Source of the DNA: Planctomycetota bacterium
GTDB lineage: Bacteria; Planctomycetota; UBA8108; UBA1146
DNA length: 64,000 bases
Direction of reading: 5' to 3'
NCBI GenBank assembly: GCA_032128395.1
Contig: JAQBGV010000193.1
Coordinates: 7,764 to 71,763, forward strand
Shown: positions 1-64,000 of the stretch, one piece after another
How the letters are laid out: each line of letters starts with the position of its first letter
How positions within the stretch are numbered: the first letter of the stretch is position 1
Notes under the pieces: generated by a model
The model's database searches: none
What the model saw: the letters and a program-made list of their open reading frames with translations, nothing else
What the model was told of the DNA's origin: nothing
Position numbers and translations under genes: made by a program

Positions 1-691
1 ACACCGTCGAGCTCGACCATGCGCGCCCCCGCGCGATCGGAGCGCAGTGACGACGTCACCGTCGCCGGGAGCACGACCTCGATCTCGGTGGCGGGACCGG
101 CGCCGTTTCGCTCGAGATACACCCGCACCTGGTCCCGCCGACCGACGCGCAGGAGATGGGTGGCTTCGTCGGGAGGGGCCGCGTCGTCGTGACGGGGATC
201 GAGCCGGCGGCTCTGCATCGCGGGGATTCCGTCGATGGCGATCAGCCGATCTCCGCGGCGAATCCCCGTCTCTTCGGCCGGAGTGCCACGAAGCACCTTC
301 GAGACGAGGAGCTCGCCGCCGCTCTCGGAGAGTTGGAACCCGATCGTCGGTGCGTCCCGCCCGGCGAGCTCCAGCTCGAAGTACTCCTTCGCGTAGGTCG
401 AGAAGAGCGCGATGTGGCTCGCGGGGATCCGATCGATCAGCTCTCGGGTGATCGCCCGCTCCTCCGCAAAACTCTGCGCGGCGCGCGCGCGGGCGAGGAA
501 TTCATGCCGTACCGCTTCGGAGACGGGCAGGTCCGGAATCTGCGAATCGAGGGTTCGCAGGGTCGCGGCGAGGAGATCGCCGCGTACCAGGACCGCGCTC
601 GATCGCGGCGAGGCGAGAGCGCCGCAAGCGGAGAGCGCGAGCAAGAGAAGCACTGCGGGGAGGGAAACGCGGCGGAGCGGGGAGAGCGACA
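1..691 (-). CDS. PDZ-domain lipoprotein, 5' part only (C-terminus lies beyond the window start)
   Basis: Minus-strand translation from the ATG at 691-689 gives MSLSPLRRVSLPAVLLLLALSACG (signal peptide plus lipobox LSAC) followed by a PDZ-like GIRRGDRLIAIDGIP segment. There is no stop before position 1. It is absent from the ORF track because it is open-ended. Confidence 0.5.
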
Positions 692-819
692 TGGAGACCT
701 CATCGATCGGGCGGGTCGGGGAGAAGGACGAGCATGACCAAAAGAGAGCTGCCCGTCGCTTTCGGTCGGGGACCCCGGGTCTCTACGCGGGGAGACCCTC
801 GTGACGCGCTGGGGCCGGA

Positions 820-2691
820 TTACGAACCACGGTCTCCTCGCCCTTCCAGCGACCCTTGCAGCTCCTTCGCCGCCTCCGCGTCTAGTTCGTCGCTGTGGCA
901 GCTCGCTTTTCCGTCCGCCGCGCCGACCGCCTTCTTCGTCTTCGCGGCGAGACGGTGGATCTCCTCCGGGGACAGCACGCCGCGCGCTTGCAGGATCTGC
1001 TGCTGCTCGTCGGTGAGGGCGGCGCTCCGGACGGTCCCACCGCGTTCGAACCCCTCTGCCTTGCCCGAGGCGAACTCCTGGATCTCCTTGCTGATCCGCA
1101 CGCTGCACCAGTCGTGACCGCACATCGCGCAGAAGTCGGTGTCGACGTCGAGATCCTCGTCGTGGAGGGCGCGCGCGGTGTCGGGATCGAAGGAGAGTTC
1201 GAAGTGGCGCTCCCAGTTGAGAGCGGCGCGCGCTCGCGTCAGATCGTCATCGCGATCGCGGCTGCCGGGAATTCCGAGCGCGATGTCCGCGGCGTGGGCG
1301 GCGATCTTGTAAGCGATGCACCCCTGCTTCACGTCGTCCTTCTTCGGCAGGCCGAGGTGCTCCTTGGGAGTGACGTAGCAGAGCATCGCCGCGCCGTGCC
1401 ACGCCGCGGAGGTCGCGCCGATGGCACTCGTGATATGGTCGTATCCGGGGAAGATGTCGGTGACGAGGGGGCCGAGCACGTAGAAAGGCGCGCCGTGGCA
1501 GAGTCGGCGCTCGAGCTTCATGTTGTACTCGATCTGATCGAGAGGCACGTGTCCCGGGCCTTCGACCATCACCTGGACCCCGTGTCGCCACGCGATCTCG
1601 GTCAGTTCGCCGATCGTCGACAGCTCGCAGAGTTGTGCGGCATCGGTCGCGTCCGCGAGCCCTCCCGGGCGCAGACCGTCCCCGAGCGAGAAGCTGACGT
1701 CGTGCCGCCGCATGATGGTGCAGATCTCCTCGAAGTGCGTGTACATCGGGTTCTCGGCGCCGTGATGGAGCATCCACTTCGCGAGCAGGGAGCCCCCGCG
1801 GCTGACGATGCCGATCAACCGATCGCGGATCGCGGGAAGATGCGCGCGGAGCACGCCGGCGTGGATCGTGAAGTAGTCGACCCCTTGCTCCGCCTGGTGC
1901 GCGATCTGGCCGAGGATCATCTCGCGCGTCAGGTCCTCGATGCGTTTCCCGATGATCATCGAGTAGATCGGGACCGTTCCGATCGGGACGGTGCTCTCGC
2001 GGAGGATCGCCTCGCGGCAGGCGTCGAGATCGCCGCCGGTCGAGAGATCCATCACCGTGTCCGCCCCCCACCGTTCGGCCCACCATAGTTTCTCGACTTC
2101 GTCGTCGGTACCGGAGGAGATCGGCGAGGCACCCATGTTCGCGTTCACCTTGGTGCGACTCGCACGCCCGATCGCCATCGGATCGAGCCCGGCCGCGAGG
2201 TGGGCTCGGTTCGCGGGGATGATCATCCGTCCCGCCGCGACCTCGTCGCGCACCTGCTCGGGGGAGAGGTGTCCCTCCCGGACCGAGACTCGCTGCATCT
2301 CCGGCGTGATCGTTCCGAGGCGGGCGTGCTCGAGCTGTGTCACCGGCTGAAACTTCGCGGGCGCCACCGCCCGGATCCAAGGCCCGAGATCGGTGCGGCC
2401 GTGCCCACCGCACCCGACCGTCGCCTCTTCCGCTGCCTCGATGCGCCAACCCACGGGAAGAAAGTCCCACGCGGTGTGCTCGCTCGGTTCCGGCATCCCC
2501 GGGGTGTCCGGCGAGGAGAAGGAACGGGGACCCCCGATGTCGGAGGCGCGGGCGAAACTCCCGGGAGTCGTGCCGTCGCCGCGAGACGAGGGATTCGCTG
2601 CTCCGTGATGTGGAAGTGGGTGGCTCGGCAGCGGGTGACGGGTGAGTGCGTGACGCGAGCTTGGGTATGGCGGGATGGGGTAGGGGGTCAT
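820..2691 (-). CDS. thiC: phosphomethylpyrimidine synthase ThiC
   Basis: Radical-SAM ThiC hallmarks run through the ORF (e.g. ...[36 protein letters not shown]..., C-terminal [10 protein letters not shown]). The start is chosen at ATG 2691 (MTPYPIPP...) because of the GGAGG SD 5 nt upstream. The track ORF extends to 2934 only because there is no in-frame stop. Confidence 0.88.
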
Positions 2692-2700
2692 CGCATCCTC

Positions 2701-2812
2701 CCGAAGAGAACAGGGCCGCCGAAAAGGACAGGGCCGCCGAAAAGGACAGGGCCGCCGAAGAGGACAGGGCCGCCGAAGAGGACAGGGCCGCCGAAGAGGA
2801 CAGGGGCAGAGG
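2701..2812. repeat. 18-bp tandem repeat (ACAGGGCCGCCGAARAGG) x5 plus partial units, in the thiC 5' leader
   Basis: Direct reading: units at 2710-2727, 2728-2745, 2746-2763, 2764-2781 and 2782-2799, with partial units on both flanks. It lies between the TPP aptamer and the thiC SD/ATG. On the mRNA strand each unit reads CCUCUUCGGCGGCCCUGU. Confidence 0.85.
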
Positions 2813-2827
2813 AGGGCGCGGCCGCGA

Positions 2828-2928
2828 TCGGGCCGGAGCACGCTTCCCTCCGCCGGTACGAACCGGATCAGGTTCTGCGGGTACCTCTCAGCGACCGGAC
2901 CGATCCCGATCGCGCCCCGAGCGCGGTG
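2828..2928 (-). promoter_or_regulatory. TPP (thi-box) riboswitch aptamer upstream of thiC
   Basis: The minus strand reads ...CUCGGGGCGCGAUCGGGAUCGGUCCGGUCGCUGAGAGGUACCCGCAGAACCUGAUCCGGUUCGUACCGGCGGAGGGAAGCGUGCUCCGG. This matches the conserved CUGAGA ... ACCUGAUC-GG-UAAUACC-GCG-AGGGA core of the THI element. Confidence 0.8.
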
Positions 2929-3055
2929 TCCCACCCTACCTGGAGTCGGGAAGGCGAGGAAGGTCCGCGTTCTCGGGGGGATGGTCGACGGAGGCCCGCC
3001 GCCCCTTGCGCCCGCGGCCCGATCGGGATCTCCTTGTGGGATCAGGGAGGACGCC

Positions 3056-3943
3056 GTGGGCCCGCCGCCAACACCAGAACTGCTCGACTGGGTCGCGCGA
3101 ACCGTCGGAACGCCGCGCGTCGTCGCCCCCTGCGGCTGGCCCCAGGGACCCTCCCGAGTCTGGCGAGTCGTCGGCTCGGATCGCGGCCTCTTCTACCTCA
3201 AACAATTTTCCGAGGAGAACAAGCGCGATCAGGAGATCGCCGCGTACGAGTGTTTCGTGCCGGCGCTCCGGGGAGGCGCCGTCTTGCTCCCCGAGCTCGT
3301 CGCCCGGAGCGGGCCCACCCTCCGCTCCCTCCTCTTCAGCGCGCTCGAGGGGACCGTGGTCAGCCGATCCCCACTCGCTGAGGAGGAAGGGATCCGCCTG
3401 CACCGGATCGCGGGAGAGTTCATCCGTCGAATGCACGATCTTCCGTTCGAGGACGATGACACCTTGCCCCTCTCCCAGTCGATCCCCCTCCGGCTCGCCC
3501 TCTGGCTCGAGCGGGGTGGCGATCGACTCTCCGGTTCCGAGGGGGATCTCGCGCGAAGACTCGTCGGGGACGGATCGCTCTTCGCGGGGGATCGCCGCGT
3601 CCCTTGTCACCGCGACTTCCAGACCCGCAACTGGATCTTCGACCAGAATCATCCCGATCGTCTCGGTGTGATCGACTTCGAGCACACGCGTGCCGACCAT
3701 CCTCTGATCGACTGGGTGCGAGTTCACGAGCGCGCGCTGCCGAGATATCCCCGCTGGTTCGAGGCATTCACTCAAGGCTATGGCGCAGCGGAGAATGGCC
3801 GAGCGCTCGATGACGGGATCGCCCTGCGACTGCGAGCACTTTCCGCAGTCCACGCCGTCGGTTCGGTGGTGTGGGGGTCGGCCCATCGCGATGCCGAGTT
3901 CGAGCGGGCGGGTCACGAGTTGCTCGCGCAGCTCCGGAGCTGA
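3056..3943 (+). CDS. phosphotransferase-family kinase (APH/choline-kinase fold)
   Basis: Brenner motif [10 protein letters not shown] (HxDxxxxN) and DFE (VIDFEHT), with a Gly-rich N-lobe [17 protein letters not shown]. Start moved to GTG 3056 (SD GGGAGG 5 nt upstream) so that the divergent thiC promoter and riboswitch are not inside the CDS. The track start is 2981. Confidence 0.55.
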
Positions 3944-4304
3944 CGCCCTCTCCCCCCGACCCCATCATCGAAATCGCCCTCCCCGCTTCCACGGAGAGGG
4001 CGAGCGGATCCCCAGCATTCCGTATCACCTTGGGGGGAAATGGGGAGGAACGCCCCGTCGCCGGATCATGACCCGGCGACACCCGGCCTCGCTGTCGCGA
4101 AAACGCGCGGGAGCTTTCCCGAACGACCCTCTTTCTGAGGGGCTTCGAATCGGGCCTCCGCTGGCGCCCGATTCGGCGGCGATCCTAACCCCCCCGCGGA
4201 GATCCGCAAGAGGTTCACTGAACCTGCAGTGCATGCACGTCCTTCGCCGCGGATCGCCCCCCCTCGTATCCCTGGAATTGGTGGGGACACCCTCCTAGGG
4301 GTCC

Positions 4305-5546
4305 TCAGCGAGATCCGGTCGAACTGTAGAACGGGGGAACCGGGCGGTCCGGGAGCTGGAAGTAGATTCCGTACGAAAGGGCGACGACCGGGTACTTCAC
4401 GTACAGCCGGTAGTGACGGAATTCAGCGAGCTCCAGGTCGGCGTGCTCGCAGACGGTGGCGACCAAGTCGCCGTAGCGCGGGAACGGCTTGAAGGCCATC
4501 CCGCGGGGATCGGTTCCGAGCGAGTGGAGCGATTCGCAGAAGTCGTGGCGGTCGATCCCGCGGCTCGGAGCCTCTGTGGGGGTGAGCAGATTCTGTCCTC
4601 GGTTGATCTCGAGGCGGGGAACGACGCCGCGCCAGACGTCCGGGTGGACGAACACATCCAGGAGCATGTCCTTCGACGGATTCCGCGGGAGGAACACGAA
4701 CGGGGCTGCGAGCATCTCTCGTCGTCGGTAGCGGGGCGAGGCATTCTTGTCGATCGATGCGAAGAACATCGAGAGCTCGCGGCTCTCCCCGGCATCGTCA
4801 CCGGGGAGGGTGTAGAGGAGACGCTTCCCATCGGCGACCAGGTCCACCTCGGGAAATGGATCGGTCGACAAGCTCTTCAGCGCGACCGAATAGCCGCTCC
4901 GGTCGAGCCTCCCACCGTGGAGTACCTGCTCGGCCTGCGGGAGATCTTGATCGCTCTCGCCGGAGAGCACCCTCCCCCCCACCAGAATCGTCAACTCGGG
5001 TCGCAGCCGGCGCAGGCCATGACTGCCATAGATCGCCAGCTCGTCGCACCATTCGTCGCTGTCCACGGACGGATAGACGAAAAAAGTGGTGAGTACGACA
5101 TCGTTCTGCAGCCCGAGCAGGTTGCTCATGCCGCGAAAGATGCTCTGTTTGCTGGTCGCCTCGATCTTCTCGCGCGCATCGACCAGCTGACTCCCGATCA
5201 GAGTGTCGAGGTTCGACTTCCTGCCGCCGAGGCTCGCGATCGCATCCTCGAGATGATCGATCGCCTCCCCTGCGCGACCGCAGACGTTGGCAGCGACCCC
5301 GCGGGCTCGCCCCGCCTCGAGGACCGTGCGCAGGCTTCCAGTCGCGGGGAGCTGATGGAGGGCACGGAGTGGGTCGTCATTTCGGAGGGCGCTGCAGGTC
5401 CGCACGCAGAGGGTCTGGTCGAGCGACCAGACGCGAGAGAGGTCCGTGGGGCGGGGAAGACGTCCATCGGTCGAAACGAGGCTGATCAAGGCCTCGAGAA
5501 GCTCGGCACCGACTTCCTTCAGTGACTCCGCCGTCACGTTTCCCAA
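4305..5546 (-). CDS. hypothetical protein (~413 aa, no recognisable domain), last gene of the TPR-phosphatase operon
   Basis: Long ORF with ordinary, non-Arg-rich composition after a TTG start that is preceded by AAGGAGG. The upstream part of the track ORF (to 5597) has no SD. I recognised no catalytic motifs. Confidence 0.45.
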   Translation of the reverse strand: MGNVTAESLKEVGAELLEALISLVSTDGRLPRPTDLSRVWSLDQTLCVRTCSALRNDDPLRALHQLPATGSLRTVLEAGRARGVAANVCGRAGEAIDHLEDAIASLGGRKSNLDTLIGSQLVDAREKIEATSKQSIFRGMSNLLGLQNDVVLTTFFVYPSVDSDEWCDELAIYGSHGLRRLRPELTILVGGRVLSGESDQDLPQAEQVLHGGRLDRSGYSVALKSLSTDPFPEVDLVADGKRLLYTLPGDDAGESRELSMFFASIDKNASPRYRRREMLAAPFVFLPRNPSKDMLLDVFVHPDVWRGVVPRLEINRGQNLLTPTEAPSRGIDRHDFCESLHSLGTDPRGMAFKPFPRYGDLVATVCEHADLELAEFRHYRLYVKYPVVALSYGIYFQLPDRPVPPFYSSTGSR

Positions 5547-5659
5547 GTGACCTCCTTCAGGGTGGAGGGTACCGGTGAGTCCGGATGGCGCAAGCACACC
5601 GGTGATCTACGGCAACGAGAGGTGGAAGGAGAACCGCGTGTGAACTCACCGGAAAGAGA

Positions 5660-8223
5660 TCAGGGACAGGATGGATAGAACGCGCACCCCACTCCACCGG
5701 CCACCGCTCCGCAACTCGGGAACGGCGGGGCGGGAGGAGGTCCGCCCGCGAAGAGATAACCGAGAAGGTTGATCGGGTCGCCGATCGTCAGAGCACCATC
5801 GACACTGATGTCCCCCGATTCGAGGCAGTCGAGCGGTGACCCGAGGAAGATGTACGACAGGATGTGGACCACGTCCCCGATGTCCGGACTCCCCGTCCCG
5901 TTCGGGTCTCCGCGGCGGAACGAAGTCCCGGTCGGCATCGGCGACTCGACGACCCGGAGCGCGTTCGCGTACTTCCCGCGCCAGGGGTTTCCCGAATCTC
6001 CGTCGTAGGTGCAGACGAGTCGTACCTCTCCGTCGCTTCCCGGATCGACCTCGATAAATCGAGCGACGTACCCCGCAGGGTTGTCGGATGGGAGCCGGGT
6101 GGAAGGATCCCCGGGGCCCGAAAAGAGAGCACCTCCCGAACCGGGTTCCGGGTTGTCGATGCCGACCGAGCTCGCATTCAAGAATCCGATCGAATCCTCG
6201 AGGGTGACGAGCACCGCGCGGTCCCATCCGTAGTAGTTGCGATGTCCGTAGAGGACGAGGTCGTAGCGCGACGAGGGATCGAGCCCGGTCAGGATCAAGC
6301 GGAGGTCTCCCGTCGGCGACGGGGAGGCGATGTACGAAATGCAGCCGTGGGCGGTGACGTGCCCGTCGAACACATCCCAAGCGTCGACCCCCGGGAGCGG
6401 CCCTCCGCTCAAGTCGAGGGCGTGGTCGCCTCCATCGTACGTCCCTCCTTCGACGGTCAGAGTCACGCCGGTGGCGAGTCCGGAGGCTCGGTCGACGAGC
6501 TCGCCGCTCGAAGGAAATCCACTCCCGCCGATCGGCGAGGTGATCTTGGTGATGTTCTCATCCCGCTGACCCAGCCGCCATGCGAGGTCGTTGAACGCGA
6601 TGAAGCCCCCAGCGCTCGCGGGGAGGAACTGCGCGGTCACCGGCGCATCGGCGCTCAAGGTCACCATCGTCGTCGACATGATTCCGGTCACCGCGCCGGC
6701 CCAGCCGTCGAAGATCCACCCTGGCGCGGGCTCGGCGGTGAGGGTGACCGTCTGGCCGTCCTCGTAGAGCGGTCGGTCGGGGGTCCGACGGATACGACCG
6801 CCCCCCTCGATCGTCTCGACGATGCGGTGGATCGCCGCCCCCTTCGAGATCACGAAGCGATCGGTGACGCTGCTGTCGATGCGCACGTTCTCGAGCCAGA
6901 GCAGGTCGCCGTCGACCCGGAGCAGACAGGAGCCGTGTTCGATCTCATCGAACGCCATCGCCGGATGCCCCCCGTTGCCCCCCGTCTCTCGGCCACCGTG
7001 ACCGCCGACGACGTACACCGCGCCGTCCGCGACGAGCCCCGGGGTCTTGGTGTATGCGCCGTCCCCGTTCGGATCGCCGTCTCCCGAGTCGAAGACGTGC
7101 CCGTCTGCGATCAGGACCGGCGTCGCGGGGGTCGCGAAATCAGGGGAAGTCCCATATCCGTGCGCACCGTCGATCAGCATCGAACGTTCGTAGCCGTGCG
7201 AATGCCCCGACAGGACCAAGTCGACCCCGCCCGCTTCCAGGATCGGAACGACCTCTTCGCGAGCGAGTACCAATCTTCCCCCGGAGTCGGTGCCGTCGTT
7301 CGAGTCGTGCGACCCCTTCGTGTACGGCGGGTGGTGGAAGAACACGACGACCCAGTCGGCGAGGGTGCTCGCAAGGTCTAGGGCGAGCCAGTCGAGCATG
7401 TTCGACGGGGGCTCCAGATCCCCCTCGGCGGTGTCGATCGAGATGAAGTGCACGTTCTGGTGGTCGAAGGAGTAGTACGCGCGCGTCCCCGACGCCACCC
7501 CGCCGAGCTCCCCCGCGGTCGGCAGCACGAATGCTTCGAAGTACGGCCCGAACTGCGTCGCCGAAGTGGAACTGCTCGCATCGTGGTTCCCCATGGTCGG
7601 CCAGATCGGGCTCCGCCGGAGGATCTCTCCGTAAACGTCGAAGAAATACTCGGTGTACTGCTGATCGGTGCCATTCGAATACGCGATGTCTCCGACGTGG
7701 ATGAACAGGTCGGGGCCGGCACCCTCGGTCGCGGCGAACATCGCGTCGCGGACCGCGAGTTGATTGTCGTTGCCGTCTCCGGAGTCACCGACGATCCAGG
7801 CGCTGAACGGAAAGGCGGTTCCCGCGGGGAGCGGAGTGGTGAAGCGGTACGCCGATGTCCCCCCCCCGATGACGCCGCCGGTCGCGGTACCGAATTGGTA
7901 GTAGTACGTGGTCCCGGGGGTGAGGCCGGTCAGTGTCACGGTGTGATCTCGCTCGCTCAAGTTCGACGGGGGGACCGCGACCGTGCCGGTCACCAGGGTC
8001 GTCAGCGATGCGGGGTCGGTCCCGTACTCGACGATCGGGTCGGTCGGGAAAGTGTCGTCGACCCGCCAACGAACGAGCACCGAGTCGGGGGAGAGCTGCA
8101 GGAGGTAGGCGTCGCGGATCAGCGGCGGGCCCGCGTCGACCGGCGTGATCCCGACGAAGACGATGGAGAGGAGCGCGGCCGTGAGCCCCGAACGAATCGC
8201 GTGGATCCTGCGGTGTGTGTTCA
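5660..8223 (-). CDS. secreted purple-acid-phosphatase-like metallophosphoesterase with C-terminal dockerin-like module
   Basis: Signal peptide MNTHRRIHAIRSGLTAALLSIVFVGITPVDA. Metallophosphatase motifs GDSGDG, GDIAYSNG, GNHD and FHHPPYTKGSHDS. C-terminus has DIGDVVHILSYIF...DISVDGALTIGDPINLLGYLFAGGPPPAPPFPSCG. ATG 8223-8221 overlaps the upstream stop (ATGA). The track N-terminus (to 9250) is Arg-rich read-through. Confidence 0.8.
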
Positions 8224-9285
8224 TCCCGAACGGACCTCCCCCCCGCGCGCATCGGTCGGGGTGTCGGCGGGGGGAGCTCCTCGCGACTCGATCTCCTCGA
8301 GAAGCTCCGCGACCCCGGCGAATTCGGGGGCGAGGCGTTTCGCCTCCTTGGCATCGCGGCGGGCACCTTCGGGATCCCCGAGGTCGAGCAAGATCCTCCC
8401 CCGGGTGACGAGATGCATCGGGATCCGGCGACGGGCGAGGACGCGATCCGCTTCGGCGAGCGCGGCTCGGAGTTCGATCAGCCGTCGCGGCTCGTTCCCG
8501 GCCGCTTCGTAGACTTCGGCCCGCCGGACGAGCCAGCTCGTTCGAACCGCAGCCCGGGAGAGCTCGGCGTCGATGAGCGAAAGCGCGGTCTCGTACTCGC
8601 CGCGGGCGATCTCGACGGAGATCCACGCGTCCTTGACGAGCAGTGAGTCTCCGAGGGTTTCGAGCGCGTTCTGATAGCCGCGGGCGGCCTGTTCGAGTGC
8701 ACCCTGCTCGGAGAGCAGTGCCCCGCAGCGCAGTGCTCGATCGACACTCGGGGCGAGAGTGAACGAGCGGGTCACGTCGGCGATCGCAGCTGCGAGCTCG
8801 CCCGCGCGAACGTGGAGCGTTGCGCGTGCGTCGAGCACGGCGGCAGCGCGGTCGGGAACCGCCTCGATGACTCGGTCGAGCAGAGGGGCCGCCTCGTCGT
8901 CGCGCTCGAGATCGACGTAGCAGAGCGCTCGCTCCAGGGGCTCCTCCCACGGGGCGAATGGGGACGGTCCCCCATCGGCGACGATCGTCACCGCGAGATC
9001 GCGTGCACGGTCGCAGTCGGCGAGAGCTTCGGCGGGTTTCTTGTGAAAGCGGAGGAGTCGCGCGCGGAGCAGATGGAGATCCGGCCGCGGCGTGGCCGCG
9101 GACTCGATCTCGGCGGTGACCCGCTGGATGTCGACGTGGGCACCGTCGTGGGCCGCCAGGGGGCCCGTGGTGACCCCGAACAATATCGAGAGGAGCATCA
9201 CTGGCACCGAACTTCGCAGATGCCGTTCGAGGACGGGTCGATGAACGCAAAGCCGCGATTTCATCGGCGCGACAACTCCGGTCAA
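8221..9285 (-). CDS. TPR-repeat protein with N-terminal signal-anchor
   Basis: TPR-like Ala/Leu-rich helical repeats and a hydrophobic stretch VMLLSILFGVTTGPLAA. TTG start at 9285 with a GAGGAG SD 5 nt upstream. The stop overlaps the phosphatase ATG. Confidence 0.55.
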   Translation of the reverse strand: MTGVVAPMKSRLCVHRPVLERHLRSSVPVMLLSILFGVTTGPLAAHDGAHVDIQRVTAEIESAATPRPDLHLLRARLLRFHKKPAEALADCDRARDLAVTIVADGGPSPFAPWEEPLERALCYVDLERDDEAAPLLDRVIEAVPDRAAAVLDARATLHVRAGELAAAIADVTRSFTLAPSVDRALRCGALLSEQGALEQAARGYQNALETLGDSLLVKDAWISVEIARGEYETALSLIDAELSRAAVRTSWLVRRAEVYEAAGNEPRRLIELRAALAEADRVLARRRIPMHLVTRGRILLDLGDPEGARRDAKEAKRLAPEFAGVAELLEEIESRGAPPADTPTDARGGEVRSG

Positions 9286-9636
9286 GTCGGCTCCTCAGTG
9301 ATCCGGACCCACCGAATCGCGTTTGCAGGTCACGACCCAGTCTCGTCTACGGGCATAAACCGCCCGCGAGCAACGAGTTAAACTGCCTCTATGGTACCTC
9401 CACGGGGGACCTGCGACACCGAGCATCGCCGGCAATTCCACAAACTTGCTGGGATGCCGGACTTAGCAGTCCGTAGAAAGTGTGCTTCCGATCCGAAAGA
9501 TCGACTCCTCAGACGGGCGGTGACCCCCGCGCACCGCGAGTACACCCACCCCCTTCGTTCCCGTAGGGTCAGGGGTCATGAAGAAGAGGGCGGGCACGCA
9601 CTGCGAGCCGACCCCGACGGATCTTCGGTTTGCCGC

Positions 9637-9665
9637 CGAACGGATCCGAGCTCCGGACGTCCTAT
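9637..9665 (+). promoter_or_regulatory. candidate ECF-type promoter (CGAAC-N16-CGTCC) upstream of the ECF sigma gene
   Basis: The pattern CGAACggatccgagctccggaCGTCCTA lies ~55 nt upstream of GTG 9721. GGAAC/CGTC-like spacing is typical of autoregulated ECF sigma promoters. Pattern match only. Confidence 0.25.
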
Positions 9666-9720
9666 CACCGAGAGGCGGGCAGCTCCGCTCGCCGCCGGGC
9701 GGGAAGGGGAGACCTCGAAA

Positions 9721-10245
9721 GTGATACAGGTCTATCCCTGGTCAGAGGAAGCGCTCGCGTCGCGCCCGAGCCTCGTCTCCGCCGCGCGACGCGTGGTCCG
9801 AGACGCGACCGAGGCGGAGGACGTCGCCGACGAGGCGATCGCCCGGCTCGCCGCCGCCACCGCGGCCGGGGAGTCGATCGAATCCGTCGCGGGGTGGCTC
9901 CACCGAGCGGCGCTCCGGATCTCGGTCGATCGAGCGCGCGCCTGGGTTCGCCGGCGGCAGGAAGGTTGGCGTCACGAGGCGGCGCGCCGACCCACTGCAC
10001 CGGACCCCGAGCGAGTGCTCGAAGAGGTCGAGACGCGGGAACGACTGTGGCTCGCGGTGCTCGAGCTCCCCGACCGGCAGCGCGACGCGGTCGTGCTCCG
10101 GCAGATGGACGGGCGGAGCTTCCGCGAGATCGCGGACCTGCTGGAAATTTCCGAAGCGACCGCTCGGGGTCACGTGCATGCGGCGCGAGCGACGCTCCGG
10201 CGTACGCTGTGGGACCTCGATCCGACGGAAGGGCGAGGACGATGA
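9721..10245 (+). CDS. ECF (group 4) RNA polymerase sigma factor
   Basis: Sigma-70 region 2 (EAIARLAAA...WLHRAALRISVDRARAW) and region 4 HTH (LELPDRQRDAVVLRQMDGRSFREIADLLEISEATARGHVHAARATLRR). GTG start at 9721 after GGGGAG. The stop overlaps the next ATG. Confidence 0.8.
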   Translation: MIQVYPWSEEALASRPSLVSAARRVVRDATEAEDVADEAIARLAAATAAGESIESVAGWLHRAALRISVDRARAWVRRRQEGWRHEAARRPTAPDPERVLEEVETRERLWLAVLELPDRQRDAVVLRQMDGRSFREIADLLEISEATARGHVHAARATLRRTLWDLDPTEGRGR

Positions 10246-10727
10246 TCGAAGATTCTCGGCTCGAGTCGCTCATCCAGCGCAAGCTCGACGGGGAACTCAG
10301 CGATGCCGAACGAGTCGAGCTCGCCGAGGCGATCGCGAACGACCCCACCGCCTGCCGTCGACACGACGAATTCGTCGCCCTCGAGGGGCTGCTGTTCGCG
10401 GTCGGTCGCTCGGACCGCCCCGCGCTGGAGCCCGATCTCTCGCCCTTCGCCGACGATGGGGCGGTCCCGGATGAAGAGGAATTCCTGGGTTCCGCGGTGG
10501 GACTCTCGACCATCTTCGGAGCTCTCGCCCTGGCGGCGATCCTGTGGATCGGATCGATGTGGGTACCTCCGTCGCCCACGGCGCCGCCCGTTCGCGAAAT
10601 CGCTGCCCTCGAAGTCTGCTCCCTCTCCGACGGGTTCCTCGCGGTGCCCGGGGAGAGCGCGAATCCCGACATCCAAATCGTGTGGATCTACTCGCTGCAA
10701 CAACCCGCGGAAGGGAACGTACGATGA
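10242..10727 (+). CDS. anti-sigma factor (single TM segment)
   Basis: ATG 10242 overlaps the sigma stop (ATGA). N-terminal anti-sigma-like helix with Cys/His (ANDPTACRRHDEF) and a TM segment LSTIFGALALAAILWIGSMWV. Confidence 0.55.
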   Translation: MIEDSRLESLIQRKLDGELSDAERVELAEAIANDPTACRRHDEFVALEGLLFAVGRSDRPALEPDLSPFADDGAVPDEEEFLGSAVGLSTIFGALALAAILWIGSMWVPPSPTAPPVREIAALEVCSLSDGFLAVPGESANPDIQIVWIYSLQQPAEGNVR

Positions 10728-11671
10728 ACCGAGTCTCTCCGGCTCGACTGCTCGCAGGATCGGCCCTCTTCTTCTTCGCCGTCGCTTCTCCTCTCATCGC
10801 GCAATCGGACCCGGGCGCCATCCCGCGGCGCGAGGCACTGCGAGTGGTGGCCTACCCCCTCGAATCCGCAAACCCCGACGAGACCCAGAATCTGCTCGAG
10901 TCGCTCTTCCACGGAGATGGGCCGCTCGTGCGGATCACGAGTGACGCACGGACCAACACCGTGATCGTGTATGCGCCGGATTCGGTCCACACCCACGTTC
11001 GGGATCTGATCGGGACGCTCGATCGCCCCGTGAAGCAGACGCAAGTAGAGATGGAGACGGAGACGAGGGTCCTCATCTTCCAGCACATCACGGTGGACAG
11101 CCTGCGCCCAGTGGTGCAGCTGCACAACGTGCAGATCGCGACCAACGCCGCGACGAACAGCCTGATCGTGCGCGGCAAGACAGTCGAGATCGAACGTGTG
11201 GTCCAAACTCTCAGAGCCATCGATGTCGAGACCCCCTCGGTCGAACTCGAGTGCTGGCTTCTCGAGTCGGGCAGGGGCACGCAGATCGGGGATCATGTGG
11301 AGTTGAAGGGACTCGCTCCGGAGCTCGCGCGCGCGGGCCTCGAGGGGTTCGGAGTCTTCAGCCACATGGCGGTGCGCAGCCTCGCCGGGGAAAAGTTCGA
11401 CTCGAGTCAGAGCTTCGTGAACCGCCGGCTGCGGAACATGGCCCTCGGGGGAGTCGTACGGCTGGTGGACCAGGGCAAGACCGCGCAGATCGGGATCGGG
11501 ATCTCGATCTCGATGCAGCTCGATGAACTCGTGGACTCGAAGTCCTCGGGCAGCTTTCAACTGAACACCGAGCTGAGCACACAACCGGGCAAGTTGGTGG
11601 TCGTCGGCCTCGCCCCGACCGGGGACGAGAGTGCAAAGCCGCTGGTCCTGGTGCTGCGGGTGAAGAAGTAA
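10724..11671 (+). CDS. secreted protein with two secretin-N (NolW-like) type domains
   Basis: Signal peptide MNRVSPARLLAGSALFFFAVASPLIAQS. Two repeats show the secretin_N pattern (TNTVIVYAPDSVHTHVRDLIGTLDRP and NSLIVRGKTVEIERVVQTLRAIDVE). ATG 10724 overlaps the anti-sigma stop (ATGA). Confidence 0.45.
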   Translation: MNRVSPARLLAGSALFFFAVASPLIAQSDPGAIPRREALRVVAYPLESANPDETQNLLESLFHGDGPLVRITSDARTNTVIVYAPDSVHTHVRDLIGTLDRPVKQTQVEMETETRVLIFQHITVDSLRPVVQLHNVQIATNAATNSLIVRGKTVEIERVVQTLRAIDVETPSVELECWLLESGRGTQIGDHVELKGLAPELARAGLEGFGVFSHMAVRSLAGEKFDSSQSFVNRRLRNMALGGVVRLVDQGKTAQIGIGISISMQLDELVDSKSSGSFQLNTELSTQPGKLVVVGLAPTGDESAKPLVLVLRVKK

Positions 11672-11711
11672 CTTCCGTGAGGGTCTTCTCCGATGGTGGA
11701 GTCACTCCAGT

Positions 11712-11797
11712 GAGGGACTGTCCCGACGGCGGTCTGCAGAGCGGCTGCAGAGAGCTCAGCGCGGCCGCGCTGCAATCGACCGTCGGGACAGTTCCTC
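11712..11797. repeat. palindromic intergenic element, family B (GAGGGACTGTCCCGACGG ... CCGTCGGGACAGTTCCTC)
   Basis: Inverted arms at 11712-11729 and 11780-11797. The interior contains CTGCAGAG x2 and a perfect palindrome AGCGCGGCCGCGCT. Homologous copy at 27106-27174. Left-arm-only copies at 20564-20586 and 55875-55898. Confidence 0.7.
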
Positions 11798-11960
11798 GAC
11801 CAAGGTCGTCTTCGCGAACCCGGCGCACGACTTCCCCAAGAAGCTCACCTACGAACTCGTGGAAGACACCCTGACCGTGACGGTCGAGGGAGTGCGCGGC
11901 GGGGAGACGACGGGCTTCACGATCCGGTGGCGGCAGGCGCGCTGAGGCCGACTTCACCCC

Positions 11961-12470
11961 TCACCCCTCCAGCCGAATCCCCTCGTCCTCCGGGGTGAGC
12001 ACGATGCGGGCGACCGCATAGTAGAGTTCGGTGATCGGCACCAAGCCGATGGCGCGCCGTTTCTCGACGACCGGCAAGAACTCGAGTTCCAGCTCGCAGA
12101 CCTGCTCGATCATCGCGAGGATACGTTCGTCCGGATCCGCGACGGGGAGACCTCGGACCAGCGCATCGCGGACGGGGACGTTCACCCGCTCCGCCACTAC
12201 TTCGAGCAGCTCGGCCTCGAGCCTGGCGGGGCGGAACCCCTCGTCGCGCGTCGGACTCCAGTGGGCGAGCAGGCTCCGCAGGACCAACTTCGCGGTCAGG
12301 ACACCCTCGTAGCGATCATCGTCATCGACGACGATCAGCGCGTTCGGCACGGTCTTGTCCTCAGCACCCGTGACGAGGCGCGCGATCGCCTCGCCGAGCG
12401 GGCGGTCGCCGGGGATGGTCGCGAGTCGACTGTTCATCAGCTCGCGGGCGGTGACACTCTCAGGGGCCAT
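11961..12470 (-). CDS. CBS-domain pair protein
   Basis: CBS-like segments (MAPESVTARELMNSRLATIPGDRPLGEAIARL ... ALIVVDDDDRYEGVLT). The start is set at MAPESV; the 5' part of the track ORF overlaps the SulP gene. Confidence 0.55.
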   Translation of the reverse strand: MAPESVTARELMNSRLATIPGDRPLGEAIARLVTGAEDKTVPNALIVVDDDDRYEGVLTAKLVLRSLLAHWSPTRDEGFRPARLEAELLEVVAERVNVPVRDALVRGLPVADPDERILAMIEQVCELELEFLPVVEKRRAIGLVPITELYYAVARIVLTPEDEGIRLEG

Positions 12471-14706
12471 CGGCCTGCCCCTCTCGAGCCGCGAGCGCGA
12501 TCGAATGCGCCGAATAGAGACCCCGCAGGAGCTCCTCCGAGGATACCTGCCCCTGGATCCTCCCTTCGACATCGCAGATCGGCAGCACTTGCGCGGAGCG
12601 CGCCAGCGCGACTAGGAGAAGATCGGGGAGCGTGGTCGCAGACGTGAGGTGTTCGAGGTCACCGCGCGCGATGGTGTCGATGGTGCGCGCGAGGTTGCGG
12701 CGCAGGAGCTCCGCTACCTTCGCATCAGCGAGCGTGGATGCCGGGCCTGGTTCGATCCCTTCGGCGAGTTTCGCGAGGATGCGCCACGGGGTGAGCTCGC
12801 CGGAGAGTTTCCCTTCCTTGTCTTGGAGGAAGAGCGGCTCGGGGGAGATCGAGCGCTGATGCTTGTGCAGTTCCGACATCAACCATGCCGCTTCTCGGAC
12901 CTGGTGCTGGTTCCCGAAGCGGATGCAGCGAGCCGACATCAACTCGGCCGCGGTGGCGACCCGGGAGCGCAGCGCGATCGTGCTCATCCCCAGGTCGCCG
13001 CTCAGCCGCTCTTCGCGCTCGACGATGCTCCAGGCGCGGGCGAGCGCCAGCTCCATCGACTGGAAGAGCCGGTTGTCCGCGTAGAAGATGTTCTGCTCGC
13101 CGATCTTCCGGCGCAGCCCCGAGCCGGTCATCGTCCCCTTCAGGGTGTCTTCGATCCCGCAGACCACCAGGGTGATCCCCCGCTGGCGCAGGATCTCCCA
13201 GAAGTGCTCGAGCATCGCCATCGCAGTCCCCCCCACCGCGCGGAGACGCTTCATCCGGAGGACCACCACTCTCGTTTTGGGGGTGATGCACTGGAGCATC
13301 TCGTGATCCAGGTCCTCTGCTGCGGCGAAGTAGAGAGCGCCCGACATGTTGACCGTCACCACCGGAGTGGGCGCCGCGCGGTTGAAGGGCACTTCGTCGA
13401 ACCCTCCACCCTCCCGCGGAACAAGCTCGGTCAGGTCGGTGCGGCCGATCGTGCGCAGGAGCAGCACGATCGAGAGCGAGACGCCGGCGAAGATCGCGTA
13501 TTCGAGGGGGAGAATCAGGGTCGAACCGAGGGTGCCGACCAACACGATTCGCGAGTTTCGCCCGGTGCGCCAAGAGAGTCCGAGTCGGCGCTTGTCGACC
13601 ATCGAATAGGCGATGACGATCACCAGCCCCGCGAGGGACGCTTTCGGGATGTAGTTCGCGATCGGTCCGAGGGCGAGCAGCGCCACCGCGGTCCACACCG
13701 CCGAGAACGTCGCCGCGCCGCGGGTCCGTCCCCCCGCCTTGAAGTTCACCGCACTGCGAGTGAACGAACCCGAGCTCGCGAAGCAACTGAAGAAGGACCC
13801 GACCACCTTCGCGGCCCCCTGCGCAGCGAACTCGCGGTTGTAGTTCAGGCGCTGCCCCGATCGGCTGGCGATCGCCCGCGCGATCGATCCCGCCTCGATC
13901 AAGCCGAGCACCGAGAGAGCGAGAGCTCCGATCCCGAGTTCACGGGTCAATTCGTAGTCGAAGCTCCCGAGGAGCACGGGGGCGTGAAAGGGCGGGAAGC
14001 CGCCGGAGATCGGGCTCATGTCGCGGACGATCTCGATCCGGATCACGGACTCGGGGTCGTCCCACCCGAGCAGATACGCGGTGGCCCCGGCGATCAAGAT
14101 CGCGAGGAGGGCGGCGGGAATCCGCGGACTGATCTTCGGGATCGCGATCACCAGGGCGGCGGTGCCGAGCCCGATTCCCAGCGCGTAGAGATTGGTCTCG
14201 GGGACCCGCGCCAGCGTCTCGGTGAGCACCTCGTACGATCGCTCGGCGTGGACGGCGGAGATGTCGACCCCGAGCAGGTTCTTGAGCTGATTGACCGCGA
14301 TCAGGATCCCCGCCCCCGCGGTGAAGCCGATCACCACCGACTGCGAGACGTACCGCACGATCCCCCCCATGCGGAGGGCCCCGAAGGCGACCTGGAAGAG
14401 CCCGGTGAGGAACGAGAGGTAGAGGACGACTTCGAAGAGGTCGACGCCGTACTTCTTGGGGAGGTGGGCGGTCAGGCTGAGGATCAGCATGCAGAGAGCG
14501 TTCGTCGGGCCGGTGACGAGGTGCCGGGAACTGCCGAAGATCGCCGCGATGGCGCACGGGATGATCGCGGTGTAGATCCCGTAGACGGGGGGGAGCCCGG
14601 CGATCAGGGCGTACGCCATCCCTTGGGGCACCCCCATCACCGCCACGGTCAGACCGGCGACCGCGTCGCCCCGGGCGTCCTGGCGCAGGTAGCGGGCGAC
14701 CTTCAT
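12460..14706 (-). CDS. SulP-family anion transporter with C-terminal STAS and CBS-like extension
   Basis: MKVARYLRQDARGDAVAGLTVAVMGVPQGMAYALIAGLPPVYGIYTAIIP is the SulP signature, followed by multiple TM segments, a STAS region and a CBS-like tail (LPICDVEGRIQGQVSSEELLRGL). ATG at 14706. Confidence 0.85.
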   Translation of the reverse strand: MKVARYLRQDARGDAVAGLTVAVMGVPQGMAYALIAGLPPVYGIYTAIIPCAIAAIFGSSRHLVTGPTNALCMLILSLTAHLPKKYGVDLFEVVLYLSFLTGLFQVAFGALRMGGIVRYVSQSVVIGFTAGAGILIAVNQLKNLLGVDISAVHAERSYEVLTETLARVPETNLYALGIGLGTAALVIAIPKISPRIPAALLAILIAGATAYLLGWDDPESVIRIEIVRDMSPISGGFPPFHAPVLLGSFDYELTRELGIGALALSVLGLIEAGSIARAIASRSGQRLNYNREFAAQGAAKVVGSFFSCFASSGSFTRSAVNFKAGGRTRGAATFSAVWTAVALLALGPIANYIPKASLAGLVIVIAYSMVDKRRLGLSWRTGRNSRIVLVGTLGSTLILPLEYAIFAGVSLSIVLLLRTIGRTDLTELVPREGGGFDEVPFNRAAPTPVVTVNMSGALYFAAAEDLDHEMLQCITPKTRVVVLRMKRLRAVGGTAMAMLEHFWEILRQRGITLVVCGIEDTLKGTMTGSGLRRKIGEQNIFYADNRLFQSMELALARAWSIVEREERLSGDLGMSTIALRSRVATAAELMSARCIRFGNQHQVREAAWLMSELHKHQRSISPEPLFLQDKEGKLSGELTPWRILAKLAEGIEPGPASTLADAKVAELLRRNLARTIDTIARGDLEHLTSATTLPDLLLVALARSAQVLPICDVEGRIQGQVSSEELLRGLYSAHSIALAAREGQADGP

Positions 14707-14794
14707 CTCGACCGAGCCCCTCGATCCGCAGGACGTCCCCGTCAGCCCCGGACCCATGAGACGCAACCGGGGCCCGAGGGGCAAGGGATCCCTT

Positions 14795-14974
14795 GGATGG
14801 GACTGGCTCGCCGAAGGTGATGCCTGTCCCGGACGCCTCGCCTACCGGTTCACCTTCGTTCCAATAGGTCTGCGTCTCCCCGTTACCGGATCTTGTGCGA
14901 TCGTGATTGCTCGGAGTACCGCCCGAGGTTCGGGACAGGCATCAGCGCTGTGCGCTGAGCCAGTCCCATCATCC
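14795..14974. repeat. MITE-like element, family A copy 1 (~40-bp terminal inverted repeats)
   Basis: Left arm GGATGGGACTGGCTCGCCGAAGGTGATGCCTGTCCCGGAC (14795-14834). Right arm CGGGACAGGCATCAGCGCTGTGCGCTGAGCCAGTCCCATCATCC (14931-14974). Each arm is itself a GGGAC..GTCCC hairpin. The element is intergenic between SulP and the DUF4287-like gene. Confidence 0.8.
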
Positions 14975-15023
14975 AAGTCCTCGGGGAGTGACTCCACCCG
15001 CTCGATGTCAGGAACCGGATACT

Positions 15024-15653
15024 TCACCCGTCTAGTTCGTACGCGACCCGCAGCCACTTCTCCACCGTGCCATCGATCTCATCGACCGAGGTGATCGGAA
15101 TGCGGTGGGTGATCCGGTCCTTCTTCTCGATTCCACCGGTGTCGATCAGTCGAGCGGGAATCCTCCCCTTCGCCCCCTTCAGAGCGAGGCCGAAGTCGAC
15201 CCGGGAGCGCGTCGACGGCTTCACCTCGGCGATCACGTGCTCGCGGTAGACGGGGACGATCGTCTTGCACGGACAGATGAGGATGTCTTTCCCGATCGAG
15301 CGGGCGAGCGCGACGAGCGCATCGTGAACCGGGCGCAGCTCCGCCTTCGCTCCGGAATACATCGTCTCGACGTACTCGCTCGCCTGACGCAGATACGCCT
15401 TCGCGTCGGTCCATTCGGCGCAGCGGCCGATGCTCAGGTCGGCGAGCATCCCTGCAGTCGTCATCCCGAGACCGTGTTCGGCCTTCAACCAGGCGCGGCG
15501 CGCCTTCGACTCGGCGGGGAGCTTCGCGCGAGCGATGAGACGGTTCCACTGCTCGACCGAACGTCCGGTCTTCTCGGGGATGTTCTCGACCACCTTCTGC
15601 GCGTAGGCGACGGACGGGTGAAGATCGTAGGACGCAGCCTGACGTCGAACCAT
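15024..15653 (-). CDS. DUF4287/DUF5655-like domain protein
   Basis: Start MVRRQAASYDL... with a GAGGAG SD 7 nt upstream. The sequence pattern (AYAQKVVENIPEKTGRSVEQW...; ICPCKTIVPVYREHVIAEVKP) resembles DUF4287 plus DUF5655 as far as I recall. The family assignment is tentative. Confidence 0.45.
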   Translation of the reverse strand: MVRRQAASYDLHPSVAYAQKVVENIPEKTGRSVEQWNRLIARAKLPAESKARRAWLKAEHGLGMTTAGMLADLSIGRCAEWTDAKAYLRQASEYVETMYSGAKAELRPVHDALVALARSIGKDILICPCKTIVPVYREHVIAEVKPSTRSRVDFGLALKGAKGRIPARLIDTGGIEKKDRITHRIPITSVDEIDGTVEKWLRVAYELDG

Positions 15654-15760
15654 GGGGAGGCTCCTCTCGGTGGACCACAGTATTCCTACCGTCCCCCATT
15701 CCAACCCTCAAGCAGGGACCTGCTTGGGGTCGCGATCGGTCTGCGACTCGACGGAAGCGC

Positions 15761-16204
15761 TCAATCCGCTTCCGGGTTCGCCGCTCCCCACGGCGAACTG
15801 GGACTCGACTGATCGGACGCTCCCCACCACCAAGGTGGATCGGACTTCACCTCCGAGCGAACCCCAATTTCGAGGATCGTCTGTTCGATCACCTTCCCCT
15901 CGGGGGTCCAGCGGGTGGAGCGGATCGACGTCTCATCGTCGGCGCGAAGGTCGTACACGAGGTACCCGGTCCGTTCGCTAAAGAGGAGGATCCGTTTCGC
16001 CTCCATCGCCGTCTTCTCGAATCGAGGAGTGAGGCGCCACCCCACCACAGATTCACCCCCGAACTCCTGCGAGACCTTCTCCCGTTCGAAGCGCACCCAA
16101 GTCACGAGTTCACTCCCCGCGAAAAAGACGAAGACGATCGCCGCGATCGGCACGGACGCGATCAGTGCTCGTCGCACCCGGCGCGACGGGACTCGGTCGG
16201 TCAT
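15761..16204 (-). CDS. small membrane-anchored hypothetical protein
   Basis: MTDRVPSRRVRRALIASVPIAAIVFVFFAG is an N-terminal TM anchor, followed by a ~110-aa soluble domain. No domain recognised. Confidence 0.4.
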   Translation of the reverse strand: MTDRVPSRRVRRALIASVPIAAIVFVFFAGSELVTWVRFEREKVSQEFGGESVVGWRLTPRFEKTAMEAKRILLFSERTGYLVYDLRADDETSIRSTRWTPEGKVIEQTILEIGVRSEVKSDPPWWWGASDQSSPSSPWGAANPEAD

Positions 16205-16496
16205 CGGGGTGCTCCCCTCTTTCCACTCGTCCGACGGGTCCTCGCCGGGTACCCGCCCATCATGGCCCAGGAACCGGGCTTGGGCACGAACTCCAGCCCG
16301 GAGCGAGCCCACCGCGTCCGAAGACTGAGTTGCGCCCAGGGGTGCATTCGTGTTGAAATGCGTCGGCTATCACGCCATCTCGGAGGCTCAGAGGAGGGTC
16401 TCCGAGCGGGCTCGTCTGATCCGAAACAAGAAGCGAAGCATCCTCCCGCGGAATCGGGTCGCTCTGGTCCCGTGCGGTGGGTCGCGATCGTCGAGA

Positions 16497-19400
16497 GTGA
16501 GGTGGGGTGTGACGGTGCTCAATGCCGCGCGTGGGGCATTCATCGCGGCGGTCCTCGGAGCACTGCTCCTGACCTCCCCCGCGCAGGCCTTTACCGGTTG
16601 TGTGAACTCTGCCACCGCCGGCCATTACACCGTCGACTTCCTCGGCGTCGCCTACAACCCAGACGGCACGAGCACCTGGAACTACACCGTCACGTGGGAC
16701 GGTATCCCCCCTTCGCTCAGCCACTTCACGCTGAAGCTCTGCCATCAGGCCGAAGTGATCTCATCCGTTCCCGCGGGAGCGGAGGTCGGGTACGACGGAT
16801 CGACCGGTCTCTACGGGATCAAGTGGGACGACGTCACCATCGAAACCCCGGGCGTTCCGGTCCCGTTCACCTTCACGCTCGATCAGCCCTACGCGATCTC
16901 AGGGACGATCTTCGCGGCGAAGGCGGGGCCGTACCCGAACTTCGGCTGGATCTGCGGGCCGAGCAAGAAGTGCAAACTCGCACTCGTGCCCCCCAGCGAC
17001 CTCGTCTGCACCGTCCTCGATCCGTGCACCTGCGAAACACTGCTGACCTGGACGAACATCAGCGTGGTCGACCTGATCAACGTGCGGGTCGACGGGGTTC
17101 TGGTTGCAACTCTCCCCGGCGACACGACCTCCACCATCATCACCGTGAAGCCCGGGACCCACGCGATCGAGGTCACCGGGGTCATCGATCCTGCCGGCGA
17201 CGGCTACCAGCACGGGGGCGGTTCATACCCCTTTGGTGGCGGCGGGTATGGGGATGATGACGACGACGACGATGACGACGACGACGACGACGATGACGAC
17301 GACGACGACGACGGCAACCCGGGAGACAACGACCAGGAGACCGACCCCGCGATCTGCGAGGTCATCTGCCCCGACCACACCCCGGTCCCCCCCAAGGATC
17401 TCGTCTGCACTCCCGACCCGCTCGACTGCTCGGTCACGGTCTCCTGGGTGAACTCGCGCGACTACACCGAGATCATCGTCTTCCTCGATGGCCTCCCCTT
17501 CGAAACACTGCCGGGGAGTGCGACGAGCACGATGATCGGCGGGCCGCTGATCGGTTCGCACGGGGTCTGCCTGGCGGGCACGACGACGTGCGGCGACCCG
17601 TTCGCCGAGGTCTGCTGCCAGTTTTCCTGCGATGACCCCACCCCACCCCCGGTGACCGACCTCGTCTGTGAGGTCGCGGACATCTGCACCTGCGAGACCG
17701 AGGTCTCGTGGACGAACGGGGCGGCGAACTACGATTCGATCGAGGTGTTCGTCGACGGGAACTCCGCCGCGATCCTTCCAGGGTCGGCGACCTCGACGGT
17801 CGTCCTTCTCGGCGGGCCGGGAGAACACGTGATCTGCGTCGTCGCGACCCGGAACGAGTTCACGAGTGAGTTCGCCTGCTGCGGCGCGAATTGCCCGGCC
17901 ATCCCCGACGATCCTCCTTTCGCTCTGACCTGCGACGCGCCGCCGGCGCCGAATTGCGAGGCGAGCGCGATCTGGCTCGGGGGCGGCGTGTACTCCCAGA
18001 TCGAGGTTCTTCTCGACGGGGTCGTGGCCCAGGTTCTCCCCGGCGATACGTTCGAGACCACCGTGGCGATCCCCACCTCGGGGCCGCACGAACTCTGCCT
18101 GCGGGCGACGACGATCTGCGGGGTCGTGCTTCCGGACGTCTGCTGCACGGTCGAGTGCATCGGACCCCCCGACCCGATCACCGATCTGACCTGCACACTC
18201 GTCGACCTGTGCAAGTGTCTCTTCACGCTCGACTGGACCAACGGGAACCCCGACTACGACACAATCCAGGTCCTGATCGACGGGGTGCTCCACGAACGGA
18301 TCCCGGGCGACACGACCTCGCTCGCGCTGACGCTCCCCACCCCTGGCCTCCACGAAATTTGCCTGGTCCCGGTTCGCGCCGCGCTGCCCGGTCCCGAGAC
18401 GTGCTGCTCGGTGGACTGCCCCGACGTGCCCCCGGCGATGCCGGAGAATCTGGTCTGCACTTTTGACCCTCTGACGTGCATCTTCACGGTGATGTGGTCG
18501 AACCCGGTCCCGTACTCATCGCTCGAGATCTTCGTCGACGGCGTCGCCGCCGGGACCGCTCCGGGGGGCGCGTCCTCCTTCTCGATCCCGTTCCCGCTCA
18601 TCGGCCAGCACGAGATCTGCGTGGAGGGAACGACGATCTGCGAAGAGGTGACCCCCGCCGCGTGCTGTTCGGTCGAGTGCCAGATCCAGCCGCCCCTGCC
18701 GGTGCTCGATCTGGCGTGTGGGGTGGTCGATCCGTGCACCTGCATCGTCGCCGTCGCGTGGACGAACCAGGAGGCGAACTACGTCTCCGTCGAGGTCACC
18801 GTCGACGGAGTTCCATTCGCTTCCTTGGCCGGTACTGCGACCAACCTCGCGGTGACGCTCCCGGGTCCGGGAAACCACGTGATCTGCGTCTTCCCGATCC
18901 GCAACGGGGTCTCCGGCGATCAGGTTTGCTGCAAGGCGAACTGCCCGATCACCGACCCGATCCCCCCCGTGCTGCTCGAGTGTGTCGTCGACAAGCCGTC
19001 CGCGACCGCCACGATCAGTTGGCTGCCATCCGCGCTCTACTCCCAGGTCGAAGTGTTCCTGAACGGCGTGCTGGTCGAGACAGCGCCGGGGGACGCGACT
19101 TCGGCGTCGGTAGTTCTGACGCTGCCCGGCGTGAACACTCTCTCGCTGATCGCGACCACCGTCTGCGGTGAGGTGACCCCCGCGGTGAGTTGTGAGGTCA
19201 CCTCGGGGCTGACCCCGGTGATGATCAACGGACTCAGCTGCTCTCTCGTGTCCCAGTGCACCTGTGACGCGACGGCGACGTGGACCAACGGCGAGCTGTA
19301 CGACTCGATCATCATCCAAGTCAACGGGATCGTGGTCGCCACGCTCCCCGGAGATGCCGTCACGGCAGACTTCACTCTGGGAGCCCCCGGCACGCGCGAG

Positions 19401-20537
19401 GTCTGCGTCGTCCCGGTCATCAACTTGGTCGAGGGAGATGCCGTCTGCTGCATGGTGACCTGCGATGATGTACCGCTGACCCCACCGAACGGGATCACCT
19501 GCGACGTCGGCCCCGCACCCGACTGCGAAACCACCGTGACCTGGCTCAACCACTCGCAGTACGAGTCGATCCAAGTCACGCTCGACGGGGTGGTCATCAG
19601 CACCCAGCCGGGAGACGAGACGCAGACGACCGTGCTGCTCCCCGGCCCGGGTGCGCACCAGATTTGCCTCGTCGCGACGACGATCTGCGCCGACGTGCTC
19701 CCTCCGGTCTGCTGCACCGCGATGTGCGACTTCCCACCGGCGCCGCCGGAGAACGTCGTCTGCACCCTCGACGATCCGTGCCTCTGCACCGGAACGGTCA
19801 CCTGGACGAACGCGGACGCCGACTACGACGAGCTGATCGTCGAGGTCGACGGTGTGGTGATCGCGACCCTCCCCGGCAGCGCGACGAGCGCGCCGGTCGG
19901 ACCGGTCGCCCCCGGCCCCCACAACGTCTGCGTGACCGCGGTGCGGACGGGGCTCAGCTCCCCCGAAGTGTGCTGCGCCCTCGACTGTCCCGGCCCGCCG
20001 GCGCCGATCCCACCGAGCGGCCTGGTGTGTGGGGTCATCGACAATGGAACCTGCACGGTGAGCCTCGACTGGACGAACTCGATGCCGTACGGCGCCATCC
20101 AGATCCTCGCGGACGGGGTCGTCTGGGCCGATCTCGCCGGAAGTGCGACCCACTACGAGGCACCGCTCCCCGGTGGCATCACGAGTTCCGAGCTCTGCCT
20201 CGTCGCGACGACCGAGTGCGGCGACGCCGCCAACCAGGTCTGTTGTACGGTGGAGTGCCAGACCCAGTTCGTCCGAGGGGACTGCAACGTCGACGGAATC
20301 GTGAACATCGCCGACGGCGTCTACATCATGCGATTCCTCTTCCAGGGTTTCACGCCGAGCATCTGCCTCGATGCCTGCGACCACAACAGCGACGGCTTGG
20401 TCGACATCTCCGACGTGGTGTTCATCCTCCACTACATCTTCACCAGTGGTCCGCCCCCGCTCGCACCGTTCCCCGACTGCGGGGTCGACGTGGATGAAGT
20501 CCCGGGGTGCAACACGTATCCGTTCTGCTCGAACTGA
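16497..20537 (+). CDS. giant secreted protein: ~12 tandem Cys-rich ~88-aa modules, poly-Asp tract, C-terminal dockerin-like module
   Basis: Signal peptide ...VLNAARGAFIAAVLGALLLTSPAQA; the start is ambiguous among GTG 16497, 16509 and 16515. The repeating module is DLVCT.DP..C...V.W.N...Y..I.V..DG.....LPG.ATS......PG.HEIC...TT.CG.....CC.V.C, about 264 nt per unit over 16998-20270. D20 occurs at 17253-17312. C-terminus is GDCNVDGIVNIADGVYIMRFLF...DHNSDGLVDISDVVFILHYIFTSGPPPLAPFPDCG...C..YPFC. Confidence 0.8.
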   Translation: MRWGVTVLNAARGAFIAAVLGALLLTSPAQAFTGCVNSATAGHYTVDFLGVAYNPDGTSTWNYTVTWDGIPPSLSHFTLKLCHQAEVISSVPAGAEVGYDGSTGLYGIKWDDVTIETPGVPVPFTFTLDQPYAISGTIFAAKAGPYPNFGWICGPSKKCKLALVPPSDLVCTVLDPCTCETLLTWTNISVVDLINVRVDGVLVATLPGDTTSTIITVKPGTHAIEVTGVIDPAGDGYQHGGGSYPFGGGGYGDDDDDDDDDDDDDDDDDDDDGNPGDNDQETDPAICEVICPDHTPVPPKDLVCTPDPLDCSVTVSWVNSRDYTEIIVFLDGLPFETLPGSATSTMIGGPLIGSHGVCLAGTTTCGDPFAEVCCQFSCDDPTPPPVTDLVCEVADICTCETEVSWTNGAANYDSIEVFVDGNSAAILPGSATSTVVLLGGPGEHVICVVATRNEFTSEFACCGANCPAIPDDPPFALTCDAPPAPNCEASAIWLGGGVYSQIEVLLDGVVAQVLPGDTFETTVAIPTSGPHELCLRATTICGVVLPDVCCTVECIGPPDPITDLTCTLVDLCKCLFTLDWTNGNPDYDTIQVLIDGVLHERIPGDTTSLALTLPTPGLHEICLVPVRAALPGPETCCSVDCPDVPPAMPENLVCTFDPLTCIFTVMWSNPVPYSSLEIFVDGVAAGTAPGGASSFSIPFPLIGQHEICVEGTTICEEVTPAACCSVECQIQPPLPVLDLACGVVDPCTCIVAVAWTNQEANYVSVEVTVDGVPFASLAGTATNLAVTLPGPGNHVICVFPIRNGVSGDQVCCKANCPITDPIPPVLLECVVDKPSATATISWLPSALYSQVEVFLNGVLVETAPGDATSASVVLTLPGVNTLSLIATTVCGEVTPAVSCEVTSGLTPVMINGLSCSLVSQCTCDATATWTNGELYDSIIIQVNGIVVATLPGDAVTADFTLGAPGTREVCVVPVINLVEGDAVCCMVTCDDVPLTPPNGITCDVGPAPDCETTVTWLNHSQYESIQVTLDGVVISTQPGDETQTTVLLPGPGAHQICLVATTICADVLPPVCCTAMCDFPPAPPENVVCTLDDPCLCTGTVTWTNADADYDELIVEVDGVVIATLPGSATSAPVGPVAPGPHNVCVTAVRTGLSSPEVCCALDCPGPPAPIPPSGLVCGVIDNGTCTVSLDWTNSMPYGAIQILADGVVWADLAGSATHYEAPLPGGITSSELCLVATTECGDAANQVCCTVECQTQFVRGDCNVDGIVNIADGVYIMRFLFQGFTPSICLDACDHNSDGLVDISDVVFILHYIFTSGPPPLAPFPDCGVDVDEVPGCNTYPFCSN
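17253..17312 (+). repeat. (GAY)20 trinucleotide repeat encoding poly-Asp
   Basis: gatgatgacgacgacgacgatgacgacgac... gives 20 consecutive Asp codons inside the giant protein gene. Confidence 0.9.
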
Positions 20538-20659
20538 AGAGGTGCGGAGCCCGCTCTGAAAATGGACTGTCCCGACGGTCGGTTGCGGCTGTGCACACGC
20601 GGAGGAGCCCCGGCAGCTCCTGCGGAGAGCCGGAAGAATCGCGCCGCTTCCCGCTCGGC

Positions 20660-21982
20660 TCACCGCACGATCGCGCTGACCACTTCTCCCTCGATCAGCA
20701 CTCCGATGCAGTGCGTCGTGTACTCGAACGGGTCGCCGTCGTAGAGGGCGACGTCCGCGTCCTTGCCGACTTCGAGCGAACCCACTCGATCCGCGATGCC
20801 CAGGATCTCCGCCGCGGAGCGGGTCACCAATCCCAGTGCATCCGCGAAGGAACAGCCGAAGGATGCTGCGATCGCCGCCTCGTACAGGACCACGCGGGTC
20901 TTCGGGACATAACTCTCGTATCCCGATTCGAGGGCGCACGGGATCCCCGCCGCGATCAGTTTCGCCGCGGTGGTCATGCTCGCGTTCTCGGCCTCGCCAC
21001 TCGCTCGGTACATCGGCGGGTGCAAGAGGACCGGGACCCCGGCCGCACGGATCGCATCGATATGTTCGTACGCCTCGGCGGCGCCGTCGAGGATCAATCG
21101 AAGGTCGAACTCCGCGGCGAGCCTCAGCGCGTTCCTGATATCGACGCTTCGGTGGCACGTGATCATCAGCGGGACCTCCCCCGCGACCACGCGCGCGAGC
21201 ATGTCCTTGCGGAGGTCGACCGAGGGGGGGTCGGCCTCTGGATCGGCCGCATCCCGCGCTCGCTTCGCGCGGCTCTCCTGCGCTTGGATCAGAGCTTGGC
21301 GGAGCATCGAGAGCTGCTTCGCGCGGGTTCCGGGGCTCTTTCCCTCCCCCGCGAGCGCGTCGGCGCCGAGCGTCGCGGCAACCGCGAAGAGCGGCTTCAG
21401 TACCACCCCGTCGACGTCGCCGGTTCGGGTCTTCGCGATCATCGTCTGTCCACTGATCAGCTGACCCGGCGCGTGACCGGTGTGCACCGTCGTCACCCCG
21501 AAGCTGCGCACCCACGCGATGAGCGGTTCGCGCCCGTTGAAGGCGTCGATCGCGCGCAACTCCGGCTGCATCGCTTCCGATCGCTCCAGTTGGTCCTGGT
21601 CATGATCGTAGTTCAGCCAACCGGCGAGGCCGATCACCGAGTGCCCGTCGACCAGTCCTGGCGTGACCACCGGCGCCTCGATCTTCCGCGCGTCCGCGGG
21701 GACGGTGACTCGCGCCCGCGGCCCGACCGCGGTGATCTTTCCCCCCTCGATCAGGACCACACCGTTCTCGATCGGTGGACGCCACCCACCGTCGGGGGTG
21801 CGCGCTTGGGTGTGGATCACCGCGCCGTAGATCGCGGTGACCTGCCCCGCCGCCGCGGGGGTGGCGAGTCCCTTCGCCACCTCGAAAGAATCGAGTCCAC
21901 CGAGCGGTCCATCCGGGGTCTGCGCGCACGCCGGGGTGCCGATCACGAGGAGTGCGAGAGAGAACGCTTGGAGCGCACGCAT
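20660..21982 (-). CDS. secreted amidohydrolase-family metallohydrolase (paralog 1)
   Basis: Signal peptide MRALQAFSLALLVIGTPACA. Amidohydrolase fold motifs (PGLVDGHSVIG, HTGH, TCHRSVD, GKDADVALYD). Confidence 0.75.
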   Translation of the reverse strand: MRALQAFSLALLVIGTPACAQTPDGPLGGLDSFEVAKGLATPAAAGQVTAIYGAVIHTQARTPDGGWRPPIENGVVLIEGGKITAVGPRARVTVPADARKIEAPVVTPGLVDGHSVIGLAGWLNYDHDQDQLERSEAMQPELRAIDAFNGREPLIAWVRSFGVTTVHTGHAPGQLISGQTMIAKTRTGDVDGVVLKPLFAVAATLGADALAGEGKSPGTRAKQLSMLRQALIQAQESRAKRARDAADPEADPPSVDLRKDMLARVVAGEVPLMITCHRSVDIRNALRLAAEFDLRLILDGAAEAYEHIDAIRAAGVPVLLHPPMYRASGEAENASMTTAAKLIAAGIPCALESGYESYVPKTRVVLYEAAIAASFGCSFADALGLVTRSAAEILGIADRVGSLEVGKDADVALYDGDPFEYTTHCIGVLIEGEVVSAIVR

Positions 21983-23325
21983 CACCGCACCTCCCGATCG
22001 ATGCAACAGCCGGTGAAGACCCGGTCATCCCCGGCGCCGAAACCACCCTCTGCGTAGAGGAGGTCCGCGGGATCGTCGCGGTCGAAGACCGGGACCCCAT
22101 CGACCCACGTTTCGAGCACCTTCGTGTACACGCTGAAGGGATCGCCGGAGAGGATCGCGAAATCCGCGTCCTTCCCGACGTCGAGCGAACCGATCCGACC
22201 GTCGAGATCGAGCATCTCCGCGCCGGAGAGGGTGAGCGCTCGCAACGCCGCACCGCGGGACATCCCCGCGCGCACCGCGAGGGCAGGCATTCTCATGAAG
22301 AGGCGACTGTCGGTGATCCAGTCGTCGGTGTGGAACGCGACGGGGACCCCTCTCGCCTCGAGCACCGCGCCGTTTCGGTAGTCGAGGTCGCGCGCCTCGA
22401 GTTTTCCGCCGGGGCTGTCGATGAGGATCAGCGAGCAGGGCGCGCCGGCAGCGGCGATTTCGTCCGCGACCTTCCACGCTTCGCTGACGTGGTGGAGGAC
22501 GACCCGAAAGCCGAATTCATCGGCGAGGCGCAATACGGTCAGGATGTCGTCGTGACGGTGCGTGTGATGGTGGACGATGCGCTTTCCCTGCATCGCCTCG
22601 ACGAGGGGCTCGAGCGAGAGGTCTCGGGGCGGCAGCTTCTCGGGGTCTCCCGCAGCGCGCTCGATCTTCGCGGCGTATTCCTGCGCCGCGATGTACTTCG
22701 CGCGCACCAGCGCCACCGACTTCGCCCGCGTGCCGGGGAAGGGGGCATCTCTCATCGAGTTCGTCCCGTTCGCCATCTTCAGACCGCCGAGCCGGCGTCC
22801 CTCGGGATCGAACATCGACAACGACTCGACGGTGTCGGTCCCACGCAGCTTCAGGTAGATCGTCTGACCCGAGATCAAATGCCCCGATCCCGGCATGATA
22901 TTGACGCAGGTCAATCCCCCTGCGGCCGCCCGACGAAAGCCCGGGCTCCGGGCGTTCACCGAGTCGAAGACATCCGCTTCGGGCTGGATCGGGTGGGACG
23001 AGTCTGCGCCCATCCCCCACCCCAGGTGACTGTGGGTGCAGACTAGCCCCGGCATGATCGTCTTGCCGCCGACGTCGATCACCTCGGCTCCCGCGGGGAT
23101 CGCGACAGCCGCCCGGGGTCCGACCGCGGCGATCTTCCCGTCCCGGACGATCAGGGTTCCGTCGGCGATCTCCGGACCCGAGACCGGCAGGATCCGAGCC
23201 CCGACGAAGGCGCGCACGGGGACCGGGGCGGCGGTGTCCTGGGCTGCGAGGGGGAGACCGAATCCGAGGAGGAGGGCGGCCCAGAGGGTGATGGACCTGG
23301 TGGGGTTCGAACTGCGCATCGTCAC
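21982..23325 (-). CDS. secreted amidohydrolase-family metallohydrolase (paralog 2)
   Basis: Signal peptide ...ITLWAALLLGFGLPLAAQD. Motifs PGLVCTHSHLG, HHHTHRHDD and GKDADFAILSGDPF. Collinear with paralog 1 and abutting it at 21982. Confidence 0.75.
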   Translation of the reverse strand: MTMRSSNPTRSITLWAALLLGFGLPLAAQDTAAPVPVRAFVGARILPVSGPEIADGTLIVRDGKIAAVGPRAAVAIPAGAEVIDVGGKTIMPGLVCTHSHLGWGMGADSSHPIQPEADVFDSVNARSPGFRRAAAGGLTCVNIMPGSGHLISGQTIYLKLRGTDTVESLSMFDPEGRRLGGLKMANGTNSMRDAPFPGTRAKSVALVRAKYIAAQEYAAKIERAAGDPEKLPPRDLSLEPLVEAMQGKRIVHHHTHRHDDILTVLRLADEFGFRVVLHHVSEAWKVADEIAAAGAPCSLILIDSPGGKLEARDLDYRNGAVLEARGVPVAFHTDDWITDSRLFMRMPALAVRAGMSRGAALRALTLSGAEMLDLDGRIGSLDVGKDADFAILSGDPFSVYTKVLETWVDGVPVFDRDDPADLLYAEGGFGAGDDRVFTGCCIDREVR

Positions 23326-23409
23326 TCCCTGTCGTAGGATGGAGAGGAGACCGTAGAGGGATCACGCGGGGGCCGCAAGTGCCCTCACGAGGACGGCAAG
23401 GGGCTCGAC

Positions 23410-23772
23410 ATGCACTCGATCGGACACCTCATCTCGATCGCTCCTCTTCTCCTCGGGGCTCTGCTGCCCGCGCTCGGCTGCGGTGGATCTGCCTCCGCCG
23501 ACGCGCCCGATCTCCTCCCCGCGATGCTCGCCGAGATCCAGGCGATGCCGCGACATGACACGGAACCCGCCACCTTCGACCGCTACGTCCGGGAGTCGCA
23601 CGCCGCTGCTCTCGAACATGCCTTCGCCGAGGGTGCGCGCCCGGATGATCCCGCAGCGGGAGACGTGTACGCGGTCGAGATCTATCGCCTCATGGTCGAT
23701 CGAGCGTTCGCCGAGGGGCGCACCGATTTGGCGGACATCCTGACCAGAGCGTACTTGGCCGCGGTGAGGTAG
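23410..23772 (+). CDS. small lipoprotein, hypothetical
   Basis: MHSIGHLISIAPLLLGALLPALGCGG carries a lipobox LGCGG. Located upstream of the ECF sigma gene. Confidence 0.35.
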   Translation: MHSIGHLISIAPLLLGALLPALGCGGSASADAPDLLPAMLAEIQAMPRHDTEPATFDRYVRESHAAALEHAFAEGARPDDPAAGDVYAVEIYRLMVDRAFAEGRTDLADILTRAYLAAVR

Positions 23773-23952
23773 TCGTCTCGTCGGCTGGACGGTTCCATCG
23801 ACTCTGGCCGCCGGGACGGGCACCCCGGTGGCGAGCCAGTCCCCACGCATTTCACGGCCATCGTCTGCGCAACAGGTTCCACGCTCGCCTCTGGGTCGAG
23901 AATCTCAGAAGATCAGGACGGATCCTCCGAGCTCGCGCATCCAGGGAGAAGA

Positions 23953-24525
23953 ATGGCCAACGATCCCGATCGACGACTCTTCGAGGCGGCGGCGCGGGGG
24001 GATCCTGCGGCGCTCGAAGCTCTCTGGCGGCGCGAGCGCCGGCGGGTCGCGGCGGTGCTCTTGGCACATCGCCCCCGCGAGGAAGACCTGGAGGACCTCT
24101 TGCAGGAGGTCGGGATCATTTTCGTCGAGCGACTGCGCGAAGTGCGGGAACCCGATCGATTCCGCGCATGGCTGCGCATCGTCGCGCTGAATGTCGCGCG
24201 GGGAGCCGGGCGGCGAGTGAAGATCCAACGCGACCGGCGGCGCGGTCTCGAGGCTGCGATCGAGGTCCACGACCCGACCGGGGAGCGGAGCCTCGAACGC
24301 TCGGAAGCGCGCGACGAGCTGCGACAGGTCATCGCCTGGATCCGGGGGCTCTCGCCGAGCCTCGCCGAGCCGCTGCTCCTCCGCGCGGTGTGGGGAATGG
24401 CCCAGCGCGAGATCGCCGAGTGGCTCGGAGTCCCGGAAACGACGGTCGAGACCCGACTGGCCCGAGCACGCCGGGTACTCCGGCAAAGGATCGAGGAGGC
24501 CGATCGCCTCCGCCGCGCCGAGTGA
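23953..24525 (+). CDS. ECF RNA polymerase sigma factor (second copy)
   Basis: Region 2 (DLLQEVGIIFVERLREVREPDRFRAWLRIVALNVA) and region 4 (LSPSLAEPLLLRAVWGMAQREIAEWLGVPETTVETRLARARRVLRQ). Confidence 0.8.
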   Translation: MANDPDRRLFEAAARGDPAALEALWRRERRRVAAVLLAHRPREEDLEDLLQEVGIIFVERLREVREPDRFRAWLRIVALNVARGAGRRVKIQRDRRRGLEAAIEVHDPTGERSLERSEARDELRQVIAWIRGLSPSLAEPLLLRAVWGMAQREIAEWLGVPETTVETRLARARRVLRQRIEEADRLRRAE

Positions 24526-24536
24526 AGGAGACCTCG

Positions 24537-25142
24537 ATGCATGATAGTGAACTCTCGCGCGAAGATCTTCTGATCCACCGCGCCATCGATGGCTGCGTGG
24601 GGGTGGGCGACTGGGCGGAGCTCGAACTCCTCGGTCGTCGTGATCCTGCGGTGTGGAAGCGACTCGCCATCGCCATGCGGGGGGAGCTGACCCTGCGCCG
24701 AGCGGGCGCAGCGATCGATGCCTACCTGCCGTCGCTCCCGCTCGAGCGCCACGCCGTGGGCCGGCGCGCTCCGATCCTGATCGGGGGACTCGGCTGGGCT
24801 GCGGCTCTCGTCGTCTGCTTCCTCTGGCTCGGGGGACCGAGGCTCGGTCTCGGAAACTCCGAACACGGCAATCCTTCCTCCTCGCTCGGGGCGGCCGCCG
24901 CCTGGGCCCAGTACCTCGAGGCTGGAGATGCCGACGGTCGCTTCGTCCGCGAACTTCCGCCGGTGATGCTCGAAGCCACGCCGTCGGCCGATGGAGATAC
25001 CGTCGAGGTGCTCTTCGTCCGCCGAGCGATCGAGCGCACGACCGTGGGGGAGATCTTCGAAATCAATGAAGACGACGCTGGCCGGCTCTCCTCGCGGCCG
25101 GTCCCGGTGCTGAGACTCGTCTCGAGCGAACCGCTTCGATGA
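24537..25142 (+). CDS. putative anti-sigma factor (single TM)
   Basis: ATG 24537 lies 11 nt after the sigma stop, with an AAGGAG SD. TM segment ILIGGLGWAAALVVCFLWLGG and an extracytoplasmic C-terminal domain. Confidence 0.5.
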   Translation: MHDSELSREDLLIHRAIDGCVGVGDWAELELLGRRDPAVWKRLAIAMRGELTLRRAGAAIDAYLPSLPLERHAVGRRAPILIGGLGWAAALVVCFLWLGGPRLGLGNSEHGNPSSSLGAAAAWAQYLEAGDADGRFVRELPPVMLEATPSADGDTVEVLFVRRAIERTTVGEIFEINEDDAGRLSSRPVPVLRLVSSEPLR

Positions 25143-25211
25143 ATCGATGAGCGATCGGTGCCCGCGCTCCGGTCGCTCTCCGTGAGACTCTCCGTGGAAA
25201 GGAACCCTGCG

Positions 25212-27023
25212 ATGCGCCATCGCTTCCCCCTCTCACTCGTCGCCATCTCCCTCCTCCTCGTCGGCGCTACGGTCGCACAGGATGCGACACCGGCGGCCGC
25301 GCCCGCCGACCCGTTGCTCCGAGCCCTCCTCGGGGACTCCCCGGAGCAGGACAGCACGGCGCCCCGGCGGGCGACAGCTCCGATCCCGCCCGTGGCCGAT
25401 CCGCTGCTGCTCCCCCCCGCACCTCCGACGCCGGATGAGCCCCATGGACTGTGGCTCCTCAGCGATGGTCCCGCGACCGCTCCCACCATCCCGGACGAGC
25501 CCGCCCCTCCCCCGACCGGCGGTTGGCTCCTGACGCAGGACGGCACGGGGCGAGCGGTGTACGGGCAAGGCGGGACGACCGGGAATGGATTCAGTTTCTA
25601 CGACGGCATTGCGGACGCGCGCGACTACACCACCTGGAACACGAACTCGAACCAGGTCGATCTGCGCGTCAGCGTCGAGGGGGGTGGCATCACCGTTCAT
25701 CGCAATGGACGGCCCGTCCCCGATGATCAAATCGAACAGCACGGCTCGACTCTCCGCGTCCACGACGGAACCGGTCGTCTTCTCGTCACCATCGACGTTG
25801 CGGGCGATGGTCGGGTGACGATCCCCCCAGGGTGGAGTTTCCGCGGACCCGCGAACTGGGCCACCCAGGCCCAGAGCAAGAACGTGATCGGAATTCGCAC
25901 CGGATCGATCGAGGCAGCCCTCGCGCAGCACCTCGGTCTGGGGGACGGCGAGGGGATCCTGATCAGCGAAGCAGTCCCGGGTCATCCTGCCGCGGCGGCG
26001 GGACTGCGGGCGCACGACGTGATCGTCGCGATCGACGGACGACGCCCCGCTACCCTCGACCTCCTCAAGAACACCCTCCAGACGAAGGAAGCCGGAGCCC
26101 ACATCACGCTCACCGTGGTGCGCGCCGGGAACACCCTCGAGATTCGCTCCGAGATCACGCAGATCTCCGCTCCGGTCGGCGCGAACACGCTCCCGAGCGG
26201 CGCCTATGCGCTCTCACTCGGGGACTACGCGGGAGTGCTCACCGAAGAGGGCAACGTCCCCGCTCCAACCCTGCTCTGGCGGCGCAGTGGGAACGTGTTG
26301 CTCGGTTCGGAGGACGGGACGGCGGTGCTTCCGCCCTCGGCGAGAACGCTAGGATCGGCCCCGGCGCTCGGCCTCACCGGCGGCGGCGGCGCGGGAAGAG
26401 TGGTGGCCGTCCCCCGGCTGCCCGGGGGTTTGGCGGCGGGTCAGGTCGTGTCACCTGGGGCGAGCAACAATTTCGGCGGTCAGGTGGTCGGTCCGGATGG
26501 GAATCCGATCGCCGGGGCCCTGGTCGCTCCTGGCGCCGGCGGCGTGGTGGATCTCAGCCGGGGGCGGATCGCAGCTCCGGTGATCGGCGACGGATTCCGG
26601 CGCGCCGGGCCCGGAGGGGATCGCCTCGAGACGATCGAGAAGCGTCTCGAGAAACTCGAAGAGCTGCTGGAGAAGTTGCTCGAGCAGAAGAGCAAGGATC
26701 GGCAGCCTCGGGCGGAGGCGCCACGGCGCACCCAGAACATCGACGGCCGAGTCGTTGCGGTGATCGACGGTCTCGTGATCCTCTCGGTCGGTTCCGACGA
26801 CGGAGTTGCGAGCGGAGACGAATTCGTGGTCTATCGAGGTGAGCAGTTCATCGGGAAGGTACGGGTCAGCTCCGTGACTTCCGAGCAATCCGAAGCAACC
26901 GTTCTCTTCACACACAACAACTTGGGGATCGAACAGGGACAGAGCGCAACCACGCGGTTGAAGAGCCTGACCACCCCGTGGGAGGGGGACGACACGGTCG
27001 GCGCCACGGGCACCGGCGGCTAG
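25212..27023 (+). CDS. secreted PDZ-domain protein with coiled-coil segment
   Basis: Signal peptide MRHRFPLSLVAISLLLVGATVAQDA. PDZ-like region GIRTGSIEAALAQHLGLGDGEGILISEAVPGHPAAAAGLRAHDVIVAIDGRRP...LTVVRAGNTLEI. Coiled coil IEKRLEKLEELLEKLLEQK. Confidence 0.6.
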   Translation: MRHRFPLSLVAISLLLVGATVAQDATPAAAPADPLLRALLGDSPEQDSTAPRRATAPIPPVADPLLLPPAPPTPDEPHGLWLLSDGPATAPTIPDEPAPPPTGGWLLTQDGTGRAVYGQGGTTGNGFSFYDGIADARDYTTWNTNSNQVDLRVSVEGGGITVHRNGRPVPDDQIEQHGSTLRVHDGTGRLLVTIDVAGDGRVTIPPGWSFRGPANWATQAQSKNVIGIRTGSIEAALAQHLGLGDGEGILISEAVPGHPAAAAGLRAHDVIVAIDGRRPATLDLLKNTLQTKEAGAHITLTVVRAGNTLEIRSEITQISAPVGANTLPSGAYALSLGDYAGVLTEEGNVPAPTLLWRRSGNVLLGSEDGTAVLPPSARTLGSAPALGLTGGGGAGRVVAVPRLPGGLAAGQVVSPGASNNFGGQVVGPDGNPIAGALVAPGAGGVVDLSRGRIAAPVIGDGFRRAGPGGDRLETIEKRLEKLEELLEKLLEQKSKDRQPRAEAPRRTQNIDGRVVAVIDGLVILSVGSDDGVASGDEFVVYRGEQFIGKVRVSSVTSEQSEATVLFTHNNLGIEQGQSATTRLKSLTTPWEGDDTVGATGTGG

Positions 27024-27105
27024 CCGGAAGACTCCCGGAGAGAGCTGAGAGGATCGCCGCAGCCGATCCGGATGCGGCGGACCCCTCGTTCTTCGGTTCT
27101 CGCTC

Positions 27106-27174
27106 GAGGGACTGCCCCGGCGGTGGGGGGCAATCGACAACGCTCCTTCGCGAACGATCGTCGGGACACTCCCT
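27106..27174. repeat. palindromic intergenic element, family B copy
   Basis: GAGGGACTGCCCCGGCGG ...CAATCGAC... CGTCGGGACACTCCCTC. Homologous to the 11712-11797 element, including the internal CAATCGAC. Confidence 0.65.
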
Positions 27175-27334
27175 CAAGCCTCGACGGACCCTTGCCTCCG
27201 GGGCCCCTGCCAAGGAGAATCGGGTGCCCCAGCACAGCCCCGGAATCGGTACAGCCCCGGAAACGCACGATCCGCCCCCTGCGGTGCGGAGCTTCGGTGC
27301 ACCGGTTCTCCGGGAGGGCGGAAGGTGGCTCCCA

Positions 27335-28225
27335 GTGTCTCGTCGAATTCTCCCGATCCTCTCCATCGTCGCTCTGGTCGCCTCCTCCGCCTTCGCGGGC
27401 GAAGCCAACGACACTTTTTCGCGGGGGGACGCGAACCGGGATGGCGCACTGAACATCGCGGACGCCGTCTTCGTGCTCGACTATCTCTTCGGCGGAGCCG
27501 GCGCCGTTCTCCCCTGTCAGGACGCCGCCGATGCGAACGACGACGGGGCGATCGACATCGCGGACCCGATCCTCATGCTCGGCTATCTGTTCGTGCCGCC
27601 GCTGACGCCGCTCGTCGCACCGTTCCCGAACCCCGGTTCCGACCCGACCGCCGACGGCCTCACCTGCGCACCGATCGACTGCGCGAACGCCGCGGAGGTC
27701 GATGCTCTGCTCACGCTGCTCATCGGAACCTACCCTCTTCCCGGTGCGGTTCCACCGCAGACGATCACACAGTCCGGAGTGACGGTCGAGATCTTCGCCG
27801 CGGACGCGGTGGTGACCGTCGACAGCGTCAGCTACGACCCGATCACGGATACGTTCTCCGCATCGGGCACCGCAGGCGCCCCGGCGGTACCGACGACGAT
27901 CACCGCGTTCCTGATCAACGTCAGCTGCGATATCGCGGTGACCGGCAACTGGAGCATGACCGGTTCGCTCGACACCATCCCGATCAGCGCAGAGGCGTCC
28001 GAGGTCGTCGGCGTGACCCCGGGATCGGTGACATCATCGGTGACGAATACGAACATCGACTTTTCGGCGTGCGGGGGGATCGGCGTGATTCTTTCGATCG
28101 TCTCCGGTCTCTTCGATGCCGCGATCCAGGACGCGATCGATCAGATCGAGGTCCAGCTCGAGGCACAGATCACACAGGCCGTCGACGCAGTGATCGGGAC
28201 GACGCCGCTAATCGTCTGCGAGTAA
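27335..28225 (+). CDS. secreted protein with N-terminal dockerin-like module and Ser/Thr/Val-rich C-terminal domain
   Basis: GTG 27335 (SD GGAAGG). Signal peptide SRRILPILSIVALVASSAFA. Dockerin-like pair GDANRDGALNIADAVFVLDYLF / DANDDGAIDIADPILMLGYLF followed by PPLTPLVAPFPNPG. Confidence 0.6.
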   Translation: MSRRILPILSIVALVASSAFAGEANDTFSRGDANRDGALNIADAVFVLDYLFGGAGAVLPCQDAADANDDGAIDIADPILMLGYLFVPPLTPLVAPFPNPGSDPTADGLTCAPIDCANAAEVDALLTLLIGTYPLPGAVPPQTITQSGVTVEIFAADAVVTVDSVSYDPITDTFSASGTAGAPAVPTTITAFLINVSCDIAVTGNWSMTGSLDTIPISAEASEVVGVTPGSVTSSVTNTNIDFSACGGIGVILSIVSGLFDAAIQDAIDQIEVQLEAQITQAVDAVIGTTPLIVCE

Positions 28226-28266
28226 ACCTGGCCCGGGCTCCGATGAGGCACCGCCTGCGGCGTCGC

Positions 28267-28324
28267 GGGGTGCCGGCCGATCCTCGACGGGGCGAAGGCC
28301 CCGCCTGCGGTCGGTCGGCACCCC
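28267..28324. terminator. long GC hairpin between convergent genes (putative bidirectional terminator)
   Basis: GGGGTGCCGGCCGA ... TCGGTCGGCACCCC (14-bp arms, one mismatch) between the + gene ending at 28225 and the - gene ending at 28372. No U-tract. Confidence 0.3.
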
Positions 28325-28371
28325 GCGCCTTGCATTCGATACCTCCTCGAAGCCCTCTACGTGCATCGTTT

Positions 28372-28920
28372 TCAGAAGAGTGGCGATCGGGCGTATTCTT
28401 CCCAGATCGGGAATGCTTGGTCCCGGTCGGAGACGACCGGGACGAGATTCTCGGGCCAGGGGATACCCACCGTGTCCCATCGGATGCCCCGGTCCGACTC
28501 GGGCACGTACACCGAAGTGGTCTGATAGTGGAGCGTCGCGGAGTCCGTGGTGACCAGGAACCCGTGGGCGATCCCGCGGGGGATGTAGATCACGTGAGCG
28601 CTCTCGGCGTCGAGTTCGAGGCACTCGTACGCGCCGAAGGTCGTCGATTCCGCACGCAGGTCCACCAGGACGTCGAGCACCCGTCCCTCTGAACAATGGA
28701 CGAGTTTCGCATGGTCGTGCGGAGGCGCCTGATAGTGAAGTCCTCGCAAGACCCCCTGCCCCGACTTCGAGTAGTACGTCTCGACGAAGTCGGTCTCGAG
28801 GCCGAGCTTGCGCAGCGACGGCGCGTGAAACACCTTCACGAAACGCCCTCGTGCATCGTCGAAGACTCGAGGGACGAGCCGGCGGCACCCGGCGATCGTC
28901 AACTCACTAGCCTCGAACAT
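28372..28920 (-). CDS. dTDP/CDP-4-dehydro-6-deoxyhexose 3,5-epimerase (RmlC fold; AscE-like)
   Basis: Cupin RmlC motifs (SKSGQGVLRGLHYQ, HAKLVHCSEGRVLDVLVDLR, YIPRGIAHGF). Confidence 0.8.
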   Translation of the reverse strand: MFEASELTIAGCRRLVPRVFDDARGRFVKVFHAPSLRKLGLETDFVETYYSKSGQGVLRGLHYQAPPHDHAKLVHCSEGRVLDVLVDLRAESTTFGAYECLELDAESAHVIYIPRGIAHGFLVTTDSATLHYQTTSVYVPESDRGIRWDTVGIPWPENLVPVVSDRDQAFPIWEEYARSPLF

Positions 28921-29806
28921 CGTGCTCGATCCATCTCCGAATTCCGTCGCGCAGAGTGACCTCGGGCTTCCACCCCGGAATCGTCGCCCCTCCCCGCCAA
29001 GGGACCATCACCTCGCGCTTTCGGTAGGGACGCTCCCCGAAGCGGAGGTCGAGCGCGACTCCGGACTCCTTCTCGAAGATCCGGACCAGTTCTCGCAGGG
29101 TCGGGGTCTCTCCGGAGCGCACTGCGAATTCCTCGGAGGATCCGGCGGGAAGCGTGGTCACCCGCTCCGCGGCGATCGCGTAGGCGCGGACCACGTCGTC
29201 GACGTGGACGAGATCGAGTCGCTGCTCCCCTGGAGAAAAATCGATGCTCCCCCCCTCCCCCTGGGTCAGGTGGAGGAGGAGGGGCATCAGCTTCGGTCGG
29301 TGGTCCCCTTCGCCGTAGGTATCGAAGAGCTTGAGATGGATCACCCGGAGCGGCGCGGTGCGAAGGTGGAACACGAGCAAGGTCTCGAACGCCTGCTTCG
29401 TCGCCGCATAGAGGGAGACGGGATCGTAGGCGGAGTCTCTGAAGTGCTGCCAGGCGGTTCCGGTGTGGATGAGGTGGTGGACGTCGTTCTGGAGCATCGC
29501 CTCGACCAGCTCGGCGCTGAAGCGCAGATTGCTGTCGATGAGAGGGCCGACATCGCGAGCGGTGTGTTCGGCGACGAAGAGCGCAGCGAGGTGGAAGACC
29601 ACATCGGGGCGAGCGCTCTCGACGATCTCGATCAAACTCTCCACTCCGCCCACTTGGCAGTGGACCGTCGCGGGTTCGAGAGCCAGAACACGGTCGGGAT
29701 CGGACTCGGGGCGGGTGATGACGTGCACTTCGTGACCCGCGGCGAGGAGGTGACGCACGAGGTGGCCGCCGACGAATCCGGTTCCCCCGGTGACAAGAGC
29801 TCTCAA
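28907..29806 (-). CDS. NAD(P)-dependent SDR epimerase/reductase (AscF / CDP-dideoxyhexose synthase-like)
   Basis: Rossmann motif [13 protein letters not shown] and catalytic YAATK. TTG start at 29806 overlaps the ddhC stop (TTGA), with a GGAGGAG SD. Confidence 0.7.
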
Positions 29807-31179
29807 GGGCTCCTCCCCCCCGCTTTCTCGAGCGCGAATCCCTGGATGACATCCACCACGTACGAGCGCGCGCTCTCGGTCAATCCCGGATAGACCCCGA
29901 TCCACACCGCTCGTTCCATGACCCTATCGGTCCGGGCGAGAGAGCCGACGACCCGAAACGGCGGGGTGCTGCGGTGCGCTACGCGATCTGCGAAGAGCTG
30001 ACTGAGCGCCGGCTGACGGATCAGGTTTCCTGCGAACAGCATTCGGGTCTGGATCTTCCGCTTCTCGAGGTGAGCGACCAACTCCCCTCGATCGAAAGGT
30101 GCTTCCTCGCGAACCATCATCAGGAATCCGAACCAACTCGGGTCGCTGCCCGGGGTCGGCTCGGGGAGGACGAGGAACTCCTCGAGATCCGAGAGAGCCT
30201 CGCGGTAGAAGGCCCAGTTCTTTCGACGTGCCTCGCAGAATCCATCGAGCTTTTCGAGCTGGCGCAGGCCGACCGCGGCCTGCATGTCGGTCATTTTCAG
30301 GTTGAACCCGAGGTGCGAGTACACGTACTTGTGGTCGTACCCCGCGGGCAGTTCTCCGAGCTTCCACTGGAAGCGCTTGCCGCAGGTGTTGTCGACCCCG
30401 GGGTCGCACCAGCAATCGCGTCCCCAGTCCCTCACACTCTCGATCACTCGGTTCAGTTCGTCGTTGTTGGTGAGGACGGCGCCTCCCTCACCGGTGGTCA
30501 TGTGATGCGGCGGGTAGAAGCTCAGGGTCGCCATGTCGCCGAAGGTCCCGGTTTTCTTCCCTTCGTAGAGCGATCCCGCGGCGTCGCAGTTGTCCTCGAT
30601 CAGCCAGAGATCGTGCTTTCGGCAGAACTCGACCACGCCGCCGAGGTCGAACGGGTTCCCGAGGGTGTGCGCGATGATCACGGCGCGGGTCCGGTGGCTG
30701 CGAGCTGCTCGGAGCAGGGAGACGTCGATGTTGTAGGTCGGCAGGTTCACGTCGACGAACACGGGGACGAGGCCGAGCTGGATCGCCGGGGTGACCGTGG
30801 TCGGGAAACCGGCCGCCACCGTGATCACCTCGTCGCCGGGGCGGGCTCTGCGATCTCCCAGAGACGGACTCATCAGAGCGGCGGTCGCGACCAGGTTCGC
30901 GCTCGAGCCGCTGTTCACCAACCGCGCGTGCTTGAGCCCGTACCACTTTGCGAGCGCCCGCTCGAGCCTGCGGTGCCACCGCCCTGCGGTGAGCCAAAAC
31001 TCGAGGGAGCTCTCGACCAGCGCGGTCATCTCCTTGCCGTCGTACACGCGCCCCGCGTAAGGGACCGGCGTCCTCCCCGGCACGAATGTCGATTCGCGAT
31101 TGCGCAGACCCGCGAGTCGCTCGACTCGCTCGAGAATTTCATCGATGAGCTGCTGCTCGCTGACGGGATCAGGTTCCAC
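29803..31179 (-). CDS. ddhC: CDP-6-deoxy-D-xylo-4-hexulose-3-dehydrase (E1; DdhC/RfbH)
   Basis: DegT/DnrJ fold. The active-site motif [14 protein letters not shown] has His where aminotransferases have Lys, which is the E1 hallmark. A [2Fe-2S] motif [12 protein letters not shown] (CxC-x7-C) is present. Confidence 0.85.
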
Positions 31180-32311
31180 GGTACCCCCCGGAGTTCTGGT
31201 ACTCGTGGATCTGGCGCCCCGAGAGTGCCCTCATGGCATCGGGTTCCGCCCCATCCGCGTGCGCGCGATGCCACTCGACGACGCGAGAAAGGGTCTGAAA
31301 GAAGTCCCACCGCGGCGCCCAGCCGAGACGAGCGGTCGCCTTGTCGATACTGAGCCTCAGGATCCCCGCTTCCTCCACGGCGCTCTCGACCGGCGTGTGT
31401 TCCCACCCCCCGGATCCCCAGAACTCGATCAGGGTCTCGACGACGTCGCGCACGGTCCGAACCTCCGACGCGGCCGGCCCGAAGTTCCATCCGTCGCACG
31501 CCTCGGCGCGCGAGATTCCTCCGCGACCGCAGAGATGAGCGCCGAGGGAGAGATAGCCGCCGAGCGGCTCGAGGACATGTTGCCACGGGCGAATCGCGCC
31601 CGGGTTCCGAACCGCGACCGACTCGCCGGCCACGAGGGCGCGGACCATGTCGGGGACGATCCGGTCCTCCGCCCAATCTCCCCCGCCGAGGACGTTCCCG
31701 GCGCGGGCGGAAGCGATGGCGATGCCGTGATCTTCGATTCGATCGATGGGGAAGAAGCTCCGGCGATAGCTCGAGACGACCAGCTCGGTCGCGCCCTTGC
31801 TCATCGAGTAGATGTCGTGGCCTCCCATCGGATCGCTCTCGCGATAGCCGTGCCACCACTCGCGGTTCTCGTAGCACTTGTCGCTCGAGACGACGACCAC
31901 CGAACAGGGGCGCTCCGCGAGGCGTACTGCCTCGAGTACGTGTGCGGTTCCCAGGACGTTGGTCCGGATCGTCTCGATCGGCTCTCGGTAGCTCCGGCGC
32001 ACCAGCGCCTGCGCGGCGAGATGAAAGACGAACTCGGGGCGGTGTTCATCGATGACCGCACGAACCACGTCGAGATCGGTGATGTCCCCGATCGTGTGGG
32101 TAACTGTACGCTCGATCCCGGCGACCTCGAAGAGGGACGGGGAAGATTTGGGAGGGAGCGCGAGCCCGATCACCTCGGCGCCGAGGGAATCGAGCCACAT
32201 CGCGAGCCACGAGCCCTTGAACCCGGTGTGTCCGGTGATGAGGACGCGTCGTCCCGAGTAGACGTCCTCGAGAGAGCTCGACCTCGTGTGGATCACGGCC
32301 ACGCCTTCCAT
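31169..32311 (-). CDS. ddhB: CDP-glucose 4,6-dehydratase (DdhB/RfbG)
   Basis: [15 protein letters not shown], catalytic YSMSK and a conserved C-terminus. The start is set at MEGVAVIH; the track N-terminus is Arg-rich read-through. Confidence 0.85.
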
Positions 32312-33093
32312 GGCGCATCCCCAGAGGCCCAGAGATCGTTCAGCATCTTGTACTCGCGGTAGGTGTCCATCGGGAGCCAGAAGCCGTCGTGTCGAAACGC
32401 GGAGAGCTCGCCATCGGCGGTCAGCCGGCGGAGCGGCTCCTGTTCGAGGATCAGTTCCGGTCCTCCCTCGAGGTACGGCCAAATGCGCTTCGCGTCGAAG
32501 ACGAAGAACCCGCCGTTGATCAGCCCAGCGGTGGTCTGCGGTTTCTCGTTGAACTCGCGGACGCGGGAGCCCTCCGTCTCCATCTCGCCGAAGCGTCCCG
32601 GGGGATGGACCGCGGTGACGGTCGCGATGCGCCCTTCTCGGCGGTGGTGCTCGACGAGGCCCTCGATGTCGATGTTCGCGAGGCCGTCGCCGTAGGTCAG
32701 ACAGAAGAGGTCATCGTTTTCCACGTACTGGCGGATTGCGGCGACCCGCCCGCCGGTCATCGTCTGTTCTCCGGTGTTGGCGAGGGTCACCCGCCACTCT
32801 TCGAGACCCTCGCCGATCCCTTGTCCCGCGCCATGGATCTCGACCGCTCCCTCTCGCCCGAGCTGCACGGTGATGTCGGAACTCTTCGCCCGGTAGTTCA
32901 GGAAGTACTCCTTGATCAACCACCCCTTGTGGCCGAGGCAGAGCACGAAATCATCGAGGCCGTGCGCGGCGTAGAGCTTCATGATGTGCCAGAGGATCGG
33001 GGCACCGCCGACCGGCAGCATCGGCTTCGGAAGCTCCTCCGAAGCCGCGCGGATCCGCGTCCCCTGACCTCCACACAGAATCACGACCTTCAT
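32293..33093 (-). CDS. ddhA: glucose-1-phosphate cytidylyltransferase (DdhA/RfbF)
   Basis: MKVVILCGGQGTRIR...LPKPMLPVGGAPILWHIM and the C-terminal [12 protein letters not shown] signature of RfbF. Confidence 0.85.
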   Translation of the reverse strand: MKVVILCGGQGTRIRAASEELPKPMLPVGGAPILWHIMKLYAAHGLDDFVLCLGHKGWLIKEYFLNYRAKSSDITVQLGREGAVEIHGAGQGIGEGLEEWRVTLANTGEQTMTGGRVAAIRQYVENDDLFCLTYGDGLANIDIEGLVEHHRREGRIATVTAVHPPGRFGEMETEGSRVREFNEKPQTTAGLINGGFFVFDAKRIWPYLEGGPELILEQEPLRRLTADGELSAFRHDGFWLPMDTYREYKMLNDLWASGDAPWKAWP

Positions 33094-33184
33094 GCGAGCC
33101 TCCGACCTGGTGGTGCCGATGCGCGCCATGGTACTGTAGCCCTGTCGGGGAACACCAGTCAGAGCGGGCGGAGACGGCGAGATC

Positions 33185-34153
33185 ATGGATTCCGTACCGA
33201 ATTTCTCCGTCGGGATCCCGACCTACAACCACGGGAAATACGTCGGCGCGGCGATCGAGTCCCTCCTCGACCAGACGGTCGCCCCCCTCGAGCTGGTGGT
33301 GTGCAACAACCACTCGACCGACGATACCGCCGAGGTTCTCGCACGGTTCGGGGACCGGATCCGCGTGATCAGCCCTCCCGAGCATCTTTCGATGATGGCG
33401 AACTGGAACCACCTCGTCGGGCAGCTCCGGGGGGAATGGGTCGCGCTCCTCTCGAGCGATGACCTGGCGCTCCCTCCCTTCGTCGAGGCGCTCTGGGAAG
33501 GGACCCAGCTCGCCGAGGACGCGGTGCTCGTGCGCGCCGACGTCGACTTCGTCGACGGCGAGGGACAGGATCTCGGGACGCGTCGCCGGCGGGTCCCGGG
33601 GGTCACGTCGCCGCCGAAAAACTTCCTCGAGCGCCTCTACGGCCCGAAGGTGAACTTCAACGCGGTCGCGTTCCGGAAGGACGCCTGGGAGAAGAGCGGT
33701 GGGTTTCCCGAGTCGTGCCGCCTCGCGGGCGATTGGGCGTTCTGGCTCGAGCTCACCCCGTTCGGCAGCTTCACCACCGTCTCCGTCCCGGTCTCCCGTT
33801 ATCGAAAGGGACACCGGAGTCGCGAGGAGGAACACGCTCGCCTGGTCCTCTGGGCGGAGGACTACCGTGCGATCTACCGCGAGTTGATGCCGCGCATCGC
33901 GAAGGAGCTCGGCGTCTCCCCCGCGCTGGTGCGCCACGCGATGCGATCTCGGTGCACCAACTTCCTCTCGCGACTGAGTCGGAGTTTGCCGAACGAGAGT
34001 CGCGAGGAGGTCGCCCGGGAGCTCGCCGACTGGGCGAAGGACTGTGACGTCGAGCGAGCTCTCGAGCGGTTCCGGGCGGGAGAGCGATTCGGGAAGAGAC
34101 GGTTCCGCCGGCTGCGCCGGTGGGCCGCCACCCTCGGACTTTCGAACGGGTGA
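33185..34153 (+). CDS. family-2 glycosyltransferase
   Basis: FSVGIPTYNHGKYVGAAIESLLDQT... and a DxD-like SSDD. Divergent from ddhA. Confidence 0.75.
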   Translation: MDSVPNFSVGIPTYNHGKYVGAAIESLLDQTVAPLELVVCNNHSTDDTAEVLARFGDRIRVISPPEHLSMMANWNHLVGQLRGEWVALLSSDDLALPPFVEALWEGTQLAEDAVLVRADVDFVDGEGQDLGTRRRRVPGVTSPPKNFLERLYGPKVNFNAVAFRKDAWEKSGGFPESCRLAGDWAFWLELTPFGSFTTVSVPVSRYRKGHRSREEEHARLVLWAEDYRAIYRELMPRIAKELGVSPALVRHAMRSRCTNFLSRLSRSLPNESREEVARELADWAKDCDVERALERFRAGERFGKRRFRRLRRWAATLGLSNG

Positions 34154-34247
34154 TGCGCGCGAGTGTGTGAACCCATCGCAGTGCCGGACCCTTATCATTT
34201 TTCGTCGGTGATCGGGACGCCCGCTCCGCAACTTCGTGAATGCGACT

Positions 34248-35126
34248 CTACTCCGCAATGCCGTGGCGCACCCGGAAGCCGGTCTCGTAGAAGCCGTAGC
34301 CGGGCGAGAATCGTTGGCGTCGCGCCGCGCGCAGATCGGCGGGCCCGCCGACCCACGAGCCTCCGCGGAAGCTCTGGTAGTACCGCCGCCGCCAACTCGC
34401 GCGTTCGGACTCCGGGCTCACCGGCGCCGCTTCGTTGAAGCTCTCGTAACTGGGAGTCCAGTCCCCGAGGGTGAGTTCCCAGACGTTGCCGAGCACATCG
34501 CAGAGCCCGAATCCGTTCGGCGCCCACTCCCCCACCGGATGCGTCCGACCGTCCGAGTTCTCCCGATACCACGCGATCGTGCCGAGCGGTCCGTAGCGCG
34601 GTCCCGGGTTCCCCGCGCGGCACGCCCATTCCCATTCGACCTCGGTCGGCAGCGTGAGGCCGGTCTTCTCGAGGAAGGACCGGATCTGCGGGACCGTGAT
34701 GTTCTCCGCCGGGTGGTCGGCTCCCTCGGTATCGAAGGGGTGCTCGCCCATCGTGCGGACCCACTGCGCCTGCGTCACCTCGAAACGCCCGAGGTAGAAC
34801 GGCTCCGTCACCTGCGCCGTGTGTGCAGGTTGTTCCTCCGGCCGCGCGTCTTCCTCCCCCTCCGGTGCTCCGCGCTGAAACTCGCCGGGGGGGATCAGGA
34901 TCAACTCGATGCCGGTCGCGCGGTCGCGGACGTGCCACGGCAGCCCGGTCGCGATGATTCGTGCGCGCAGCTCTGCATCGCCGACGATCGCCTTCTCGGG
35001 AACTGCACCGATCGTCTCGGCCCAGGTCAGTGGTGGGATCGAGTCCAATTCGGTATCCGACACGACCGGCGCCGCACACCCACAAGAGAGCGCCGCGATG
35101 CTCAGCAACCACCGGGAGTGGTGCAT
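34248..35126 (-). CDS. FGE/SUMF1-domain (formylglycine-generating-enzyme-like) lipoprotein
   Basis: MHHSRWLLSIAALSCGC lipobox. FGE-sulfatase domain signatures (GEWAPNGFGLCDVLGNVWEL...YRVRGGSW). Confidence 0.7.
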   Translation of the reverse strand: MHHSRWLLSIAALSCGCAAPVVSDTELDSIPPLTWAETIGAVPEKAIVGDAELRARIIATGLPWHVRDRATGIELILIPPGEFQRGAPEGEEDARPEEQPAHTAQVTEPFYLGRFEVTQAQWVRTMGEHPFDTEGADHPAENITVPQIRSFLEKTGLTLPTEVEWEWACRAGNPGPRYGPLGTIAWYRENSDGRTHPVGEWAPNGFGLCDVLGNVWELTLGDWTPSYESFNEAAPVSPESERASWRRRYYQSFRGGSWVGGPADLRAARRQRFSPGYGFYETGFRVRHGIAE

Positions 35127-35134
35127 TCCGCTCC

Positions 35135-38100
35135 TCACACCCCGAGCAGATCGAGCGCGCTCTCGAGGCCATCGATCTGCGTCGCTTTCGGCGGCCGCCC
35201 GCCGATCTCCCCGCCGGTGAGCTCGACCACCTTCCAACCGCGCCCTCGGAGCGCCTGGATGATCGCGGCGCGATCTCCGGCGAAGATCAGCCAGTTGTCC
35301 TCGGAATCGAACTTCTTCACCCCCCAGCTCCCGAGGAGGAGCCGCAGCCGCTGGAGCCGGAACAGCGTCTCGGTCTCGGCGGGGAGCTTGCCGAAGCGGT
35401 CGACCAGGTCGGCCGCAATCTCGTCGAGTTCGCTCGCGGTGAGCGCGGTCGCGATCGCCCGGTACGCACGCAACCTCCCGCGGGTGTCCCCGATGTATTC
35501 CTCGGGGATGCGGGTGTGTCCTTCGAGGCCGATCTCGATGTCGGGGGGTTCTTGCCATGCGGTGCCGCGCATGTCGGCGACCGCGCGCTCGAGCAGGCGA
35601 CAGTAGAGGTCGTAGCCGACCGCCGCGATGTGCCCTGACTGCTCCTTGCCGAGGATGTTCCCCGCGCCGCGGATCTCGAGGTCGCGCATTGCGATCTGGA
35701 AGCCGCTGCCGAGCGCGGTCAGTTCTTCGAGCGCCTGCAGTCGGTGACGCGCCTCTTGCTTGATCGGACGGTCGTCGGGGAGAAGCAGGAAGCAGTACGC
35801 CTTGTGGGTGCCGCGCCCGACCCGCCCGCGCAGCTGGTGCAGCTCCGCGAGACCGAACCGGTCTGCGCGATCGATCACCATGGTGTTCGCGCTCGGGATG
35901 TCGAGGCCGCTCTCGATGATCGTCGTCGAGACGAGCACATCGACTTCCTTGGCGAGGAATCGATTCATCCGCGCCTCGAGCTCGTGCTCGTTCATCTGCC
36001 CGTGCACCTCGATCATCCGCGCCTCCGGAACCAACCTCTCGAGCGCCTCGCGCTTCACCCGCAGCGACTTCACCCGGTTGTGGAGGTAGAAGACCTGCCC
36101 GTCGCGGTTGAGTTCACGCAGCATGATCTGCCGAAAGCGTTCCTCATCGAAGTGACACACCTCGGTGTGGACCGGATTTCGCCCCTGGGGTGGATCGGCG
36201 AGGCTCGAAATGTCTTTCACGCCGACGAGCGACATGTGCAGCGTCCGCGGGATCGGCGTCGCGGTGAGGGTCAGCACGTCGGCGAGGCGTCGCAGATGCT
36301 TGAGCCGCTCCTTGTGCGCCACCCCGAAGCGCTGCTCCTCGTCGATGATGATCAGCCCGAGGTTCTGGAAGTGCACGTCGGCGGAGAGGAGTCGGTGGGT
36401 GCCGATCAGGATGTCGATTTCGCCCGCGGCGGCGCGTTTCAGGATATCGGTCTGTTCGCGCCGGCTGCGCAGGCGGCTGATCGCCTCGACCCGCACTGGA
36501 AACTCCGCCATGCGATCGCGAAACGTCAATCGGTGCTGCTCGGCGAGAATCGTCGTCGGGACCAGGATCGCCACCTGTCTCCCCGCGCGCGTCGATTTGA
36601 ACGCGGCGCGCATCGCGAGCTCGGTCTTGCCGAAGCCGACGTCTCCGCAGATCAGGCGATCCATCGGCTTCGGCGACTCCATGTCGCGGCGGATCGCCTC
36701 CATGCTCGTCAGCTGATCGTCGGTCTCCTGGAAGGGGAACGCCGCTTCGAATTCGTGCTGCCAGTGGTCATCGGTGGGGAACGCCATCCCCTCCCGCTCG
36801 GTGCGCAGGGCCTGCATCTCGAGGAGATCCGCGGCGAGGTCGTGCAGCCCCTCCGCGACCTTCGCCTTCTTCTTGCCCCAAGCGGTCGATCCGACCCGGT
36901 CGAGCCGGACGTGACGACCCTTGCTCCCGACGAACTTCTGGACCAGGTCGATCCGTTCGACCGGGACGAGGATCTGGACCCCTTCGGAGTACTCGAGGAT
37001 GAGGAAGTCTCCCGGACGGCGACCTTGGGTCTGGTGTCGGATTCCTCGGAAGCGCGCGATGCCGTGAGAAACGTGGACGACGTGCGCTCCCTCCTCGAGC
37101 TCGAGGAAGCTGTCGACCGCCCGCCCCTCCGCGCGTTGTTTCGCGCGCCTGGACATCGCGCGGCTGCGGCCGAGCGCGGCGGAGCCGGAGAGAAAGATTC
37201 CCCCGGTCGGTTCGAGCCACCGAAAACCGCGCGAGAGATCTCCGAGGGTCGGGCGTGCTCCGGAGCCGACCCCCGCCCCCGCGTCGGCGAGCACTTCGAG
37301 AAAGCGCTCGACCTCCGCCTCCTGGCGGAAGAAGACCCGCAGCTCGACCCCCTTCCGCGTTTCCGCCACGATCGCGGGGACCGTGTTCTCGAGCGAACCG
37401 ATGAACGCTTCGGTGGAGCCGGCGGGGAGCAGAACCGCGTTGCGCCCCTTCTCCGGTGAGAGGGGATCGAGGGCGAGATGGGTGAACTTCCCCGATCGCG
37501 CCCAGAACTCATCGCCGATCGATCGCTCCTGCTTCGGCGCCCACTGTCCGATCAGAGTCCGACTGCGCTCGTCGAGCTGGCCCGGGTTCGGGAGGACGAG
37601 AACCAGGTCTTCGGGAAGGCCGTCGAAGAGCAGCAGCTCCTCCCCGGTGAATCCACGGATGAAGTAGTCGCGTTTCGGGAGGAGTGTGAGGACGAGCATC
37701 GGCACCTCGTCCCCCGAGCGTTGGTCTTTTGTGGAGACGGAACGGATGGTGTCGATCTCGTTGCCGAAGAAGTCGACCCGATAGGGGTGGGAGCCCTCTC
37801 GTGGGTAGATGTCGAAGATCCCACCTCGAACCGAGAAGTCCCCGGGGCGCGCGACCTGTGGGAAGCGCCGATACCCCGCGTCGACGAGGGCGCGGGCGAG
37901 GGTCTCGGGGGGGAACCGGTCTCCGGTGCGGAGCAGGATCCGTCGGTCGTCGGTGGCGTCCGGTCGCGAGATCGGCTGCAAGATCGCCTGCACCGGCGCG
38001 ACCGCGGCCCGGACCGTACCGGCGCGCAACCCTTCCGAGCACTCGGTCCGCTCGCGGAAGATGTCGGGATCGGGCTCCGATTCCGCCTCGAAGAGAGACT

Positions 38101-38395
38101 CCCACGGGGGAAAGACGTGCACCGGTTCATCGGTGAAGGTCGACCAGTCGCGACGGAGACGTTCCGCCTCATCGAGGCTCGCGGTCACCGCCAGGATCGG
38201 CCGCGAGGTGGTCTCGGTCAGCCCCGCGAGCAAGAAGCCACTGACGCCCTCTCCCGCCCGCCCGACCAGGACCTCGCCGCCGCGGTCGAGGCGCCGGCGG
38301 ATCTCGGCGATCGACTTGGACTCTCGGAAGATCTTGCTCGCGAGCCGCTCCGCGTCGAGTGGCGGGTGCGTACCGGCGGGGTCGGCTGCGGACAT
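35135..38395 (-). CDS. mfd: transcription-repair coupling factor Mfd
   Basis: Full-length Mfd: UvrB-homology N-terminus, RecG-like helicase motifs (LICGDVGFGKTELAMRAAF, DEEQRFGV, HQLRGRVGR) and a TRG/CarD region. Start at MSAADPAG (ATG 38395). Confidence 0.9.
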   Translation of the reverse strand: MSAADPAGTHPPLDAERLASKIFRESKSIAEIRRRLDRGGEVLVGRAGEGVSGFLLAGLTETTSRPILAVTASLDEAERLRRDWSTFTDEPVHVFPPWESLFEAESEPDPDIFRERTECSEGLRAGTVRAAVAPVQAILQPISRPDATDDRRILLRTGDRFPPETLARALVDAGYRRFPQVARPGDFSVRGGIFDIYPREGSHPYRVDFFGNEIDTIRSVSTKDQRSGDEVPMLVLTLLPKRDYFIRGFTGEELLLFDGLPEDLVLVLPNPGQLDERSRTLIGQWAPKQERSIGDEFWARSGKFTHLALDPLSPEKGRNAVLLPAGSTEAFIGSLENTVPAIVAETRKGVELRVFFRQEAEVERFLEVLADAGAGVGSGARPTLGDLSRGFRWLEPTGGIFLSGSAALGRSRAMSRRAKQRAEGRAVDSFLELEEGAHVVHVSHGIARFRGIRHQTQGRRPGDFLILEYSEGVQILVPVERIDLVQKFVGSKGRHVRLDRVGSTAWGKKKAKVAEGLHDLAADLLEMQALRTEREGMAFPTDDHWQHEFEAAFPFQETDDQLTSMEAIRRDMESPKPMDRLICGDVGFGKTELAMRAAFKSTRAGRQVAILVPTTILAEQHRLTFRDRMAEFPVRVEAISRLRSRREQTDILKRAAAGEIDILIGTHRLLSADVHFQNLGLIIIDEEQRFGVAHKERLKHLRRLADVLTLTATPIPRTLHMSLVGVKDISSLADPPQGRNPVHTEVCHFDEERFRQIMLRELNRDGQVFYLHNRVKSLRVKREALERLVPEARMIEVHGQMNEHELEARMNRFLAKEVDVLVSTTIIESGLDIPSANTMVIDRADRFGLAELHQLRGRVGRGTHKAYCFLLLPDDRPIKQEARHRLQALEELTALGSGFQIAMRDLEIRGAGNILGKEQSGHIAAVGYDLYCRLLERAVADMRGTAWQEPPDIEIGLEGHTRIPEEYIGDTRGRLRAYRAIATALTASELDEIAADLVDRFGKLPAETETLFRLQRLRLLLGSWGVKKFDSEDNWLIFAGDRAAIIQALRGRGWKVVELTGGEIGGRPPKATQIDGLESALDLLGV

Positions 38396-38564
38396 CGGAG
38401 CGCTCCAGGGAAAGAGGGGGCGCAGAGTGTACACCGCCGGCGAAAGTCGTCCCATCGGGTGCGCGGAAGCCGGTCTGACGGATGAAAAGGAGGGGCCCCC
38501 CGGGTGGGGGCCCCTCGAAGATTGGCCGCGGGAACCGCGTGGGTCACGCGGTCGGGTCCCGCTC

Positions 38565-39101
38565 TCACCTCCGAGTGGGCTCTCGGGATCCGAAGAGGAT
38601 CTCGGCGAGGACGACCAAGTCGGTGATCGTGATCCGGCCGTCACCGTCTACGTCCGCGGCCTCGTACCCCCCGCCCGGTCGCGCGACCCCTGCGAAGACT
38701 CGCTGGAGGAGGTTGAAGTCTTCCTTGTCGACGTCCCCGTCCCCATCGACATCTCCCTGCAGCTTCCGCTCAGGGGTCGAGGGAGCGGGCGAGGCGTTGG
38801 AGCGTTGCGCCGGTCCGATACTCACCTGGCGCTCCGCGAGAGCGGCGAGCATCACGGCGTCGGCCTTGTCGATCGCACCGTTCTGATCGACATCGAGCTG
38901 CGCCCGCGTGTACCGGTGCGGCGCCCCGCCGAGGATGCTCCGCAGGATCGCGACGTCATCGAAGTCGTAGATCCCGTTGCCGTTCAGGTCTCCCGGAGCC
39001 AGCGCCCTGCTGGCCGCCACGTCTGCCGCGATCGCGCTCCCCGCGATTCCACTCGTCACCAAGAGAACCAGAGCCGTGAGCACTGCCTTGTGCGTACGCA
39101 T
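38565..39101 (-). CDS. small secreted protein of four dockerin/EF-hand-like Ca-binding repeats
   Basis: Signal peptide MRTHKAVLTALVLLVTSGIAGSAIA. Four repeats: DLNGNGIYDFDDVAIL, DVDQNGAIDKADAVMLAAL, DVDGDGDVDKEDFNLLQRV and DVDGDGRITITDLVVLAEIL. SD AGGAGG. Confidence 0.6.
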   Translation of the reverse strand: MRTHKAVLTALVLLVTSGIAGSAIAADVAASRALAPGDLNGNGIYDFDDVAILRSILGGAPHRYTRAQLDVDQNGAIDKADAVMLAALAERQVSIGPAQRSNASPAPSTPERKLQGDVDGDGDVDKEDFNLLQRVFAGVARPGGGYEAADVDGDGRITITDLVVLAEILFGSREPTRR

Positions 39102-39304
39102 GTCGCCTCCTGCCTTTCCGACGCCCCTTCCCGCGCCGCTCCAGACCACCAGGAGCTCGACGCGGACGGGAGAAGAGGAAGCAGGCGGCGTGCCGCGCAC
39201 GTGGAGGTGCGTAGGTCATGAGGAGATGGGGAGTTGGGTGACGAGCGGTGGAGGAGCGGGAGTGTCCCTGTCAGGGAATCGGACAGGGTGGGAGATCGGT
39301 ATTG

Positions 39305-39467
39305 GGATGATGGGACTGGCTCGCCGAAGGTGATGCCTGTCCCGGACCTCCGCCGGTACTCCGACGAATTAGGTTCGCTGCGAAACGGTCGTGAGAACCC
39401 GTTCATCAGACGTGGATCTGCGGGCAAGCGTCCGGGACAGGCATCACCTTCGGCGAGCCCGTCCCAG
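39305..39467. repeat. MITE-like element, family A copy 2
   Basis: Left arm GGATGATGGGACTGGCTCGCCGAAGGTGATGCCTGTCCCGGAC (39305-39347). Right arm GTCCGGGACAGGCATCACCTTCGGCGAGCCCGTCCC (39430-39465). Located just downstream of rnc. Confidence 0.8.
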
Positions 39468-39485
39468 CTTTCGCGCTGCGCCCGC

Positions 39486-40229
39486 TCAATCCCCGTTCGG
39501 TATCTCCACCCCGAGGGTCCGCAGCGACTCCTCCGCCGCGGACTGCTCCGCTTCCTTCTTGTTCTTGCCGGAGCCGTGGCCGAGCTTTCGCTTGCCGAGC
39601 ATCGCTTGCACCGTGAATTCCTTCGAGTGGTCGGGGCCGTGCTCGGAGATCACTTTGTAGGTCGGAGTTCGGTTCTCCTCTTTTTGCAGATGCTGCTGCA
39701 GGAGCGACTTGAAGTTCAAGGGGTGCTGATTCCGCTTCACCGCGATCACCTGGTGATACAGGTTGCGGATGCAGAACTCGCGCGCCTGTTCGAGCCCGCC
39801 GTCGAGGTAGATCGCCGCCACCACCGCCTCGAAAACGTTCGCGAGTAGAGATGGCGGCAGCTTGCGACGGTTCGTCACCCCCTTGCCGACCTGGAACGCC
39901 TCGTCGAGTCCGAGGCGTTCGCTCTCGGCGGCGAGGGTGGCCGTCGAGACGACGACCGACTTGATCTGGGTCAGCTCTCCCTCGGCGAGGTCGTCGAAGA
40001 AGTTGAAGAGGAACTCGGTCATCACCAACCCCAGGACGGAGTCGCCGAGGAACTCCATCCGCTCGTTGCAGGGGTTGTCGATCGTCTTGATCGATGAGTG
40101 CGTGAGGGCCTGGAGGAGATGTTCGGGGTCGCGGAAGGTGTAGCCGACGCGCTGCTCACACACCTCGAGGCGTTTGAGGTCCTCCTGAGGGATGTGCTCG
40201 TGCTCGAAGCTCCGCGGACCTGCCATCAC
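39486..40229 (-). CDS. rnc: ribonuclease III
   Basis: RNase III signature ERMEFLGDSVLGLV, catalytic EAVVAAIYLDGG, and a C-terminal dsRBD with GSGKNKKEAEQSAA. Confidence 0.88.
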   Translation of the reverse strand: MMAGPRSFEHEHIPQEDLKRLEVCEQRVGYTFRDPEHLLQALTHSSIKTIDNPCNERMEFLGDSVLGLVMTEFLFNFFDDLAEGELTQIKSVVVSTATLAAESERLGLDEAFQVGKGVTNRRKLPPSLLANVFEAVVAAIYLDGGLEQAREFCIRNLYHQVIAVKRNQHPLNFKSLLQQHLQKEENRTPTYKVISEHGPDHSKEFTVQAMLGKRKLGHGSGKNKKEAEQSAAEESLRTLGVEIPNGD

Positions 40230-40659
40230 CTATCCTGACGGGGCTGACCCGGGGCGTTCCGGGGGCCACGACCCGGAGGGGACGTTCCGACGGCGGTCCG
40301 AGGCCGGGGTCTCTCCCCCCATGGGAAGGGGCGCCGGCGCCGCACCGGGAACTCCTCCGGGCAGTTCTTTTTCTATCGGTCGCCGGGAGTGGGTGGACCA
40401 GCGCAGCGGAGCGATTGGGGTCATCACGGCGGGAAGGGGAAACCCCGTACGTCCGAACGGAACGGGGGCTCCCCTTCACGCCGGGAAAGCCACCCAAGAT
40501 GCCCACCGCGGGCCGGAAGCCCTTCCAGGCGAAGAACTTGGAGTATATCGATCGAGCCCCTCCCGGAGCAAGGGCGCCCGAGGAGTGTGCCCGAAGATGC
40601 GGTGCGATGGCCGCACATCGATTCACGCGGTACAAACGGCCCTCTCGGAAGGAGAGACC

Positions 40660-41871
40660 GTGAATTTCCCCCCGAATCCGCCGCTCCCGCGTCCGTCGAC
40701 GTCCTCGGGCGCTTCCGGCAAGGCCGGGTCGACGCGCTCCGCTCCCGCCGTGTACCCCGTCGGGGGACATGTCCTGTCGATCTTCGATCTTCTCGCCCGG
40801 TTCACCGAGACCGCCTACATGGTCGATGGCATCTCTCGGCTCTCCGACCTGCACCTCACCGTCGGCGAACCGATCCGGTACCGCTTCGATGGCGAGCTCG
40901 TCACGCTCCCCGACGCATTTCCCGTCACGCCGGAGATCCTCGAGCAACTGCTCGCCCCGATCCTGAGCGAGGAGCAACTGGCTCGGCTCCGGTCGAGTAC
41001 GCAGGAATCGGTCGATGCCGGCTTCGAGTGGGCCGAGAGGGCGCTCAGCTTCCGGATCAACGTCTTCCACGATCGTCACGGACTCGCGTCCGCGATCCGC
41101 GTCCTCCCCCGCAGCATCCCACCCCTCTCGGGAATCGGGTTCCCGGATGAGTCGGTGTGGCGGGAGATCGTCGACCTCTCCCAAGGTCTCGTCATCGTGA
41201 CCGGGGTCACCGGAAGCGGGAAGTCGACGACGATTGCGAGCATCCTGCAACACATCAACCGCAACCGAGGGGCTCGGATCATCACCCTCGAGGATCCGAT
41301 CGAGTACGTGCTCGACAGCGAGAAGGCGCTCGTCTCCCAGCGCGAGCTCGGCCGCCACCTCTCGAGTTTCTCGGATGGTCTGCGCAGCGCCCTGCGCGAA
41401 GACCCGGACGTGATCTTCGTCGGCGAGATCCGCGACCGGGAGACGGGGTCACTCGCTCTCACCGCGGCCGAGACCGGACACCTCGTCCTGACCACGCTCC
41501 ACACCCGCGACACTCGAGGGGCGATCACTCGGCTCGTCGACCTCTTCCCCGCGGAACGAACGAAGGAGCTGAGCACGCAACTCTCGTTCGCGCTCTCGAC
41601 GATCATCGGGCAGAAGCTGGTGCCGAACGCCGTAGGGGGAGGCCGACGCGTCGCGATGGAAGTCCTCAAGAACACGCCTTCGATCGCGCACCTGATCCGG
41701 AGCGGCAAGTGGGAGCAGATCTACACGACGATCGAGACGCAGCGCGCCGCGGGGATGATCACGATGGAGCGGCATCTGATGTCGCTGGTCGAGCAAGGGA
41801 AGATCACGAGGGAAGCCGCACTCCACGCGGCGAACACCCGGTCGCTGCTCGCATTCCTCGGCGAAAAGTAG
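40660..41871 (+). CDS. pilT: type IV pilus retraction ATPase PilT/PilU family
   Basis: Walker A GVTGSGKSTT, Walker B/Asp box PDVIFVGEIRD and His box LVLTTLHTRD. GTG 40660 has a perfect AAGGAG SD 5 nt upstream. There is a ~40-aa N-terminal extension before the conserved core. Confidence 0.85.
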   Translation: MNFPPNPPLPRPSTSSGASGKAGSTRSAPAVYPVGGHVLSIFDLLARFTETAYMVDGISRLSDLHLTVGEPIRYRFDGELVTLPDAFPVTPEILEQLLAPILSEEQLARLRSSTQESVDAGFEWAERALSFRINVFHDRHGLASAIRVLPRSIPPLSGIGFPDESVWREIVDLSQGLVIVTGVTGSGKSTTIASILQHINRNRGARIITLEDPIEYVLDSEKALVSQRELGRHLSSFSDGLRSALREDPDVIFVGEIRDRETGSLALTAAETGHLVLTTLHTRDTRGAITRLVDLFPAERTKELSTQLSFALSTIIGQKLVPNAVGGGRRVAMEVLKNTPSIAHLIRSGKWEQIYTTIETQRAAGMITMERHLMSLVEQGKITREAALHAANTRSLLAFLGEK

Positions 41872-41991
41872 GGGACTGGCTCACCGCAGGTGATGCCTGT
41901 CCCGGACGCTCGCCCGTTGCTCCATAGCTCTCAAACCAGGCGATCCTCCGGGACAGGCAGCACGGCTTCGCCGCGAGCCAGTCCCATCATC
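41868..41991. repeat. MITE-like element, family A copy 3
   Basis: Left arm GTAGGGGACTGGCTCACCGCAGGTGATGCCTGTCCCGGAC (41868-41907; it includes the pilT stop TAG). Right arm CCGGGACAGGCAGCACGGCTTCGCCGCGAGCCAGTCCCATCATCC (41948-41991). Confidence 0.8.
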
Positions 41992-42018
41992 CATTCGCGC
42001 ACTCGCCAGCAACTCTCC

Positions 42019-45000
42019 TCAATGACTCACCAGGATCGTCACGTCATCGTCGACGATCTCGGCTCCGAGATGGATCGACCATCCCCCCGGGCCGCGGGAT
42101 ACGGCCTTATAGGGATAGAAGCCGGGGCTGAGGAGCGGAACGACGAGGCGGGCGCGGGCGCGAAGGGCGATCGTTCCGTCGGTCCGCCACTCTCTTCCCC
42201 GCCACACCCACCGCGGCAGCTCGATCCACGCGTCGGGGTCGTTCAGCACCGACTCGCCGAGCTGAAAGATCAGGTCGTACGCGTCCCTCTCGATCTGGAT
42301 CGGATCGCCGCCGAGCAGTTCTCCCCCCGAGAGCGGGATGGGGCGCGCGGTCCCGACCTCGAAATCGAGCGTGTGCCTCGATGCACTCTGAGGGATGAGC
42401 GAGATACAGACCGTCGAGGCGCCGGACGGCAGCGGGAGTTGCACGCGTCCGTTCCGGACGGGGGCGGCGCGGAGTCGGCCGGGGTCGCTCGGATCGTCGG
42501 TGACGATCGCAAAGCCGCTATCGAGAAGTTTCCCGTTCAGTCTCGCGATCGCCGGGCGGAAGTCCGCGTCGATCTCGAGGCGCAGATTCTTCCGGAACCC
42601 GGGGATCACGGCGGTCTCCGCGCTCGGCCCCACGATCCCGGCGGGGAGCGCGGTAGGTCCCCAGTCGAGTTGGTAGCGCCCGGGTCGCACGTCCCGGTAG
42701 GTCGTCGGCTCCCGCGTGAGGATCTCTCCCAGGTCGATCTTTCCCTCTTCGGGATCGTCGGAGATGAAGGAGAGCCGGAAGCGATCCTGCAGCGGGTCGG
42801 ATCCCGATCCTTGACGGATCGCGGCGATCACGAGCTCGTTCCCGTCGGCGAGGAACAGCGTCGCGGGAGGACCGTCGAGGTCTACGGGAGAGAGCACCGC
42901 CGGCGTCGATCCGGGCATCTTCGCGACGAGGGCGAGCACGGCATTCCGATCGATACCCGTGAGGTCGATCGAGAAGACTCCGCCGGCGCCCGACTCGACG
43001 CGTCGGCGGATGTTCCTGGGATCGAGATCGCGCCCCGGGTACCGATGTGCCGCGCTGGGGTGCATGAGGACGACCTCCGCCCCCGCGGCACCCTCCCCGC
43101 CATCGAGGAGCACCACTCCCTTGAGCGTGCGGCGCTCCTCGAGGAAGAAGGGCTCCGCTTCGTTCTCGCCGGGGGCGAGGTCGAGAATGACGACGGTCGC
43201 GGTCGCGGTCGAGTCGTGTCGGATCTCGCGGATGTGGATGCCGGACGCGAGCCCGCCGACTTTGAAACGGCCGTGATCGAGCGAGAAGGGGGCGGTCTCT
43301 CCGTAGCGGATCGTCGTGCCCTCGGGCCATTCCTTCCCCGCGGGGGCGACGATCGGGATCACCCGGCCGGTCCCGTCGAGACGTCGCTGACCGAGATCGC
43401 GGAGTTCCGACGCGAGACTCGCCGCTCTCACGAGCTGGATCGGTCGGGTGATCTCTCCCCCGGCGGGAACGGTCACGTACATCGGGATCCTCTCGGAGGT
43501 AGGAGGCTCGACGTGAATGCGATTCGGGACGTCGTACACCGTCTCGATCAGATAGATCCCCGCCCCGAGCTCCTCTCCTCCGGACGGGGTTCCCTCCCCG
43601 AGGTTCGGATCGATCGGCGTCGAGGTGACCAGTGCATTCGCGACAGGCATGCCCGAAGCGCTCAGCACCGTGACGATGACTTCGTTCCGCTCGGCCGCGG
43701 GGAGCTCGATCATCGCCTCGGAGAAACGTCCATCCACCGTGACCACGAGCGGGTAGACGCCATCCTCCTCCTCGATGCTCTCCCAGTGCAGCGCGTACTC
43801 ACCGGGGAGCAAGAACCGTGCTTCGAGGTAAGGGGGTTTGCCGATCGGGAACTGCCGGACCAGATCGACCACCTCGTGATCGCGGTCCTGGAACCCCTCG
43901 AGCCACGCCTCGGGGGGAAGGGTCGGACCGGCGCCCTCGATCCGGAAGTAGAATCGCGCGACGCGCGGCTCGGTCGGAGCGAGGGTCCCTAGCATCACGT
44001 ATCCGGGTTCGGTCCGACCGCGCGGCTCTGCATCGGCGAAGAGGGCGCCGCTTCCGAGCGCGAGCGCCTCGAAGAGTCGTGCCCCTTCGACCCAGTCCTC
44101 GGACCCGAAAGTTCCATCCGGGGCCAGGCGGTACGAGGCGCGGATCACCGGGTCCTGTTCGTCCCCGCGACGGATCCGTTCGATGATCCGGTAGCGCGGG
44201 GTCTCCCAGGGGGGGATGCCGACCACTCGCCCCGTGGTGATGAAGCGATTCGCGTCGGAGGTGAAGAGCGGGATCGCCAGGCCGACGTCGGTATCTTCGT
44301 TGGCCAGGCGAAACTCGCCGTGAACTTCGGTGATCCAGGGTCCGGTCACTCGGAAGCGATAGAAGCGCATCGGATCGAGCCCTCCGACCAGGGCCCGCGA
44401 CCCACCCGAAATCGGGGTTCGGAAGCGTGAGGCGGCGAACTCCTCCCCCGAAATCTCGAGGACCGCACCTTCGAGGTCGGATGGTCCGACTCCCGAGAGC
44501 AGCACCGAGACCGCGTCGCGAGCGGGCACGACCAAGTCACCGAGGTCGAGCGTGGTCGCCTGGTCCGACCGCGCGGGGGTGATCACCTCGACGGGGGCCG
44601 CATCGCGCGCGGCCACGATGAGGCGCTGCCCTTCGGGTGGGAGCTGGCCGACGAACTCGGCGTAGCCTTCCCGGTCGCGGTGCACCGAGGTCAGGTCGGC
44701 GGAGATCCTGACTTGCTCGGCGGGGACCGGTCGCGGCTGGTTCTGGTCATCGAGCTGGACGAGACGCAGGGAGAGCCGCGGGGCGGGGCGCCCGTCGAGC
44801 CAGAGTCGACTCGGGTGCCCGGGGATGAAGAACTCGCGCGACGCATCACGAAAGGATGCATCGAGGACCCTCAGGGTCACGACCTTCGGCAGGTCGACGA
44901 GCTGGGGGGCTTTCGGTTCGCGCTCGGCGACTCCGAATCGGAAGGACCCCGCCAGGTCGGTGCGTACCCGGAAGGTGCGGGCATTCTCGCGGATGGTCAG

Positions 45001-46182
45001 CTCGATGGTCGTGAGCGCGACCGGATCGCCGTCCGCATCGACGAGCTCGAACGTCTCGATCGTCTCCGGAACCAGATGGAGCGTGTAGATCGGAACGGGG
45101 GTCCCGGTCGCATCCACTCCATCTTCATCCACTTCCCCGGCCCACATCGGGCGCGGCAGCCAGTGCGGGTACGGCACGATCAGAGGGTCGATCAACTGGA
45201 GTTCTTCGACCCCGTGAATGTACGTGATTCGACCAAAGGCATCGGTGGTCCTCAGCGCGACCTCCTCGTTCTCGAGGCGGAGCAGGCTCGGACCCTCTTC
45301 GGGGAGGTACGGATCCGCGCGTCGCCGGCTGCGCACCGTCGCACCTGGGAACGGGTTCCGATCCCCATCGACGAAGAAGGTCTCCGTGAGCCAAGTGCGC
45401 CTGAGGGGGATCCGCAGGAACGGCCACTCCCCGCCGAGGGTGCACTCTTCTTCGACGAGCGCGACGCCGGGCGCAAACTCCTCGGCGACGACCTCGACGC
45501 GGATCCGCGTCCGTGGGTCCTCGGGTCGGAACACGGGGATCTGGAAGCGGCCGCTCGGATCGGTGATCGCCTCGACCACCGCCTCGGGCGAGAACGCTGG
45601 ATACCCGTTCGGCTGATCGCTGAATGTGATGCGGAGCGCCGCTCCGGTGATCGGGGAACCGGTAGCCGCATCGACGACGACCCCCGCGGCCTGGAGATCG
45701 ATCGGAGGGCGAGTCGGGGATGGACCACGACCGGGTCGATCGAGGATGGTCCCGGGGGGGATGCGCGTCCCGTCGATGAACACGCCCCGGCCGCCGACTA
45801 TGATCTTGTCGCTTCCGAACCGGAGGTCGGACCCGGCGGGGATCCCGTACGGTCCAAAGACACTCTCGGTGGTCGCCCGCACCTGCAACTCACCCTCGTC
45901 GAGGATCGGCACCCCTTCCTCGAAGTGAAAGGTCGATCCCGGTTCGACCTCGACGACGAGACCCGGTTGCTCGATCGAGAACCCGGTCGGAGTGAGATAA
46001 CCGCCGTCGTCCGTTCGCTGGACCTCGCCATCCAGATAGCTCCACCCTTCGACCGTGATCAGCGTGGTGCGTGGGGAGGGGGCGACGCGGCGATCTTCGC
46101 GGGTGGTCAGGGCGATGAAGAGGATGGCGCCGACCGTGACCGTGGATCCGAGAACGAGCGCAACGATCCGAGGTGCGGACAT
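42019..46182 (-). CDS. very large (1387-aa) membrane-anchored hypothetical protein, beta-rich, no recognisable domain
   Basis: Start MSAPRIVALVLGSTVTVGAILFIALTT (N-terminal TM anchor), then ~1350 aa of non-repetitive, ordinary-composition sequence. The + strand 700-aa ORF here is an Arg-rich antisense artefact. Confidence 0.6.
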   Translation of the reverse strand: MSAPRIVALVLGSTVTVGAILFIALTTREDRRVAPSPRTTLITVEGWSYLDGEVQRTDDGGYLTPTGFSIEQPGLVVEVEPGSTFHFEEGVPILDEGELQVRATTESVFGPYGIPAGSDLRFGSDKIIVGGRGVFIDGTRIPPGTILDRPGRGPSPTRPPIDLQAAGVVVDAATGSPITGAALRITFSDQPNGYPAFSPEAVVEAITDPSGRFQIPVFRPEDPRTRIRVEVVAEEFAPGVALVEEECTLGGEWPFLRIPLRRTWLTETFFVDGDRNPFPGATVRSRRRADPYLPEEGPSLLRLENEEVALRTTDAFGRITYIHGVEELQLIDPLIVPYPHWLPRPMWAGEVDEDGVDATGTPVPIYTLHLVPETIETFELVDADGDPVALTTIELTIRENARTFRVRTDLAGSFRFGVAEREPKAPQLVDLPKVVTLRVLDASFRDASREFFIPGHPSRLWLDGRPAPRLSLRLVQLDDQNQPRPVPAEQVRISADLTSVHRDREGYAEFVGQLPPEGQRLIVAARDAAPVEVITPARSDQATTLDLGDLVVPARDAVSVLLSGVGPSDLEGAVLEISGEEFAASRFRTPISGGSRALVGGLDPMRFYRFRVTGPWITEVHGEFRLANEDTDVGLAIPLFTSDANRFITTGRVVGIPPWETPRYRIIERIRRGDEQDPVIRASYRLAPDGTFGSEDWVEGARLFEALALGSGALFADAEPRGRTEPGYVMLGTLAPTEPRVARFYFRIEGAGPTLPPEAWLEGFQDRDHEVVDLVRQFPIGKPPYLEARFLLPGEYALHWESIEEEDGVYPLVVTVDGRFSEAMIELPAAERNEVIVTVLSASGMPVANALVTSTPIDPNLGEGTPSGGEELGAGIYLIETVYDVPNRIHVEPPTSERIPMYVTVPAGGEITRPIQLVRAASLASELRDLGQRRLDGTGRVIPIVAPAGKEWPEGTTIRYGETAPFSLDHGRFKVGGLASGIHIREIRHDSTATATVVILDLAPGENEAEPFFLEERRTLKGVVLLDGGEGAAGAEVVLMHPSAAHRYPGRDLDPRNIRRRVESGAGGVFSIDLTGIDRNAVLALVAKMPGSTPAVLSPVDLDGPPATLFLADGNELVIAAIRQGSGSDPLQDRFRLSFISDDPEEGKIDLGEILTREPTTYRDVRPGRYQLDWGPTALPAGIVGPSAETAVIPGFRKNLRLEIDADFRPAIARLNGKLLDSGFAIVTDDPSDPGRLRAAPVRNGRVQLPLPSGASTVCISLIPQSASRHTLDFEVGTARPIPLSGGELLGGDPIQIERDAYDLIFQLGESVLNDPDAWIELPRWVWRGREWRTDGTIALRARARLVVPLLSPGFYPYKAVSRGPGGWSIHLGAEIVDDDVTILVSH

Positions 46183-46414
46183 GTCGGGACCTCGCTCCAG
46201 GGTGGGTCGGTCGATACGCTCGGTCGCGCTGGGTATTCGGTTCATTCACCGACTTGGGCTCAGCGCCCGATGATGAACCGTTGCCGCTCAACCTCAAGGG
46301 ATCACCCAGGTTGGGCGATTCTTCCGCGAGTCACCCAACGGGGGTGGCCCGGAACGGGGACGGAAACGAGCCCGGGGGGTACTCTCCGATGACCGCCCTC
46401 AGGAAGGACACCCC

Positions 46415-46834
46415 ATGCCCAGCCCCACCGAGGAGCTGATCCGCCGTTACTTCGCCGCACTGAACCAGAGGGACCCGGAGGCGCTGCTCGCGTGCCTCGC
46501 GGACGGGATCGAGCATCAAGTCAATCAGGCCTCGGTCCGCAACGGGAAAGCGGCGTTCGGGGAATTCATCGAGACGATGCGGCGACACTACGACGAGCGC
46601 ATCGAGGGGCTGGTCGTTCTGACCGACGCGGCCGGGGAGCGCGCCGCCGCCGAATATACCGCCGACGGAGCCTATCGAGTCCGCGCCGAGGGTCTCCCCC
46701 CCGCCCGCGGGCAGCGCTATTCGATCCCCGTCGGTTGCTTCTTCTCGGTGCGGAACGGCGCGATCACCCGCGTCACGACGTACCTGAACGTCGGCGACTG
46801 GGTCCGCCAGCTCGAGGCCGTGAACCAAGCTTGA
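46415..46834 (+). CDS. SnoaL-like/NTF2-fold small protein
   Basis: MPSPTEELIRRYFAALNQRDPEALLACLADGIEH... follows the typical SnoaL_2/ketosteroid-isomerase-like N-terminal pattern. Confidence 0.55.
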   Translation: MPSPTEELIRRYFAALNQRDPEALLACLADGIEHQVNQASVRNGKAAFGEFIETMRRHYDERIEGLVVLTDAAGERAAAEYTADGAYRVRAEGLPPARGQRYSIPVGCFFSVRNGAITRVTTYLNVGDWVRQLEAVNQA

Positions 46835-46838
46835 GCGA

Positions 46839-48320
46839 TCAGCGCGCGGAGTCGTCGGTCGGTCGCGCATTCAGAGTGTAGTACGCATCCGGATGCAGGA
46901 GCGGCAGACCATCCGCGGAGCGGATCCTCTCCGCCCGCAGCTCGTGTACGTAGCCCTCGCGCAGACCGATGCAGCTCAGATCGACCGAAAGACCGTCATC
47001 GGCGGGGCGCGCGGCGGCGATCATCACCTGCGCACGATCGAATTCGGGACTGCCGTATTGTTCGTGGAGGCGAAAGGTGTAGCTCTCTAGCGTGTAGTTC
47101 TGGGGAAAGGCGAGCGTTTCGATGTTCATCGGTCGGGTGAACGTCAGCCGGAACCCTCCCGGGAGCGCGGTCATCGTCTGGATCTCGGTCGGAGTCTCCC
47201 CGGTCCAGACGAGGCGCTGGATCCCGTACGATCGGTTGCCGAGGGAGCCCCAACCGCGGTTCGTCATGCCGACGAGGAGCGAAGCGTCCTCCCCCCACTC
47301 GACACGCGTGATCCCGCACCCGAACCCTTCGCGAAAGGGGAAGCAGGCGCCCTGCCACGCGCCGCCGACCTTCTCGAGGTGGACCCGCATCACCGACGCG
47401 TCGTGCTGGTCGCCGACGAAACACTGCCCGTAGAACGGTCCGAAACGCGCGCCGGTCTGGTCCCATGCGATCCCCGACGCGCTCTTCCCCATTTTGTCGT
47501 AGGGGAACCACACCGCGGGCAACTTTAGTGACGGGATCAGTTTCGCGACCTCAGGGATCAGCATCCCGTCCGGGATCTCGCCGGGAAACGGCGCGAGCGA
47601 CTCCGGCCTCTTGCAGCTCTCGATCCCGTGGGGGTGCCCGTGGAAGTCCCCCACCTCGAGGTGGGCGAGCTTGTTCGTCGGGCACCACTCGCCTTGGTTG
47701 TCGGTGTAGAAGACATCGCCCCACGGTGCGATCTCGACCCCACAGGGGGAGCGAAGACCGGAGCAGGCCGGCTCCATCTTGCCCTCGGGCGTGATCCGCA
47801 CCGCCCAGCCGCGCCAGTCGACCTTCCCGAACGGCTCATCGCCGAACGGCTTGTTGAGGGTCACCCAGAAATTGCCGTCCGAGTCGCGTCGCGGGCCGAA
47901 GGCGTATTCGTGGTAGTTGCCGCTGATCACCCAGTCGTCGCAGACGGTCTCGTATCTATCCGCGCGGTGGTCGCCGTCTTCGTCGCGCAGCCGAACCAAC
48001 TCCCCCCGGGTCACGACGTAGATCCAACCGTCGTACGCTTCGAGGCCGAGCGGCTCCTGGAGGCCATCCGCCCACAGCGAGAAGACCGGAGCGTCGCCGT
48101 AGGCATCCTCGATCCGCCAGATGTCCCCGCGCCGGGTCGCGACGAGGATGACCCCCCCCTCGGCGACGTGGAAACCACCGACCTCGAGCACGATGTCCTC
48201 GGGCGCGACCAGGTCGACGATTCGGTAGTAGGTCGCTTCGGTCGGAAGCGGTGCATCGTCGACCCCGGGTGCGACCTGGAACAAGAGCGGGAGGACGACC
48301 GCAAGACCGACGTTCACCAC
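46839..48320 (-). CDS. secreted beta-propeller protein (sugar-dehydrogenase-like domain, PVC type)
   Basis: The N-terminal hydrophobic segment and repeated Gly/Asp/Trp-rich blades are consistent with the planctomycete membrane-bound-dehydrogenase-like domain that normally accompanies CxxCH heme-binding domains. Tentative. Confidence 0.45.
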   Translation of the reverse strand: MVNVGLAVVLPLLFQVAPGVDDAPLPTEATYYRIVDLVAPEDIVLEVGGFHVAEGGVILVATRRGDIWRIEDAYGDAPVFSLWADGLQEPLGLEAYDGWIYVVTRGELVRLRDEDGDHRADRYETVCDDWVISGNYHEYAFGPRRDSDGNFWVTLNKPFGDEPFGKVDWRGWAVRITPEGKMEPACSGLRSPCGVEIAPWGDVFYTDNQGEWCPTNKLAHLEVGDFHGHPHGIESCKRPESLAPFPGEIPDGMLIPEVAKLIPSLKLPAVWFPYDKMGKSASGIAWDQTGARFGPFYGQCFVGDQHDASVMRVHLEKVGGAWQGACFPFREGFGCGITRVEWGEDASLLVGMTNRGWGSLGNRSYGIQRLVWTGETPTEIQTMTALPGGFRLTFTRPMNIETLAFPQNYTLESYTFRLHEQYGSPEFDRAQVMIAAARPADDGLSVDLSCIGLREGYVHELRAERIRSADGLPLLHPDAYYTLNARPTDDSAR

Positions 48321-51046
48321 ACCACCTCCACTTCGATCGCATGCGTCCCCGGGGGAATCGACGCGCGCAACTCGGCGCCGTCGCTCCCCTCTACGATGCG
48401 CGCTTCCGCGCCGCGGATGATCAGGTGCAGCCCCTCTTGCGTGCGGAAGCCGTTCTCATCCGTGAAGATCTGCTTCGACGTGGCGATGCGGAGCTCGACT
48501 CCACGCTTCCCCACCCCACCATCAGCTGGAGCATCACCCCTCGGAACACCCTGCACGATCACCATGTTGCGGACGATCGAAGCCCCCGCGGTCGAGAACC
48601 TCGGGGTGATCCACTCTTCCACGATCGTGTCGGACGCCGCGTGGGCTCGGCGGAACACCGGACGACGATCGGCGTCCTTGCGGACTCCACGGTGGCGCCA
48701 TCCCGCCTCGCGGCCCGATATCTTCGGCCACGCGTCATCCGGGTGGGCGAGCACTGCGACTGCATCACCGGGGGGAAAGTCGAAGGGGTTGCTCCCCTCC
48801 GGGGTCTCGAGTCGCCCCGCCCGACCCTCCCAGGTGCCGCGCGCGTTGATGAAATCCCCGCGCCACGCCTTCGCGAGGTGCGCGTTCTCCGCGTCGTAGG
48901 CGATCGAGATTCGCTCGGGGTACCCGCAGCAGATCACGCGACCGCTCAGTCCCTCGAAGAACGCTCCGAACAGGATCGGTTCTTCGACCGGGATGATGTC
49001 GTAGGCGCTGCGATCGACGACGAGCCCCGCCGGGAGTGGCGCCGCGTCGCCGAGGGCGAGGTAGCTCCACGTCGCGGCGATCTGGCTTGCGGCGGTGCCG
49101 TCGAGCACGTCGGGGAAGAGCTCGATCCCCTCGGCCCAGAAGCTGGGCATCCGGGTCCCCGGGCGCTTCGACTGAGGGTCGAGCATGTACTCGAGGTACC
49201 ACTTCGGCTGCAGTCGCCCTCCGGTGGTCGCCAAGTCGATCGCCGGCTCCCCGAGAGAGGGGTGTCCGGCGAAATCGTGACAATCGATGCAGCGGAAGCC
49301 GTCGCCACCGGAGAGAAGCCGCCCCGCTTCGACCGCGGCATCGGTGAACGCGGGGATGCCGCCGTCGTCGTCGCCACCGTCTTCGCGGTGGAAGAGTTCG
49401 GCGAGGTCGGAGGCGATCTCCGGCGAGTACTCGGGCATCCGCGTATTCATGTAGGGTCGGACCGGAGCGCCCACACCGATCACTTTCTCTATCCAGTCGC
49501 GCCGGAGTTTCGCGCCGACTCCGGTCAGGTCGGGAGGGAGCCGCCCTTCGTCGCCGAGCTCGGCGGTGCCGGTGAAGCGCGGGTAGGTATCGGCGGTCGG
49601 ACCGCCAAAACCCTCGCGGGCGTGGCAGCTCTTGCAGCCGAGGGAGTCCAGGGAGATCGCGAGGCGGGTCGCATCGTCCGCGGGGACACGAAAGGCGTCC
49701 CGCGAACGGAGGAGGGCGACGATCCCATCGCGCGTCGAGGGGTCGAGCGGAAACCGCGGAGCGCGGGAATCGGCCGGAGGGTCCGGGTCGAGACAACCGA
49801 CCGCTTCCGCCGGCAGCGCAGCCAGGGTCGGAGCTCGCTCGGCGGAGACGCCCCGGTCATGGCACGCGGCACAGCCGAGGGAGAGGTAGAGGCGCTGACC
49901 TTGCGAACGAAGGGTGCGGTCGATCTTCTGGTCCGTGGCGCTCGGTTGGTAGGCGGCGCTGCGCACGCGGAGCGCCTTCACCGGAATCTCCGCCGGATTC
50001 GGTTGGTCGGGCCCGCTCCAGAGAAGGGAGAGCTCCTCCCCGCCACCGTACTCGAACATCGTCACCCGGATCGAGTGCCACCCGGCGTCGAGTTCGAGCG
50101 TTCCGCTCGCGCTCGACGGCGAGTGCATCCCGTCGTGCTCGATCACCGGAGCCTCGTCGATCCACAGCCGCGATCCATCGTCCGAGGTCAGCGTGAAGGT
50201 CCAGATCCCCTGCTTCGGGATGTCGATCTCTCCATCGAGCGCGACCCCGAAGTACTCTTCCCGATGACCGACGGGGAGACCGATCTTCGTCGCGACGCCA
50301 TCGCGCACGGGGGTCGCCCTTTCGAGGTCGGGACCACAGTTCGAAAACACTCCCTCGTAGTACCGCTCGCGCAGCCCGGTCACCATCCGCACCAAGGGGT
50401 TCCCGTCCGCATCCCGCGACTGATCCTCGAGCAGGTACAGCGCGATCGCTCGTACCTCCTTCTCGGAGAGGCGGAGCGATGGCATGAAACCCGAGGGGAA
50501 CAGTTCCGCAGGATTGTGGATGACATCGGACACGTGGCGATAATTCGTCTTGGCCGCGAGTCGGGTTCGCCACCCTGGAACACTGTGGTGGCAGGCTCGG
50601 CAGCCGATTTCGTCGAAGAGACGGCGGCCGAGCTCCGCTTCGCGGGGGTCCGCGCCGATCGCGCTGCGGTCGAACTTGCCGCCGCGGCTCGCGAGGAAGT
50701 GAACGAGAGCTTCGACCGAATCGGCTCGCTCCTCCGCGGGCACCCCCGCGAGAACGTTCGGCATCCTAGTGCCGGGCTTGGTCTTCCACGGATCGGCGAG
50801 GAATCCGCTCAAGTGCGCGGCGGTGTACCGCGGCCCCGCCGTGTGGAGGTTCGGGGCGGGGACCGGAGCGAGGCGCTCCGCGATCGCACCCTCGGCGCGG
50901 TGGCACGCCAGACAGGCATGCTCCCGGACTGCGCGCTCGGCAGCCAGAACGGAGCGATCGATGTGCGCATCGGGGGCCTGACCGTCGAGAGAACCGACGA
51001 GGAGAAACAGGACGAGTAGTGTGAGCGAGAACGGGTGGACCGCCAC
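48314..51046 (-). CDS. multiheme c-type cytochrome domain protein (five CxxCH)
   Basis: CLACH, CRACHH, CAACHD, CKSCHA and CIDCHD. Signal peptide VAVHPFSLTLLVLFLLVGSLDGQA. Start chosen at GTG 51046 (SD AGGAG 5 nt upstream); the track ATG at 51157 has no SD and would leave only 61 nt to the divergent M16 gene. Confidence 0.65.
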   Translation of the reverse strand: MAVHPFSLTLLVLFLLVGSLDGQAPDAHIDRSVLAAERAVREHACLACHRAEGAIAERLAPVPAPNLHTAGPRYTAAHLSGFLADPWKTKPGTRMPNVLAGVPAEERADSVEALVHFLASRGGKFDRSAIGADPREAELGRRLFDEIGCRACHHSVPGWRTRLAAKTNYRHVSDVIHNPAELFPSGFMPSLRLSEKEVRAIALYLLEDQSRDADGNPLVRMVTGLRERYYEGVFSNCGPDLERATPVRDGVATKIGLPVGHREEYFGVALDGEIDIPKQGIWTFTLTSDDGSRLWIDEAPVIEHDGMHSPSSASGTLELDAGWHSIRVTMFEYGGGEELSLLWSGPDQPNPAEIPVKALRVRSAAYQPSATDQKIDRTLRSQGQRLYLSLGCAACHDRGVSAERAPTLAALPAEAVGCLDPDPPADSRAPRFPLDPSTRDGIVALLRSRDAFRVPADDATRLAISLDSLGCKSCHAREGFGGPTADTYPRFTGTAELGDEGRLPPDLTGVGAKLRRDWIEKVIGVGAPVRPYMNTRMPEYSPEIASDLAELFHREDGGDDDGGIPAFTDAAVEAGRLLSGGDGFRCIDCHDFAGHPSLGEPAIDLATTGGRLQPKWYLEYMLDPQSKRPGTRMPSFWAEGIELFPDVLDGTAASQIAATWSYLALGDAAPLPAGLVVDRSAYDIIPVEEPILFGAFFEGLSGRVICCGYPERISIAYDAENAHLAKAWRGDFINARGTWEGRAGRLETPEGSNPFDFPPGDAVAVLAHPDDAWPKISGREAGWRHRGVRKDADRRPVFRRAHAASDTIVEEWITPRFSTAGASIVRNMVIVQGVPRGDAPADGGVGKRGVELRIATSKQIFTDENGFRTQEGLHLIIRGAEARIVEGSDGAELRASIPPGTHAIEVEVVW

Positions 51047-51218
51047 GAAGACTCCTGGTGCAAGCGGGGGACCTCGGCGTTCACCCACGAATGGCGAACA
51101 CCAGCGCCTGAACCTATCAGAATCACGCGAATCGGGGAAGTCGGCGGGGGTCGCCATGGCGTTCGGTACGGGCCTCGGTCACGATGTACTCGACCTCGAT
51201 GCGAAGGGAGTCTGGCCG

Positions 51219-52580
51219 ATGCAGAGCACTTTCACGACCATGGGACGCTGCGCCGCGCGGATCGCGGCAACCGTCATCATCCTCGCCTGCCTCTCCCCCT
51301 CCGCGCTCCCCGCGCAAGAGCTGCGGTTTCCCCTCGAGAACGGACTGCGGGTCATTCTCATCCCCGCCGGGGAGATCCCGCTGACGCCGAAGTCGCGGGT
51401 GGCGGTCGTGATGCTCTTCGACATCGGAGAGTCGCACGACTCGGAGGGTCGCGCGGGGATGGCTCACCTGGTCGAGCATCTCTATGTCACCTCGGCGGCG
51501 GGGGACGCCCCCGCACGGACCGCCGAGGAGTGGTTCCAACGGCACGAGGGACAGGCGAACGCACAGACCGGCCGGGACTACACGGTGATCGCCGCCGTCG
51601 CCTCACCGGACCGGCTCGAAACAGAGCTCCAAGACGCTGCCGCGCGACTCGGGGGGGTCCGGGTCGAATCCGCCGACCTCGAGCGGGAACTCCCCCGGAT
51701 GCGACTCGAACTCGCGAACATGTACGGCGGGATCCCATCGCTCGCGGCCCGCAACCGAGCGCACAATGCGATCGATCCGCTCCCGGGGGGCGTGCCCAAG
51801 GGCGGGGATGTCCGGCAGCTCGAGGGGATCGAGATCGATGAGATCCGGGCGCGGATCCGGGTGCACTACGTCCCGGAGCGTGCGCGCTTGATCGTTGCGG
51901 GAGCGTTCTCGGCGGAGGAGACCCGAGCGAAGATCGAGGAGCTGTTCGGGAAGATCCCTCGACCCGATCTCGAACCACTCCCGCTCCGGAACCCCCCGAA
52001 GTCCAGGGTCGGAGAGCAGATCCAAGTCGCCACGGGAGGCGCTTCCTCCCCGCGAGTGGTCGCCCGCCTCTGGGCCGCTCCCGCACTGACCGAGGCCGGG
52101 GCGGCCGCGTACCTCCTCTACGGTGCGAAGTTCCTGCAGGTCGCGCCGGCGCACGGGGTGACCCCGGTGTTCACGCCGATCGACGACCCCCGCGTCTTCG
52201 GCGGAATCGTGACCGCCGCAGAGGGAGAGAGTGCCGCCGCAGCACTCGGTCACATCGATCGCGCGCTCGCCGCCGCCCTCAAGGTCGAGGGTCCGATCCC
52301 CCGGCAGTGGGCGGAGCGATCCCTCGACAACCTGCTCTCGCTGCGCCCACCCACCCCCATCATGATCGCGACGAACCCGTACCTCGTCGCCTTCGGGGTG
52401 GGCCGTCGAGCACAGCTCGGACTCGATCGCGATGCGCTCGTCACGGGGATCTCGGAGGCGTCGGAAGAAGACCTGGCGAAGCTGCGGGAGACCACGCTCC
52501 ACTCTGCTCGGTCGGTGACCGTATCGATCGGCTTCCCCTCGACGAGTTCCACCCCGAAGAGTGAAGGAAACGAAGAATAA
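51219..52580 (+). CDS. M16-family (pitrilysin/insulinase-like) zinc peptidase, secreted
   Basis: Inverted zincin motif HLVEHL (HxxEH). Signal peptide MQSTFTTMGRCAARIAATVIILACLSPSALPAQ. SD AAGGGAG. Confidence 0.7.
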   Translation: MQSTFTTMGRCAARIAATVIILACLSPSALPAQELRFPLENGLRVILIPAGEIPLTPKSRVAVVMLFDIGESHDSEGRAGMAHLVEHLYVTSAAGDAPARTAEEWFQRHEGQANAQTGRDYTVIAAVASPDRLETELQDAAARLGGVRVESADLERELPRMRLELANMYGGIPSLAARNRAHNAIDPLPGGVPKGGDVRQLEGIEIDEIRARIRVHYVPERARLIVAGAFSAEETRAKIEELFGKIPRPDLEPLPLRNPPKSRVGEQIQVATGGASSPRVVARLWAAPALTEAGAAAYLLYGAKFLQVAPAHGVTPVFTPIDDPRVFGGIVTAAEGESAAAALGHIDRALAAALKVEGPIPRQWAERSLDNLLSLRPPTPIMIATNPYLVAFGVGRRAQLGLDRDALVTGISEASEEDLAKLRETTLHSARSVTVSIGFPSTSSTPKSEGNEE

Positions 52581-52620
52581 CCTCGCAGAACCGAGCGCGG
52601 TCGACACCGACCGTCTCGCT

Positions 52621-52660
52621 CCCCGTGCCGATCCCCGTGCCGATCCCCGTGCCGATCCCA
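52621..52660. repeat. 12-bp tandem repeat (CCCCGTGCCGAT) x3.3 between convergent genes
   Basis: Direct reading at 52621-52660. Confidence 0.8.
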
Positions 52661-52727
52661 CAGTAGCGAGAGATAGGACTGGCATCCTCTTCGGTGAGGC
52701 AGTTCCCCCCCCGCATCACGAGAAGGG

Positions 52728-53993
52728 CTACGTCACCTGATGCAGGTGCACGTCCCGCTGCGGGAACGGGATCGAAATCCCCTCCGCATCGAACTGCTCC
52801 TTCACGGCGCGCGTCACGTCCCAGAAGACATCCCAGTAGTCCGATGTCTTCGCCCACGGTCGACAGATGAAATTCACCGAAGAGTCCCCCAGGGCGTGAA
52901 CCTTGATCTGCGGTTCCGGATCTTCGAGGACCATGGGGTGCGCTTCGACGATCCGCCGAAGAACCGCCTCCGCCTTGGCGATATCATCGCCGTAGCCGAT
53001 CCCGAACTGCATGTCGACCCGACGCTGCGTATTGCCGGTGACGTTGCGGATCACGCCGCCCCAGACCGAGCCGTTGGGGACGATGATGCGCTGGTTGTCC
53101 GGGGTGAGGAACCGGGTCGAGACCAGGGAGATATCCTCGATCTTCCCCATCACGCCGGCCGCCTCGACCACGTCCCCGATCTCGAACGGCCGGTACATCA
53201 ATATCAGGATCCCCGCTGCGAAGTTGCCGAGCGTCTCCTGCAACGCGAACCCGAGCACGAACCCCCCGACCCCGATCGCGGCGATGAACGGTCCGATGTC
53301 GACCCCGAGCACCGAGAGCGCGATGACCACCCCGAGGATGAATACCGTCTTCTTGGCCATGCCGGTGAAGAACCGTCGCAGCCCCTCGCTGATTTTCAGC
53401 TTGCTCCGACGCAGTGCCGCGCCGGTGATCCCCGAGGCGAGACCGGCGAAGAAACGAAACACGATCAGGGTGAGCAGTGCGAGTCCGATCCTCTTCGCCC
53501 AGAGGATCCCCCCCTCCGCCGACTTCAACCAATTGAGAAGCGCTGAAGTCGCCGCGCCGGCGTCGGCGGTGTCCGCCAGGATCCCCGAGACTGCTCCGTA
53601 ATAGGCTCGGTACTTCAGGCCATCGCCGCCCTTCTTCTCGAGCGCGAGAAATGCCGCCTCGAATCGTTCGAGCAATGCGGTCTTCTCGGCCGAGAACGCG
53701 GTGACCCGCTCGGTGAGGGGGGCGGTGACCGCCACATCGTCTCCGGCCGCCCGGATGAGGATGTTCGTCTCGGCGATCTCGGCGATCTTGTCACGAACCA
53801 GTCGTTGCCAGGCGTCGACCTCGGCCACCAGTTCGTCGGCGGTCGGTGCGCGGAGCTTGTCCCCGAGATCGAGTAGAGAAATTGCTGGGTCAGCCGTCGT
53901 CTGCGGCTGAAGATCGTCGCCTTGGGCGATCGCGATCGTGGGCGAGAGTCCGACGAGCGCGAGGAGGAGCGGGAGAGCCCAGTTCTTTCGCAT
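52728..53993 (-). CDS. mechanosensitive ion channel MscS family with periplasmic N-terminal domain
   Basis: Signal peptide MRKNWALPLLLALVGLSPTIAIAQG, TM helices, and the MscS core ...FEIGDVVEAAGVMGKIEDISLVSTRFLTPDNQRIIVPNGSV.... Confidence 0.85.
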   Translation of the reverse strand: MRKNWALPLLLALVGLSPTIAIAQGDDLQPQTTADPAISLLDLGDKLRAPTADELVAEVDAWQRLVRDKIAEIAETNILIRAAGDDVAVTAPLTERVTAFSAEKTALLERFEAAFLALEKKGGDGLKYRAYYGAVSGILADTADAGAATSALLNWLKSAEGGILWAKRIGLALLTLIVFRFFAGLASGITGAALRRSKLKISEGLRRFFTGMAKKTVFILGVVIALSVLGVDIGPFIAAIGVGGFVLGFALQETLGNFAAGILILMYRPFEIGDVVEAAGVMGKIEDISLVSTRFLTPDNQRIIVPNGSVWGGVIRNVTGNTQRRVDMQFGIGYGDDIAKAEAVLRRIVEAHPMVLEDPEPQIKVHALGDSSVNFICRPWAKTSDYWDVFWDVTRAVKEQFDAEGISIPFPQRDVHLHQVT

Positions 53994-54012
53994 CGTGGTG
54001 TCCCCGATCTGA

Positions 54013-55050
54013 TCAGAAGGAGAAGGCGTAGCCGAGCCCGAGCAAGTATTCGGAGTCGGTCCGATCCTTGCCCGCGGCCGGGGTGTTGTCCCACTTGAAG
54101 TTCAACTGCAGCGAAGCGAAGAAGTTCGCGATCAGCGTGAAACGCAGGCCCGTCCTCGTCTCCACCTGCATGTCGTCCACGTTCTCGAGGCTCCAGAACA
54201 CCTCGTGGAAGTGAAAGAGTGTGATGCGATGGGCGACCACGACCCAGTCGACCTTCCCGCTGATGCGGCTCGATGCCCGTTCGTCGGACACCCCGCCGTC
54301 GAAGTCCTCGTCGATGTACGAGGCCCCCAACTCCTCGTAGAACTTCAGATCGGGGCGATCGTAGAACTGATACCCACCGCCGGCGCCCACGGTGGTGCGC
54401 AGATCGAGATCTGCGAACTCGTCCCCCTCGAGGGATCCGTTGCCGTAGGCGAAGAGTCGGTCGGTGAAGAAGTAGTCGTACTTTCCACGCCCCTGCGCGT
54501 TGCGCTGGGAGACCTGGCCGCCCTCCTCGGAGTAGTTCCACGCTCCGAACACGGTGAGACGGCCCTTCTCGGTCCTCCGGATGACCTCTGCGAACGAAGC
54601 CAACGTCTCCGTTTTCGTGTTCCCTTCGGTGGCCTTGGCGCTCAAGGTGATGTTCCCGTCGTAGCGGACGGGTTTCACTTTCGGAGGATCGATCGCGGTG
54701 ATCTCCGCGAGCTCGAACGGTTGCGGCCCTCGATCGGTCACGAACTGGGGATCTTCGCCAGGCGAAACGAGGAACCGCCCTCGACGAACGCTGCCATCCG
54801 TGAACACCGCGGTGTGGCTCTCGTCGGTAGCAAGGGTCATCACGTTCGCGAAGGGTACCTCGACCTTCCCCGCGGACCCCTCCGCGATCGTCAACGTCCC
54901 TCCGGAGAGACTGGTGATGCGGCCGAGGATCCTGGTTCCATCCTTGAAGACGACCTCATCGGCGCCGGCCGTTGAAGGGGCGATCACAGAGGGGGCGACC
55001 AGAACCACCGACAGAAGAAGACACCCGATCGGCCTTGAGAATCGAGACAT
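54013..55050 (-). CDS. DUF481-family outer-membrane beta-barrel protein
   Basis: Signal peptide MSRFSRPIGCLLLSVVLVAPSVIAPSTAGA. C-terminal beta-barrel ending ...YLLGLGYAFSF, with a terminal Phe. Confidence 0.65.
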   Translation of the reverse strand: MSRFSRPIGCLLLSVVLVAPSVIAPSTAGADEVVFKDGTRILGRITSLSGGTLTIAEGSAGKVEVPFANVMTLATDESHTAVFTDGSVRRGRFLVSPGEDPQFVTDRGPQPFELAEITAIDPPKVKPVRYDGNITLSAKATEGNTKTETLASFAEVIRRTEKGRLTVFGAWNYSEEGGQVSQRNAQGRGKYDYFFTDRLFAYGNGSLEGDEFADLDLRTTVGAGGGYQFYDRPDLKFYEELGASYIDEDFDGGVSDERASSRISGKVDWVVVAHRITLFHFHEVFWSLENVDDMQVETRTGLRFTLIANFFASLQLNFKWDNTPAAGKDRTDSEYLLGLGYAFSF

Positions 55051-55249
55051 CGGAGTTCCCTGTCTGCATTCAATTTGTGGGTGAGTCGCCACCAGTCCGG
55101 CATGAATCGCCGGCGGGCCAGTCGGGAGTGTACCTGGCGAGGCTGGCGGGCTCCACCGAAAGCCACAACGAGGTGTCGAGTTGCTGGAAGCGACCCTACC
55201 CGGTAGTCTCCCCCGCTCTGGACTAGATCCCATCGAAAGGAATCGAAAG

Positions 55250-55855
55250 ATGATGACCCCGTGGATGACGCGTCGCTCCGCTCCGCTCGTCGCGGTCGCG
55301 CTCGCGCTCGCGCTCGTTCTCGCCACTCCTCTTGCCGCCGAGGACTACGAGATCGACGCCGTGCACAGCTCGGTGGTCTTCAAGATCGTTCACGCGAACA
55401 CCTCCGAATTCTTCGGACGATTCAACGATGTCAGCGGCGGGCTGACCTTCGATGAGAAGAATCTGAAGGAGTGCCGGATCCGAGCGGTCGTGAGAACGGC
55501 GAGCGTCGACACCAATAGCGGAGATCGCGACCAGCACGTCCGCAGCGAGGATTTCCTCAGCGCCGAGGCCCACCCCGAGATCGTCTTCGAGGGGACCGGA
55601 TTCAAGAAGGGGAAGGAGAAGGACTCCTACTCGGTGAAGGGAAAGCTGAGCTTCCGCGGGGTGACCAAGGATCTCGAGGTCACGGTGAAGAAGGTCGGCA
55701 CCGGGGAGTTCCCCCCCGGTGTGAAGCGGATCGGATTCAGCTGCACCTTCACGGTGAAGCGCACCGAATTCGGAAACAACACCATGACGAACATGCTCAG
55801 CGACGAAGTCGAGATCACGGTCGGGATCGAAGCGAAGCTTCCCAAGAAGGAATAG
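55250..55855 (+). CDS. YceI-family periplasmic protein
   Basis: Signal peptide plus YceI pattern (YEIDAVHSSVVFKIVH...FGRFNDVSGGLTFDE...GKLSFRGVTKDLEVTV). Confidence 0.8.
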   Translation: MMTPWMTRRSAPLVAVALALALVLATPLAAEDYEIDAVHSSVVFKIVHANTSEFFGRFNDVSGGLTFDEKNLKECRIRAVVRTASVDTNSGDRDQHVRSEDFLSAEAHPEIVFEGTGFKKGKEKDSYSVKGKLSFRGVTKDLEVTVKKVGTGEFPPGVKRIGFSCTFTVKRTEFGNNTMTNMLSDEVEITVGIEAKLPKKE

Positions 55856-55905
55856 GGGCTCGCCCAATCCGTGCGGGACTGTCCCGACGGTCGGCTGCTC
55901 CACCA

Positions 55906-56481
55906 TCACGCCCCGAACGCGATTCTGAAGAGTCGTCGCACGGAATCGTCGCTCTCGATCGTCTCGAGCTCCGCGGAGGTGAACCACCCCAGGGCGAGCG
56001 ATTCATCGCTCGCGGCCTCCCGCACACCTGCCGGGGCAAAGATCTGGAACCGAACGTCGAGGTGCAGATGCTCCGGTTCCGATCCACGGATCGGGATCGT
56101 ATGGATGTCGAGATCGACCGGACAGGGATCGATCGCGAGATCCGCGATTCCTGACTCTTCCGTCGCCTCCCGCAGCGCACTCGCCGCGAGATTGCCGTTC
56201 CCGTCGCAGTGTCCGCCGAGCTGGAGCCATCGCCCGAGCTTGCGATGATGCGTGAGCAATGCGCGCTCACCCCGGGAGTCGATCACCATACCCGATGCGG
56301 TCAGGTGCCCCGGGAGGCAGCTGCGAAGCAGCGCGTCCGGGTGCGCGTCGATGAACTCCAGCACCCGCTCTCGCTCGCGGATCTGCGCGGAACCTTCGGG
56401 GGAGTACCCCGCGACGATCGACCGCGCGACGGCGAGATCACCCCGGCCGAGTCGTGCATCGCCAGCTCTCCGCAGCTCCAT
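55906..56481 (-). CDS. NUDIX hydrolase
   Basis: Nudix box GHCDGNGNLAASALREATEESGI (Gx5Ex7REUxEExGU). Confidence 0.75.
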   Translation of the reverse strand: MELRRAGDARLGRGDLAVARSIVAGYSPEGSAQIRERERVLEFIDAHPDALLRSCLPGHLTASGMVIDSRGERALLTHHRKLGRWLQLGGHCDGNGNLAASALREATEESGIADLAIDPCPVDLDIHTIPIRGSEPEHLHLDVRFQIFAPAGVREAASDESLALGWFTSAELETIESDDSVRRLFRIAFGA

Positions 56482-56484
56482 CGC

Positions 56485-57789
56485 CTAGCTCTCGCTCTCT
56501 GGTTCGGACGCGGAAGCGGCGCCTCCTTCTCTCGCGATGATCAGCCGCGCTCCCCGCCCATAGGTGAGGTAACTCCAGGTCCAGTCGAGGAGCACCGCCA
56601 GGCGATTTCGGAACCCGATCAAGAACACCAGGTGGATGCAGAGCCACGCGAGCCAGGCGATGAAGCCGGTCAGCTTGTGCTCGCCGATCTCGGCGATCGC
56701 CGCGCTCCGGCCGATCGTCGCCATGTTCCCCCGATCGACATAGCGAAACGGCACTCGTTCGCGCCCCTCTGAAGCGATGATGCGACCGACATGCCGCCCC
56801 TGTTGCATCGCGACCGGAGCGACTCCGGGAAGCGGTCGGCCCTCTTCGTCATCGAACCGAGCGATGTCCCCGATCGCGAACACCTCGGGGTATCCGGGAA
56901 GCGAGAGAGCGGGTTCGACGATCCATCGCCCGCCGCGATCGCGGGGCAGCTCGTGCCCATCGGTCAACTCGGAGGCTCGCACTCCCGCCGCCCAGAGCAC
57001 AGTGCCGGCGTCGATCCGCTCCTCCCCCAGTTCGACCCCGCGTTCGTCGATCGCGGTGACCCTCTCGCCGGTGCGGACTTCGACCCCCATCCGCTCGAGT
57101 GTCTTGCGGGCTCCCGCCGAGAGCGTGGCATCGAAGCTTCCGAGGATCCGCTCCTCTCCCTCGAGAAGGACGATCCGAGCAGAACCCGGACGAATTTCGC
57201 GGAAGTCACGGGCGAGGACGAAACGAGAGATCTCGGCGAGTGCGCCGGCGAGTTCGACCCCGGTCGGTCCTCCTCCCACCACCACGAACGTCATCCGTTC
57301 GCGGCGCCGGTCGCTGTCCCGTTCCCGCTCCGCCGCCTCGAAGGCGGTGAGCACGCGGTGGCGGATCGCGAGCGCATCCTCGACCGTCTTCAGGCCGAGA
57401 GCGAACTGAGACCACTCCTCCCGCCCGAAATAGAAGGTCCGCGCCCCTGCCGCGACGACCAACCAGTCGTAGGGGATTTCGCGGAACCGGAGGTTGGAGG
57501 GAGCGAGCGCGACGACTCGGCGGTCGAGATCGATCCCGGTGACATCGGCGAGATATACCGTGGTGTTCCGCTGCCGCCGGACGATCGAACGGATCGGGGC
57601 CGCGATGTCCGCCGGGCTGAGCCCCGCCATCGCGACCTGGTAGAGGAGCGGCTGAAAGAGATGGTGGTTCGTGCGGTCGAGGATCGTGATCCGCACCGGC
57701 GCCCGGCGTAGCGACCGCGCGACCGCCAATCCGCCGAACCCGCCTCCGATGATCACGACGTGGGGGGGGGAATCGGGGCGGTCCGGCAT
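56485..57789 (-). CDS. ndh: type II NADH:quinone oxidoreductase (NDH-2)
   Basis: Two Rossmann GxGxxG motifs (VVIIGGGFGGLAVA; FVVVGGGPTGVELAGAL). Start at MPDRPDSPPHVVIIGGG; it is separated by GA from the upstream TGA. Confidence 0.85.
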   Translation of the reverse strand: MPDRPDSPPHVVIIGGGFGGLAVARSLRRAPVRITILDRTNHHLFQPLLYQVAMAGLSPADIAAPIRSIVRRQRNTTVYLADVTGIDLDRRVVALAPSNLRFREIPYDWLVVAAGARTFYFGREEWSQFALGLKTVEDALAIRHRVLTAFEAAERERDSDRRRERMTFVVVGGGPTGVELAGALAEISRFVLARDFREIRPGSARIVLLEGEERILGSFDATLSAGARKTLERMGVEVRTGERVTAIDERGVELGEERIDAGTVLWAAGVRASELTDGHELPRDRGGRWIVEPALSLPGYPEVFAIGDIARFDDEEGRPLPGVAPVAMQQGRHVGRIIASEGRERVPFRYVDRGNMATIGRSAAIAEIGEHKLTGFIAWLAWLCIHLVFLIGFRNRLAVLLDWTWSYLTYGRGARLIIAREGGAASASEPESES

Positions 57790-57790
57790 C

Positions 57791-58690
57791 TCAGCGACCG
57801 CGGAAGAGGTTTCGGACCACATGCCCCGCGATCTGCGGATTCTCCCGGAGGCGGCGCGACGAGTACGCGTACCACTCCTCGCCGAAGGGGACGTAGACCC
57901 GCAGCGGATGGCCGGCGGAGACGAGTTCGGTACGAATCGATTCGGTGACCCCGAGGAGCATCTGGAACTCGTACCGCTCCTTCGGAAGTTCGTGCTCGCG
58001 AATCAGATCGAGCGCCGCGTCGATCAGAGGGCGATCGTGAGTGGCGATCGCGACCTTCTCCGCGCCGCCTTCGATGAGCTGACCCAAGATCGCGATGTAC
58101 GCTTGCCGGACCTCATCCCGACCCTGCAGGGCGACTTCCGGGGGCTCGACGTAGATCCCCTTGCAGAGCCGAATGTGCGTCCGACCCTCGGCGAGCAGTC
58201 TCGCGACGTCCCCTGGAGTGCGCCTCAGACAGGCCTGCAGCACCGCGCCGACCGCCTTCGACCGCTGGCGCATCTCCCGGTAGATGTCGAGGGTCCACTG
58301 CGTGACCTGGGAGCCCTCCATATCGATCCGAACGAAGTTTCGCCGATCCTCGGCCGCCGCGACCAGGTCGCGCATCACCGAACGGCAGAGCTCCGGGTCG
58401 AATTGCAGTCCCATCTGGGAGAGCTTCACCGAGATGTTGCAGTTGAGCTGGTGGCTCTCGATCTCCGCGAGGGAACGCAGGTAGAGGTCACGGCTGGCGA
58501 TCGCCTGGGTGGAGTCGGTCGAATCTTCCCCGAGCACATCGAGGGTCGCGGACATCCCCTGGGCGTTCAGATCGCGCACGCAGGCGATCGCGTCGGCGAG
58601 GCTGGTGCCCGCGATGTACCGTCGAGAGATGCGCCAGACCAGCGGTCGGGGAACGAGCGGCAACAGGGTGACCAAGGCCCGGTTCAGCAT
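57791..58690 (-). CDS. proline dehydrogenase family protein
   Basis: PRODH TIM-barrel pattern (ISVKLSQMGL, RIDMEGSQVTQWTLDIY, HIRLCKGIYVEPPE, YEFQMLLGV). Start at MLNRALV; the track N-terminus is acidic/Arg-rich read-through. Confidence 0.7.
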   Translation of the reverse strand: MLNRALVTLLPLVPRPLVWRISRRYIAGTSLADAIACVRDLNAQGMSATLDVLGEDSTDSTQAIASRDLYLRSLAEIESHQLNCNISVKLSQMGLQFDPELCRSVMRDLVAAAEDRRNFVRIDMEGSQVTQWTLDIYREMRQRSKAVGAVLQACLRRTPGDVARLLAEGRTHIRLCKGIYVEPPEVALQGRDEVRQAYIAILGQLIEGGAEKVAIATHDRPLIDAALDLIREHELPKERYEFQMLLGVTESIRTELVSAGHPLRVYVPFGEEWYAYSSRRLRENPQIAGHVVRNLFRGR

Positions 58691-58900
58691 GGACTCCCTC
58701 CCCGCGCGTTCCCGGGGCATTCGCGGTGCGAACCCGGTCCCGGACCGAGTCTTTTCGACCCCTTGTAGATCTGGCATCGCTTCCCCCACGATCCTCTGAA
58801 CGCTTGGCTGATCCGGAGCAGCGATCCAGTCCGGGGGCGGTACTATACCGGGGCGTGCCCCGCCGCGGGAACGGTCCCCGAACGAAGGAGTGAGAGTTCC

Positions 58901-59338
58901 ATGCTGCCCAACTCCGAGCAGCCCATTCCCGAACCGAGGCCCCGAATCGTCATCCGGACGCCGCTCTCCTTCTTCGAGTGGCTCCTCTTCGGATTTCTCC
59001 TGACGAGCGGCGCCCTCCACCTCTATGGCGGGTGGGGTCCGAGCTTCGACGGGGACCCGATGACGCGCGAGGGGCTCTGGGAGGTCGCGGTCGGGACCTT
59101 CTCCATTCTGCTCTCCGGCCAGGTCTTCCTGCGGACCCCGGCGGCGCGGTTCTCGATCTCGCTCCTCTTCCTGATGCAGGGGATCGCATTCGTCCAACGC
59201 TATGCCGTCTACCACCCGGAACGTTGGCTCCAAGCGACCGACCTGTTCCGCCTCCAGCGGCTCATCGAGTTGGGATTCTTCGCAATCGCGATCGTCCTCG
59301 TCCATGTACGACCGCGGAGGATCGAGGTGTTGTCGTGA
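58901..59338 (+). CDS. small integral membrane protein (4 predicted TM), hypothetical
   Basis: Hydrophobic segments FFEWLLFGFLLTSGALHLY, VAVGTFSILLSGQVF, ISLLFLMQGIAFV and LIELGFFAIAIVLV. AAGGAG upstream. Confidence 0.45.
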   Translation: MLPNSEQPIPEPRPRIVIRTPLSFFEWLLFGFLLTSGALHLYGGWGPSFDGDPMTREGLWEVAVGTFSILLSGQVFLRTPAARFSISLLFLMQGIAFVQRYAVYHPERWLQATDLFRLQRLIELGFFAIAIVLVHVRPRRIEVLS

Positions 59339-59844
59339 GCGCGACGATCCGTGACGCCAAACTCGAGGACCTGCCCCCGATCGACGCCATCTACCGACCC
59401 GAGGTCCTTCACGGGGTCGCCACCTTCGACACCGAGCCGAGGAGCGAGGCCGAGACCCGAGCCTGGTTCGAGAGGATCCGCAGCCGGGAGCTACCGGTGC
59501 GGGTCGCGATCGACCGAGAAGAACGGGTGATCGGCTACTCCTGCCTCGCTCCCTGGTCTCCGAAACCGGCCTACTCGATCACCGCGGAGAGCAGCGTGTA
59601 CGTCCACACGGACCACCGCAGCGCCGGGATCGGCCGCGCGTTGGTCACCGATCTGATCGAGTGGGCGCGGGAGCGATCGCTACAGCTCCTGGTCGCGCAG
59701 ATCGAGACGAGCGGCGGCGCGGCGAGCCGGAGGCTCCACACTTCGCTCGGCTTCGAACCGGTGGGGGTGTTGCACGGAGTCGGGCAGAAGTTCGGGCGAC
59801 TGCTCGATGTGGAGATCTTGGAGCTCAGGCTCTCTCACCCGTGA
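59335..59844 (+). CDS. GNAT-family N-acetyltransferase (PAT-like)
   Basis: GTG 59335 overlaps the upstream stop (GTGA). Acetyl-CoA motif RSAGIGRALVTDLIEWARERSL. Confidence 0.75.
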   Translation: MSATIRDAKLEDLPPIDAIYRPEVLHGVATFDTEPRSEAETRAWFERIRSRELPVRVAIDREERVIGYSCLAPWSPKPAYSITAESSVYVHTDHRSAGIGRALVTDLIEWARERSLQLLVAQIETSGGAASRRLHTSLGFEPVGVLHGVGQKFGRLLDVEILELRLSHP

Positions 59845-59944
59845 TCGGTGCCGGCTCTCCTCTCCGACGGCACCTCAGCAACCGTTCCCGCTCTCGCAGT
59901 CCAGACTCCGATTCGAGGTTTTTCGACCGCCTCCTAGGACCAAC

Positions 59945-61378
59945 TCAAGCGCGGTAGCGCACGGCCCAGGCGTGCTCGCACGGCGGGGTGGCGCGGACCG
60001 CGGCGGGGATTTCGACGATCGTCTCCGCGCCGCGGGAGCGCACGACGAGCGGTCCCCCGCCGCCGCCGAGAAGCTCGACCGCGCTTCCTTCCGCGACTCG
60101 ATCCGGGATGACGATCTCCTTCGGCGGAGCGACCTCCCCCTCAGGCGCGAGGTGGATCGCGAAGCGCTCGCTCCCCTTCTGGGTCAGCGCGACATTTCCC
60201 TTCCGGTAAGGAGGGAGCGCTCTCGTCCCATGGATCGCCTCCGCATTCACCGCCATCCACCGCGCGACCCCGCCGAGCCGCTCGTGCGCGATGGGGTCCC
60301 AGCGTCCGTCGGGACCGGGGCCGATGTTGAGGAGCAGATTCCCTCCCTTGGCGACCACTTCGACGAGGAGCTGCACCAGGTGTCGGACGCTCTTGTATCG
60401 GTCCCCCGGCTTGAAGGACCACTGGTCCCCCATCGTGATGCACGACTCCCACGCGTGCGGCAACGGTGCGGCGGGGACTTTCTGCTCGGGGGTGTAGTAA
60501 TTCTCGTGGGGCCCGGCGACCCAGCGATCGACGACGATCAGCTCGCGGTTGCGTTTCCGCGCCTGCCGAGCGATCGCATCGATCTCGATGTCGTACTTCG
60601 GCGGCTGCACCCAGGAACCATCGAACCAGAGGATGTCGGGGCGGTATCGCTCCATCAGTTCATCGATCTGGGCGTGGGTGAACTGTACGAAGCGCGCCCA
60701 TCGCTCCGGGTGCAGGGCGACATCGTAGTTCGGGAACTTGTCGGGAGCGGGGAGGGATGGGTCCCAGAAGTCGGGGTGGTTCCAGTCTGGCTTCGAATAG
60801 TACGCGCCGACCGGGAACCCCGCCTCGCGGAACGCCGAGAAGATCGTGCCGGTGACGTCCGCGCGCGGGTCATCGTGAAACGGGCAGCTCGGGTGAGTGA
60901 CGCGAAAGTCGGTGTGGCGCGTCTCGAACATGCAGAAGCCGTCGTGGTGCTTCGTGGTGAACATCAAGTAGCGCATCCCCGCGGCCCGAGCGGCTTCGAC
61001 CCAAGGCGCGACGTCGAGATCTCGAGGATCGAACACTCCCCGGAGCGCCCGATACCGCCGGCGGAACTCACGCAGGTCGTGTCCGCACTCCTCCCACTGC
61101 GGAAGAGATGTCCGCCCGTACCCCTCGACCCCCTCCATCGGCCACGATTCGACCGCCCCCCACTCGGCGTAGATCCCCCAGTGCATGAAGAGCCCGAACT
61201 TCCACTCCTGGAAGCGCTCGAGTCGCTCGCGCAGTACGGGATCATCGATCTGTTTCGGTGGGTATTCGCGGTCATCGAACGCGAGGAGCGACGCGCCGAG
61301 TCGTGGAGCCCACGGCGCGAGGGCGCCCGCGGCGAGCAGCGGAAGCGCGCGTCGGCGCGAGATCGGGGTGTTCTTCAT
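59945..61378 (-). CDS. alpha-L-fucosidase (GH29), Tat-exported
   Basis: Twin-arginine leader MKNTPISRRRALPLLAAGALA. GH29 core KFGLFMHWGIYAEWG, HHDGFCMFET, YYSKPDWNHPDFW. Confidence 0.85.
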   Translation of the reverse strand: MKNTPISRRRALPLLAAGALAPWAPRLGASLLAFDDREYPPKQIDDPVLRERLERFQEWKFGLFMHWGIYAEWGAVESWPMEGVEGYGRTSLPQWEECGHDLREFRRRYRALRGVFDPRDLDVAPWVEAARAAGMRYLMFTTKHHDGFCMFETRHTDFRVTHPSCPFHDDPRADVTGTIFSAFREAGFPVGAYYSKPDWNHPDFWDPSLPAPDKFPNYDVALHPERWARFVQFTHAQIDELMERYRPDILWFDGSWVQPPKYDIEIDAIARQARKRNRELIVVDRWVAGPHENYYTPEQKVPAAPLPHAWESCITMGDQWSFKPGDRYKSVRHLVQLLVEVVAKGGNLLLNIGPGPDGRWDPIAHERLGGVARWMAVNAEAIHGTRALPPYRKGNVALTQKGSERFAIHLAPEGEVAPPKEIVIPDRVAEGSAVELLGGGGGPLVVRSRGAETIVEIPAAVRATPPCEHAWAVRYRA

Positions 61379-61439
61379 CGAGATCCTCCAGACGGTTCCA
61401 CCCTCGAGCCGATCATAGAGGAAAGGCGCAGGGCCCAGC

Positions 61440-62282
61440 TCAGGTTGCCCCGCAATCGCGGTGAGGAACCGATCGATGAACGACGGAGAACCGCTCAGCT
61501 AGGCGCCGGGTGCTCACCCGGGAGTCCTCTGCTTCCGAGCAGTTCCAGGATCCACGCTTCCGCCTGCCGCAGTTTCGCCCCCAGTTCGACCTGGTCCCCG
61601 ACGAAAACAACGGCTCGAGCCGCCTGCGGACATCCGCGGGAAGGTCATGATCGAGGTAGCGGAGGCCGAAGGTCGCTCGAAAGGGGTCGTGCCTTATCCG
61701 CAGCAGCTCCACGAGGTGCCGGAGCGTGACCGACTGGTAGAACGCGAGGGCGTCGACCGGCTTCCCGCGGCGGAGCTCCTTGTCAGGGAGAACCCCCATC
61801 AGGCGATGACGCACTCGGATCGACTCGACGCGGCCATGGTTCTCCTCGTCGATCGTGTTCCGGTCGAGGGGCGCCGGGTCGACGATCCCGATCCGATCGA
61901 AGGCCATTCGCGCGTTCCCGTGTCTCTCGGGCTGCAGGAACAAATCCTTCGCGTCCGGGCGAGAGACCACCAAGTCGATGAAGTGATCGGGTGAGGCATC
62001 GCGCAGTCGGTAGAACGCCTGCGAGTGTCCGTGCCACGTCGGCTCGGGGAGACGGCAGCGGTCCGAGATCGGGGAGAGCTCGCCGAGGGTGTTCTCGACG
62101 AGGGTGAAGGCGTCCTCGACCCGCTCCGCTTCCGCGACCAGCACGAGATCGATGTCGGAGATGGCATCTTCGCGCCCGAAGGCGGCGGACCCTCCCTCCC
62201 ACGCCGCGAGAATCCACGGCGCTGCCTGACAGCGGTCGATCAACGCTTGCAGGAGGCGGGTTCGCCCGATCGGAGCGCTCAT
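61440..62282 (-). CDS. nucleotidyltransferase-domain protein (ANT(6)/AadK-like fold)
   Basis: NTase motif GGSAAFGREDAISDIDLVLVAE. The C-terminal ~60 aa are Arg/Ser-rich and atypical, so the true stop is uncertain. Confidence 0.55.
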   Translation of the reverse strand: MSAPIGRTRLLQALIDRCQAAPWILAAWEGGSAAFGREDAISDIDLVLVAEAERVEDAFTLVENTLGELSPISDRCRLPEPTWHGHSQAFYRLRDASPDHFIDLVVSRPDAKDLFLQPERHGNARMAFDRIGIVDPAPLDRNTIDEENHGRVESIRVRHRLMGVLPDKELRRGKPVDALAFYQSVTLRHLVELLRIRHDPFRATFGLRYLDHDLPADVRRRLEPLFSSGTRSNWGRNCGRRKRGSWNCSEAEDSRVSTRRLAERFSVVHRSVPHRDCGAT

Positions 62283-62845
62283 GGTTGCTCCGCGGCCGGG
62301 GTCGTCACAGGTGGTCGATTCGCCGTCACTTGCTTTCGCCGCCGCCGTTTTCGGAGCACCGGGGTCGCCCAGATGTACACCCCGCTGAAGCTGAGGAAGA
62401 GCAGAGCGAGCGCGACGATCGGCATCCCGTAGTCGTGCCAAACCTGCGCGAACCAACTTCCGTCGTGGATCGATTCGATCAAGTCGGAGGGTCGCCAGGT
62501 ATCGCTGAGCACCAAGCCGGTCACCGCGTCGACCTGGACCTCACGGTGTCCGTGAATCGACCGGACCTTGTGCACACGGCGCCCCGGGCGGAAGTCGATC
62601 CGCTCGATGTCGTCGATGGTCGCGAACACGGGATCGCCGGTATCGCGCGCGGCGGCGAGCACCACCGCGATCGACACGAACTGATCGGGTGTCCCCTCCG
62701 CCCCGATCTGGGTCGCGGGTTGGATCGACGTGAACTCCTTCTTCACCAGAAGGAGAAACCCGGTCACGGCGGTCGTGGCGATCACCAGGCAGATCGAGAG
62801 CCCGATCCACCGGTGGAGGTTCCAGAGGAGTTTGAAGAGGTTCAT
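62279..62845 (-). CDS. PepSY-associated TM helix family membrane protein
   Basis: MNLFKLLWNLHRWIGLSICLVIATTAVTGFLLL is the N-terminal PepSY_TM signature, with a second TM near the C-terminus. Confidence 0.6.
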   Translation of the reverse strand: MNLFKLLWNLHRWIGLSICLVIATTAVTGFLLLVKKEFTSIQPATQIGAEGTPDQFVSIAVVLAAARDTGDPVFATIDDIERIDFRPGRRVHKVRSIHGHREVQVDAVTGLVLSDTWRPSDLIESIHDGSWFAQVWHDYGMPIVALALLFLSFSGVYIWATPVLRKRRRRKQVTANRPPVTTPAAEQP

Positions 62846-62978
62846 GCGCGGGAGTGTCGCAAGGGGCGACCGGGTGGGCAACTCCAGTTTCAGGCCTCGT
62901 AGAGCACTCACGAGTCACCCCAACGAGCTCGCCTCTGGCTCGGGGGGGCTGGAACGATGAGGGGACTGGCTCTCCATT

Positions 62979-63350
62979 TCACTCGCCCCACGCTGCGCGA
63001 ATTCGCTTCAGCTTCGGGAACGGCCTCGGCCACGGCCACCACTTTCTCGGCCAGCGGATCTCGATCAGGTCGATGCGCACGCCACCCGGGCTTCGACTCC
63101 GTCCGTGCAACCATTCGGCGGCGCGGGCGATGCGTTGCATCTGGCGGGATGAGAGCTCGACCGGGTGGTCGCTGCTGCGAGTCTTCACCTCGACCACGAG
63201 TAACATCTTCGTCGATCGTTCGAGGGCGACGATGTCGATCTCGCCGATCGGGGTCCGCCGGTTTCGCGCGAGAATTCTTGCGCCGGTGAGGCGCAGGTAC
63301 CACACCGCGATGGTCTCCCCCCGACGACCGAGCGACGAGCGATGATCCGT
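62979..63350 (-). CDS. yraN: YraN/UPF0102-family endonuclease-like protein
   Basis: AVWYLRLTGARILARNRRTPIGEIDIVALERSTKMLLVVEVKTRS matches the YraN core. The start is uncertain (no in-frame ATG before rplS), so an alternative start codon is assumed. Confidence 0.5.
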   Translation of the reverse strand, partial: TDHRSSLGRRGETIAVWYLRLTGARILARNRRTPIGEIDIVALERSTKMLLVVEVKTRSSDHPVELSSRQMQRIARAAEWLHGRSRSPGGVRIDLIEIRWPRKWWPWPRPFPKLKRIRAAWGE

Positions 63351-63469
63351 TCTCCGTCGCTCGTCCGCATCCGGTCTCTCTGGATGCGCGAACCCCCCGG
63401 CCGGTCTCCCGGACGGGGGGTTCGCGGGATCCGCGGGCGCGGATCTTCGTCGTCGGTGCGTTGGTCGAT

Positions 63470-63937
63470 CTATTTTTCGGTGCCCCCCGCGACCGCCTCG
63501 GCGGCGGACTCGCTGAGCGCGTTCTCGAGACGAGGAGTTGGCGCGGGCATCCGGTCCGCCACCATCTTCGAAGGCTTTCGGCGATGCCGCACGCCGCCGA
63601 TCAGCTCGCGCACTTTGGTCGACTTGCCGACCCGGTCGCGTAGGTAGTAGAGCTTCGCGCGCCGGACGCGACCGCGACGCTTCACGACGATCTGCTCGAT
63701 CCAAGGGCTGTGCAGGGGAAAGACCCGCTCGACCCCTTCACCCGCGACGATGCGTCGCACCGTGAACGCGCTGCGATTCGAGGCGCTCTTTCGGGCGATC
63801 ACCGTTCCGGTGAAGATTTGGACCCGCTGCTTATCACCCTCGATGATGCGCACGTGCACATCGATCGTGTCCCCGATCTCGAAGACGGGTACTACGGTCT
63901 TGAGCTGGCGGCGTTCGTAGTCATCCATCAGGTTCAT
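63470..63937 (-). CDS. rplS: 50S ribosomal protein L19 with ~40-aa C-terminal extension
   Basis: MNLMDDYERRQLKTVVPVFEIGDTIDVHVRIIEGDKQRVQIFTGTVIARK...RRIVAGEGVERVFPLHSPWIEQIVVKRRGRVRRAKLYYLR is canonical L19, followed by a Lys/Arg/Ala-rich tail. Confidence 0.9.
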   Translation of the reverse strand: MNLMDDYERRQLKTVVPVFEIGDTIDVHVRIIEGDKQRVQIFTGTVIARKSASNRSAFTVRRIVAGEGVERVFPLHSPWIEQIVVKRRGRVRRAKLYYLRDRVGKSTKVRELIGGVRHRRKPSKMVADRMPAPTPRLENALSESAAEAVAGGTEK

Positions 63938-64000
63938 CGTCGGTCTCCGACTCTGCGGCGCTGGGTCGCTTCGCGCGCCCGCTGCCGTCGCCATTCTTCG

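Follow-up and report, generated by a model that had tools for sequence, protein, structure and literature searches.

The thiC gene of the window (the 64-kb stretch of DNA analysed here), whose host is a planctomycete of the Phycisphaerae type, is preceded by a TPP riboswitch that is probably an ordinary Shine-Dalgarno (SD)-sequestering switch, tolerating a young, non-coding and slippage-prone minisatellite in its expression platform. The minisatellite has an 18-nt unit, adjoins the SD of thiC, differs by exactly two units in the leader of a second strain and is absent from the other species compared.

Organization of the thiC leader

According to cmscan, a complete TPP (THI-box) aptamer (RF00059, model positions 1-105) is located at 2828-2929 on the minus strand, with a score of 64.0 bits and an E value of 3e-10. 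This is above the Rfam gathering score of the family (54.3 bits) and bears out the canonical thi-box aptamer of a preliminary description of this DNA. Helix P1 pairs 2925-2920 with 2844-2839. The aptamer lies in the 5' leader of thiC, on the same strand, and 147 nt separate the 3' strand of P1, ending at 2839, from the ATG at 2691. No second aptamer is present in the leader; the repeated part is an 18-nt segment of the linker and contains no ligand-binding domain. The intergenic region is bounded by a divergent neighbour, a gene of the APH phosphotransferase family (3056-3943, plus strand; PF01636, E 1.4e-17).

The array takes up 105 of the 147 nt between P1 and the ATG. The preliminary description had the linker consist almost entirely of repeats; the array is real, but the 42 nt 5' of it include a conserved anti-SD tract, CGCCCUCCU (2818-2810, minus strand), that had been overlooked. 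This tract is common to repeat-free relatives and pairs with the SD when P1 is forced in the folding model. The SD, GGGAGG (2702-2697, minus strand), is read directly from the sequence, is conserved in relatives and is separated from the ATG (2691-2689) by the 5 nt AUGCG. The leader shows the layout of an SD-sequestering, translational expression platform: the SD has a functional distance to the ATG, and the linker that joins it to the aptamer contains an anti-SD able to pair with it. Furthermore, the aptamer contains a GGAGGG (2851-2846, minus strand; 3' strand of P4 plus junction) that is the exact complement of the CCCUCC (2816-2811) of the anti-SD tract. This GGAGGG is conserved in the related loci L001, L002 and L086 and is a candidate partner that could hold the anti-SD when TPP is absent. 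No terminator-like sites were found within 2600-3100; an intrinsic terminator platform was therefore rejected, and control of thiC is most likely exerted at the level of translation.

Start codon of thiC and coding capacity of the repeats

The thiC gene (820-2691, minus strand; stop 822-820) encodes a phosphomethylpyrimidine synthase of 623 amino acid residues, to which protein P0001 is identical. It matches PF01964 with an E value of 1e-178 over residues 118-535, as well as the ThiC equivalogs of NCBIfam. Homologous proteins from Planctomycetota/Phycisphaerae MAGs range between 605-674 residues and show 74-84% identity over 94-98% of the query, with the N-terminal motifs HGAx..., TAWDFLPxGW and GCxGH invariant among them. 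Judged from this conservation, the ~115 residues preceding the Pfam domain are a genuine clade-specific N-terminal extension, and the conserved part of the protein starts at about residue 27.

The stretch that leads from the aptamer to the conserved N-terminal motif of ThiC has a single in-frame ATG, GTG or TTG, the ATG at 2691. The context of this codon, GGGAGG-NNNCG-ATGAT (including GCGATGA), is common to the window and its relatives: the SD is GGGAGG or AGGAGG at 4-5 nt before the ATG in L001, L002, L085 and L086, and CGGAGG at 9 nt before it in L087. As had been noted, the open thiC frame extends 5' across the repeats as (RPCPLR)n; it reaches a GTG at 2934, 5' of the aptamer. This GTG and a GUG at 2841-2839 (minus strand), in the 3' strand of P1, are the only in-frame upstream alternatives to the ATG at 2691.

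Translation of the repeats, with ThiC starting at GUG 2841 and carrying an N-terminal (RPCPLR)n extension, would agree with the frame being open from 2934 to 2691, with a period of 18 that is divisible by three, with the position of the in-frame GUG 4 nt downstream of the aptamer GGAGGG, and with the preservation of the thiC frame in both alleles, of 5.8 and 7.8 copies. However, the unit is open in all three frames, so that an open (RPCPLR)n frame is uninformative. Read in frame with thiC, the linker shows a mean codon log-likelihood ratio of −0.59, the lowest of the three frames, and a GC3 of 0.59, against +0.48 and 0.87 in the thiC core, and it uses rare codons (per 1000: TGT 2.8, CCT 5.3, CTT 4.4 and TTT 4.3). 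In addition, the conserved SD and ATG lie immediately 3' of the array, GUG 2841 is part of helix P1 of the aptamer, and its equivalent in L001 and L002 is out of frame, with a stop at the UGA overlapping the ATG. Neither genome-like codon usage and GC3 nor an upstream start kept in relatives was found, the relatives starting at the ATG 3' of the SD; a translated array is extremely improbable and was rejected, and the GUG at 2841 was judged unused. The codon score, worst in this frame, and the conserved SD and ATG show that the repeats are untranslated leader RNA and that thiC starts at ATG 2691, the start codon originally proposed.

The 18-nt array

TRF delimits a tandem array at 2701-2805 (minus strand) with a period of 18, 5.8 copies, 96% matches, 0 indels and a score of 189, its mRNA unit being CCCUGUCCUCUUCGGCGG. 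The units are arranged head to tail and are nearly identical, as in a minisatellite or VNTR, and they correspond to the five perfect-to-near-perfect 18-nt repeats that had been reported next to the thiC SD. In mRNA order there are three units of the CCUCUU type (CCCUGUCCUCUUCGGCGG), two of the CCUUUU type (CCCUGUCCUUUUCGGCGG) and a 15-nt terminal copy, written UUCUCUUCGG or CCCUGUUCUCUUCGG, which leads without a gap into the SD segment GAGGAUGCGAUG. The unit, searched as CCTCTTCGGCGGCCCTGT, gives five matches at up to three mismatches, versus 0.2 expected, and none of 100 shuffles reaches five. No copies were found elsewhere in the window, so that a dispersed repeat family was rejected, and no other array of comparable strength is present in the 64 kb. 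Start codons, stop codons and terminators are all missing from the array. The DNA-level readings, as CRISPR or as direct repeats of iteron-like or regulator-binding type, were set aside: the array is situated in a transcribed leader and has no spacers, its near-perfect copies point to recent expansion, and it is absent from related species.

The array contains 42% C, 27% G, 73% pyrimidine and no A, and no 105-nt stretch of the window is richer in pyrimidine (top 0.03%). Its 33 YC dinucleotides and its C-minus-G skew rank within the top 0.5% and the top 4% of the window, respectively. This extreme pyrimidine richness could reflect a function, and as such it counts against a neutral reading of the array.

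The Rho utilization (rut) sites of bacteria span ~70-80 nt and are C-rich, G-poor and little structured. As a Rho-loading, rut-like platform, the A-free and pyrimidine-rich array of 105-141 nt would recruit Rho, and thiC transcription would be terminated when TPP blocks translation, which would add a transcriptional layer to the switch. The C and pyrimidine content, the YC count and the skew of the array speak for this proposal, as do the predicted unpaired state of its pyrimidine tracts, the ancestral linker of 47 nt, which would be too short for loading, and the coupling to Rho of translational riboswitches of E. coli, the TPP switch thiM included (PMC5499598). Nevertheless, with 27% G the array is not G-poor, half of each unit is predicted to be engaged in pairing, ribosomes never cover a rut site located 5' of the SD, which would not by itself be TPP-conditional, and the relatives do without the array. 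We regard Rho loading as quite improbable.

Comparison with related loci

The leader was compared with 89 related loci, mostly from Phycisphaerae/Planctomycetota MAGs. Three of them, L001, L002 and L003, represent the closest other species and encode a ThiC 84% identical to that of the window and keep the divergent APH-thiC order, which is also found in L087 and L089. The Rfam search at the gathering threshold missed the aptamers of L001-L003; those of L001 and L002 were found by E value (~1e-7), with scores of 53.1 and 53.5 bits, below the gathering score. The linker of L001 and L002 has 47 nt, is devoid of the repeat and contains the CCCUCC anti-SD followed by the SD; in full it reads AGCGUG-ACCGC..GGCCAUCG-CCCUCC-(10-12 nt)-GGGAGG-CNGCG-AUG, and the linker of the relatives can be summarized as ...CGCCCUCC-(10-12 nt)-GGGAGG-NNNCG-ATG. 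L086, with 83% identity, shows CCUCCC right after P1, a hairpin of its own and then GGGAGG. A CCCUCC/CCUCCC tract is thus found at the equivalent place in repeat-free L001, L002 and L086.

In the alignment, the array of the window is a clean insertion between conserved flanks, with CGCCCUCCU (2818-2810) retained upstream. According to TRF, none of the 89 loci except L089 has a comparable leader array. Since the relatives are repeat-free and only L089 shares the array, and since the copies are near-perfect (96% matches in the window and 97% in the second strain), the comparison indicates a recent, lineage-specific expansion in the loop between the ancestral anti-SD and the SD. This loop has 10-12 nt in the relatives, ~107 nt in the window and 143 nt in the second strain, a roughly tenfold expansion. 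The preliminary description, which saw in the repeats a highly unusual expression platform, would have given up that view if related genomes lacked the repeat and showed a conventional helix. This is partly the case: L001, L002 and L086 show an anti-SD/SD linker, and as other species have this conventional linker without the repeat, the array looks like a species-level add-on and not like a designed platform.

Copy-number difference in a second strain

L089 (GCA_032124895.1, contig JAQBCW010000068.1) encodes P0121, the second member of the 90%-identity cluster of the window ThiC, with 622 of the 623 residues identical. When the contig is aligned with positions 5655-1 of the window, the 5691 columns contain 4 mismatches and just one gap. 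This gap, the sole indel in 5.7 kb, has 36 nt, which is exactly two units. The array of L089 has 7.8 copies with 97% matches: five of the CCUCUU type, two of the CCUUUU type and an identical terminal copy. The two arrays therefore show a whole-unit copy-number polymorphism (5.8 versus 7.8) of the kind that characterizes VNTRs, known from two genomes only, both apparently metagenome assemblies. The slippage-prone copy number suspected in the preliminary description is supported by this difference within one species, and the units have most likely been gained or lost by replication slippage or unequal recombination.

Repeat-unit differences are also seen in the sister lineage, where L002 and L003 are 100% identical apart from exactly one unit of a 57-nt repeat. 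This suggests that differences of this kind arise readily in the lineage or in its assemblies and, with only assemblies to compare, assembly effects may enter the copy-number comparison. A search for further strains in JGI metagenome contigs gave 0 matches with a two-unit 27-mer or an SD-junction 24-mer.

An array, or a copy difference, made by short-read assembly of a shorter repeat is conceivable insofar as tandem copy number can be misassembled in genomes of this kind, differences such as that between L002 and L003 do arise between assemblies, and the array is absent from the JGI contigs scanned. However, two independent assemblies with SNP differences agree on the site of the array and on the order of its unit variants (CCUCUU repeated, two CCUUUU and a terminal UUCUCUU), and these internal variants interrupt the identity of the units, so that 105-141 nt are resolvable by long k-mers or reads. 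An artefact is accordingly very improbable.

Fit of the units to their putative target

The preliminary description took the units for multiple redundant SD-sequestering copies, each with a CCUCUU anti-SD-like hexamer and a C(UUCG)G tetraloop-like core, and proposed folding of the leader as a check. For a unit dimer paired to the SD region, the predicted duplex energy is −13.6 kcal/mol, versus −16.7 ± 3.0 for composition-matched shuffled units, and 86% of the shuffled units (0.86) pair with the SD as well or better. The repeat sequence is therefore not particularly suited to the SD as a regulatory target, and units purpose-built as anti-SD copies were rejected; the anti-SD proper is the conserved CCCUCC tract 5' of the array.

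Other specific roles of the unit were discarded in the same way. The fraction of shuffles as good or better was 0.24 for complementarity between unit and aptamer, so that an aptamer-complementary unit was rejected. It was 0.60 for self-folding of the array, and the whole leader folds no better than its shuffles (z = 0.63), which disposes of an unusually stable array. The closing pair of C(UUCG)G has a probability of at most 0.001 in the ensemble, and the tetraloop hairpins were dismissed as well.

Predicted folding and switching

Folding was studied with the ViennaRNA equilibrium ensemble, with P1 forced as a mimic of the TPP-bound state. With P1 forced, CCUCCU (2815-2810) pairs with the SD (2702-2697) over 6 bp, and CGC (2818-2816) with GCG (2694-2692). 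The share of the ancestral anti-SD in SD pairing is then 0.82, 0.65 and 0.62 at 0, 5 and 7 full units, respectively. The array pairs with itself through CGG-C-GGCC-CUG segments of different units, which leaves about half of each unit predicted as paired and the UCCUCUU tracts predicted as 85-98% unpaired with the aptamer closed. When the fold is left unconstrained, the partner of CCCUCC (2816-2811) is the aptamer GGAGGG (2851-2846).

These predictions outline a three-way competition between aptamer strand, anti-SD and SD, whose elements are also found in the repeat-free relatives. Without TPP, the CCCUCC would pair with the GGAGGG of the aptamer and the SD would be free for the ribosome. With TPP, the aptamer would close through P1 (2925-2920 with 2844-2839), and the released anti-SD would pair with the SD GGGAGG and block initiation at ATG 2691. 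The array (2701-2805) would form the loop between anti-SD and SD, having presumably arisen after the split from the relatives with the 47-nt linker, and self-pairing of the units via the quasi-palindrome CGG-C-GGCC-CUG may keep anti-SD and SD close to each other. The switch probably tolerates the insert because the units pair among themselves and add no start codon, stop codon or terminator.

Clean switching was not reproduced by the equilibrium model even in the repeat-free controls. With the fold unconstrained and with P1 forced, respectively, the probability of an unpaired SD was 0.27 and 0.18 in L001, 0.016 and 0.014 in L002, and 0.15 and 0.06 in L086. For the window leader, the unconstrained probability of an unpaired SD was 0.12-0.20 with up to four full units and 0.04-0.06 with at least five. 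This drop occurs because GUCCUCUU of unit 2 (2783-2776) captures the SD segment GGGAGGAU, with 0.82 of the pairing; given the behaviour of the controls, it counts as a hint only. As far as it goes, the lower unpaired probability of the SD at five or more units hints at an effect of the array over neutrality.

Possible effects of the array on thiC expression

An effect of the array on expression is possible, and most likely a small one: the ligand would gain time to bind ahead of SD transcription, and the SD may occasionally be captured by the pyrimidine tracts of the array. Adaptive tuning, which takes up the suggestion of the preliminary description that copy number would tune riboswitch gain, would go further. 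The UCCUCUU tracts would serve as additional anti-SD decoys, and the greater length would widen the co-transcriptional window for TPP binding, so that slippage would heritably reset basal thiC expression, TPP sensitivity or both, as a mutational rheostat on a metabolite sensor. Several observations are in line with such tuning: copy number differs between near-identical strains by the only indel in 5.7 kb, unit 2 captures the SD in the unconstrained ensemble and accessibility is lower at five or more units, the pyrimidine tracts are predicted to be displayed when the aptamer is closed, and repeat number in the 5'-UTR sets expression elsewhere, in hmw1A (PMC12721329) and uspA2 (PMC4679880). On the other hand, complementarity to the SD is no greater for the units than for their shuffled versions, switching is not reproduced by the folding model even for repeat-free controls, none of the other species examined carries the array, its known alleles number only two, and thiC is a housekeeping biosynthetic gene of a free-living planctomycete and not a typical contingency gene. 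On balance we consider adaptive tuning a possibility, though a doubtful one. A heritable, slippage-driven rheostat within the riboswitch, in which unit number would alter both the distance from aptamer to SD and the number of UCCUCUU decoys and thereby reset thiC translation or TPP sensitivity, is unlikely.

Were this rheostat to operate, sub-populations would differ in their commitment to thiamine synthesis, possibly through Rho loading too, and the locus would be the first of contingency type acting via a riboswitch expression platform. Modulation by the array in any form would make the alleles of 0, 5.8 and 7.8 units a natural series for the question of aptamer-SD distance and competing anti-SD sequences; such a series bears on the kinetic window and dynamic range of riboswitches, long discussed, and would link regulation by repeat number, which is mutational, with metabolite sensing. 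The preferred reading, an ordinary switch with a tolerated minisatellite, has a consequence of its own: if the array is neutral, a translational riboswitch can accommodate an anti-SD/SD loop that has been enlarged roughly tenfold. Repeats that are open in frame in GC-rich leaders may also mislead ORF callers and readers.

Comparison with known systems

The thiC leader resembles the switches of the E. coli thiM/thiC type in having a THI-box aptamer 5' of thiC, no intrinsic terminator and, between aptamer and SD, an anti-SD complementary to both the SD and an aptamer strand. It differs from SD-sequestering TPP switches in that the loop between anti-SD and SD is expanded, to ~107 nt in the window and 143 nt in L089, by a copy-polymorphic repeat. 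Full-text searches of a literature library for a riboswitch with a VNTR or tandem repeat in its expression platform found nothing comparable, which is weak evidence of novelty.

Intergenic minisatellites of the MIRU-VNTR type serve strain typing. As in bacterial VNTRs, the unit described here has tens of nucleotides, the copies are near-perfect, strains differ by whole units and no function is required. Unlike the usual VNTRs, the array is placed inside a riboswitch expression platform, adjoining the SD, and is known from two alleles.

The closest functional analogues of the array are 5'-UTR repeats that control expression through their number. In H. influenzae hmw1A, (ATCTTTC)n repeats are part of a 5'-UTR hairpin and their copy number controls expression (PMC12721329), and in M. 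catarrhalis uspA2, (AGAT)n repeats of 6-23 copies modulate expression (PMC4679880). Like them, the thiC array is a repeat that is transcribed but non-coding, lies between promoter and start codon and varies in copy number among strains. However, hmw1A and uspA2 have units of 4-7 nt, encode surface proteins of host-adapted pathogens and show proven effects, whereas the thiC array has an 18-nt unit, lies in the riboswitch leader of a housekeeping vitamin gene of an environmental planctomycete and has at most a putative effect. Finally, tandem riboswitches also show repetition in the leader, but in these the repeated element is the aptamer or the complete switch, present twice, while the thiC leader combines one aptamer with a repeated linker.

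TPP aptamers upstream of thiC in related loci

The thiC-upstream region of two relatives' loci contains a clear TPP aptamer, found at 1858-1954 in L001 (53.1 bits) and at 1853-1964 in L002 (53.5 bits). Both score slightly below the Rfam gathering score for this family (54.3) and are overlooked at the default threshold. In several loci of close relatives, L004, L084, L085 and L087/L088, the search upstream of thiC found no TPP aptamer at E ≤ 0.01. ThiC identity is 81-84% in the four protein-fetched relatives lacking the aptamer, and L087 shows the APH-thiC gene order of the window, with the phosphotransferase-family gene beside thiC. The TPP riboswitch seems to have been repeatedly lost or replaced within this clade.

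Start region and terminal regions of ThiC

The thiC AUG of the window is overlapped by a mini-uORF, AUG CGA UGA (2688-2696, minus strand). The GCGAUGA context is kept in L001, L002, L085 and L087, and L086 shows ACGAUGA. Furthermore, in L001 and L002 a uORF starting at a GUG in the P1 3' strand terminates at the UGA of GCGAUGA, also overlapping the thiC AUG. This overlap could reflect either coupling or chance.

Comparison of the window's ThiC with the homologous proteins P0002-P0060 shows an N-terminal extension of about 115 amino acid residues (2345-2691, minus strand) which is conserved in the ThiC of this clade and contains the invariant motifs HGAx (its 19 following letters are not shown), TAWDFLPxGW and GCxGH. 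The extension falls outside PF01964, whose match begins at residue 118. At the other end of the protein, the C-terminal tail of about 85 residues (823-1090, minus strand) had no match in the Pfam search.

Tandem repeats

The 18-nt repeat array located between the TPP aptamer and the thiC start codon (2701-2805, minus strand) contains no A on the mRNA strand and is the top 105-nt stretch of the window for pyrimidine content (top 0.03%). Every array unit shows the quasi-palindrome CGG-C-GGCC-CUG, and these quasi-palindromes could form hairpins in single-stranded DNA, promoting slippage.

Elsewhere in the window, a (GAC)18 repeat (17259-17313) codes for roughly 20 consecutive aspartates within a 1395-residue ORF (16350-20537, plus strand), and a perfect 12-nt repeat of 3.3 copies (TCCCCGTGCCGA, 52620-52659), shortly 3' of the ORF at 51021-52580 (plus strand), appears to be intergenic. 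In the relatives, L002 and L003 are separately assembled contigs that encode the same ThiC sequence. Their DNA matches at 100% identity apart from a single additional 57-nt unit in L002. This unit is part of a tandem array of perfect copies lying 3' of thiC (4159-4289 in L002), with 2.3 copies in L002 versus 1.3 in L003, and the difference is either a further minisatellite polymorphism of the lineage or an assembly collapse.

Follow-up and report, generated by a model that had tools for sequence, protein, structure and literature searches.

Type I dockerins of clostridial cellulosomes (PF00404; PDB 1OHZ/2CCL, 2MTE, 4FL4 and 2Y3N) are built from two tandem Ca2+ loop-helix segments of ~22 residues, lie mostly at the C terminus of secreted enzymes, and occur in genomes that also encode cohesins. 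In the dockerin intramolecular clasp, positions −3 to −1 before a conserved Gly contact C-terminal Pro/aromatic residues and stabilize the Ca-bound fold (Slutzki et al. 2013, PMC3821032). Outside the cellulosome, cohesin and dockerin domains are found on glycoside hydrolases of Clostridium perfringens (GH84C cohesin-FN3, PDB 2W1N; 2OZN, cited in PMC3821032), where FN3 domains sit alongside and there is no dedicated scaffoldin. In addition, genome data led Andrei et al. (2019, PMC6461901) to propose a 'planctosome' in freshwater Planctomycetes, and a similar genome-based proposal exists for Cloacimonadota (PMC8542988). The planctosome model describes non-cellulosomal cohesin/dockerin proteins with peptidase cargo and an LTD-anchored scaffold in one family, Nemodlikiaceae.

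Dockerin modules in the window

A module of ~90 residues, with the two tandem segments and the segment spacing of type I dockerins, is common to three secreted proteins (W1, W2 and W3) encoded in the 64-kb stretch of DNA analyzed here (the window), which comes from an uncultured bacterium, probably a planctomycete. A fourth secreted protein (W4) is a double dockerin of a generic kind.

5660..8224, minus strand: W1 gene, purple-acid-phosphatase-type metallophosphatase, secreted, 854 aa (translation, Pfam)
5663..5926, minus strand: W1 dockerin module, putatively Cys-stapled, 4-Cys type
~16497..20537, plus strand: W2 gene, giant repeat protein, secreted, ~1345 aa (translation)
20262..20534, plus strand: W2 dockerin module, putatively Cys-stapled, 6-Cys type with all three co-varying pairs
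27335..28225, plus strand: W3 gene, small protein, secreted, 296 aa (translation)
27410..27691, plus strand: W3 dockerin module, putatively Cys-stapled
38565..39101, minus strand: W4 gene, secreted, 178 aa, four loop-helix repeats
38847-39032 and 38574-38795, minus strand: W4 generic dockerin domains (Pfam Dockerin_1)

Loop-helix repeats had been predicted at the C termini of W1 and W2, behind the signal peptide of W3 and throughout W4, and are present in the sequence at each of these places. The further claim that all four proteins share one module holds for three of them. On a module HMM made from unrelated metagenome proteins, without window sequences, W3, W2 and W1 score 127, 114 and 91 bits, respectively (E 9e-39 to 9e-28), which far exceeds chance, and their matches span profile positions 13-119, corresponding to module plus tail. 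The two domains of W4 reach 19 and 33 bits over positions 16-89 only, and no other match was found at E<=10 among 578 six-frame ORFs of the window. W4 has neither Cys residues nor the tail and therefore belongs to another subfamily than W1-W3. Pfam Dockerin_1 assigns 62.5 bits to W4 and stays under its cut-off on the W1, W2 and W3 modules (21.2 bits vs a cut-off of 22.9 for W3; no report for W1). Judged by these profiles, the latter three represent a distinct dockerin subfamily. The exact W4 product is recorded elsewhere as a called gene; unlike the double-dockerin module of C. thermocellum Clo1313_0689 (PDB 8X39/8X3A), it is free-standing at 178 aa, without a catalytic part, and a role as bivalent linker is only a guess.

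In W1, the signal peptide is followed by Pur_ac_phosph_N, Metallophos, InlB-B-repeat-like and uncharacterised ~250-aa domains and by the C-terminal module, whose loops are slightly degenerate (Thr at loop 1 position 5, Ser at loop 2 position 3); the module is kept in W1 orthologues of 53-66% identity. W2 comprises a signal peptide, an uncharacterised N-domain, 12 FN3-like, Cys-rich repeats (about 16989-20264, iterative HMM) and the C-terminal module. Its start codon is uncertain (GTG candidates at 16497-16515), and a poly-Asp tract (poly-GAC, 17259-17313) follows the first repeat. The repeat model (pLDDT 95.8) matches FN3 domains at TM 0.75-0.8, and the repeats resemble the spacers of a Doc-Coh-...-Doc protein (P0108, E 5e-63). 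W2 had been called scaffold-like; however, it has FN3-like repeats and no cohesin domain was found in it, and by analogy with cellulosomes it would therefore be a client or adaptor, not a scaffoldin. In W3, the module begins 6 residues past the predicted signal-peptide cleavage site and precedes a ~180-aa C-domain of uncharacterised function, for which only three homologues were found (P0235-P0237, 295-301 aa) and which is not cohesin-like by hhalign.

Predicted fold and cysteine pairs

In a PDB search with the family profile, solved type I dockerins aligned over both segments (best E 2.3e-8). Each of the 12 best matches is a chain with a dockerin, and dockerins also prevail further down. An AF2 model of the module (pLDDT 90; 57 for the last 10 residues) matches only dockerins, and its predicted fold superposes on type I dockerins at ~1.9 Å. 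The core appears to be the usual pair of loop-helix (F-hand) segments and is predicted to bind Ca2+, with ligands conserved across 380 modules (D1 98%, N3 87%, D5 90%, D12 99%; loop 2 alike). Conservation extends to the two helices with which known dockerins contact cohesin.

Relative to type I dockerins, sequence comparison sets the subfamily apart by a near-invariant F-x-R before loop 1 (the 'FxRGD' start; F(-3) 90% and R(-1) 98% of the 380 modules), by Ile-Ala/Ser in place of the Ser-Thr recognition pair of C. thermocellum, and by a conserved 30-residue tail, P(97%)-[FY]-P-x-x-G(93%)-x-D(92%)-P-T-x-D-x-L-x-C(89%). Up to three disulfides are predicted for the module, whereas the aligned clostridial dockerins have no Cys there. 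After helix 2, P-[FY]-P (P92 97%) probably folds back onto F-x-R as an N-to-C intramolecular clasp, with both elements in the places described for the dockerin clasp (PMC3821032). Known clasps are non-covalent. In contrast, the clasp region of this module is extended and, because its Cys pairs co-vary, would be covalently stapled, the extension G-x-D-P-T-x-D-x-L-x-C(...PxC) being tied to the core by disulfides. The first predicted bond, nearly universal, would link the inter-repeat linker Cys (96% conserved, and absent from the original prediction) to the L-x-C Cys (columns 58-107: 340 both, 12 neither). A second, optional bond would join the 'CG' Cys to the last Cys (columns 96-113: 133 both, 226 neither, 24 single), and a rarer third may bridge both Ca loops (columns 31-62: 26 both, 345 neither, 12 single), all of these counts ignoring phylogenetic non-independence. 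Both Cys of the second pair are present in W1 and W2, and that of the third in W2.

The PFPxCG tail had been expected in three proteins. It is found in W1 (GGPPPAPPFPSCG) and W2 (SGPPPLAPFPDCG), but in W3 (VPPLTPLVAPFPNPG) Pro replaces the Cys; only 37% of family modules have this 'CG' Cys. The W3 tail is otherwise canonical (...PFPNPGSDPTADGLTC...) and retains the downstream ...DPTADGLTC...IDC, giving a C.CC pattern. W1 has the pattern CCCC and a degenerate G-x-D-P-T-x-D part. W1 and W2 end in ...GCAFYPSCP and ...GCNTYPFCSN, in agreement with the predicted ...C..YP.C.

Distribution, cohesin link and alternative readings

The family is very large: clustered at 50% identity, it numbers 68,945 representatives at E<=1e-3, and 35,119 at the stricter E<=1e-10. 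Nearly all genome matches retrieved are Planctomycetota MAGs; unlike those of type I dockerins, the hosts are diderm and the cargo is not cellulolytic. In 80 genome loci, 124 of 148 modules (84%) end <=15 residues from the stop codon, and most others follow a signal peptide. The module lies directly after the signal peptide in 104 of the 135 top proteins; it also occurs in the interior of proteins, and one protein can hold 2-7 of them. In these family-wide HMM counts, tail and terminal placement are conserved well outside the window proteins, which speaks for the original prediction. Pfam detects only 23 of 78 members, and NCBIfam has no model for the module. Proteins bearing the module in relatives are the usual kinds of dockerin client, with peptidases M10, S8 and M28, endonuclease I, CotH, FG-GAP, LamG, PKD and two more phosphatases of the purple-acid type.

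As had been noted, the window has no cohesin, and none was found in ~15 kb past its ends either (family cohesin HMM; Pfam on scanned ORFs). In related genomes, cohesins are present. Inter-module spacers fall largely into one homology cluster (132/168). In the PDB, the profile of this cluster finds hardly anything but cohesins (E 3e-7), and Pfam Cohesin matches 12 of 23 of its members. Loci were selected on the presence of the module only; of the 26 ORFs with a cohesin at these loci, 25 have the module as well, arranged Doc-Coh-Doc or enzyme-Coh-Doc, and a cohesin was seen in eight of the nine genomes sampled at >=3 loci. Because related genomes encode module and cohesin together, the module most probably serves to bring enzymes together extracellularly. 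This co-occurrence supports the original assembly reading, and we consider a non-cellulosomal cohesin-dockerin assembly the probable and best explanation of the W1-W3 modules. W1-W3 would be exported by Sec, and their modules would fold and oxidise outside the cytoplasm and plug, Ca2+-dependently, into putative cohesins from other loci of the genome. The phosphatase, the long FN3 rod and the small uncharacterised protein would in this way join an extracellular or cell-surface, 'planctosome'-like multiprotein assembly.

This proposed assembly shares peptidase cargo with the planctosome (PMC6461901), since M10 and S8 peptidases bear the module in relatives; unlike in that model, no LTD or cohesin protein is seen in the window. 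The available text of the planctosome and Cloacimonadota accounts (PMC6461901, PMC8542988) describes no Cys tail, FxRGD start, phylum-wide scale, or Doc-Coh-Doc or enzyme-Coh-Doc proteins. As in C. perfringens, the relatives place cohesin and dockerin on enzymes, with FN3 alongside and no dedicated scaffoldin. In contrast to C. perfringens, the phylum differs, the dockerin is putatively Cys-stapled, and single enzymes often bear both domains next to each other, joined by 1-5 linker residues, which would permit head-to-tail chains.

A less likely, though still serious, alternative is that the dockerin fold is a Ca2+-binding domain with no cohesin partner in the source organism, which binds another surface component (glycan, outer membrane or protein) or caps secreted proteins for Ca2+/disulfide stability. 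The cohesin-free window and flanks fit this reading, as do the orphan dockerins widely reported outside cellulosomes. At the sampled loci, 152 module ORFs compare with 34 cohesin domains, so that a large part of the modules may bind something else or nothing. The sub-threshold Pfam Dockerin_1 scores of W1-W3, the replaced Ser-Thr pair and the slightly degenerate W1 loops also speak against the assembly reading. Likewise, 17 of 33 genomes show no cohesin in the sampled flanks; however, these flanks amount to no more than some tens of kb in each genome, and most of the genomes sampled at three or more loci do have one. The nearly complete coupling of cohesin ORFs to exactly the W1-W3-type module would be difficult to account for if module and cohesin were functionally unrelated, and both helices of the cohesin-binding face are conserved.

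That module and Cys tail instead form a secretion or sorting signal, recognised and possibly removed by an export or anchoring machine, as the original prediction had also suggested, is unlikely. Such a signal, analogous to PEP-CTERM, MYXO-CTERM or the T9SS C-terminal domain, would account for the proximity of most modules to the stop codon. In other phyla, homologous secreted phosphatases bear hydrophobic Arg-rich sorting tags or MYXO-CTERM at the extreme C terminus, the position of the module in W1, which by analogy suggests a surface-retention role. T2SS-type genes also lie in the window (Secretin_N and T2SS-E ATPase, coordinates below). Unlike these tags, the module is a 90-residue domain with a complete, confidently predicted dockerin fold and no transmembrane helix, hydrophobic tag or basic cluster; it can also stand at the N terminus (as in W3) or in the interior, with as many as 7 copies in one protein, and it alternates with cohesins. 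Finally, generic EF-hand or thrombospondin-type-3 repeats unrelated to dockerins, hinted at by weak sub-threshold Pfam EF-hand matches on W3 and W4 and by a few EF-hand proteins low in the PDB profile search, are very improbable, since dockerins dominate the profile and fold searches in the correct two-segment register while EF-hands score worse, window proteins have no TSP3 match, and the module is linked to cohesins, all in line with the original assignment to dockerins.

Gene neighbourhoods

The following genes of the window include those that bear on the ECF sigma control put forward in the original prediction.

8221..9198, minus strand: TPR protein gene (Pfam TPR; gene calls in L085)
9721..10245, plus strand: ECF sigma factor gene (Pfam Sigma70_r2/r4_2/ECF; gene calls in L085)
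10544-11671: Secretin_N protein gene (Pfam)
23953..24525, plus strand: second ECF sigma factor gene (Pfam), 2.8 kb upstream of W3 on the same strand
25158..27023, plus strand: PDZ-domain protein gene (Pfam), directly upstream of W3
40192-41871: T2SS-E ATPase gene (Pfam)

The TPR gene and the W1 start codon overlap by 4 nt, and the two genes probably form one operon. The first ECF sigma gene is divergent from this pair; a 161-aa ORF and the Secretin_N gene come next. Adjacency suggests that ECF sigma factors may control two of the four module genes. For W3, this adjacency is not kept in relatives: the constant neighbour of its orthologues is a Trypsin_2-PDZ-PDZ protease (P0237 neighbourhoods, L082-L084), not a sigma factor. 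For W1, an identical 854-aa product is recorded in NCBI GCA_032124895.1.

The module and its carriers

The original prediction had placed dockerin-like loop-helix repeats in four proteins (W1 to W4), and translation of the four ORFs together with a six-frame motif scan confirmed the repeats in each:

W1, 5660-8224, minus strand: metallophosphatase of 854 aa with signal peptide, Pur_ac_phosph_N, Metallophos, an InlB-B-repeat-like region, an unknown ~250-aa domain and, at the C-terminus, the module
W2, ~16497-20537, plus strand: giant repeat protein with a C-terminal module
W3, 27335-28225, plus strand: small protein with the module 6 residues past the predicted signal-peptide cleavage site
W4, 38565-39101, minus strand: protein with four loop-helix repeats

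Judged by eye, all four N-termini resemble Sec signal peptides. In each protein, tandem ~22-residue segments can be read as a two-segment pattern in which a 12-residue Ca2+ loop (D1, N/D3, D/N5, D12) is followed by a helix. W1 deviates at position 5 of loop 1 (Thr) and position 3 of loop 2 (Ser); across 380 full modules from other organisms, the Ca-ligand positions of both loops are 81–99% conserved. An HMM of the module, built from 72 unrelated metagenome proteins with the window sequences excluded, scored W3 at 127 bits, W2 at 114 bits and W1 at 91 bits over profile positions 13–119, which span module and tail. The two domains of W4, in contrast, reached 19 and 33 bits, ended at position 89 and contain no Cys, and the protein is a strong, ordinary match to Pfam Dockerin_1 (PF00404, 62.5 bits). 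The module is therefore shared by W1, W2 and W3 rather than by all four proteins, and W4 is a generic double dockerin. Of the 578 ORFs in the six reading frames of the window, these four alone matched the HMM at E ≤ 10. Dockerin_1 did not match W1 or W2 at E ≤ 0.1 and gave W3 21.2 bits, under the gathering cut-off of 22.9 bits. NCBIfam has no family for W1–W4 and no model of the module, and returned nothing of dockerin type at E ≤ 0.1; the NCBI "GC-type dockerin" model has a different sequence pattern.

The family profile matched solved type I dockerins in the PDB across both segments (best E 2.3e-8), and the tail found no PDB match in the profile search. An AlphaFold2 model of the W2 module, calculated from 75 aligned sequences, has a pLDDT of 90.1 and a pTM of 0.81, with confidence falling to 57 in the last ten residues only. 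The predicted module has the three-dimensional fold of a dockerin, and fold searches with it returned dockerins only. Based on the profile matches and this model, the alternative raised in the original prediction, that the segments are generic EF-hand or thrombospondin type 3 repeats, was rejected. Pfam models of those repeats match neither W1 nor W2, and match W3 below threshold only. The "RGD" was likewise set aside as an integrin-type motif: its G and D are G0 and D1 of the first Ca loop, and its R is clasp position −1.

Ser-Thr at loop positions 10–11 is the recognition pair for Clostridium thermocellum type I specificity. This pair is missing from the module family, for which the consensus at columns 39–40 and 72–73 is Ile followed by Ser/Ala. 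The substitution implies a specificity class other than that of C. thermocellum type I.

Among the same 380 modules, the F-x-R-G-D start hardly varies (F 90%, R 98%, G 96%, D 98%), 96% have the linker Cys, and the tail follows the consensus P(97%)-[FY]-P-x-x-G(93%)-x-D(92%)-P(75%)-T(78%)-x-D(83%)-x-L-x-C(89%). The dockerin "intramolecular clasp" comprises positions −3 to −1 ahead of the conserved Gly and a C-terminal Pro (PMC3821032). Since F-x-R and P-F-P coincide exactly with these positions, they would, by analogy, form such a clasp. The P-F-P-x-C-G tail once read in three proteins occurs in W1 and W2 only, as the W3 sequence is P-F-P-N-P-G; the Cys of the "CG" is present in just 37% of modules, and so is the last Cys. 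Co-occurrence of Cys residues in the alignment gives the pattern expected of three disulfide bonds (Fisher p 1e-10 to 6e-73, uncorrected for relatedness).

Co-varying Cys pairs of the module, with the number of modules in which both, neither or only one Cys is present
Columns 58–107: both 340, neither 12, one only 31; predicted disulfide, a near-universal linker-to-tail staple
Columns 96–113: both 133, neither 226, one only 24; predicted disulfide, an optional staple within the tail
Columns 31–62: both 26, neither 345, one only 12; predicted disulfide, a rare bridge joining the two Ca loops

All three pairs are found in W2 and two in W1; W3 has the first pair and a lone Cys. For the W2 module (20262-20534), the predicted disulfides in module numbering are C35–C83, C73–C89 and C8–C39.

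Distribution beyond the window

When 1.84 billion cluster representatives were searched exhaustively, 68,945 proteins matched at E ≤ 1e-3; of these, 35,119 matched at E ≤ 1e-10 and 4,042 at E ≤ 1e-30. Generic dockerins are expected in the weakest of these bands only, unless present in many copies. At least one full module with its tail is found in 135 of the best 150 proteins, and within these 135 a module is C-terminal in 124 and directly follows the signal peptide in 104. A scan of one genome per species gave at least 540 confirmed stretches, and the best match among those listed is 61% identical. The best 80 of these loci are spread over 33 genomes, each contributing at most 11; nearly all of the genomes are Planctomycetota MAGs, and a few bins are labeled Omnitrophota, Proteobacteria or Woesearchaeota. 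These 80 loci contain 152 module-bearing ORFs; of their 148 full modules, 124 (84%) have their C-terminal end no more than 15 residues before the stop codon. The four-Cys module is retained in W1 orthologues as distant as 53% identity, and W3 orthologues retain theirs at the N-terminus. With tail, placement and orthologue modules all retained, the tail and terminal position noted in the original prediction are not peculiar to the window. W1 itself is identical to a protein in GCA_032124895.1 and in the Logan runs ERR5010711 and ERR5010721.

In the related genomes, the module accompanies FG-GAP, LamG, PKD, TIG, NHL, CotH and beta-helix domains, and the enzymes that carry it include M10, S8 and M28 peptidases, endonuclease I and two further purple-acid phosphatases. 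Four contigs binned as Woesearchaeota, Proteobacteria and Omnitrophota (L054, L015, L029, L055) encode a module 51–56% identical to that of W3, which could reflect mis-binning or lateral spread. A separate group of retrieved proteins (P0088, P0091, P0095–P0098 and P0107; ~1,000–1,200 aa) consists of 8–12 tandem dockerin-like domains without the Cys tail, an architecture that is unexpected for simple clients.

Dockerins outside cellulosomes are common in genomes, and their function has rarely been put to the test. The subfamily is now sharply delimited, with tens of thousands of cluster representatives, and its listed genome matches are nearly all from uncultured Planctomycetota. Pfam and NCBIfam models mostly miss it (Dockerin_1 detects 23 of 78 module ORFs at E ≤ 1e-4). 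The signature supplied here, an FxRGD start, a PFP clasp, a GxDPTxDxLxC tail and three co-varying Cys pairs, would improve annotation of the secreted proteomes of an environmentally abundant phylum.

Cohesin partners and a proposed assembly

There is strong genomic evidence that the Cys-stapled dockerin class works with cohesins. In proteins with several modules, the inter-module spacers cluster at lengths of 140–200 residues, and 132 of 168 form one homology cluster. A profile of these spacers matched essentially only cohesins in the PDB (best E 2.9e-7), the other matches being two designed Ig-like proteins at E of about 0.2–0.3, and 12 of 23 cluster members individually match Pfam Cohesin. 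In loci picked for the module and nothing else, 25 of 26 cohesin ORFs share their polypeptide with a module, and of the 9 genomes with three or more loci sampled, 8 show a cohesin. The cohesin-like proteins sought elsewhere in the original prediction thus exist in related genomes, and the subfamily occurs together with a cohesin family that matches it. Two architectures recur, signal peptide-dockerin-cohesin-dockerin(-cohesin-dockerin)n and enzyme-(TIG)-cohesin-dockerin, the enzyme position being taken, among others, by an M10 peptidase, a subtilase, a glucose/sorbosone dehydrogenase or a beta-helix protein. The form with an M10 (matrixin) peptidase and TIG recurs in four different Planctomycetota MAGs:

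L016, 7913-10246: M10-TIG-cohesin-dockerin
L027, 7282-9228: M10-TIG-cohesin-dockerin
L030, 8303-10267: M10-TIG-cohesin-dockerin
L032, 5982-8345: M10-TIG-cohesin-dockerin

Only 1–5 residues separate cohesin and dockerin in these M10 proteins, a gap that would allow head-to-tail self-assembly.

The window itself lacks a cohesin, in agreement with the original prediction: a cohesin HMM built from 91 inter-module spacers matched no six-frame ORF at E ≤ 1, and when hhalign compared the cohesin profile with the C-domain of W3 and the N-domain of W2, the probabilities were ≤0.3%. The ORF downstream of W1 (4305-5597) was dismissed as a candidate since its product looks cytoplasmic. The ~15 kb past the window ends, available from GCA_032124895.1 with identical proteins, contain neither module nor cohesin. 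A cohesin of the source organism would be encoded elsewhere in its genome. The contribution of the window alone is more modest, three probable clients and neither a partner nor an experimental handle of its own.

W1–W3 are probable clients of a cohesin–dockerin system. In the proposed mechanism, the three proteins would be exported by Sec, and the module would fold oxidatively and with Ca2+, with the clasp and one to three disulfide bonds as braces. It would then dock on cohesins of other secreted proteins, and the outcome would be a non-cellulosomal multi-enzyme assembly. Homologous phosphatases from other phyla carry MYXO-CTERM-like sorting tags where W1 has its module, which by analogy fits a surface-retention role. 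A published proposal for comparison is the "planctosome" (Andrei et al. 2019), described as cohesin and dockerin proteins with an LTD-anchored cohesin protein and dockerin-bearing peptidases; these modules and the planctosome are proposed for Planctomycetes from genomes only (PMC6461901; see also PMC8542988). The window has dockerin-bearing proteins and no cohesin or LTD protein, and the related MAGs have cohesins and M10/S8 peptidases with the module. In the literature searched, no description was found of Cys-bearing or disulfide-stapled Planctomycetota dockerins, of the FxRGD start, of how large the family is, or of architectures such as Doc-Coh-Doc and enzyme-Coh-Doc (Doc, dockerin; Coh, cohesin); such an absence does not prove novelty.

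A cellulosome, in contrast, combines a tandem-cohesin scaffoldin with a cellulose-binding module and with plant-cell-wall CAZymes that bear dockerins. The window does not fit this description: it lacks a cohesin, its giant protein has FN3 repeats only, and the cargo consists of a phosphatase and unknown domains. In relatives, most of the cargo is made up of peptidases, nucleases, adhesin-type repeats and the like. The original prediction had also allowed for a sorting system; that the module itself is a sorting signal is unlikely. PEP-CTERM and MYXO-CTERM tags consist of a short motif, a transmembrane helix and a basic cluster and are confined to the extreme C-terminus, whereas the module is also N-terminal or internal, can be present in as many as seven copies, and lacks a hydrophobic or basic tag; the last residues of W1 and W2 read ...C..YP.C, with no hydrophobic stretch. 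NCBIfam likewise gave no sorting-domain match.

We tentatively suggest that Planctomycetota might have a phylum-wide extracellular assembly of their own. Here, disulfide-stapled dockerins and cognate cohesins borne mostly by the enzymes themselves (SP-Doc-Coh-Doc(n), with SP a signal peptide, and enzyme-Coh-Doc) could build head-to-tail, covalently braced surface networks of phosphatases, peptidases, nucleases and FN3 rods on a diderm cell, with W1–W3 as would-be clients and W4 as a would-be bivalent linker. If true, this would be a use of cohesin and dockerin unlike scaffoldin-centered cellulosomes. A disulfide-braced cohesin–dockerin pair might also serve as a robust protein-assembly tag.

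The giant protein and the gene neighborhood

W2 contains 12 tandem ~84-residue Cys-rich repeats (16989-20264). The repeat model has a pLDDT of 95.8 and matches fibronectin type III (FN3) domains at TM 0.75–0.8. With 5–6 conserved Cys in each repeat, including a C-C pair near the end, the sequence suggests disulfide-rich FN3 domains. Two repeat subtypes ("...DxCxCxxxxxWTN..." and "...DPLxCxxxxxWxN...") follow each other in alternation, and between repeats one and two a run of ~18 GAC codons (17259-17313) encodes a poly-Asp tract (~20 D with flanking Asp) that may be a flexible acidic or Ca-binding linker. Without a cohesin, W2 is not a scaffoldin, and the earlier label "scaffold-like" does not suit it; a long rod that ends in a dockerin is the more fitting description. 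The same repeat type recurs (E 5e-63) in P0108, a protein from elsewhere with the architecture Doc-Coh-repeats-Doc-repeats-Doc, which places W2 in the functional neighborhood of cohesin-bearing proteins.

The window is an ordinary 67%-GC chromosome with ThiC, SulP, Mfd, RNase III, dTDP-sugar genes and T2SS parts, among which the genes of W1–W4 are dispersed without forming an operon. Control of these genes by ECF sigma factors had been proposed, and two sigma genes lie close to W1 and W3:

9721-10245, plus strand: ECF sigma gene, divergent to the TPR-W1 pair
23953-24525, same strand as W3: ECF sigma gene, 2.8 kb upstream of W3 and separated from it by a PDZ protein

Neither W2 nor W4 adjoins a sigma gene, and in relatives the W3 orthologue lies beside a Trypsin-PDZ-PDZ protease rather than a sigma factor, so nothing beyond adjacency supports the proposal. 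The first sigma gene, a 161-aa ORF and a gene for a 315-aa protein with two Secretin_N domains and no secretin C-domain (9721-11671, plus strand) appear to form one operon, an unusual pairing. Only three homologues of W3 were found (58–64% identity), and its ~180-aa C-domain has no detectable family. The W3 family always adjoins a PDZ-containing (Trypsin_2-PDZ-PDZ, HtrA-like) protease gene (25158-28225 in the window, 10001-13059 in locus L082), with a gene order that differs between the window and relatives.

Between W3 and W4 lies a nucleotide-sugar gene cluster, followed by a sulfatase-domain gene:

28372-34153: dTDP-sugar 3,5-epimerase, two epimerase/dehydratases, DegT-type aminotransferase, nucleotidyltransferase, GT2 glycosyltransferase
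34248-35558: FGE-sulfatase-domain protein, next after the cluster

The longest ORF of Mfd (35135-38644) shares 80 nt (38565-38644) with the 3′ end of W4, and Mfd probably starts at a later codon. Finally, the ORF at 42019-46245 (minus strand) encodes 1408 aa without the dockerin module and with CarboxypepD_reg as its sole Pfam match; its product is probably another very large secreted protein.

Follow-up and report, generated by a model that had tools for sequence, protein, structure and literature searches.

ECF sigma/anti-sigma pairs that work with a third partner, such as RseB or the signalling domain of FecA, are the best models of envelope signalling across the inner membrane. The RseB/MucB partner binds the periplasmic domain of its anti-sigma factor and blocks site-1 cleavage. 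Secretins, to our knowledge, have so far been known only as large outer-membrane export channels; secretin-type N-domains bind partners by strand addition, and in pilus systems TPR proteins serve as secretin assembly factors. In cell-surface signalling, the transducer's secretin-N-like (STN) domain binds the periplasmic domain of the anti-sigma factor by beta-sheet extension, and the bound STN domain shields the anti-sigma factor from proteolysis until the signal arrives (PMC11637429).

Here we describe three same-strand genes at positions 9721-11671 of the window (the whole stretch of planctomycete DNA that was analysed, 64 kb in length), which encode an ECF sigma factor, a putative single-pass anti-sigma factor and an exported protein of 315 amino acids that we refer to as a mini-secretin. 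They form a small and apparently self-activating operon, and the trio suggests an undescribed envelope-signalling module with a predicted function. The features of the locus are as follows.

8221..9285, minus strand: gene for a divergent exported TPR protein, 354 aa (Pfam TPR)
9636..9661, plus strand: predicted ECF-type promoter, with -35 CCGAAC (GAAC at 9638-9641), a 16-nt spacer and -10 CGTC (9658-9661)
9721..10245, plus strand: ECF sigma factor gene, 174 aa, with a GTG start and GGGAAGGGGAG ahead of the start
10242..10727, plus strand: putative anti-sigma factor gene, 161 aa (weak zf-HC2 match, RsiW profile match, position and topology)
within 10242..10727, plus strand: predicted N-terminal anti-sigma domain, about residues 6-58
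10491-10565, plus strand: single transmembrane helix of the anti-sigma factor, about residues 84-108
10566-10724, plus strand: predicted periplasmic tail of the anti-sigma factor, 53 residues (109-161)
10724..11671, plus strand: mini-secretin gene, 315 aa (PF03958 twice, AF2 models, Foldseek, profile alignments)
10724-10801, plus strand: signal peptide of the mini-secretin, residues 1-26 (read off the sequence)
10838-11020, plus strand: N-domain 1, residues 39-99 (PF03958, model)
11057-11221, plus strand: N-domain 2, residues 112-166 (PF03958, model)
11237-11665, plus strand: predicted truncated secretin core, residues 172-314 (C-domain model, Foldseek)
11712..11797, no strand assigned: long inverted repeat with 37-nt arms (81% complementary) and a 12-nt loop

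Like the FecI-FecR-FecA, FoxI-FoxR-FoxA and PupI-PupR-PupB systems, whose genes are also often adjacent, the triad combines an ECF sigma factor, a single-pass anti-sigma factor and, as its third member, an exported protein that carries secretin-N-like domains. The components themselves differ: the anti-sigma factor of cell-surface signalling has a FecR domain and a tail of ~220 residues, whereas that of the triad has no FecR domain and a tail of 53 residues, and the transducer consists of STN/N0, plug and TonB-dependent barrel, whereas the triad protein consists of Secretin_N domains and a truncated core. Accordingly, the FecR, STN, Plug and TonB_dep_Rec models gave no matches in genes 2 or 3. 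The operon order of sigma factor, anti-sigma factor and periplasmic partner is shared with RpoE-RseA-RseB and AlgU-MucA-MucB, but the mini-secretin has a fold unrelated to that of RseB/MucB, and the RseA_N/C and MucB_RseB domains were likewise without matches in genes 2 or 3. The triad belongs to neither of these two kinds of system. Class I pairs of the SigW-RsiW type provide the best solved match to the anti-sigma domain of gene 2 and share its single-pass topology; unlike them, gene 2 does not conserve the zinc ligands, has a much shorter extracytoplasmic part and is encoded together with a predicted, dedicated partner. Finally, secretins (GspD, InvG, PilQ, RcpA and pIV, from T2SS, T3SS, T4P, Tad and filamentous phage) have N2-N3, the first core strand and the C-domain fold in common with the mini-secretin, but they are proteins of 400-750 aa with a core of about 250 residues, whereas the mini-secretin is much smaller (a core of ~145 residues) and has no linked secretion genes.

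Direct reading of the open reading frames agrees with an earlier note on this DNA as to the coordinates, the length of the third protein and two ATGA overlaps. The sigma stop codon TGA (10243-10245) shares letters with the anti-sigma ATG at 10242 (ATGA at 10242-10245), and the anti-sigma stop codon TGA (10725-10727) with the third-gene ATG at 10724 (ATGA at 10724-10727); ahead of both internal starts lies a purine-rich, Shine-Dalgarno-like run located within the preceding gene. Among the related loci, the ATGA overlap is present at nine of ten sigma/anti-sigma junctions, and an overlap (ATGA or TGATG) at nine of eleven anti-sigma/third-gene junctions, the two exceptions being the two triads of the locus L002, with gaps of 28 and 58 nt. 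ATGA overlaps are ordinary operon punctuation, and a further one at 8221-8224 links the divergent TPR gene with a phosphatase gene. What takes the arrangement beyond chance is that all related loci share it, the overlaps being present in these proportions of the junctions. The earlier description of the genes as stoichiometrically coupled was nevertheless an over-reading, such overlaps being common and the L002 triads having gaps at this very junction; the overlaps would show co-translation within one operon, not a fixed stoichiometry.

The identity of the first gene is straightforward. Its product matches Sigma70_r2, Sigma70_r4_2 and Sigma70_ECF of Pfam (PF04542, PF08281 and PF07638), all above cut-off, and reaches 71.8 bits against TIGR02937 (cut-off 42.9), while no specific NCBIfam equivalog was matched. 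With sigma2 and sigma4 regions only, and a length within the size class of about 170-200 aa, it is an ECF (group 4) sigma factor. We favour the GTG start at 9721 because the promoter would fall inside the longer open reading frame that begins at ATG 9391; the exact 174-aa product with this start is also a called gene in public data.

The second gene is less easily recognized. It directly follows the sigma gene, overlapping the sigma stop codon at all but one of the ten loci, and its product has a helical N-terminal part and, as the alignment reveals, one hydrophobic span in every homologue. The zf-HC2 model of Pfam matches four of nine homologues below threshold (E 0.058 for the window protein and 0.0059 for that of L002; cut-off 22.2 bits). 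With a profile built from nine homologues, the top match among solved structures is the Bacillus subtilis RsiW anti-sigma domain (5wuq_C, E 0.0013), and the third solved match is Mycobacterium tuberculosis RslA (3hug_B, E 0.28). The zinc ligands that the family fails to conserve are those of the H-x3-C-x2-C pattern. A motif in the tail, LEV..LS.G..AV...DP.IQ[IF][VI]W, is kept across the homologues and looks two-strand-like in the alignment. On position, topology and sub-threshold similarity, we accept the gene as encoding a probable class-I-type anti-sigma factor, a weak homology; a search with the anti-sigma profile returned four proteins, its query being saturated by common words.

The third protein begins with a signal-peptide-like N-terminus, recognized by eye (basic residues, a hydrophobic core and ...LIA/QS), followed by two Secretin_N stretches (PF03958, E 1e-18). 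In the full-length AF2 model (pLDDT 79, from a 13-sequence alignment), two beta-alpha-beta-beta-alpha N-domains precede a C-domain that contains a single helix and eight strands (several strands have lengths of 11-17 residues); the two secretin_N-like domains proposed in the earlier note are thus borne out by Pfam and by the model alike. Compared with the PDB by Foldseek, the full-length model matches full secretins, in alignments that extend through the secretin domain. Residues 168-315 were also modelled separately, to take away the pull of the N-domains in the fold search. The resulting C-domain model (pLDDT 86, pTM 0.81) has only secretins among its best 25 PDB matches (MxiD, InvG, PulD, GspD/EpsD/XcpQ, PilQ, pIV and RcpA), with probabilities of 0.95-1.00, query TM-scores of 0.42-0.58 and E-values down to 3.6e-4. 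These alignments occupy 190-270 columns for a query of 148 residues, and long stretches of the targets are therefore unmatched. An identity as a GspC/PilP-type protein, considered as the ordinary alternative, is ruled out, the strong matches of fold and profile all being secretins.

Profile alignments indicate where the core has been shortened. The family profile matches N2, N3 and the first core strand of GspD and XcpQ significantly (residues 194-362 of E. coli GspD, of which 194-345 align to the N-domains), and it matches GspD 497-546 and XcpQ 471-522 weakly, in the same register in three secretins. Between these two anchors (the first strand and GspD 497-546), the mini-secretin has about 66 residues versus 135 in GspD, ~69 fewer, and beyond the second anchor 16 versus about 49, ~33 fewer; the core as a whole is ~100 residues shorter than that of GspD. 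Pfam Secretin (PF00263), which spans GspD 433-595, has no match in the window protein even at E<=1, and neither an N0 nor an S domain was found in it. Pairwise alignment of the core to E. coli GspD is not significant (no match by hhalign; z 1.1 versus shuffles in global alignment). Our assignment of the deleted parts rests on the two HMMER anchors, the lengths and a reading of motifs: the missing segment of ~70 residues, from the first strand to the Pfam domain, is presumably the membrane-facing lip of solved secretins, and the tip of the gate hairpin and the KVPxLGDIPxLG motif also seem to be absent. The most conserved stretch of the C-domain, KLVVVGLAPTG, coincides with ...VV.GGL of GspD/XcpQ in the weak profile alignments. 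By its model, then, the third protein is a mini-secretin with a truncated core and not a bare secretin-N protein. The earlier claim that it has no secretin pore domain does not stand as a statement of ancestry and fold, as the C-domain matches secretins, and possibly stands as a statement of function, because a core this much shorter than that of GspD, without a Pfam Secretin match, makes a pore spanning the outer membrane doubtful.

The mini-secretin family is rare, with about 17 sequences, and is known from metagenomes only. Among 5.8 billion clusters we found 13 proteins of 310-328 aa, namely the window protein and 12 relatives at 33-57% identity, all with their domains in the same order and with 32 positions invariant; an exhaustive profile search contributed one more full-length representative. 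A genome search found no match with a single-protein query and one MAG contig with an alignment query. Upstream DNA was available for the loci L001, L002, L004-6, L008, L009, L010/11, L014 and L015/16. The anti-sigma gene lies directly upstream of the third gene in all nine other members with readable upstream DNA, and the sigma gene precedes the anti-sigma gene in all seven loci that reach far enough, such that the adjacency first noticed in the window holds wherever there is context. It is the triad that forms the conserved unit, because the genes on its flanks vary when distant loci are compared: they are CBS/SulP in L001, L008 and the window, an acetyltransferase in L004 and FKBP in L002.

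The locus L002 contains two complete tandem triads, each with its own sigma factor, anti-sigma factor and mini-secretin. The third gene of the first of these triads encodes a 303-aa paralogue that scores 33.6 bits against Pfam Secretin (cut-off 27.5) and belongs to a paralogous subfamily of four proteins, whose profile has phage pIV as its best solved match. The loci of this subfamily (the first triad of L002, and L012) have the same layout of sigma factor, anti-sigma factor and short secretin. The two mini-secretin subfamilies are barely alignable (E 0.08 in profile comparison); differences between them affect the anti-sigma tail as well as the N-terminal half of the mini-secretin.

A 26-nt element, CCGAACG[GA]A...C..C[CG]GG[GA]CGTC, is located 60 nt ahead of the sigma GTG, and L001, L004, L008 and L010 have it in the same register ahead of their sigma genes. 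In the alignment of the five intergenic regions, no other block is invariant. Scanning with a PWM derived from the five sites revealed one copy per locus (score 34-36, against 14 or less elsewhere); the rest of the window and all flanks, including the DNA in front of the TPR gene, lack a further copy. GAAC-N16-CGTC is the usual core of ECF promoters, and since the conserved element has this core, the operon is most likely self-activated, with the three genes co-induced from the predicted promoter.

The gene for the exported TPR protein lies divergently upstream of the triad in the window, L001, L008, L004 and L010 (52-59% identity), is absent from L002 and was not identified in L012; in the window and L004 it is followed by the gene for a secreted purple-acid-phosphatase-like enzyme. 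The TPR protein matches generic TPR structures only and has no lipoprotein signal, and its gene is not preceded by a copy of the ECF promoter. A role as a pilotin is speculation, its structural matches being generic and that to the PilW model (E 0.005) far under cut-off. The TPR gene is a conserved neighbour and at most a possible part of the module. The triad has no T2SS, T3SS, T4P, Tad or phage assembly genes beside it, either in the window or in any other locus; the sole T2SSE-type ATPase of the window, at 40192-41871, is 28 kb from the triad.

We hypothesize, with a probability of roughly 0.45, that the mini-secretin acts outside the cytoplasm as the partner of the anti-sigma tail and controls proteolysis of the anti-sigma factor. 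The ECF sigma factor would be kept at the inner membrane by the single-pass, class-I-type anti-sigma factor, whose tail of 53 residues seems too small for sensing alone. The third product, presumably exported by Sec and derived from a secretin, with two ring-building N-domains and a shortened core, would bind this tail, probably by addition of a beta-strand to an N-domain, and in the bound state would govern the access of a site-1 protease. An envelope cue would then cause release and cleavage of the tail, intramembrane proteolysis would free the sigma factor, and the freed sigma factor would drive its own promoter and further targets elsewhere in the genome. The observations on which this model is built are the gene structures, the domain identities, the fold, the conserved synteny and the conserved promoter; what it adds by inference is that the two proteins touch and which of them controls the other, together with the proteolytic cascade, the envelope cue and the place where the mini-secretin resides.

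Several lines of evidence argue for such a partner. The synteny of sigma factor, anti-sigma factor and mini-secretin is strict, and the triad has been duplicated as a unit in L002, which is what cognate partners would lead one to expect. The tail of the anti-sigma factor, though short, carries a conserved motif; from one subfamily to the other this tail changes, and so does the N-terminal half of the mini-secretin. The anti-sigma and mini-secretin genes overlap at most of their junctions, the predicted promoter would co-induce all three genes, and no adjacent secretion-system genes offer the secretin-like protein a conventional job. The strand addition known for secretin-type N-domains also speaks for the model, and precedent comes from cell-surface signalling, the nearest system worked out in detail, where the FecA signalling domain would be the counterpart of the mini-secretin; RseB/MucB is a second analogue. 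Counted against the model are the two L002 triads without this overlap, the presence of Secretin_N (N1-N3) domains in place of STN/N0, the small size of the family, and the naming of gene 2 as an anti-sigma factor on sub-threshold similarity and position only. A role as a sensor or partner that controls anti-sigma proteolysis, as the earlier note had suggested, is on this evidence plausible. Somewhat more tentatively, a degenerate secretin may have been recruited as the sensor/transducer of an ECF pathway, where a ring or monomer would replace the TonB-dependent transducer or RseB and gate the proteolysis of the anti-sigma factor.

Co-transcription with the sigma and anti-sigma genes suits equally well a mini-secretin that is the regulated product. 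The pair would then sense something else and induce a small secretin-derived ring, an ungated conduit or periplasmic scaffold for a structural or export job. This is the main rival reading, and we consider it somewhat less likely than the partner model. In its favour, the sole copy of the ECF promoter in the 64 kb and all flanks drives its own operon, whose only non-regulatory product in sight is the mini-secretin, and the C-domain retains a secretin-like sheet with long strands and, in the weak alignments to GspD/XcpQ, has its most conserved stretch, KLVVVGLAPTG, at the corresponding place. Yet genes for a substrate, an ATPase, a pilin or a pilotin are linked to the triad in no locus, the shortened core without a Pfam Secretin match makes a membrane-spanning pore doubtful, and the anti-sigma tail would be left without an evident sensor.

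In a variant of the partner model that is improbable, if conceivable, the mini-secretin would report on the assembly of the outer membrane or of secretins, being silent when correctly targeted and oligomerised and, as free protein after failed assembly, reaching the tail or a protease and turning the response on. A secretin-derived fold without linked machinery, the seemingly tight co-expression with the anti-sigma factor (as judged from the overlapping junctions) and the conserved exported TPR protein next door would all suit such a sentinel; the idea is, however, sheer speculation, a lipoprotein signal is absent from the TPR protein, whose gene is missing from L002 and not identified in L012, and nothing here sets the sentinel apart from simple binding of a partner. 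Much less credible still, and already disfavoured, is that the third gene is the decaying remnant of a full secretin, without a function of its own. The truncated domain does escape the Pfam Secretin model, and the similarity of its core to GspD is not significant in pairwise comparison (z 1.1), but the thirteen homologues, in spite of identities as low as 33%, still agree in length, in the arrangement of their domains and at 32 invariant positions, conservation extends to the start overlap and the synteny, and the model is confident.

The partner model, if the link is functional, would mean that a secretin has been reused for signalling, which would surprise specialists; it would also offer a minimal secretin core of ~145 residues for the study of domain folding and assembly, and a new ECF group whose promoter motif is clear enough to serve in finding its regulon. 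If the mini-secretin is indeed a sensor/transducer, the triad would represent a new class of three-component envelope signalling. No paper in the literature searched ties an ECF pair to a secretin-like partner or to a short secretin or describes such short secretins, and the word secretin does not occur in the main text of the paper that classifies ECF sigma factors, in keeping with the earlier view that this is not a described signalling module. What is new is an ECF pair whose dedicated third component would be of the secretin type, itself a member of the secretin superfamily in truncated form: the arrangement is real, conserved, undescribed and very rare, and its function is one that we infer.

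Around the operon, neither a sigma-70-like promoter nor a canonical T-tract terminator was detected, and the long intergenic regions gave no genuine Rfam match. The long inverted repeat begins 41 nt past the last stop codon of the operon, between convergent genes, and is a possible bidirectional terminator.

Upstream of the sigma/anti-sigma/mini-secretin triad, the divergent gene for an exported TPR protein is joined to a phosphatase gene through the third ATGA stop/start overlap of the region, and this TPR-phosphatase pair is present in the related locus L004 as well. The features of the window that surround the triad are as follows:

5660-8224, minus strand: secreted purple-acid-phosphatase-like metallophosphoesterase gene, its product dockerin-like at the C-terminus
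8221-8224, minus strand: ATGA overlap at the junction of the TPR and metallophosphoesterase genes
11712-11797: inverted repeat (37-nt arms, 81% complementarity, 12-nt loop)
40192-41871: T2SSE-family ATPase gene, the only one in the window
42019-46245, strand opposite to the ATPase gene and downstream of it: CarboxypepD_reg protein gene (1,408 aa)

The inverted repeat lies 3' of the triad, in the gap where the mini-secretin gene and the CBS gene converge; it could act as a bidirectional terminator, or else represent a repeat element. The ATPase gene is 28 kb away from the triad.

Other loci with mini-secretin family genes have the following features:

L004 4295-4845 and L010 2808-3286: TPR-sigma intergenic regions, each of roughly 500 nt
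L009 2035-2556 and L014 1275-1793, mini-secretin's strand: DUF6265 gene directly 3' of the mini-secretin gene
L002 1-6933: two tandem triads and an adjoining third ECF sigma gene

The two intergenic regions have conserved blocks in common (for example, GCTGGCYGAATATAGCCGAAG and CTCCCGAACCTTGGGGGGGG), which were not found in the window and matched no family in Rfam. The DUF6265 gene occurs in these two loci, the window having none in this position. The L002 segment is a cluster of ECF regulators, in which the third sigma gene overlaps a gene for a Ser/Thr kinase with TPR repeats.

When a library of 1.84 billion proteins was searched with the mini-secretin family profile, the best matches were giant proteins of 1,500-5,500 aa (among P0014-P0159), with 11-44 Secretin_N-like stretches each, as seen in P0095, P0105 and P0085. 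With its N0/STN domain, its complete Secretin domain and its 16 stretches of the Secretin_N type, P0095 is a secretin of giant size whose periplasmic stalk is very long.

Follow-up and report, generated by a model that had tools for sequence, protein, structure and literature searches.

REP/BIME sequences with TnpA-REP are the Escherichia coli counterpart of REPIN-RAYT systems. In such systems, REP sequences are arranged as doublets that form hairpins (Bertels and Rainey, 2011, PMC3116915). TIRtrons combine TIR repeats, some of them self-complementary and clustered, with TIR-associated tyrosine transposases (TIRYT), and the same study describes CGTC-tagged REPs with stems of 8-9 bp that start with A-T pairs and loops of 4-5 nt (Di Nocera et al., 2013, PMC3733652). 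Class 3 of the TnpA-Y1 enzymes, from Planctomycetes and Acidobacteria, is associated with 'atypical secondary structures', a CnGA foot and a Y----Q motif (Quentin et al., 2018, PMC6006769). The window analysed here, the whole 64-kb stretch of DNA (66.7% G+C), holds a small dispersed repeat in three genuine copies, each consisting of two hairpins in inverted orientation. These elements are probably REPIN-type doublets, non-autonomous and moved by a REP-associated tyrosine transposase (RAYT) encoded elsewhere in the genome.

Copy 1 (14795-14974, minus strand; fold z of -6.5) is composed of a hairpin at 14799-14830, T-type on the plus strand, a 101-nt spacer (14831-14931), a second hairpin at 14932-14967, T-type on the minus strand, and a GGATGAT head at 14968-14974 that is read on the minus strand. 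Copy 2 (39305-39467, plus strand; z of -10.9) starts with its GGATGAT head (39305-39311), followed by hairpins at 39312-39343 and 39434-39465 that enclose 90 nt, and copy 3 (41868-41992, minus strand; z of -5.9) has hairpins at 41872-41903 and 41950-41985, a spacer of 46 nt and its head at 41986-41992, again on the minus strand. An earlier note on this DNA had placed three full copies at these positions, with the right ends for copies 1 and 2 and an end one base short, 41991, for copy 3; its description of the spacers as 40-95 bp of unrelated sequence has to be corrected, both for length and because they are partly homologous between copies. The elements have a polarity, which is seen when copies 1 and 3 are reverse-complemented and aligned with copy 2 in forward orientation: GGATGAT is complete at one end of each, and the opposite end terminates with the hairpin. 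In one arm of each element, CGTC lies one base from the hairpin foot (GCGTCCGGGAC).

All hairpins in the window are intergenic, as the earlier note had it for the three copies, and their flanking genes are ordinary chromosomal ones. Copy 1 lies between the start of a SulP gene (14706) and the stop of a DUF5655 gene (15024), and copy 2 between the start of a dockerin-protein gene (39200) and the stop of an RNase III gene (39486), all four on the minus strand. Copy 3 separates two convergent genes, a PilT-like ATPase, whose TAG stop codon (41869-41871) directly adjoins the first hairpin, and an ORF of 1408 aa with its stop at 42019. The ORF at 14756-15094, which runs through copy 1, fails the GC3 gene screen and is thus probably spurious, in agreement with the initial suspicion; in annotation, such elements create spurious ORFs and should be masked as repeats rather than called as genes.

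Using a covariance model built solely from 27 Nitrospira hairpins, unrelated to the window copies, we detected seven hairpins in the window, all with E ≤ 8e-6: the six arms, each of which is indeed a hairpin, and a solitary one of the same family at 23812-23843 on the minus strand (GGGACTGGCTCGCCACCGGGGTGCCCGTCCC; 30.3 bits, E 2e-7), which had been missed when the six arms were first listed. The solitary hairpin is intergenic between two minus-strand ORFs, downstream of the one ending at 23913 and 14 nt upstream of the ATG at 23798. Nothing else in the 64 kb matches the model above 15 bits; a second small family, of GGGACTGTCCC stubs, follows at 15 bits. A degenerate arm had also been proposed at about 62951-62985, of which only a 5' half with its head is present, at 62956-62972 on the plus strand (GATGAGGGGACTGGCTC), with no 3' half and no detection by the model. 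The 36-nt arm core GGGACTGGCTCGCCGAAGGTGATGCCTGTCCCGGAC has four matches at up to two mismatches in the window, against zero expected, and the inner 15-mer of the arm matches all six arms (6 observed, 0.36 expected). Of the hairpins, about 32-36 nt long, four of the six arms can accordingly be called near-identical, as all had been; those at 14932-14967 and 41950-41985 have the hairpin base in common with the others and different upper stems.

Several other features were observed in the window. The second small family, with the stub GGGACTGTCCCGACGG, occurs at 11712-11797, as an inverted pair (11712-11748 and 11761-11797), and at 55875-55890; its stub resembles the outermost part of the present hairpin and has CGTC at its foot, on the opposite strand. 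Just beyond the head of copy 2 is another small hairpin (CCCTGTC...GACAGGG, 39264-39290), with Rfam matches at chance level. A TPP riboswitch (Rfam RF00059, 64 bits) at 2828-2929 on the minus strand is directly adjoined by 18-nt tandem repeats, about seven in number (CCGAAGAGGACAGGGCCG; 2683-2823). A very large ORF at 16350-20537 contains internal repeats of about 525 nt and dockerin-like repeat motifs, which are also found at 27428-27593.

The arms follow the layout GGGAC-T-GGC-T-(upper stem and loop)-T-GCC-T-GTCCC, with an invariant base, GGGAC-T-GGC / GCC-T-GTCCC, in which the T.T mismatches are conserved as well. The six arms have four different upper stems, TCGCC/GGTGA, TCACC/GGTGA, TCAGCGC/GCGCTGA and CGCGGC/GCCGTG, and all of them pair. 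An alignment fitted to the model covers 115 distinct hairpins, taken from the window, from metagenomes and from taxa other than Nitrospira. In this set the eight pairs of the lower helix, partly fixed by the search patterns, are invariant, with 99.9% of cells paired and an unpaired cell as the lone exception. In the upper stem, unconstrained by those patterns, all six modelled pairs change on both sides (50 such cells, versus 13 in shuffles), and the observed covariation score was reached by none of 500 shuffles. The upper stem also pairs far better than its shuffled versions, and compensatory changes are seen within the Nitrospira class too. In the halves that the search pattern left free, T.T is retained in 38 of 42 doublets, and A.A is retained equally often (38 of 42). 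On the T-type strand, the upper stems contain 38 G.T wobbles versus 6 A.C mismatches (p about 1e-6), an excess that points to selection on one strand, in the form of either single-stranded DNA or RNA. A base that is kept together with the mismatches that weaken it, below a top that is only kept paired, is what would be expected from a protein that recognises a folded single strand.

The two hairpins of a doublet have a fixed arrangement. Among loci that had been chosen regardless of a partner hairpin, 17 adjacent inverted pairs run T-type then A-type and none the reverse, and copies 1, 2 and 3 all follow the same order. Because the T of the left arm faces the A of the right arm, each doublet of the window also folds into a single long hairpin, with z values of -5.9 to -10.9. 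The check for target-site duplications suggested in the earlier note gave none at any of the three copies, and direct repeats in the flanks of 79 doublets were at chance level for k = 2-8. Solitary hairpins are found at many other loci in addition to the one in the window.

The family is not confined to the three loci of this window. For this strain, three Logan assemblies and an NCBI MAG all have their ends within the elements, with break points in an arm of copy 1 (L098), in the spacer of copy 1 (L101) and inside copy 2 (L102). Breaks within the elements in independent assemblies of one strain, three in this case, are the usual sign of a multi-copy repeat and imply many similar copies; elements of this kind break short-read assemblies. 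The MAG contig departs from the window over its first 46 nt (L102, 1-46) and matches it from a point inside copy 2 onwards, a junction that is probably an assembly join across repeat copies.

Beyond this strain, the same hairpin base was found at more than 200 loci, in Nitrospirota, Planctomycetota, Desulfuromonadales, other taxa and metagenomes. A scan of one genome per species with the pattern GGGACTGGCTC-N(7-17)-TGCCTGTCCCG gave at least 97 loci, and a scan of metagenomes for doublets at least 120. According to the record titles, in which MAG labels need care, the genome matches listed include at least about 69 from Nitrospirota, among them the complete genome of Nitrospira moscoviensis, at least 15 from Planctomycetota (Pirellulaceae, Schlesneria, Isosphaeraceae and others), at least five from Desulfuromonadales, Geobacteraceae or the isolate Geomonas propionica, and single loci from Caulobacterales, Pseudomonadales, WOR-3, Bipolaricaulota, Clostridiales and Betaproteobacteria. 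The general hairpin had no match in viral contigs, the window-specific arm variant none in metagenome contigs, and copy 2 only chance-level matches in plasmids. No neighbour protein recurs among the at least 97 genome loci listed; the protein clusters around them are translations of the repeat itself.

Some of these loci have features of their own. The Nitrospira hairpins are contained in a dispersed element of about 300 nt with its own terminal inverted repeats (GCCCGCAWTATTCATGA), which is conserved across many MAGs (L010, L011, L015, L044, L054, L066 and others) and adjoins unrelated genes. The contig labelled Betaproteobacteria (L078) carries this Nitrospira-type composite element almost unchanged and, judging by that resemblance, may be a Nitrospira contig that was binned wrongly. 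The hairpin of a gut Clostridiales MAG (L049, about 4400-4570) belongs to a head-to-tail array of units of about 64 nt; elsewhere the copies are dispersed.

Neither a RAYT nor any other Y1_Tnp gene was found within the 64-kb window, and no Y1/HUH gene is adjacent to a hairpin at the at least 97 genome loci listed, where the lone Y1 gene is IS200-like, lies 1.8 kb away and has no flanking hairpins (L030). A gene between clustered hairpins (L034) was considered as a transposase and rejected, since its ORF translations read as a toxin-antitoxin-like pair. The metagenomic doublet loci, whose DNA had been selected for hairpin content alone, were searched by HMM, phmmer and tblastn with the RAYT/TIRYT proteins of Additional file 5 of PMC3733652, and they contain two intact RAYT genes (L180 and L153) and one fragment (L146). 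In L180, a doublet starts 45 nt past the stop codon of a 221-aa gene (648-1313), with another hairpin 400 nt further on. In L153, the gene extends from 568 to the contig end on the minus strand, its ATG is preceded by a GGGACAGGC...GCCTGTCCC hairpin at a distance of 43 nt, and a doublet at 33-115 lies within the 3' part of the gene, or truncates it, after the catalytic core; in the RAYT reading frame this doublet translates as ...GTGSAKAVPVP.... Intragenic REP insertions have been reported for another RAYT subclass (Quentin et al., 2018, PMC6006769). The third locus, a 1.9-kb contig, holds five hairpins and a disrupted RAYT gene of which the N-terminal 33 residues are left, and at 1360-1840 four or five tandem repeats of about 120 nt (GGACACGGATAAAATCTGATTACACGGATC...) interrupt that gene.

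Sequence identity is 60% between the L180 and L153 proteins and 45-51% between them and the TIRYTs rba 2408, dau 2153 and gbm 2474 of PMC3733652. The two intact proteins score 80.7 and 88.5 with NCBIfam NF047646, 'REP-associated tyrosine transposase' (cutoff 80), both also reach Pfam Y1_Tnp, and H-x-H and Y-x-x-x-N-P motifs can be read in their translations. The earlier note had named IS200/IS605 or IS630 as possible cognates: the former comes close, given that the linked RAYTs belong to the same HUH/Y1 superfamily, and the DDE-type IS630 is wrong. RAYT genes are carried by just two or three of the roughly 217 hairpin-selected loci listed, none of them from reference genomes, which counts against our preferred explanation. 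Yet the hairpin-selected DNA amounts to about 1.3 Mb, and to find two or three of these genes there, all of them in contact with hairpins, is more than we would expect if a multi-megabase genome has one or a few RAYT genes; the numbers are small, and the link between hairpin and RAYT is best described as probable and not proven.

RAYT homologues from Geobacter, Rhodopirellula and Planctomycetota MAGs are flanked by other repeats and not by the present hairpin, a further point against the preferred explanation as far as the planctomycete homologues are concerned. The Geobacter homologue has its own repeat ATTACGGGGACACCATAC, that of a Planctomycetota MAG AAAGGGGTCAGGTCTC and that of Rhodopirellula AAGGTGTC...GACACCTT; in favour of that explanation, a GGGG(A/T)(C/G)A motif is shared by the first two (GGGGACACCATAC and GGGGTCAGGTCTC, respectively).

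A different reading of the same hairpins takes them for an RNA element, that is a 3'-end stabiliser, a terminator or a protein-binding hairpin that spread by recombination or duplication with no dedicated transposase, its conserved base being bound by an RNA-binding factor of the host that is itself widely conserved. We consider this unlikely as the main explanation, although several observations agree with it. Hairpins directly follow stop codons, at 41869-41871 in the window and at loci L064, L070 and L075; from whichever side a doublet is transcribed, the U.U-type hairpin is the first to be reached; wobble pairs are tolerated on the T-type strand only; and an A-run and a T-run enclose the hairpin in Schlesneria and Pirellulaceae, much as in a bidirectional terminator. 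Selection on RNA would account for the wobble asymmetry and the position after stop codons just as selection on single-stranded DNA would, which weakens both as arguments for a RAYT. Against the RNA element, however, the window copies gave no terminator-like call and continue after the stem with GGAC... and no U-tract, and Rfam yielded no family match, either at gathering thresholds for the window and 20 loci or at permissive E-values for copy 2, its only matches being the TPP riboswitch in the window and a tRNA in one locus. Solitary hairpins show no clear bias in orientation relative to the upstream gene (8 versus 5, from crude ORF-based gene calls). Dispersal to unrelated loci, physical linkage to RAYT genes and conserved mismatches that weaken the hairpin are left unexplained by this reading.

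It is less likely still, and in our view improbable, that the elements are inert relics, the decayed and functionless ends of former RAYT-type transposon units that are immobile in this lineage. The window without a RAYT, the remnant half-arm at 62956-62972 and the different upper stems among the arms would suit such decay, as would the relatives whose PilT is 78-82% identical, in which the RNase III-PilT synteny is kept and the hairpin is absent at both sites; the divergence of their intergenic DNA is too great for insertion boundaries to be drawn. In contrast, four arms identical or nearly so over 36 nt suggest recent copying, the stems are preserved by compensatory changes, and the assembly breaks imply many similar copies. 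In one of these relatives (PilT 82% identical; L103, 11210-11440), the site of copy 3 is occupied by three tandem units of about 70 nt of a different palindromic repeat, GGGGGCTGGCACCCAGCCCCC ... CCGCGGCGAAGCCGCGG.

The elements had originally been taken for a MITE with terminal inverted repeats of about 40 bp, that is a deletion derivative of a DDE-transposase IS, with arms bound as double-stranded DNA and moved by cut-and-paste, and two inverted arms, a short non-coding core, several copies and intergenic sites do recall one, but this reading is largely refuted and now very improbable given the missing target-site duplications in the three copies and the 79 doublets, arms that are each a self-complementary hairpin with a covarying upper stem and also occur alone, asymmetric ends with the full GGATGAT on one side only, the lack of an IS with these ends in the window, and a linked gene that in other contigs encodes a Y1/HUH enzyme.

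For REPIN-type doublets mobilised by a RAYT, the following sequence of events may be proposed. In single-stranded DNA, each arm would fold, or both arms would pair into one long hairpin; a RAYT of the RAYT/TIRYT type, an HUH/Y1 enzyme encoded elsewhere, would recognise the invariant base with its T.T mismatches and would cut and rejoin the single strand, leaving no target-site duplication, and the elements would in this way spread through intergenic DNA. As no RAYT gene lies in the window, we infer mobilisation in this genome, by an enzyme of the L180/L153 lineage that would be encoded in it and would move these copies. Hairpins inserted just after genes would also be transcribed and may protect mRNA 3' ends, so that a role at the RNA level, as a secondary or alternative function, is a live candidate.

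Whether the base is the recognition module of one RAYT lineage that moved horizontally together with its hairpins among Nitrospirota, Planctomycetota, Desulfuromonadales and possibly more phyla is a more tentative matter, and we regard it as possible but rather doubtful. If true, it would represent a mobile REPIN-RAYT system with a conserved DNA code, in contrast to the prevailing picture of lineage-specific, vertically inherited systems. A REP-type hairpin with a base identical across distant phyla and a freely variable top offers, with L180 and L153 as candidate transposases, a RAYT recognition code that is directly testable in vitro, and the family can serve as a marker for asking if REPIN-RAYT systems cross phyla.

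The ends of IS200/IS605 elements are hairpins in direct orientation, whereas the present hairpins are inverted. The elements resemble MITEs and the palindrome-associated elements derived from IS200/IS605 in being small and non-coding, with terminal structures and a transposase acting in trans, and differ from DDE-type MITEs in lacking target-site duplications; no parent IS with the same termini was found in the window or in the fetched loci. The general character assigned to them in the earlier note, a non-coding, repeated, intergenic and REP-like family too small to encode its own transposase, holds, as does its separation from catalogued families, since it is absent from Rfam and from the REP catalogues that are searchable. 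The REP surveys that could be searched do not mention the hairpin, the 11-mer GGGACTGGCTC was not found in the literature text searched, and the supplementary table of PMC6006769 does not contain the sequence.

Compared with the TIRtrons, the repeats that flank related RAYT lineages share the published GGGGWSAS-type motif (PMC3733652), which fits the Geobacter and Planctomycetota MAG repeats and many copies of the present hairpin (GGGGACAGGC), with GGGGACAC and GGGGTCAG as the versions of the related lineages. GGGGACAG is found in Nitrospira, in some other copies and in L180, and most window arms read T/C-GGGACAG; since the base before GGGAC in the window arms is usually not G, they match the motif just partly. 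Unlike in TIRtrons, the repeat unit is a complete hairpin and not a simple inverted end, and it was not found in the text of PMC3733652 or in its Additional file 5. The published CGTC families could be ruled out by their short stems starting with A-T, although CGTC near the hairpin foot, which is not universal in the present family, is a likeness, and CGTCG stands beside the inner foot in many metagenomic doublets. With the class 3 TnpA-Y1 systems the family shares high-copy atypical hairpins that lack a GTAG foot beside Y1 genes, in the same phylum; it differs in the Y-x-x-x-N-P motif of the L180 and L153 proteins, which is class 2-like, and no CnGA foot was seen.

The closest comparison is with REPIN-RAYT. 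The canonical GT[AG]G foot of REP/REPIN sequences is absent, which argues against the preferred explanation as does the lack of a cognate RAYT within the window; the feet are GGATGAT, TTGGAT, AAAGCT and similar, and GTAG stands solely at the 41868 arm, where it overlaps the stop codon. The stem, of about 14 bp or more, is longer and contains two T.T mismatches that are conserved, and the window spacers are long (46-101 nt). As in REPIN-RAYT systems, on the other hand, the units are short imperfect palindromes, intergenic, dispersed and mostly placed after genes, they form inverted pairs in one preferred arrangement that fold into a long hairpin without target-site duplication, and in L153 and L180 a Y1/HUH transposase gene is flanked by the same hairpins. 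We regard the elements as a new family of a known kind, REP/REPIN with RAYT, unusual mainly for a hairpin base that is conserved across phyla, where the REP families described so far are mostly confined to one genus or species.
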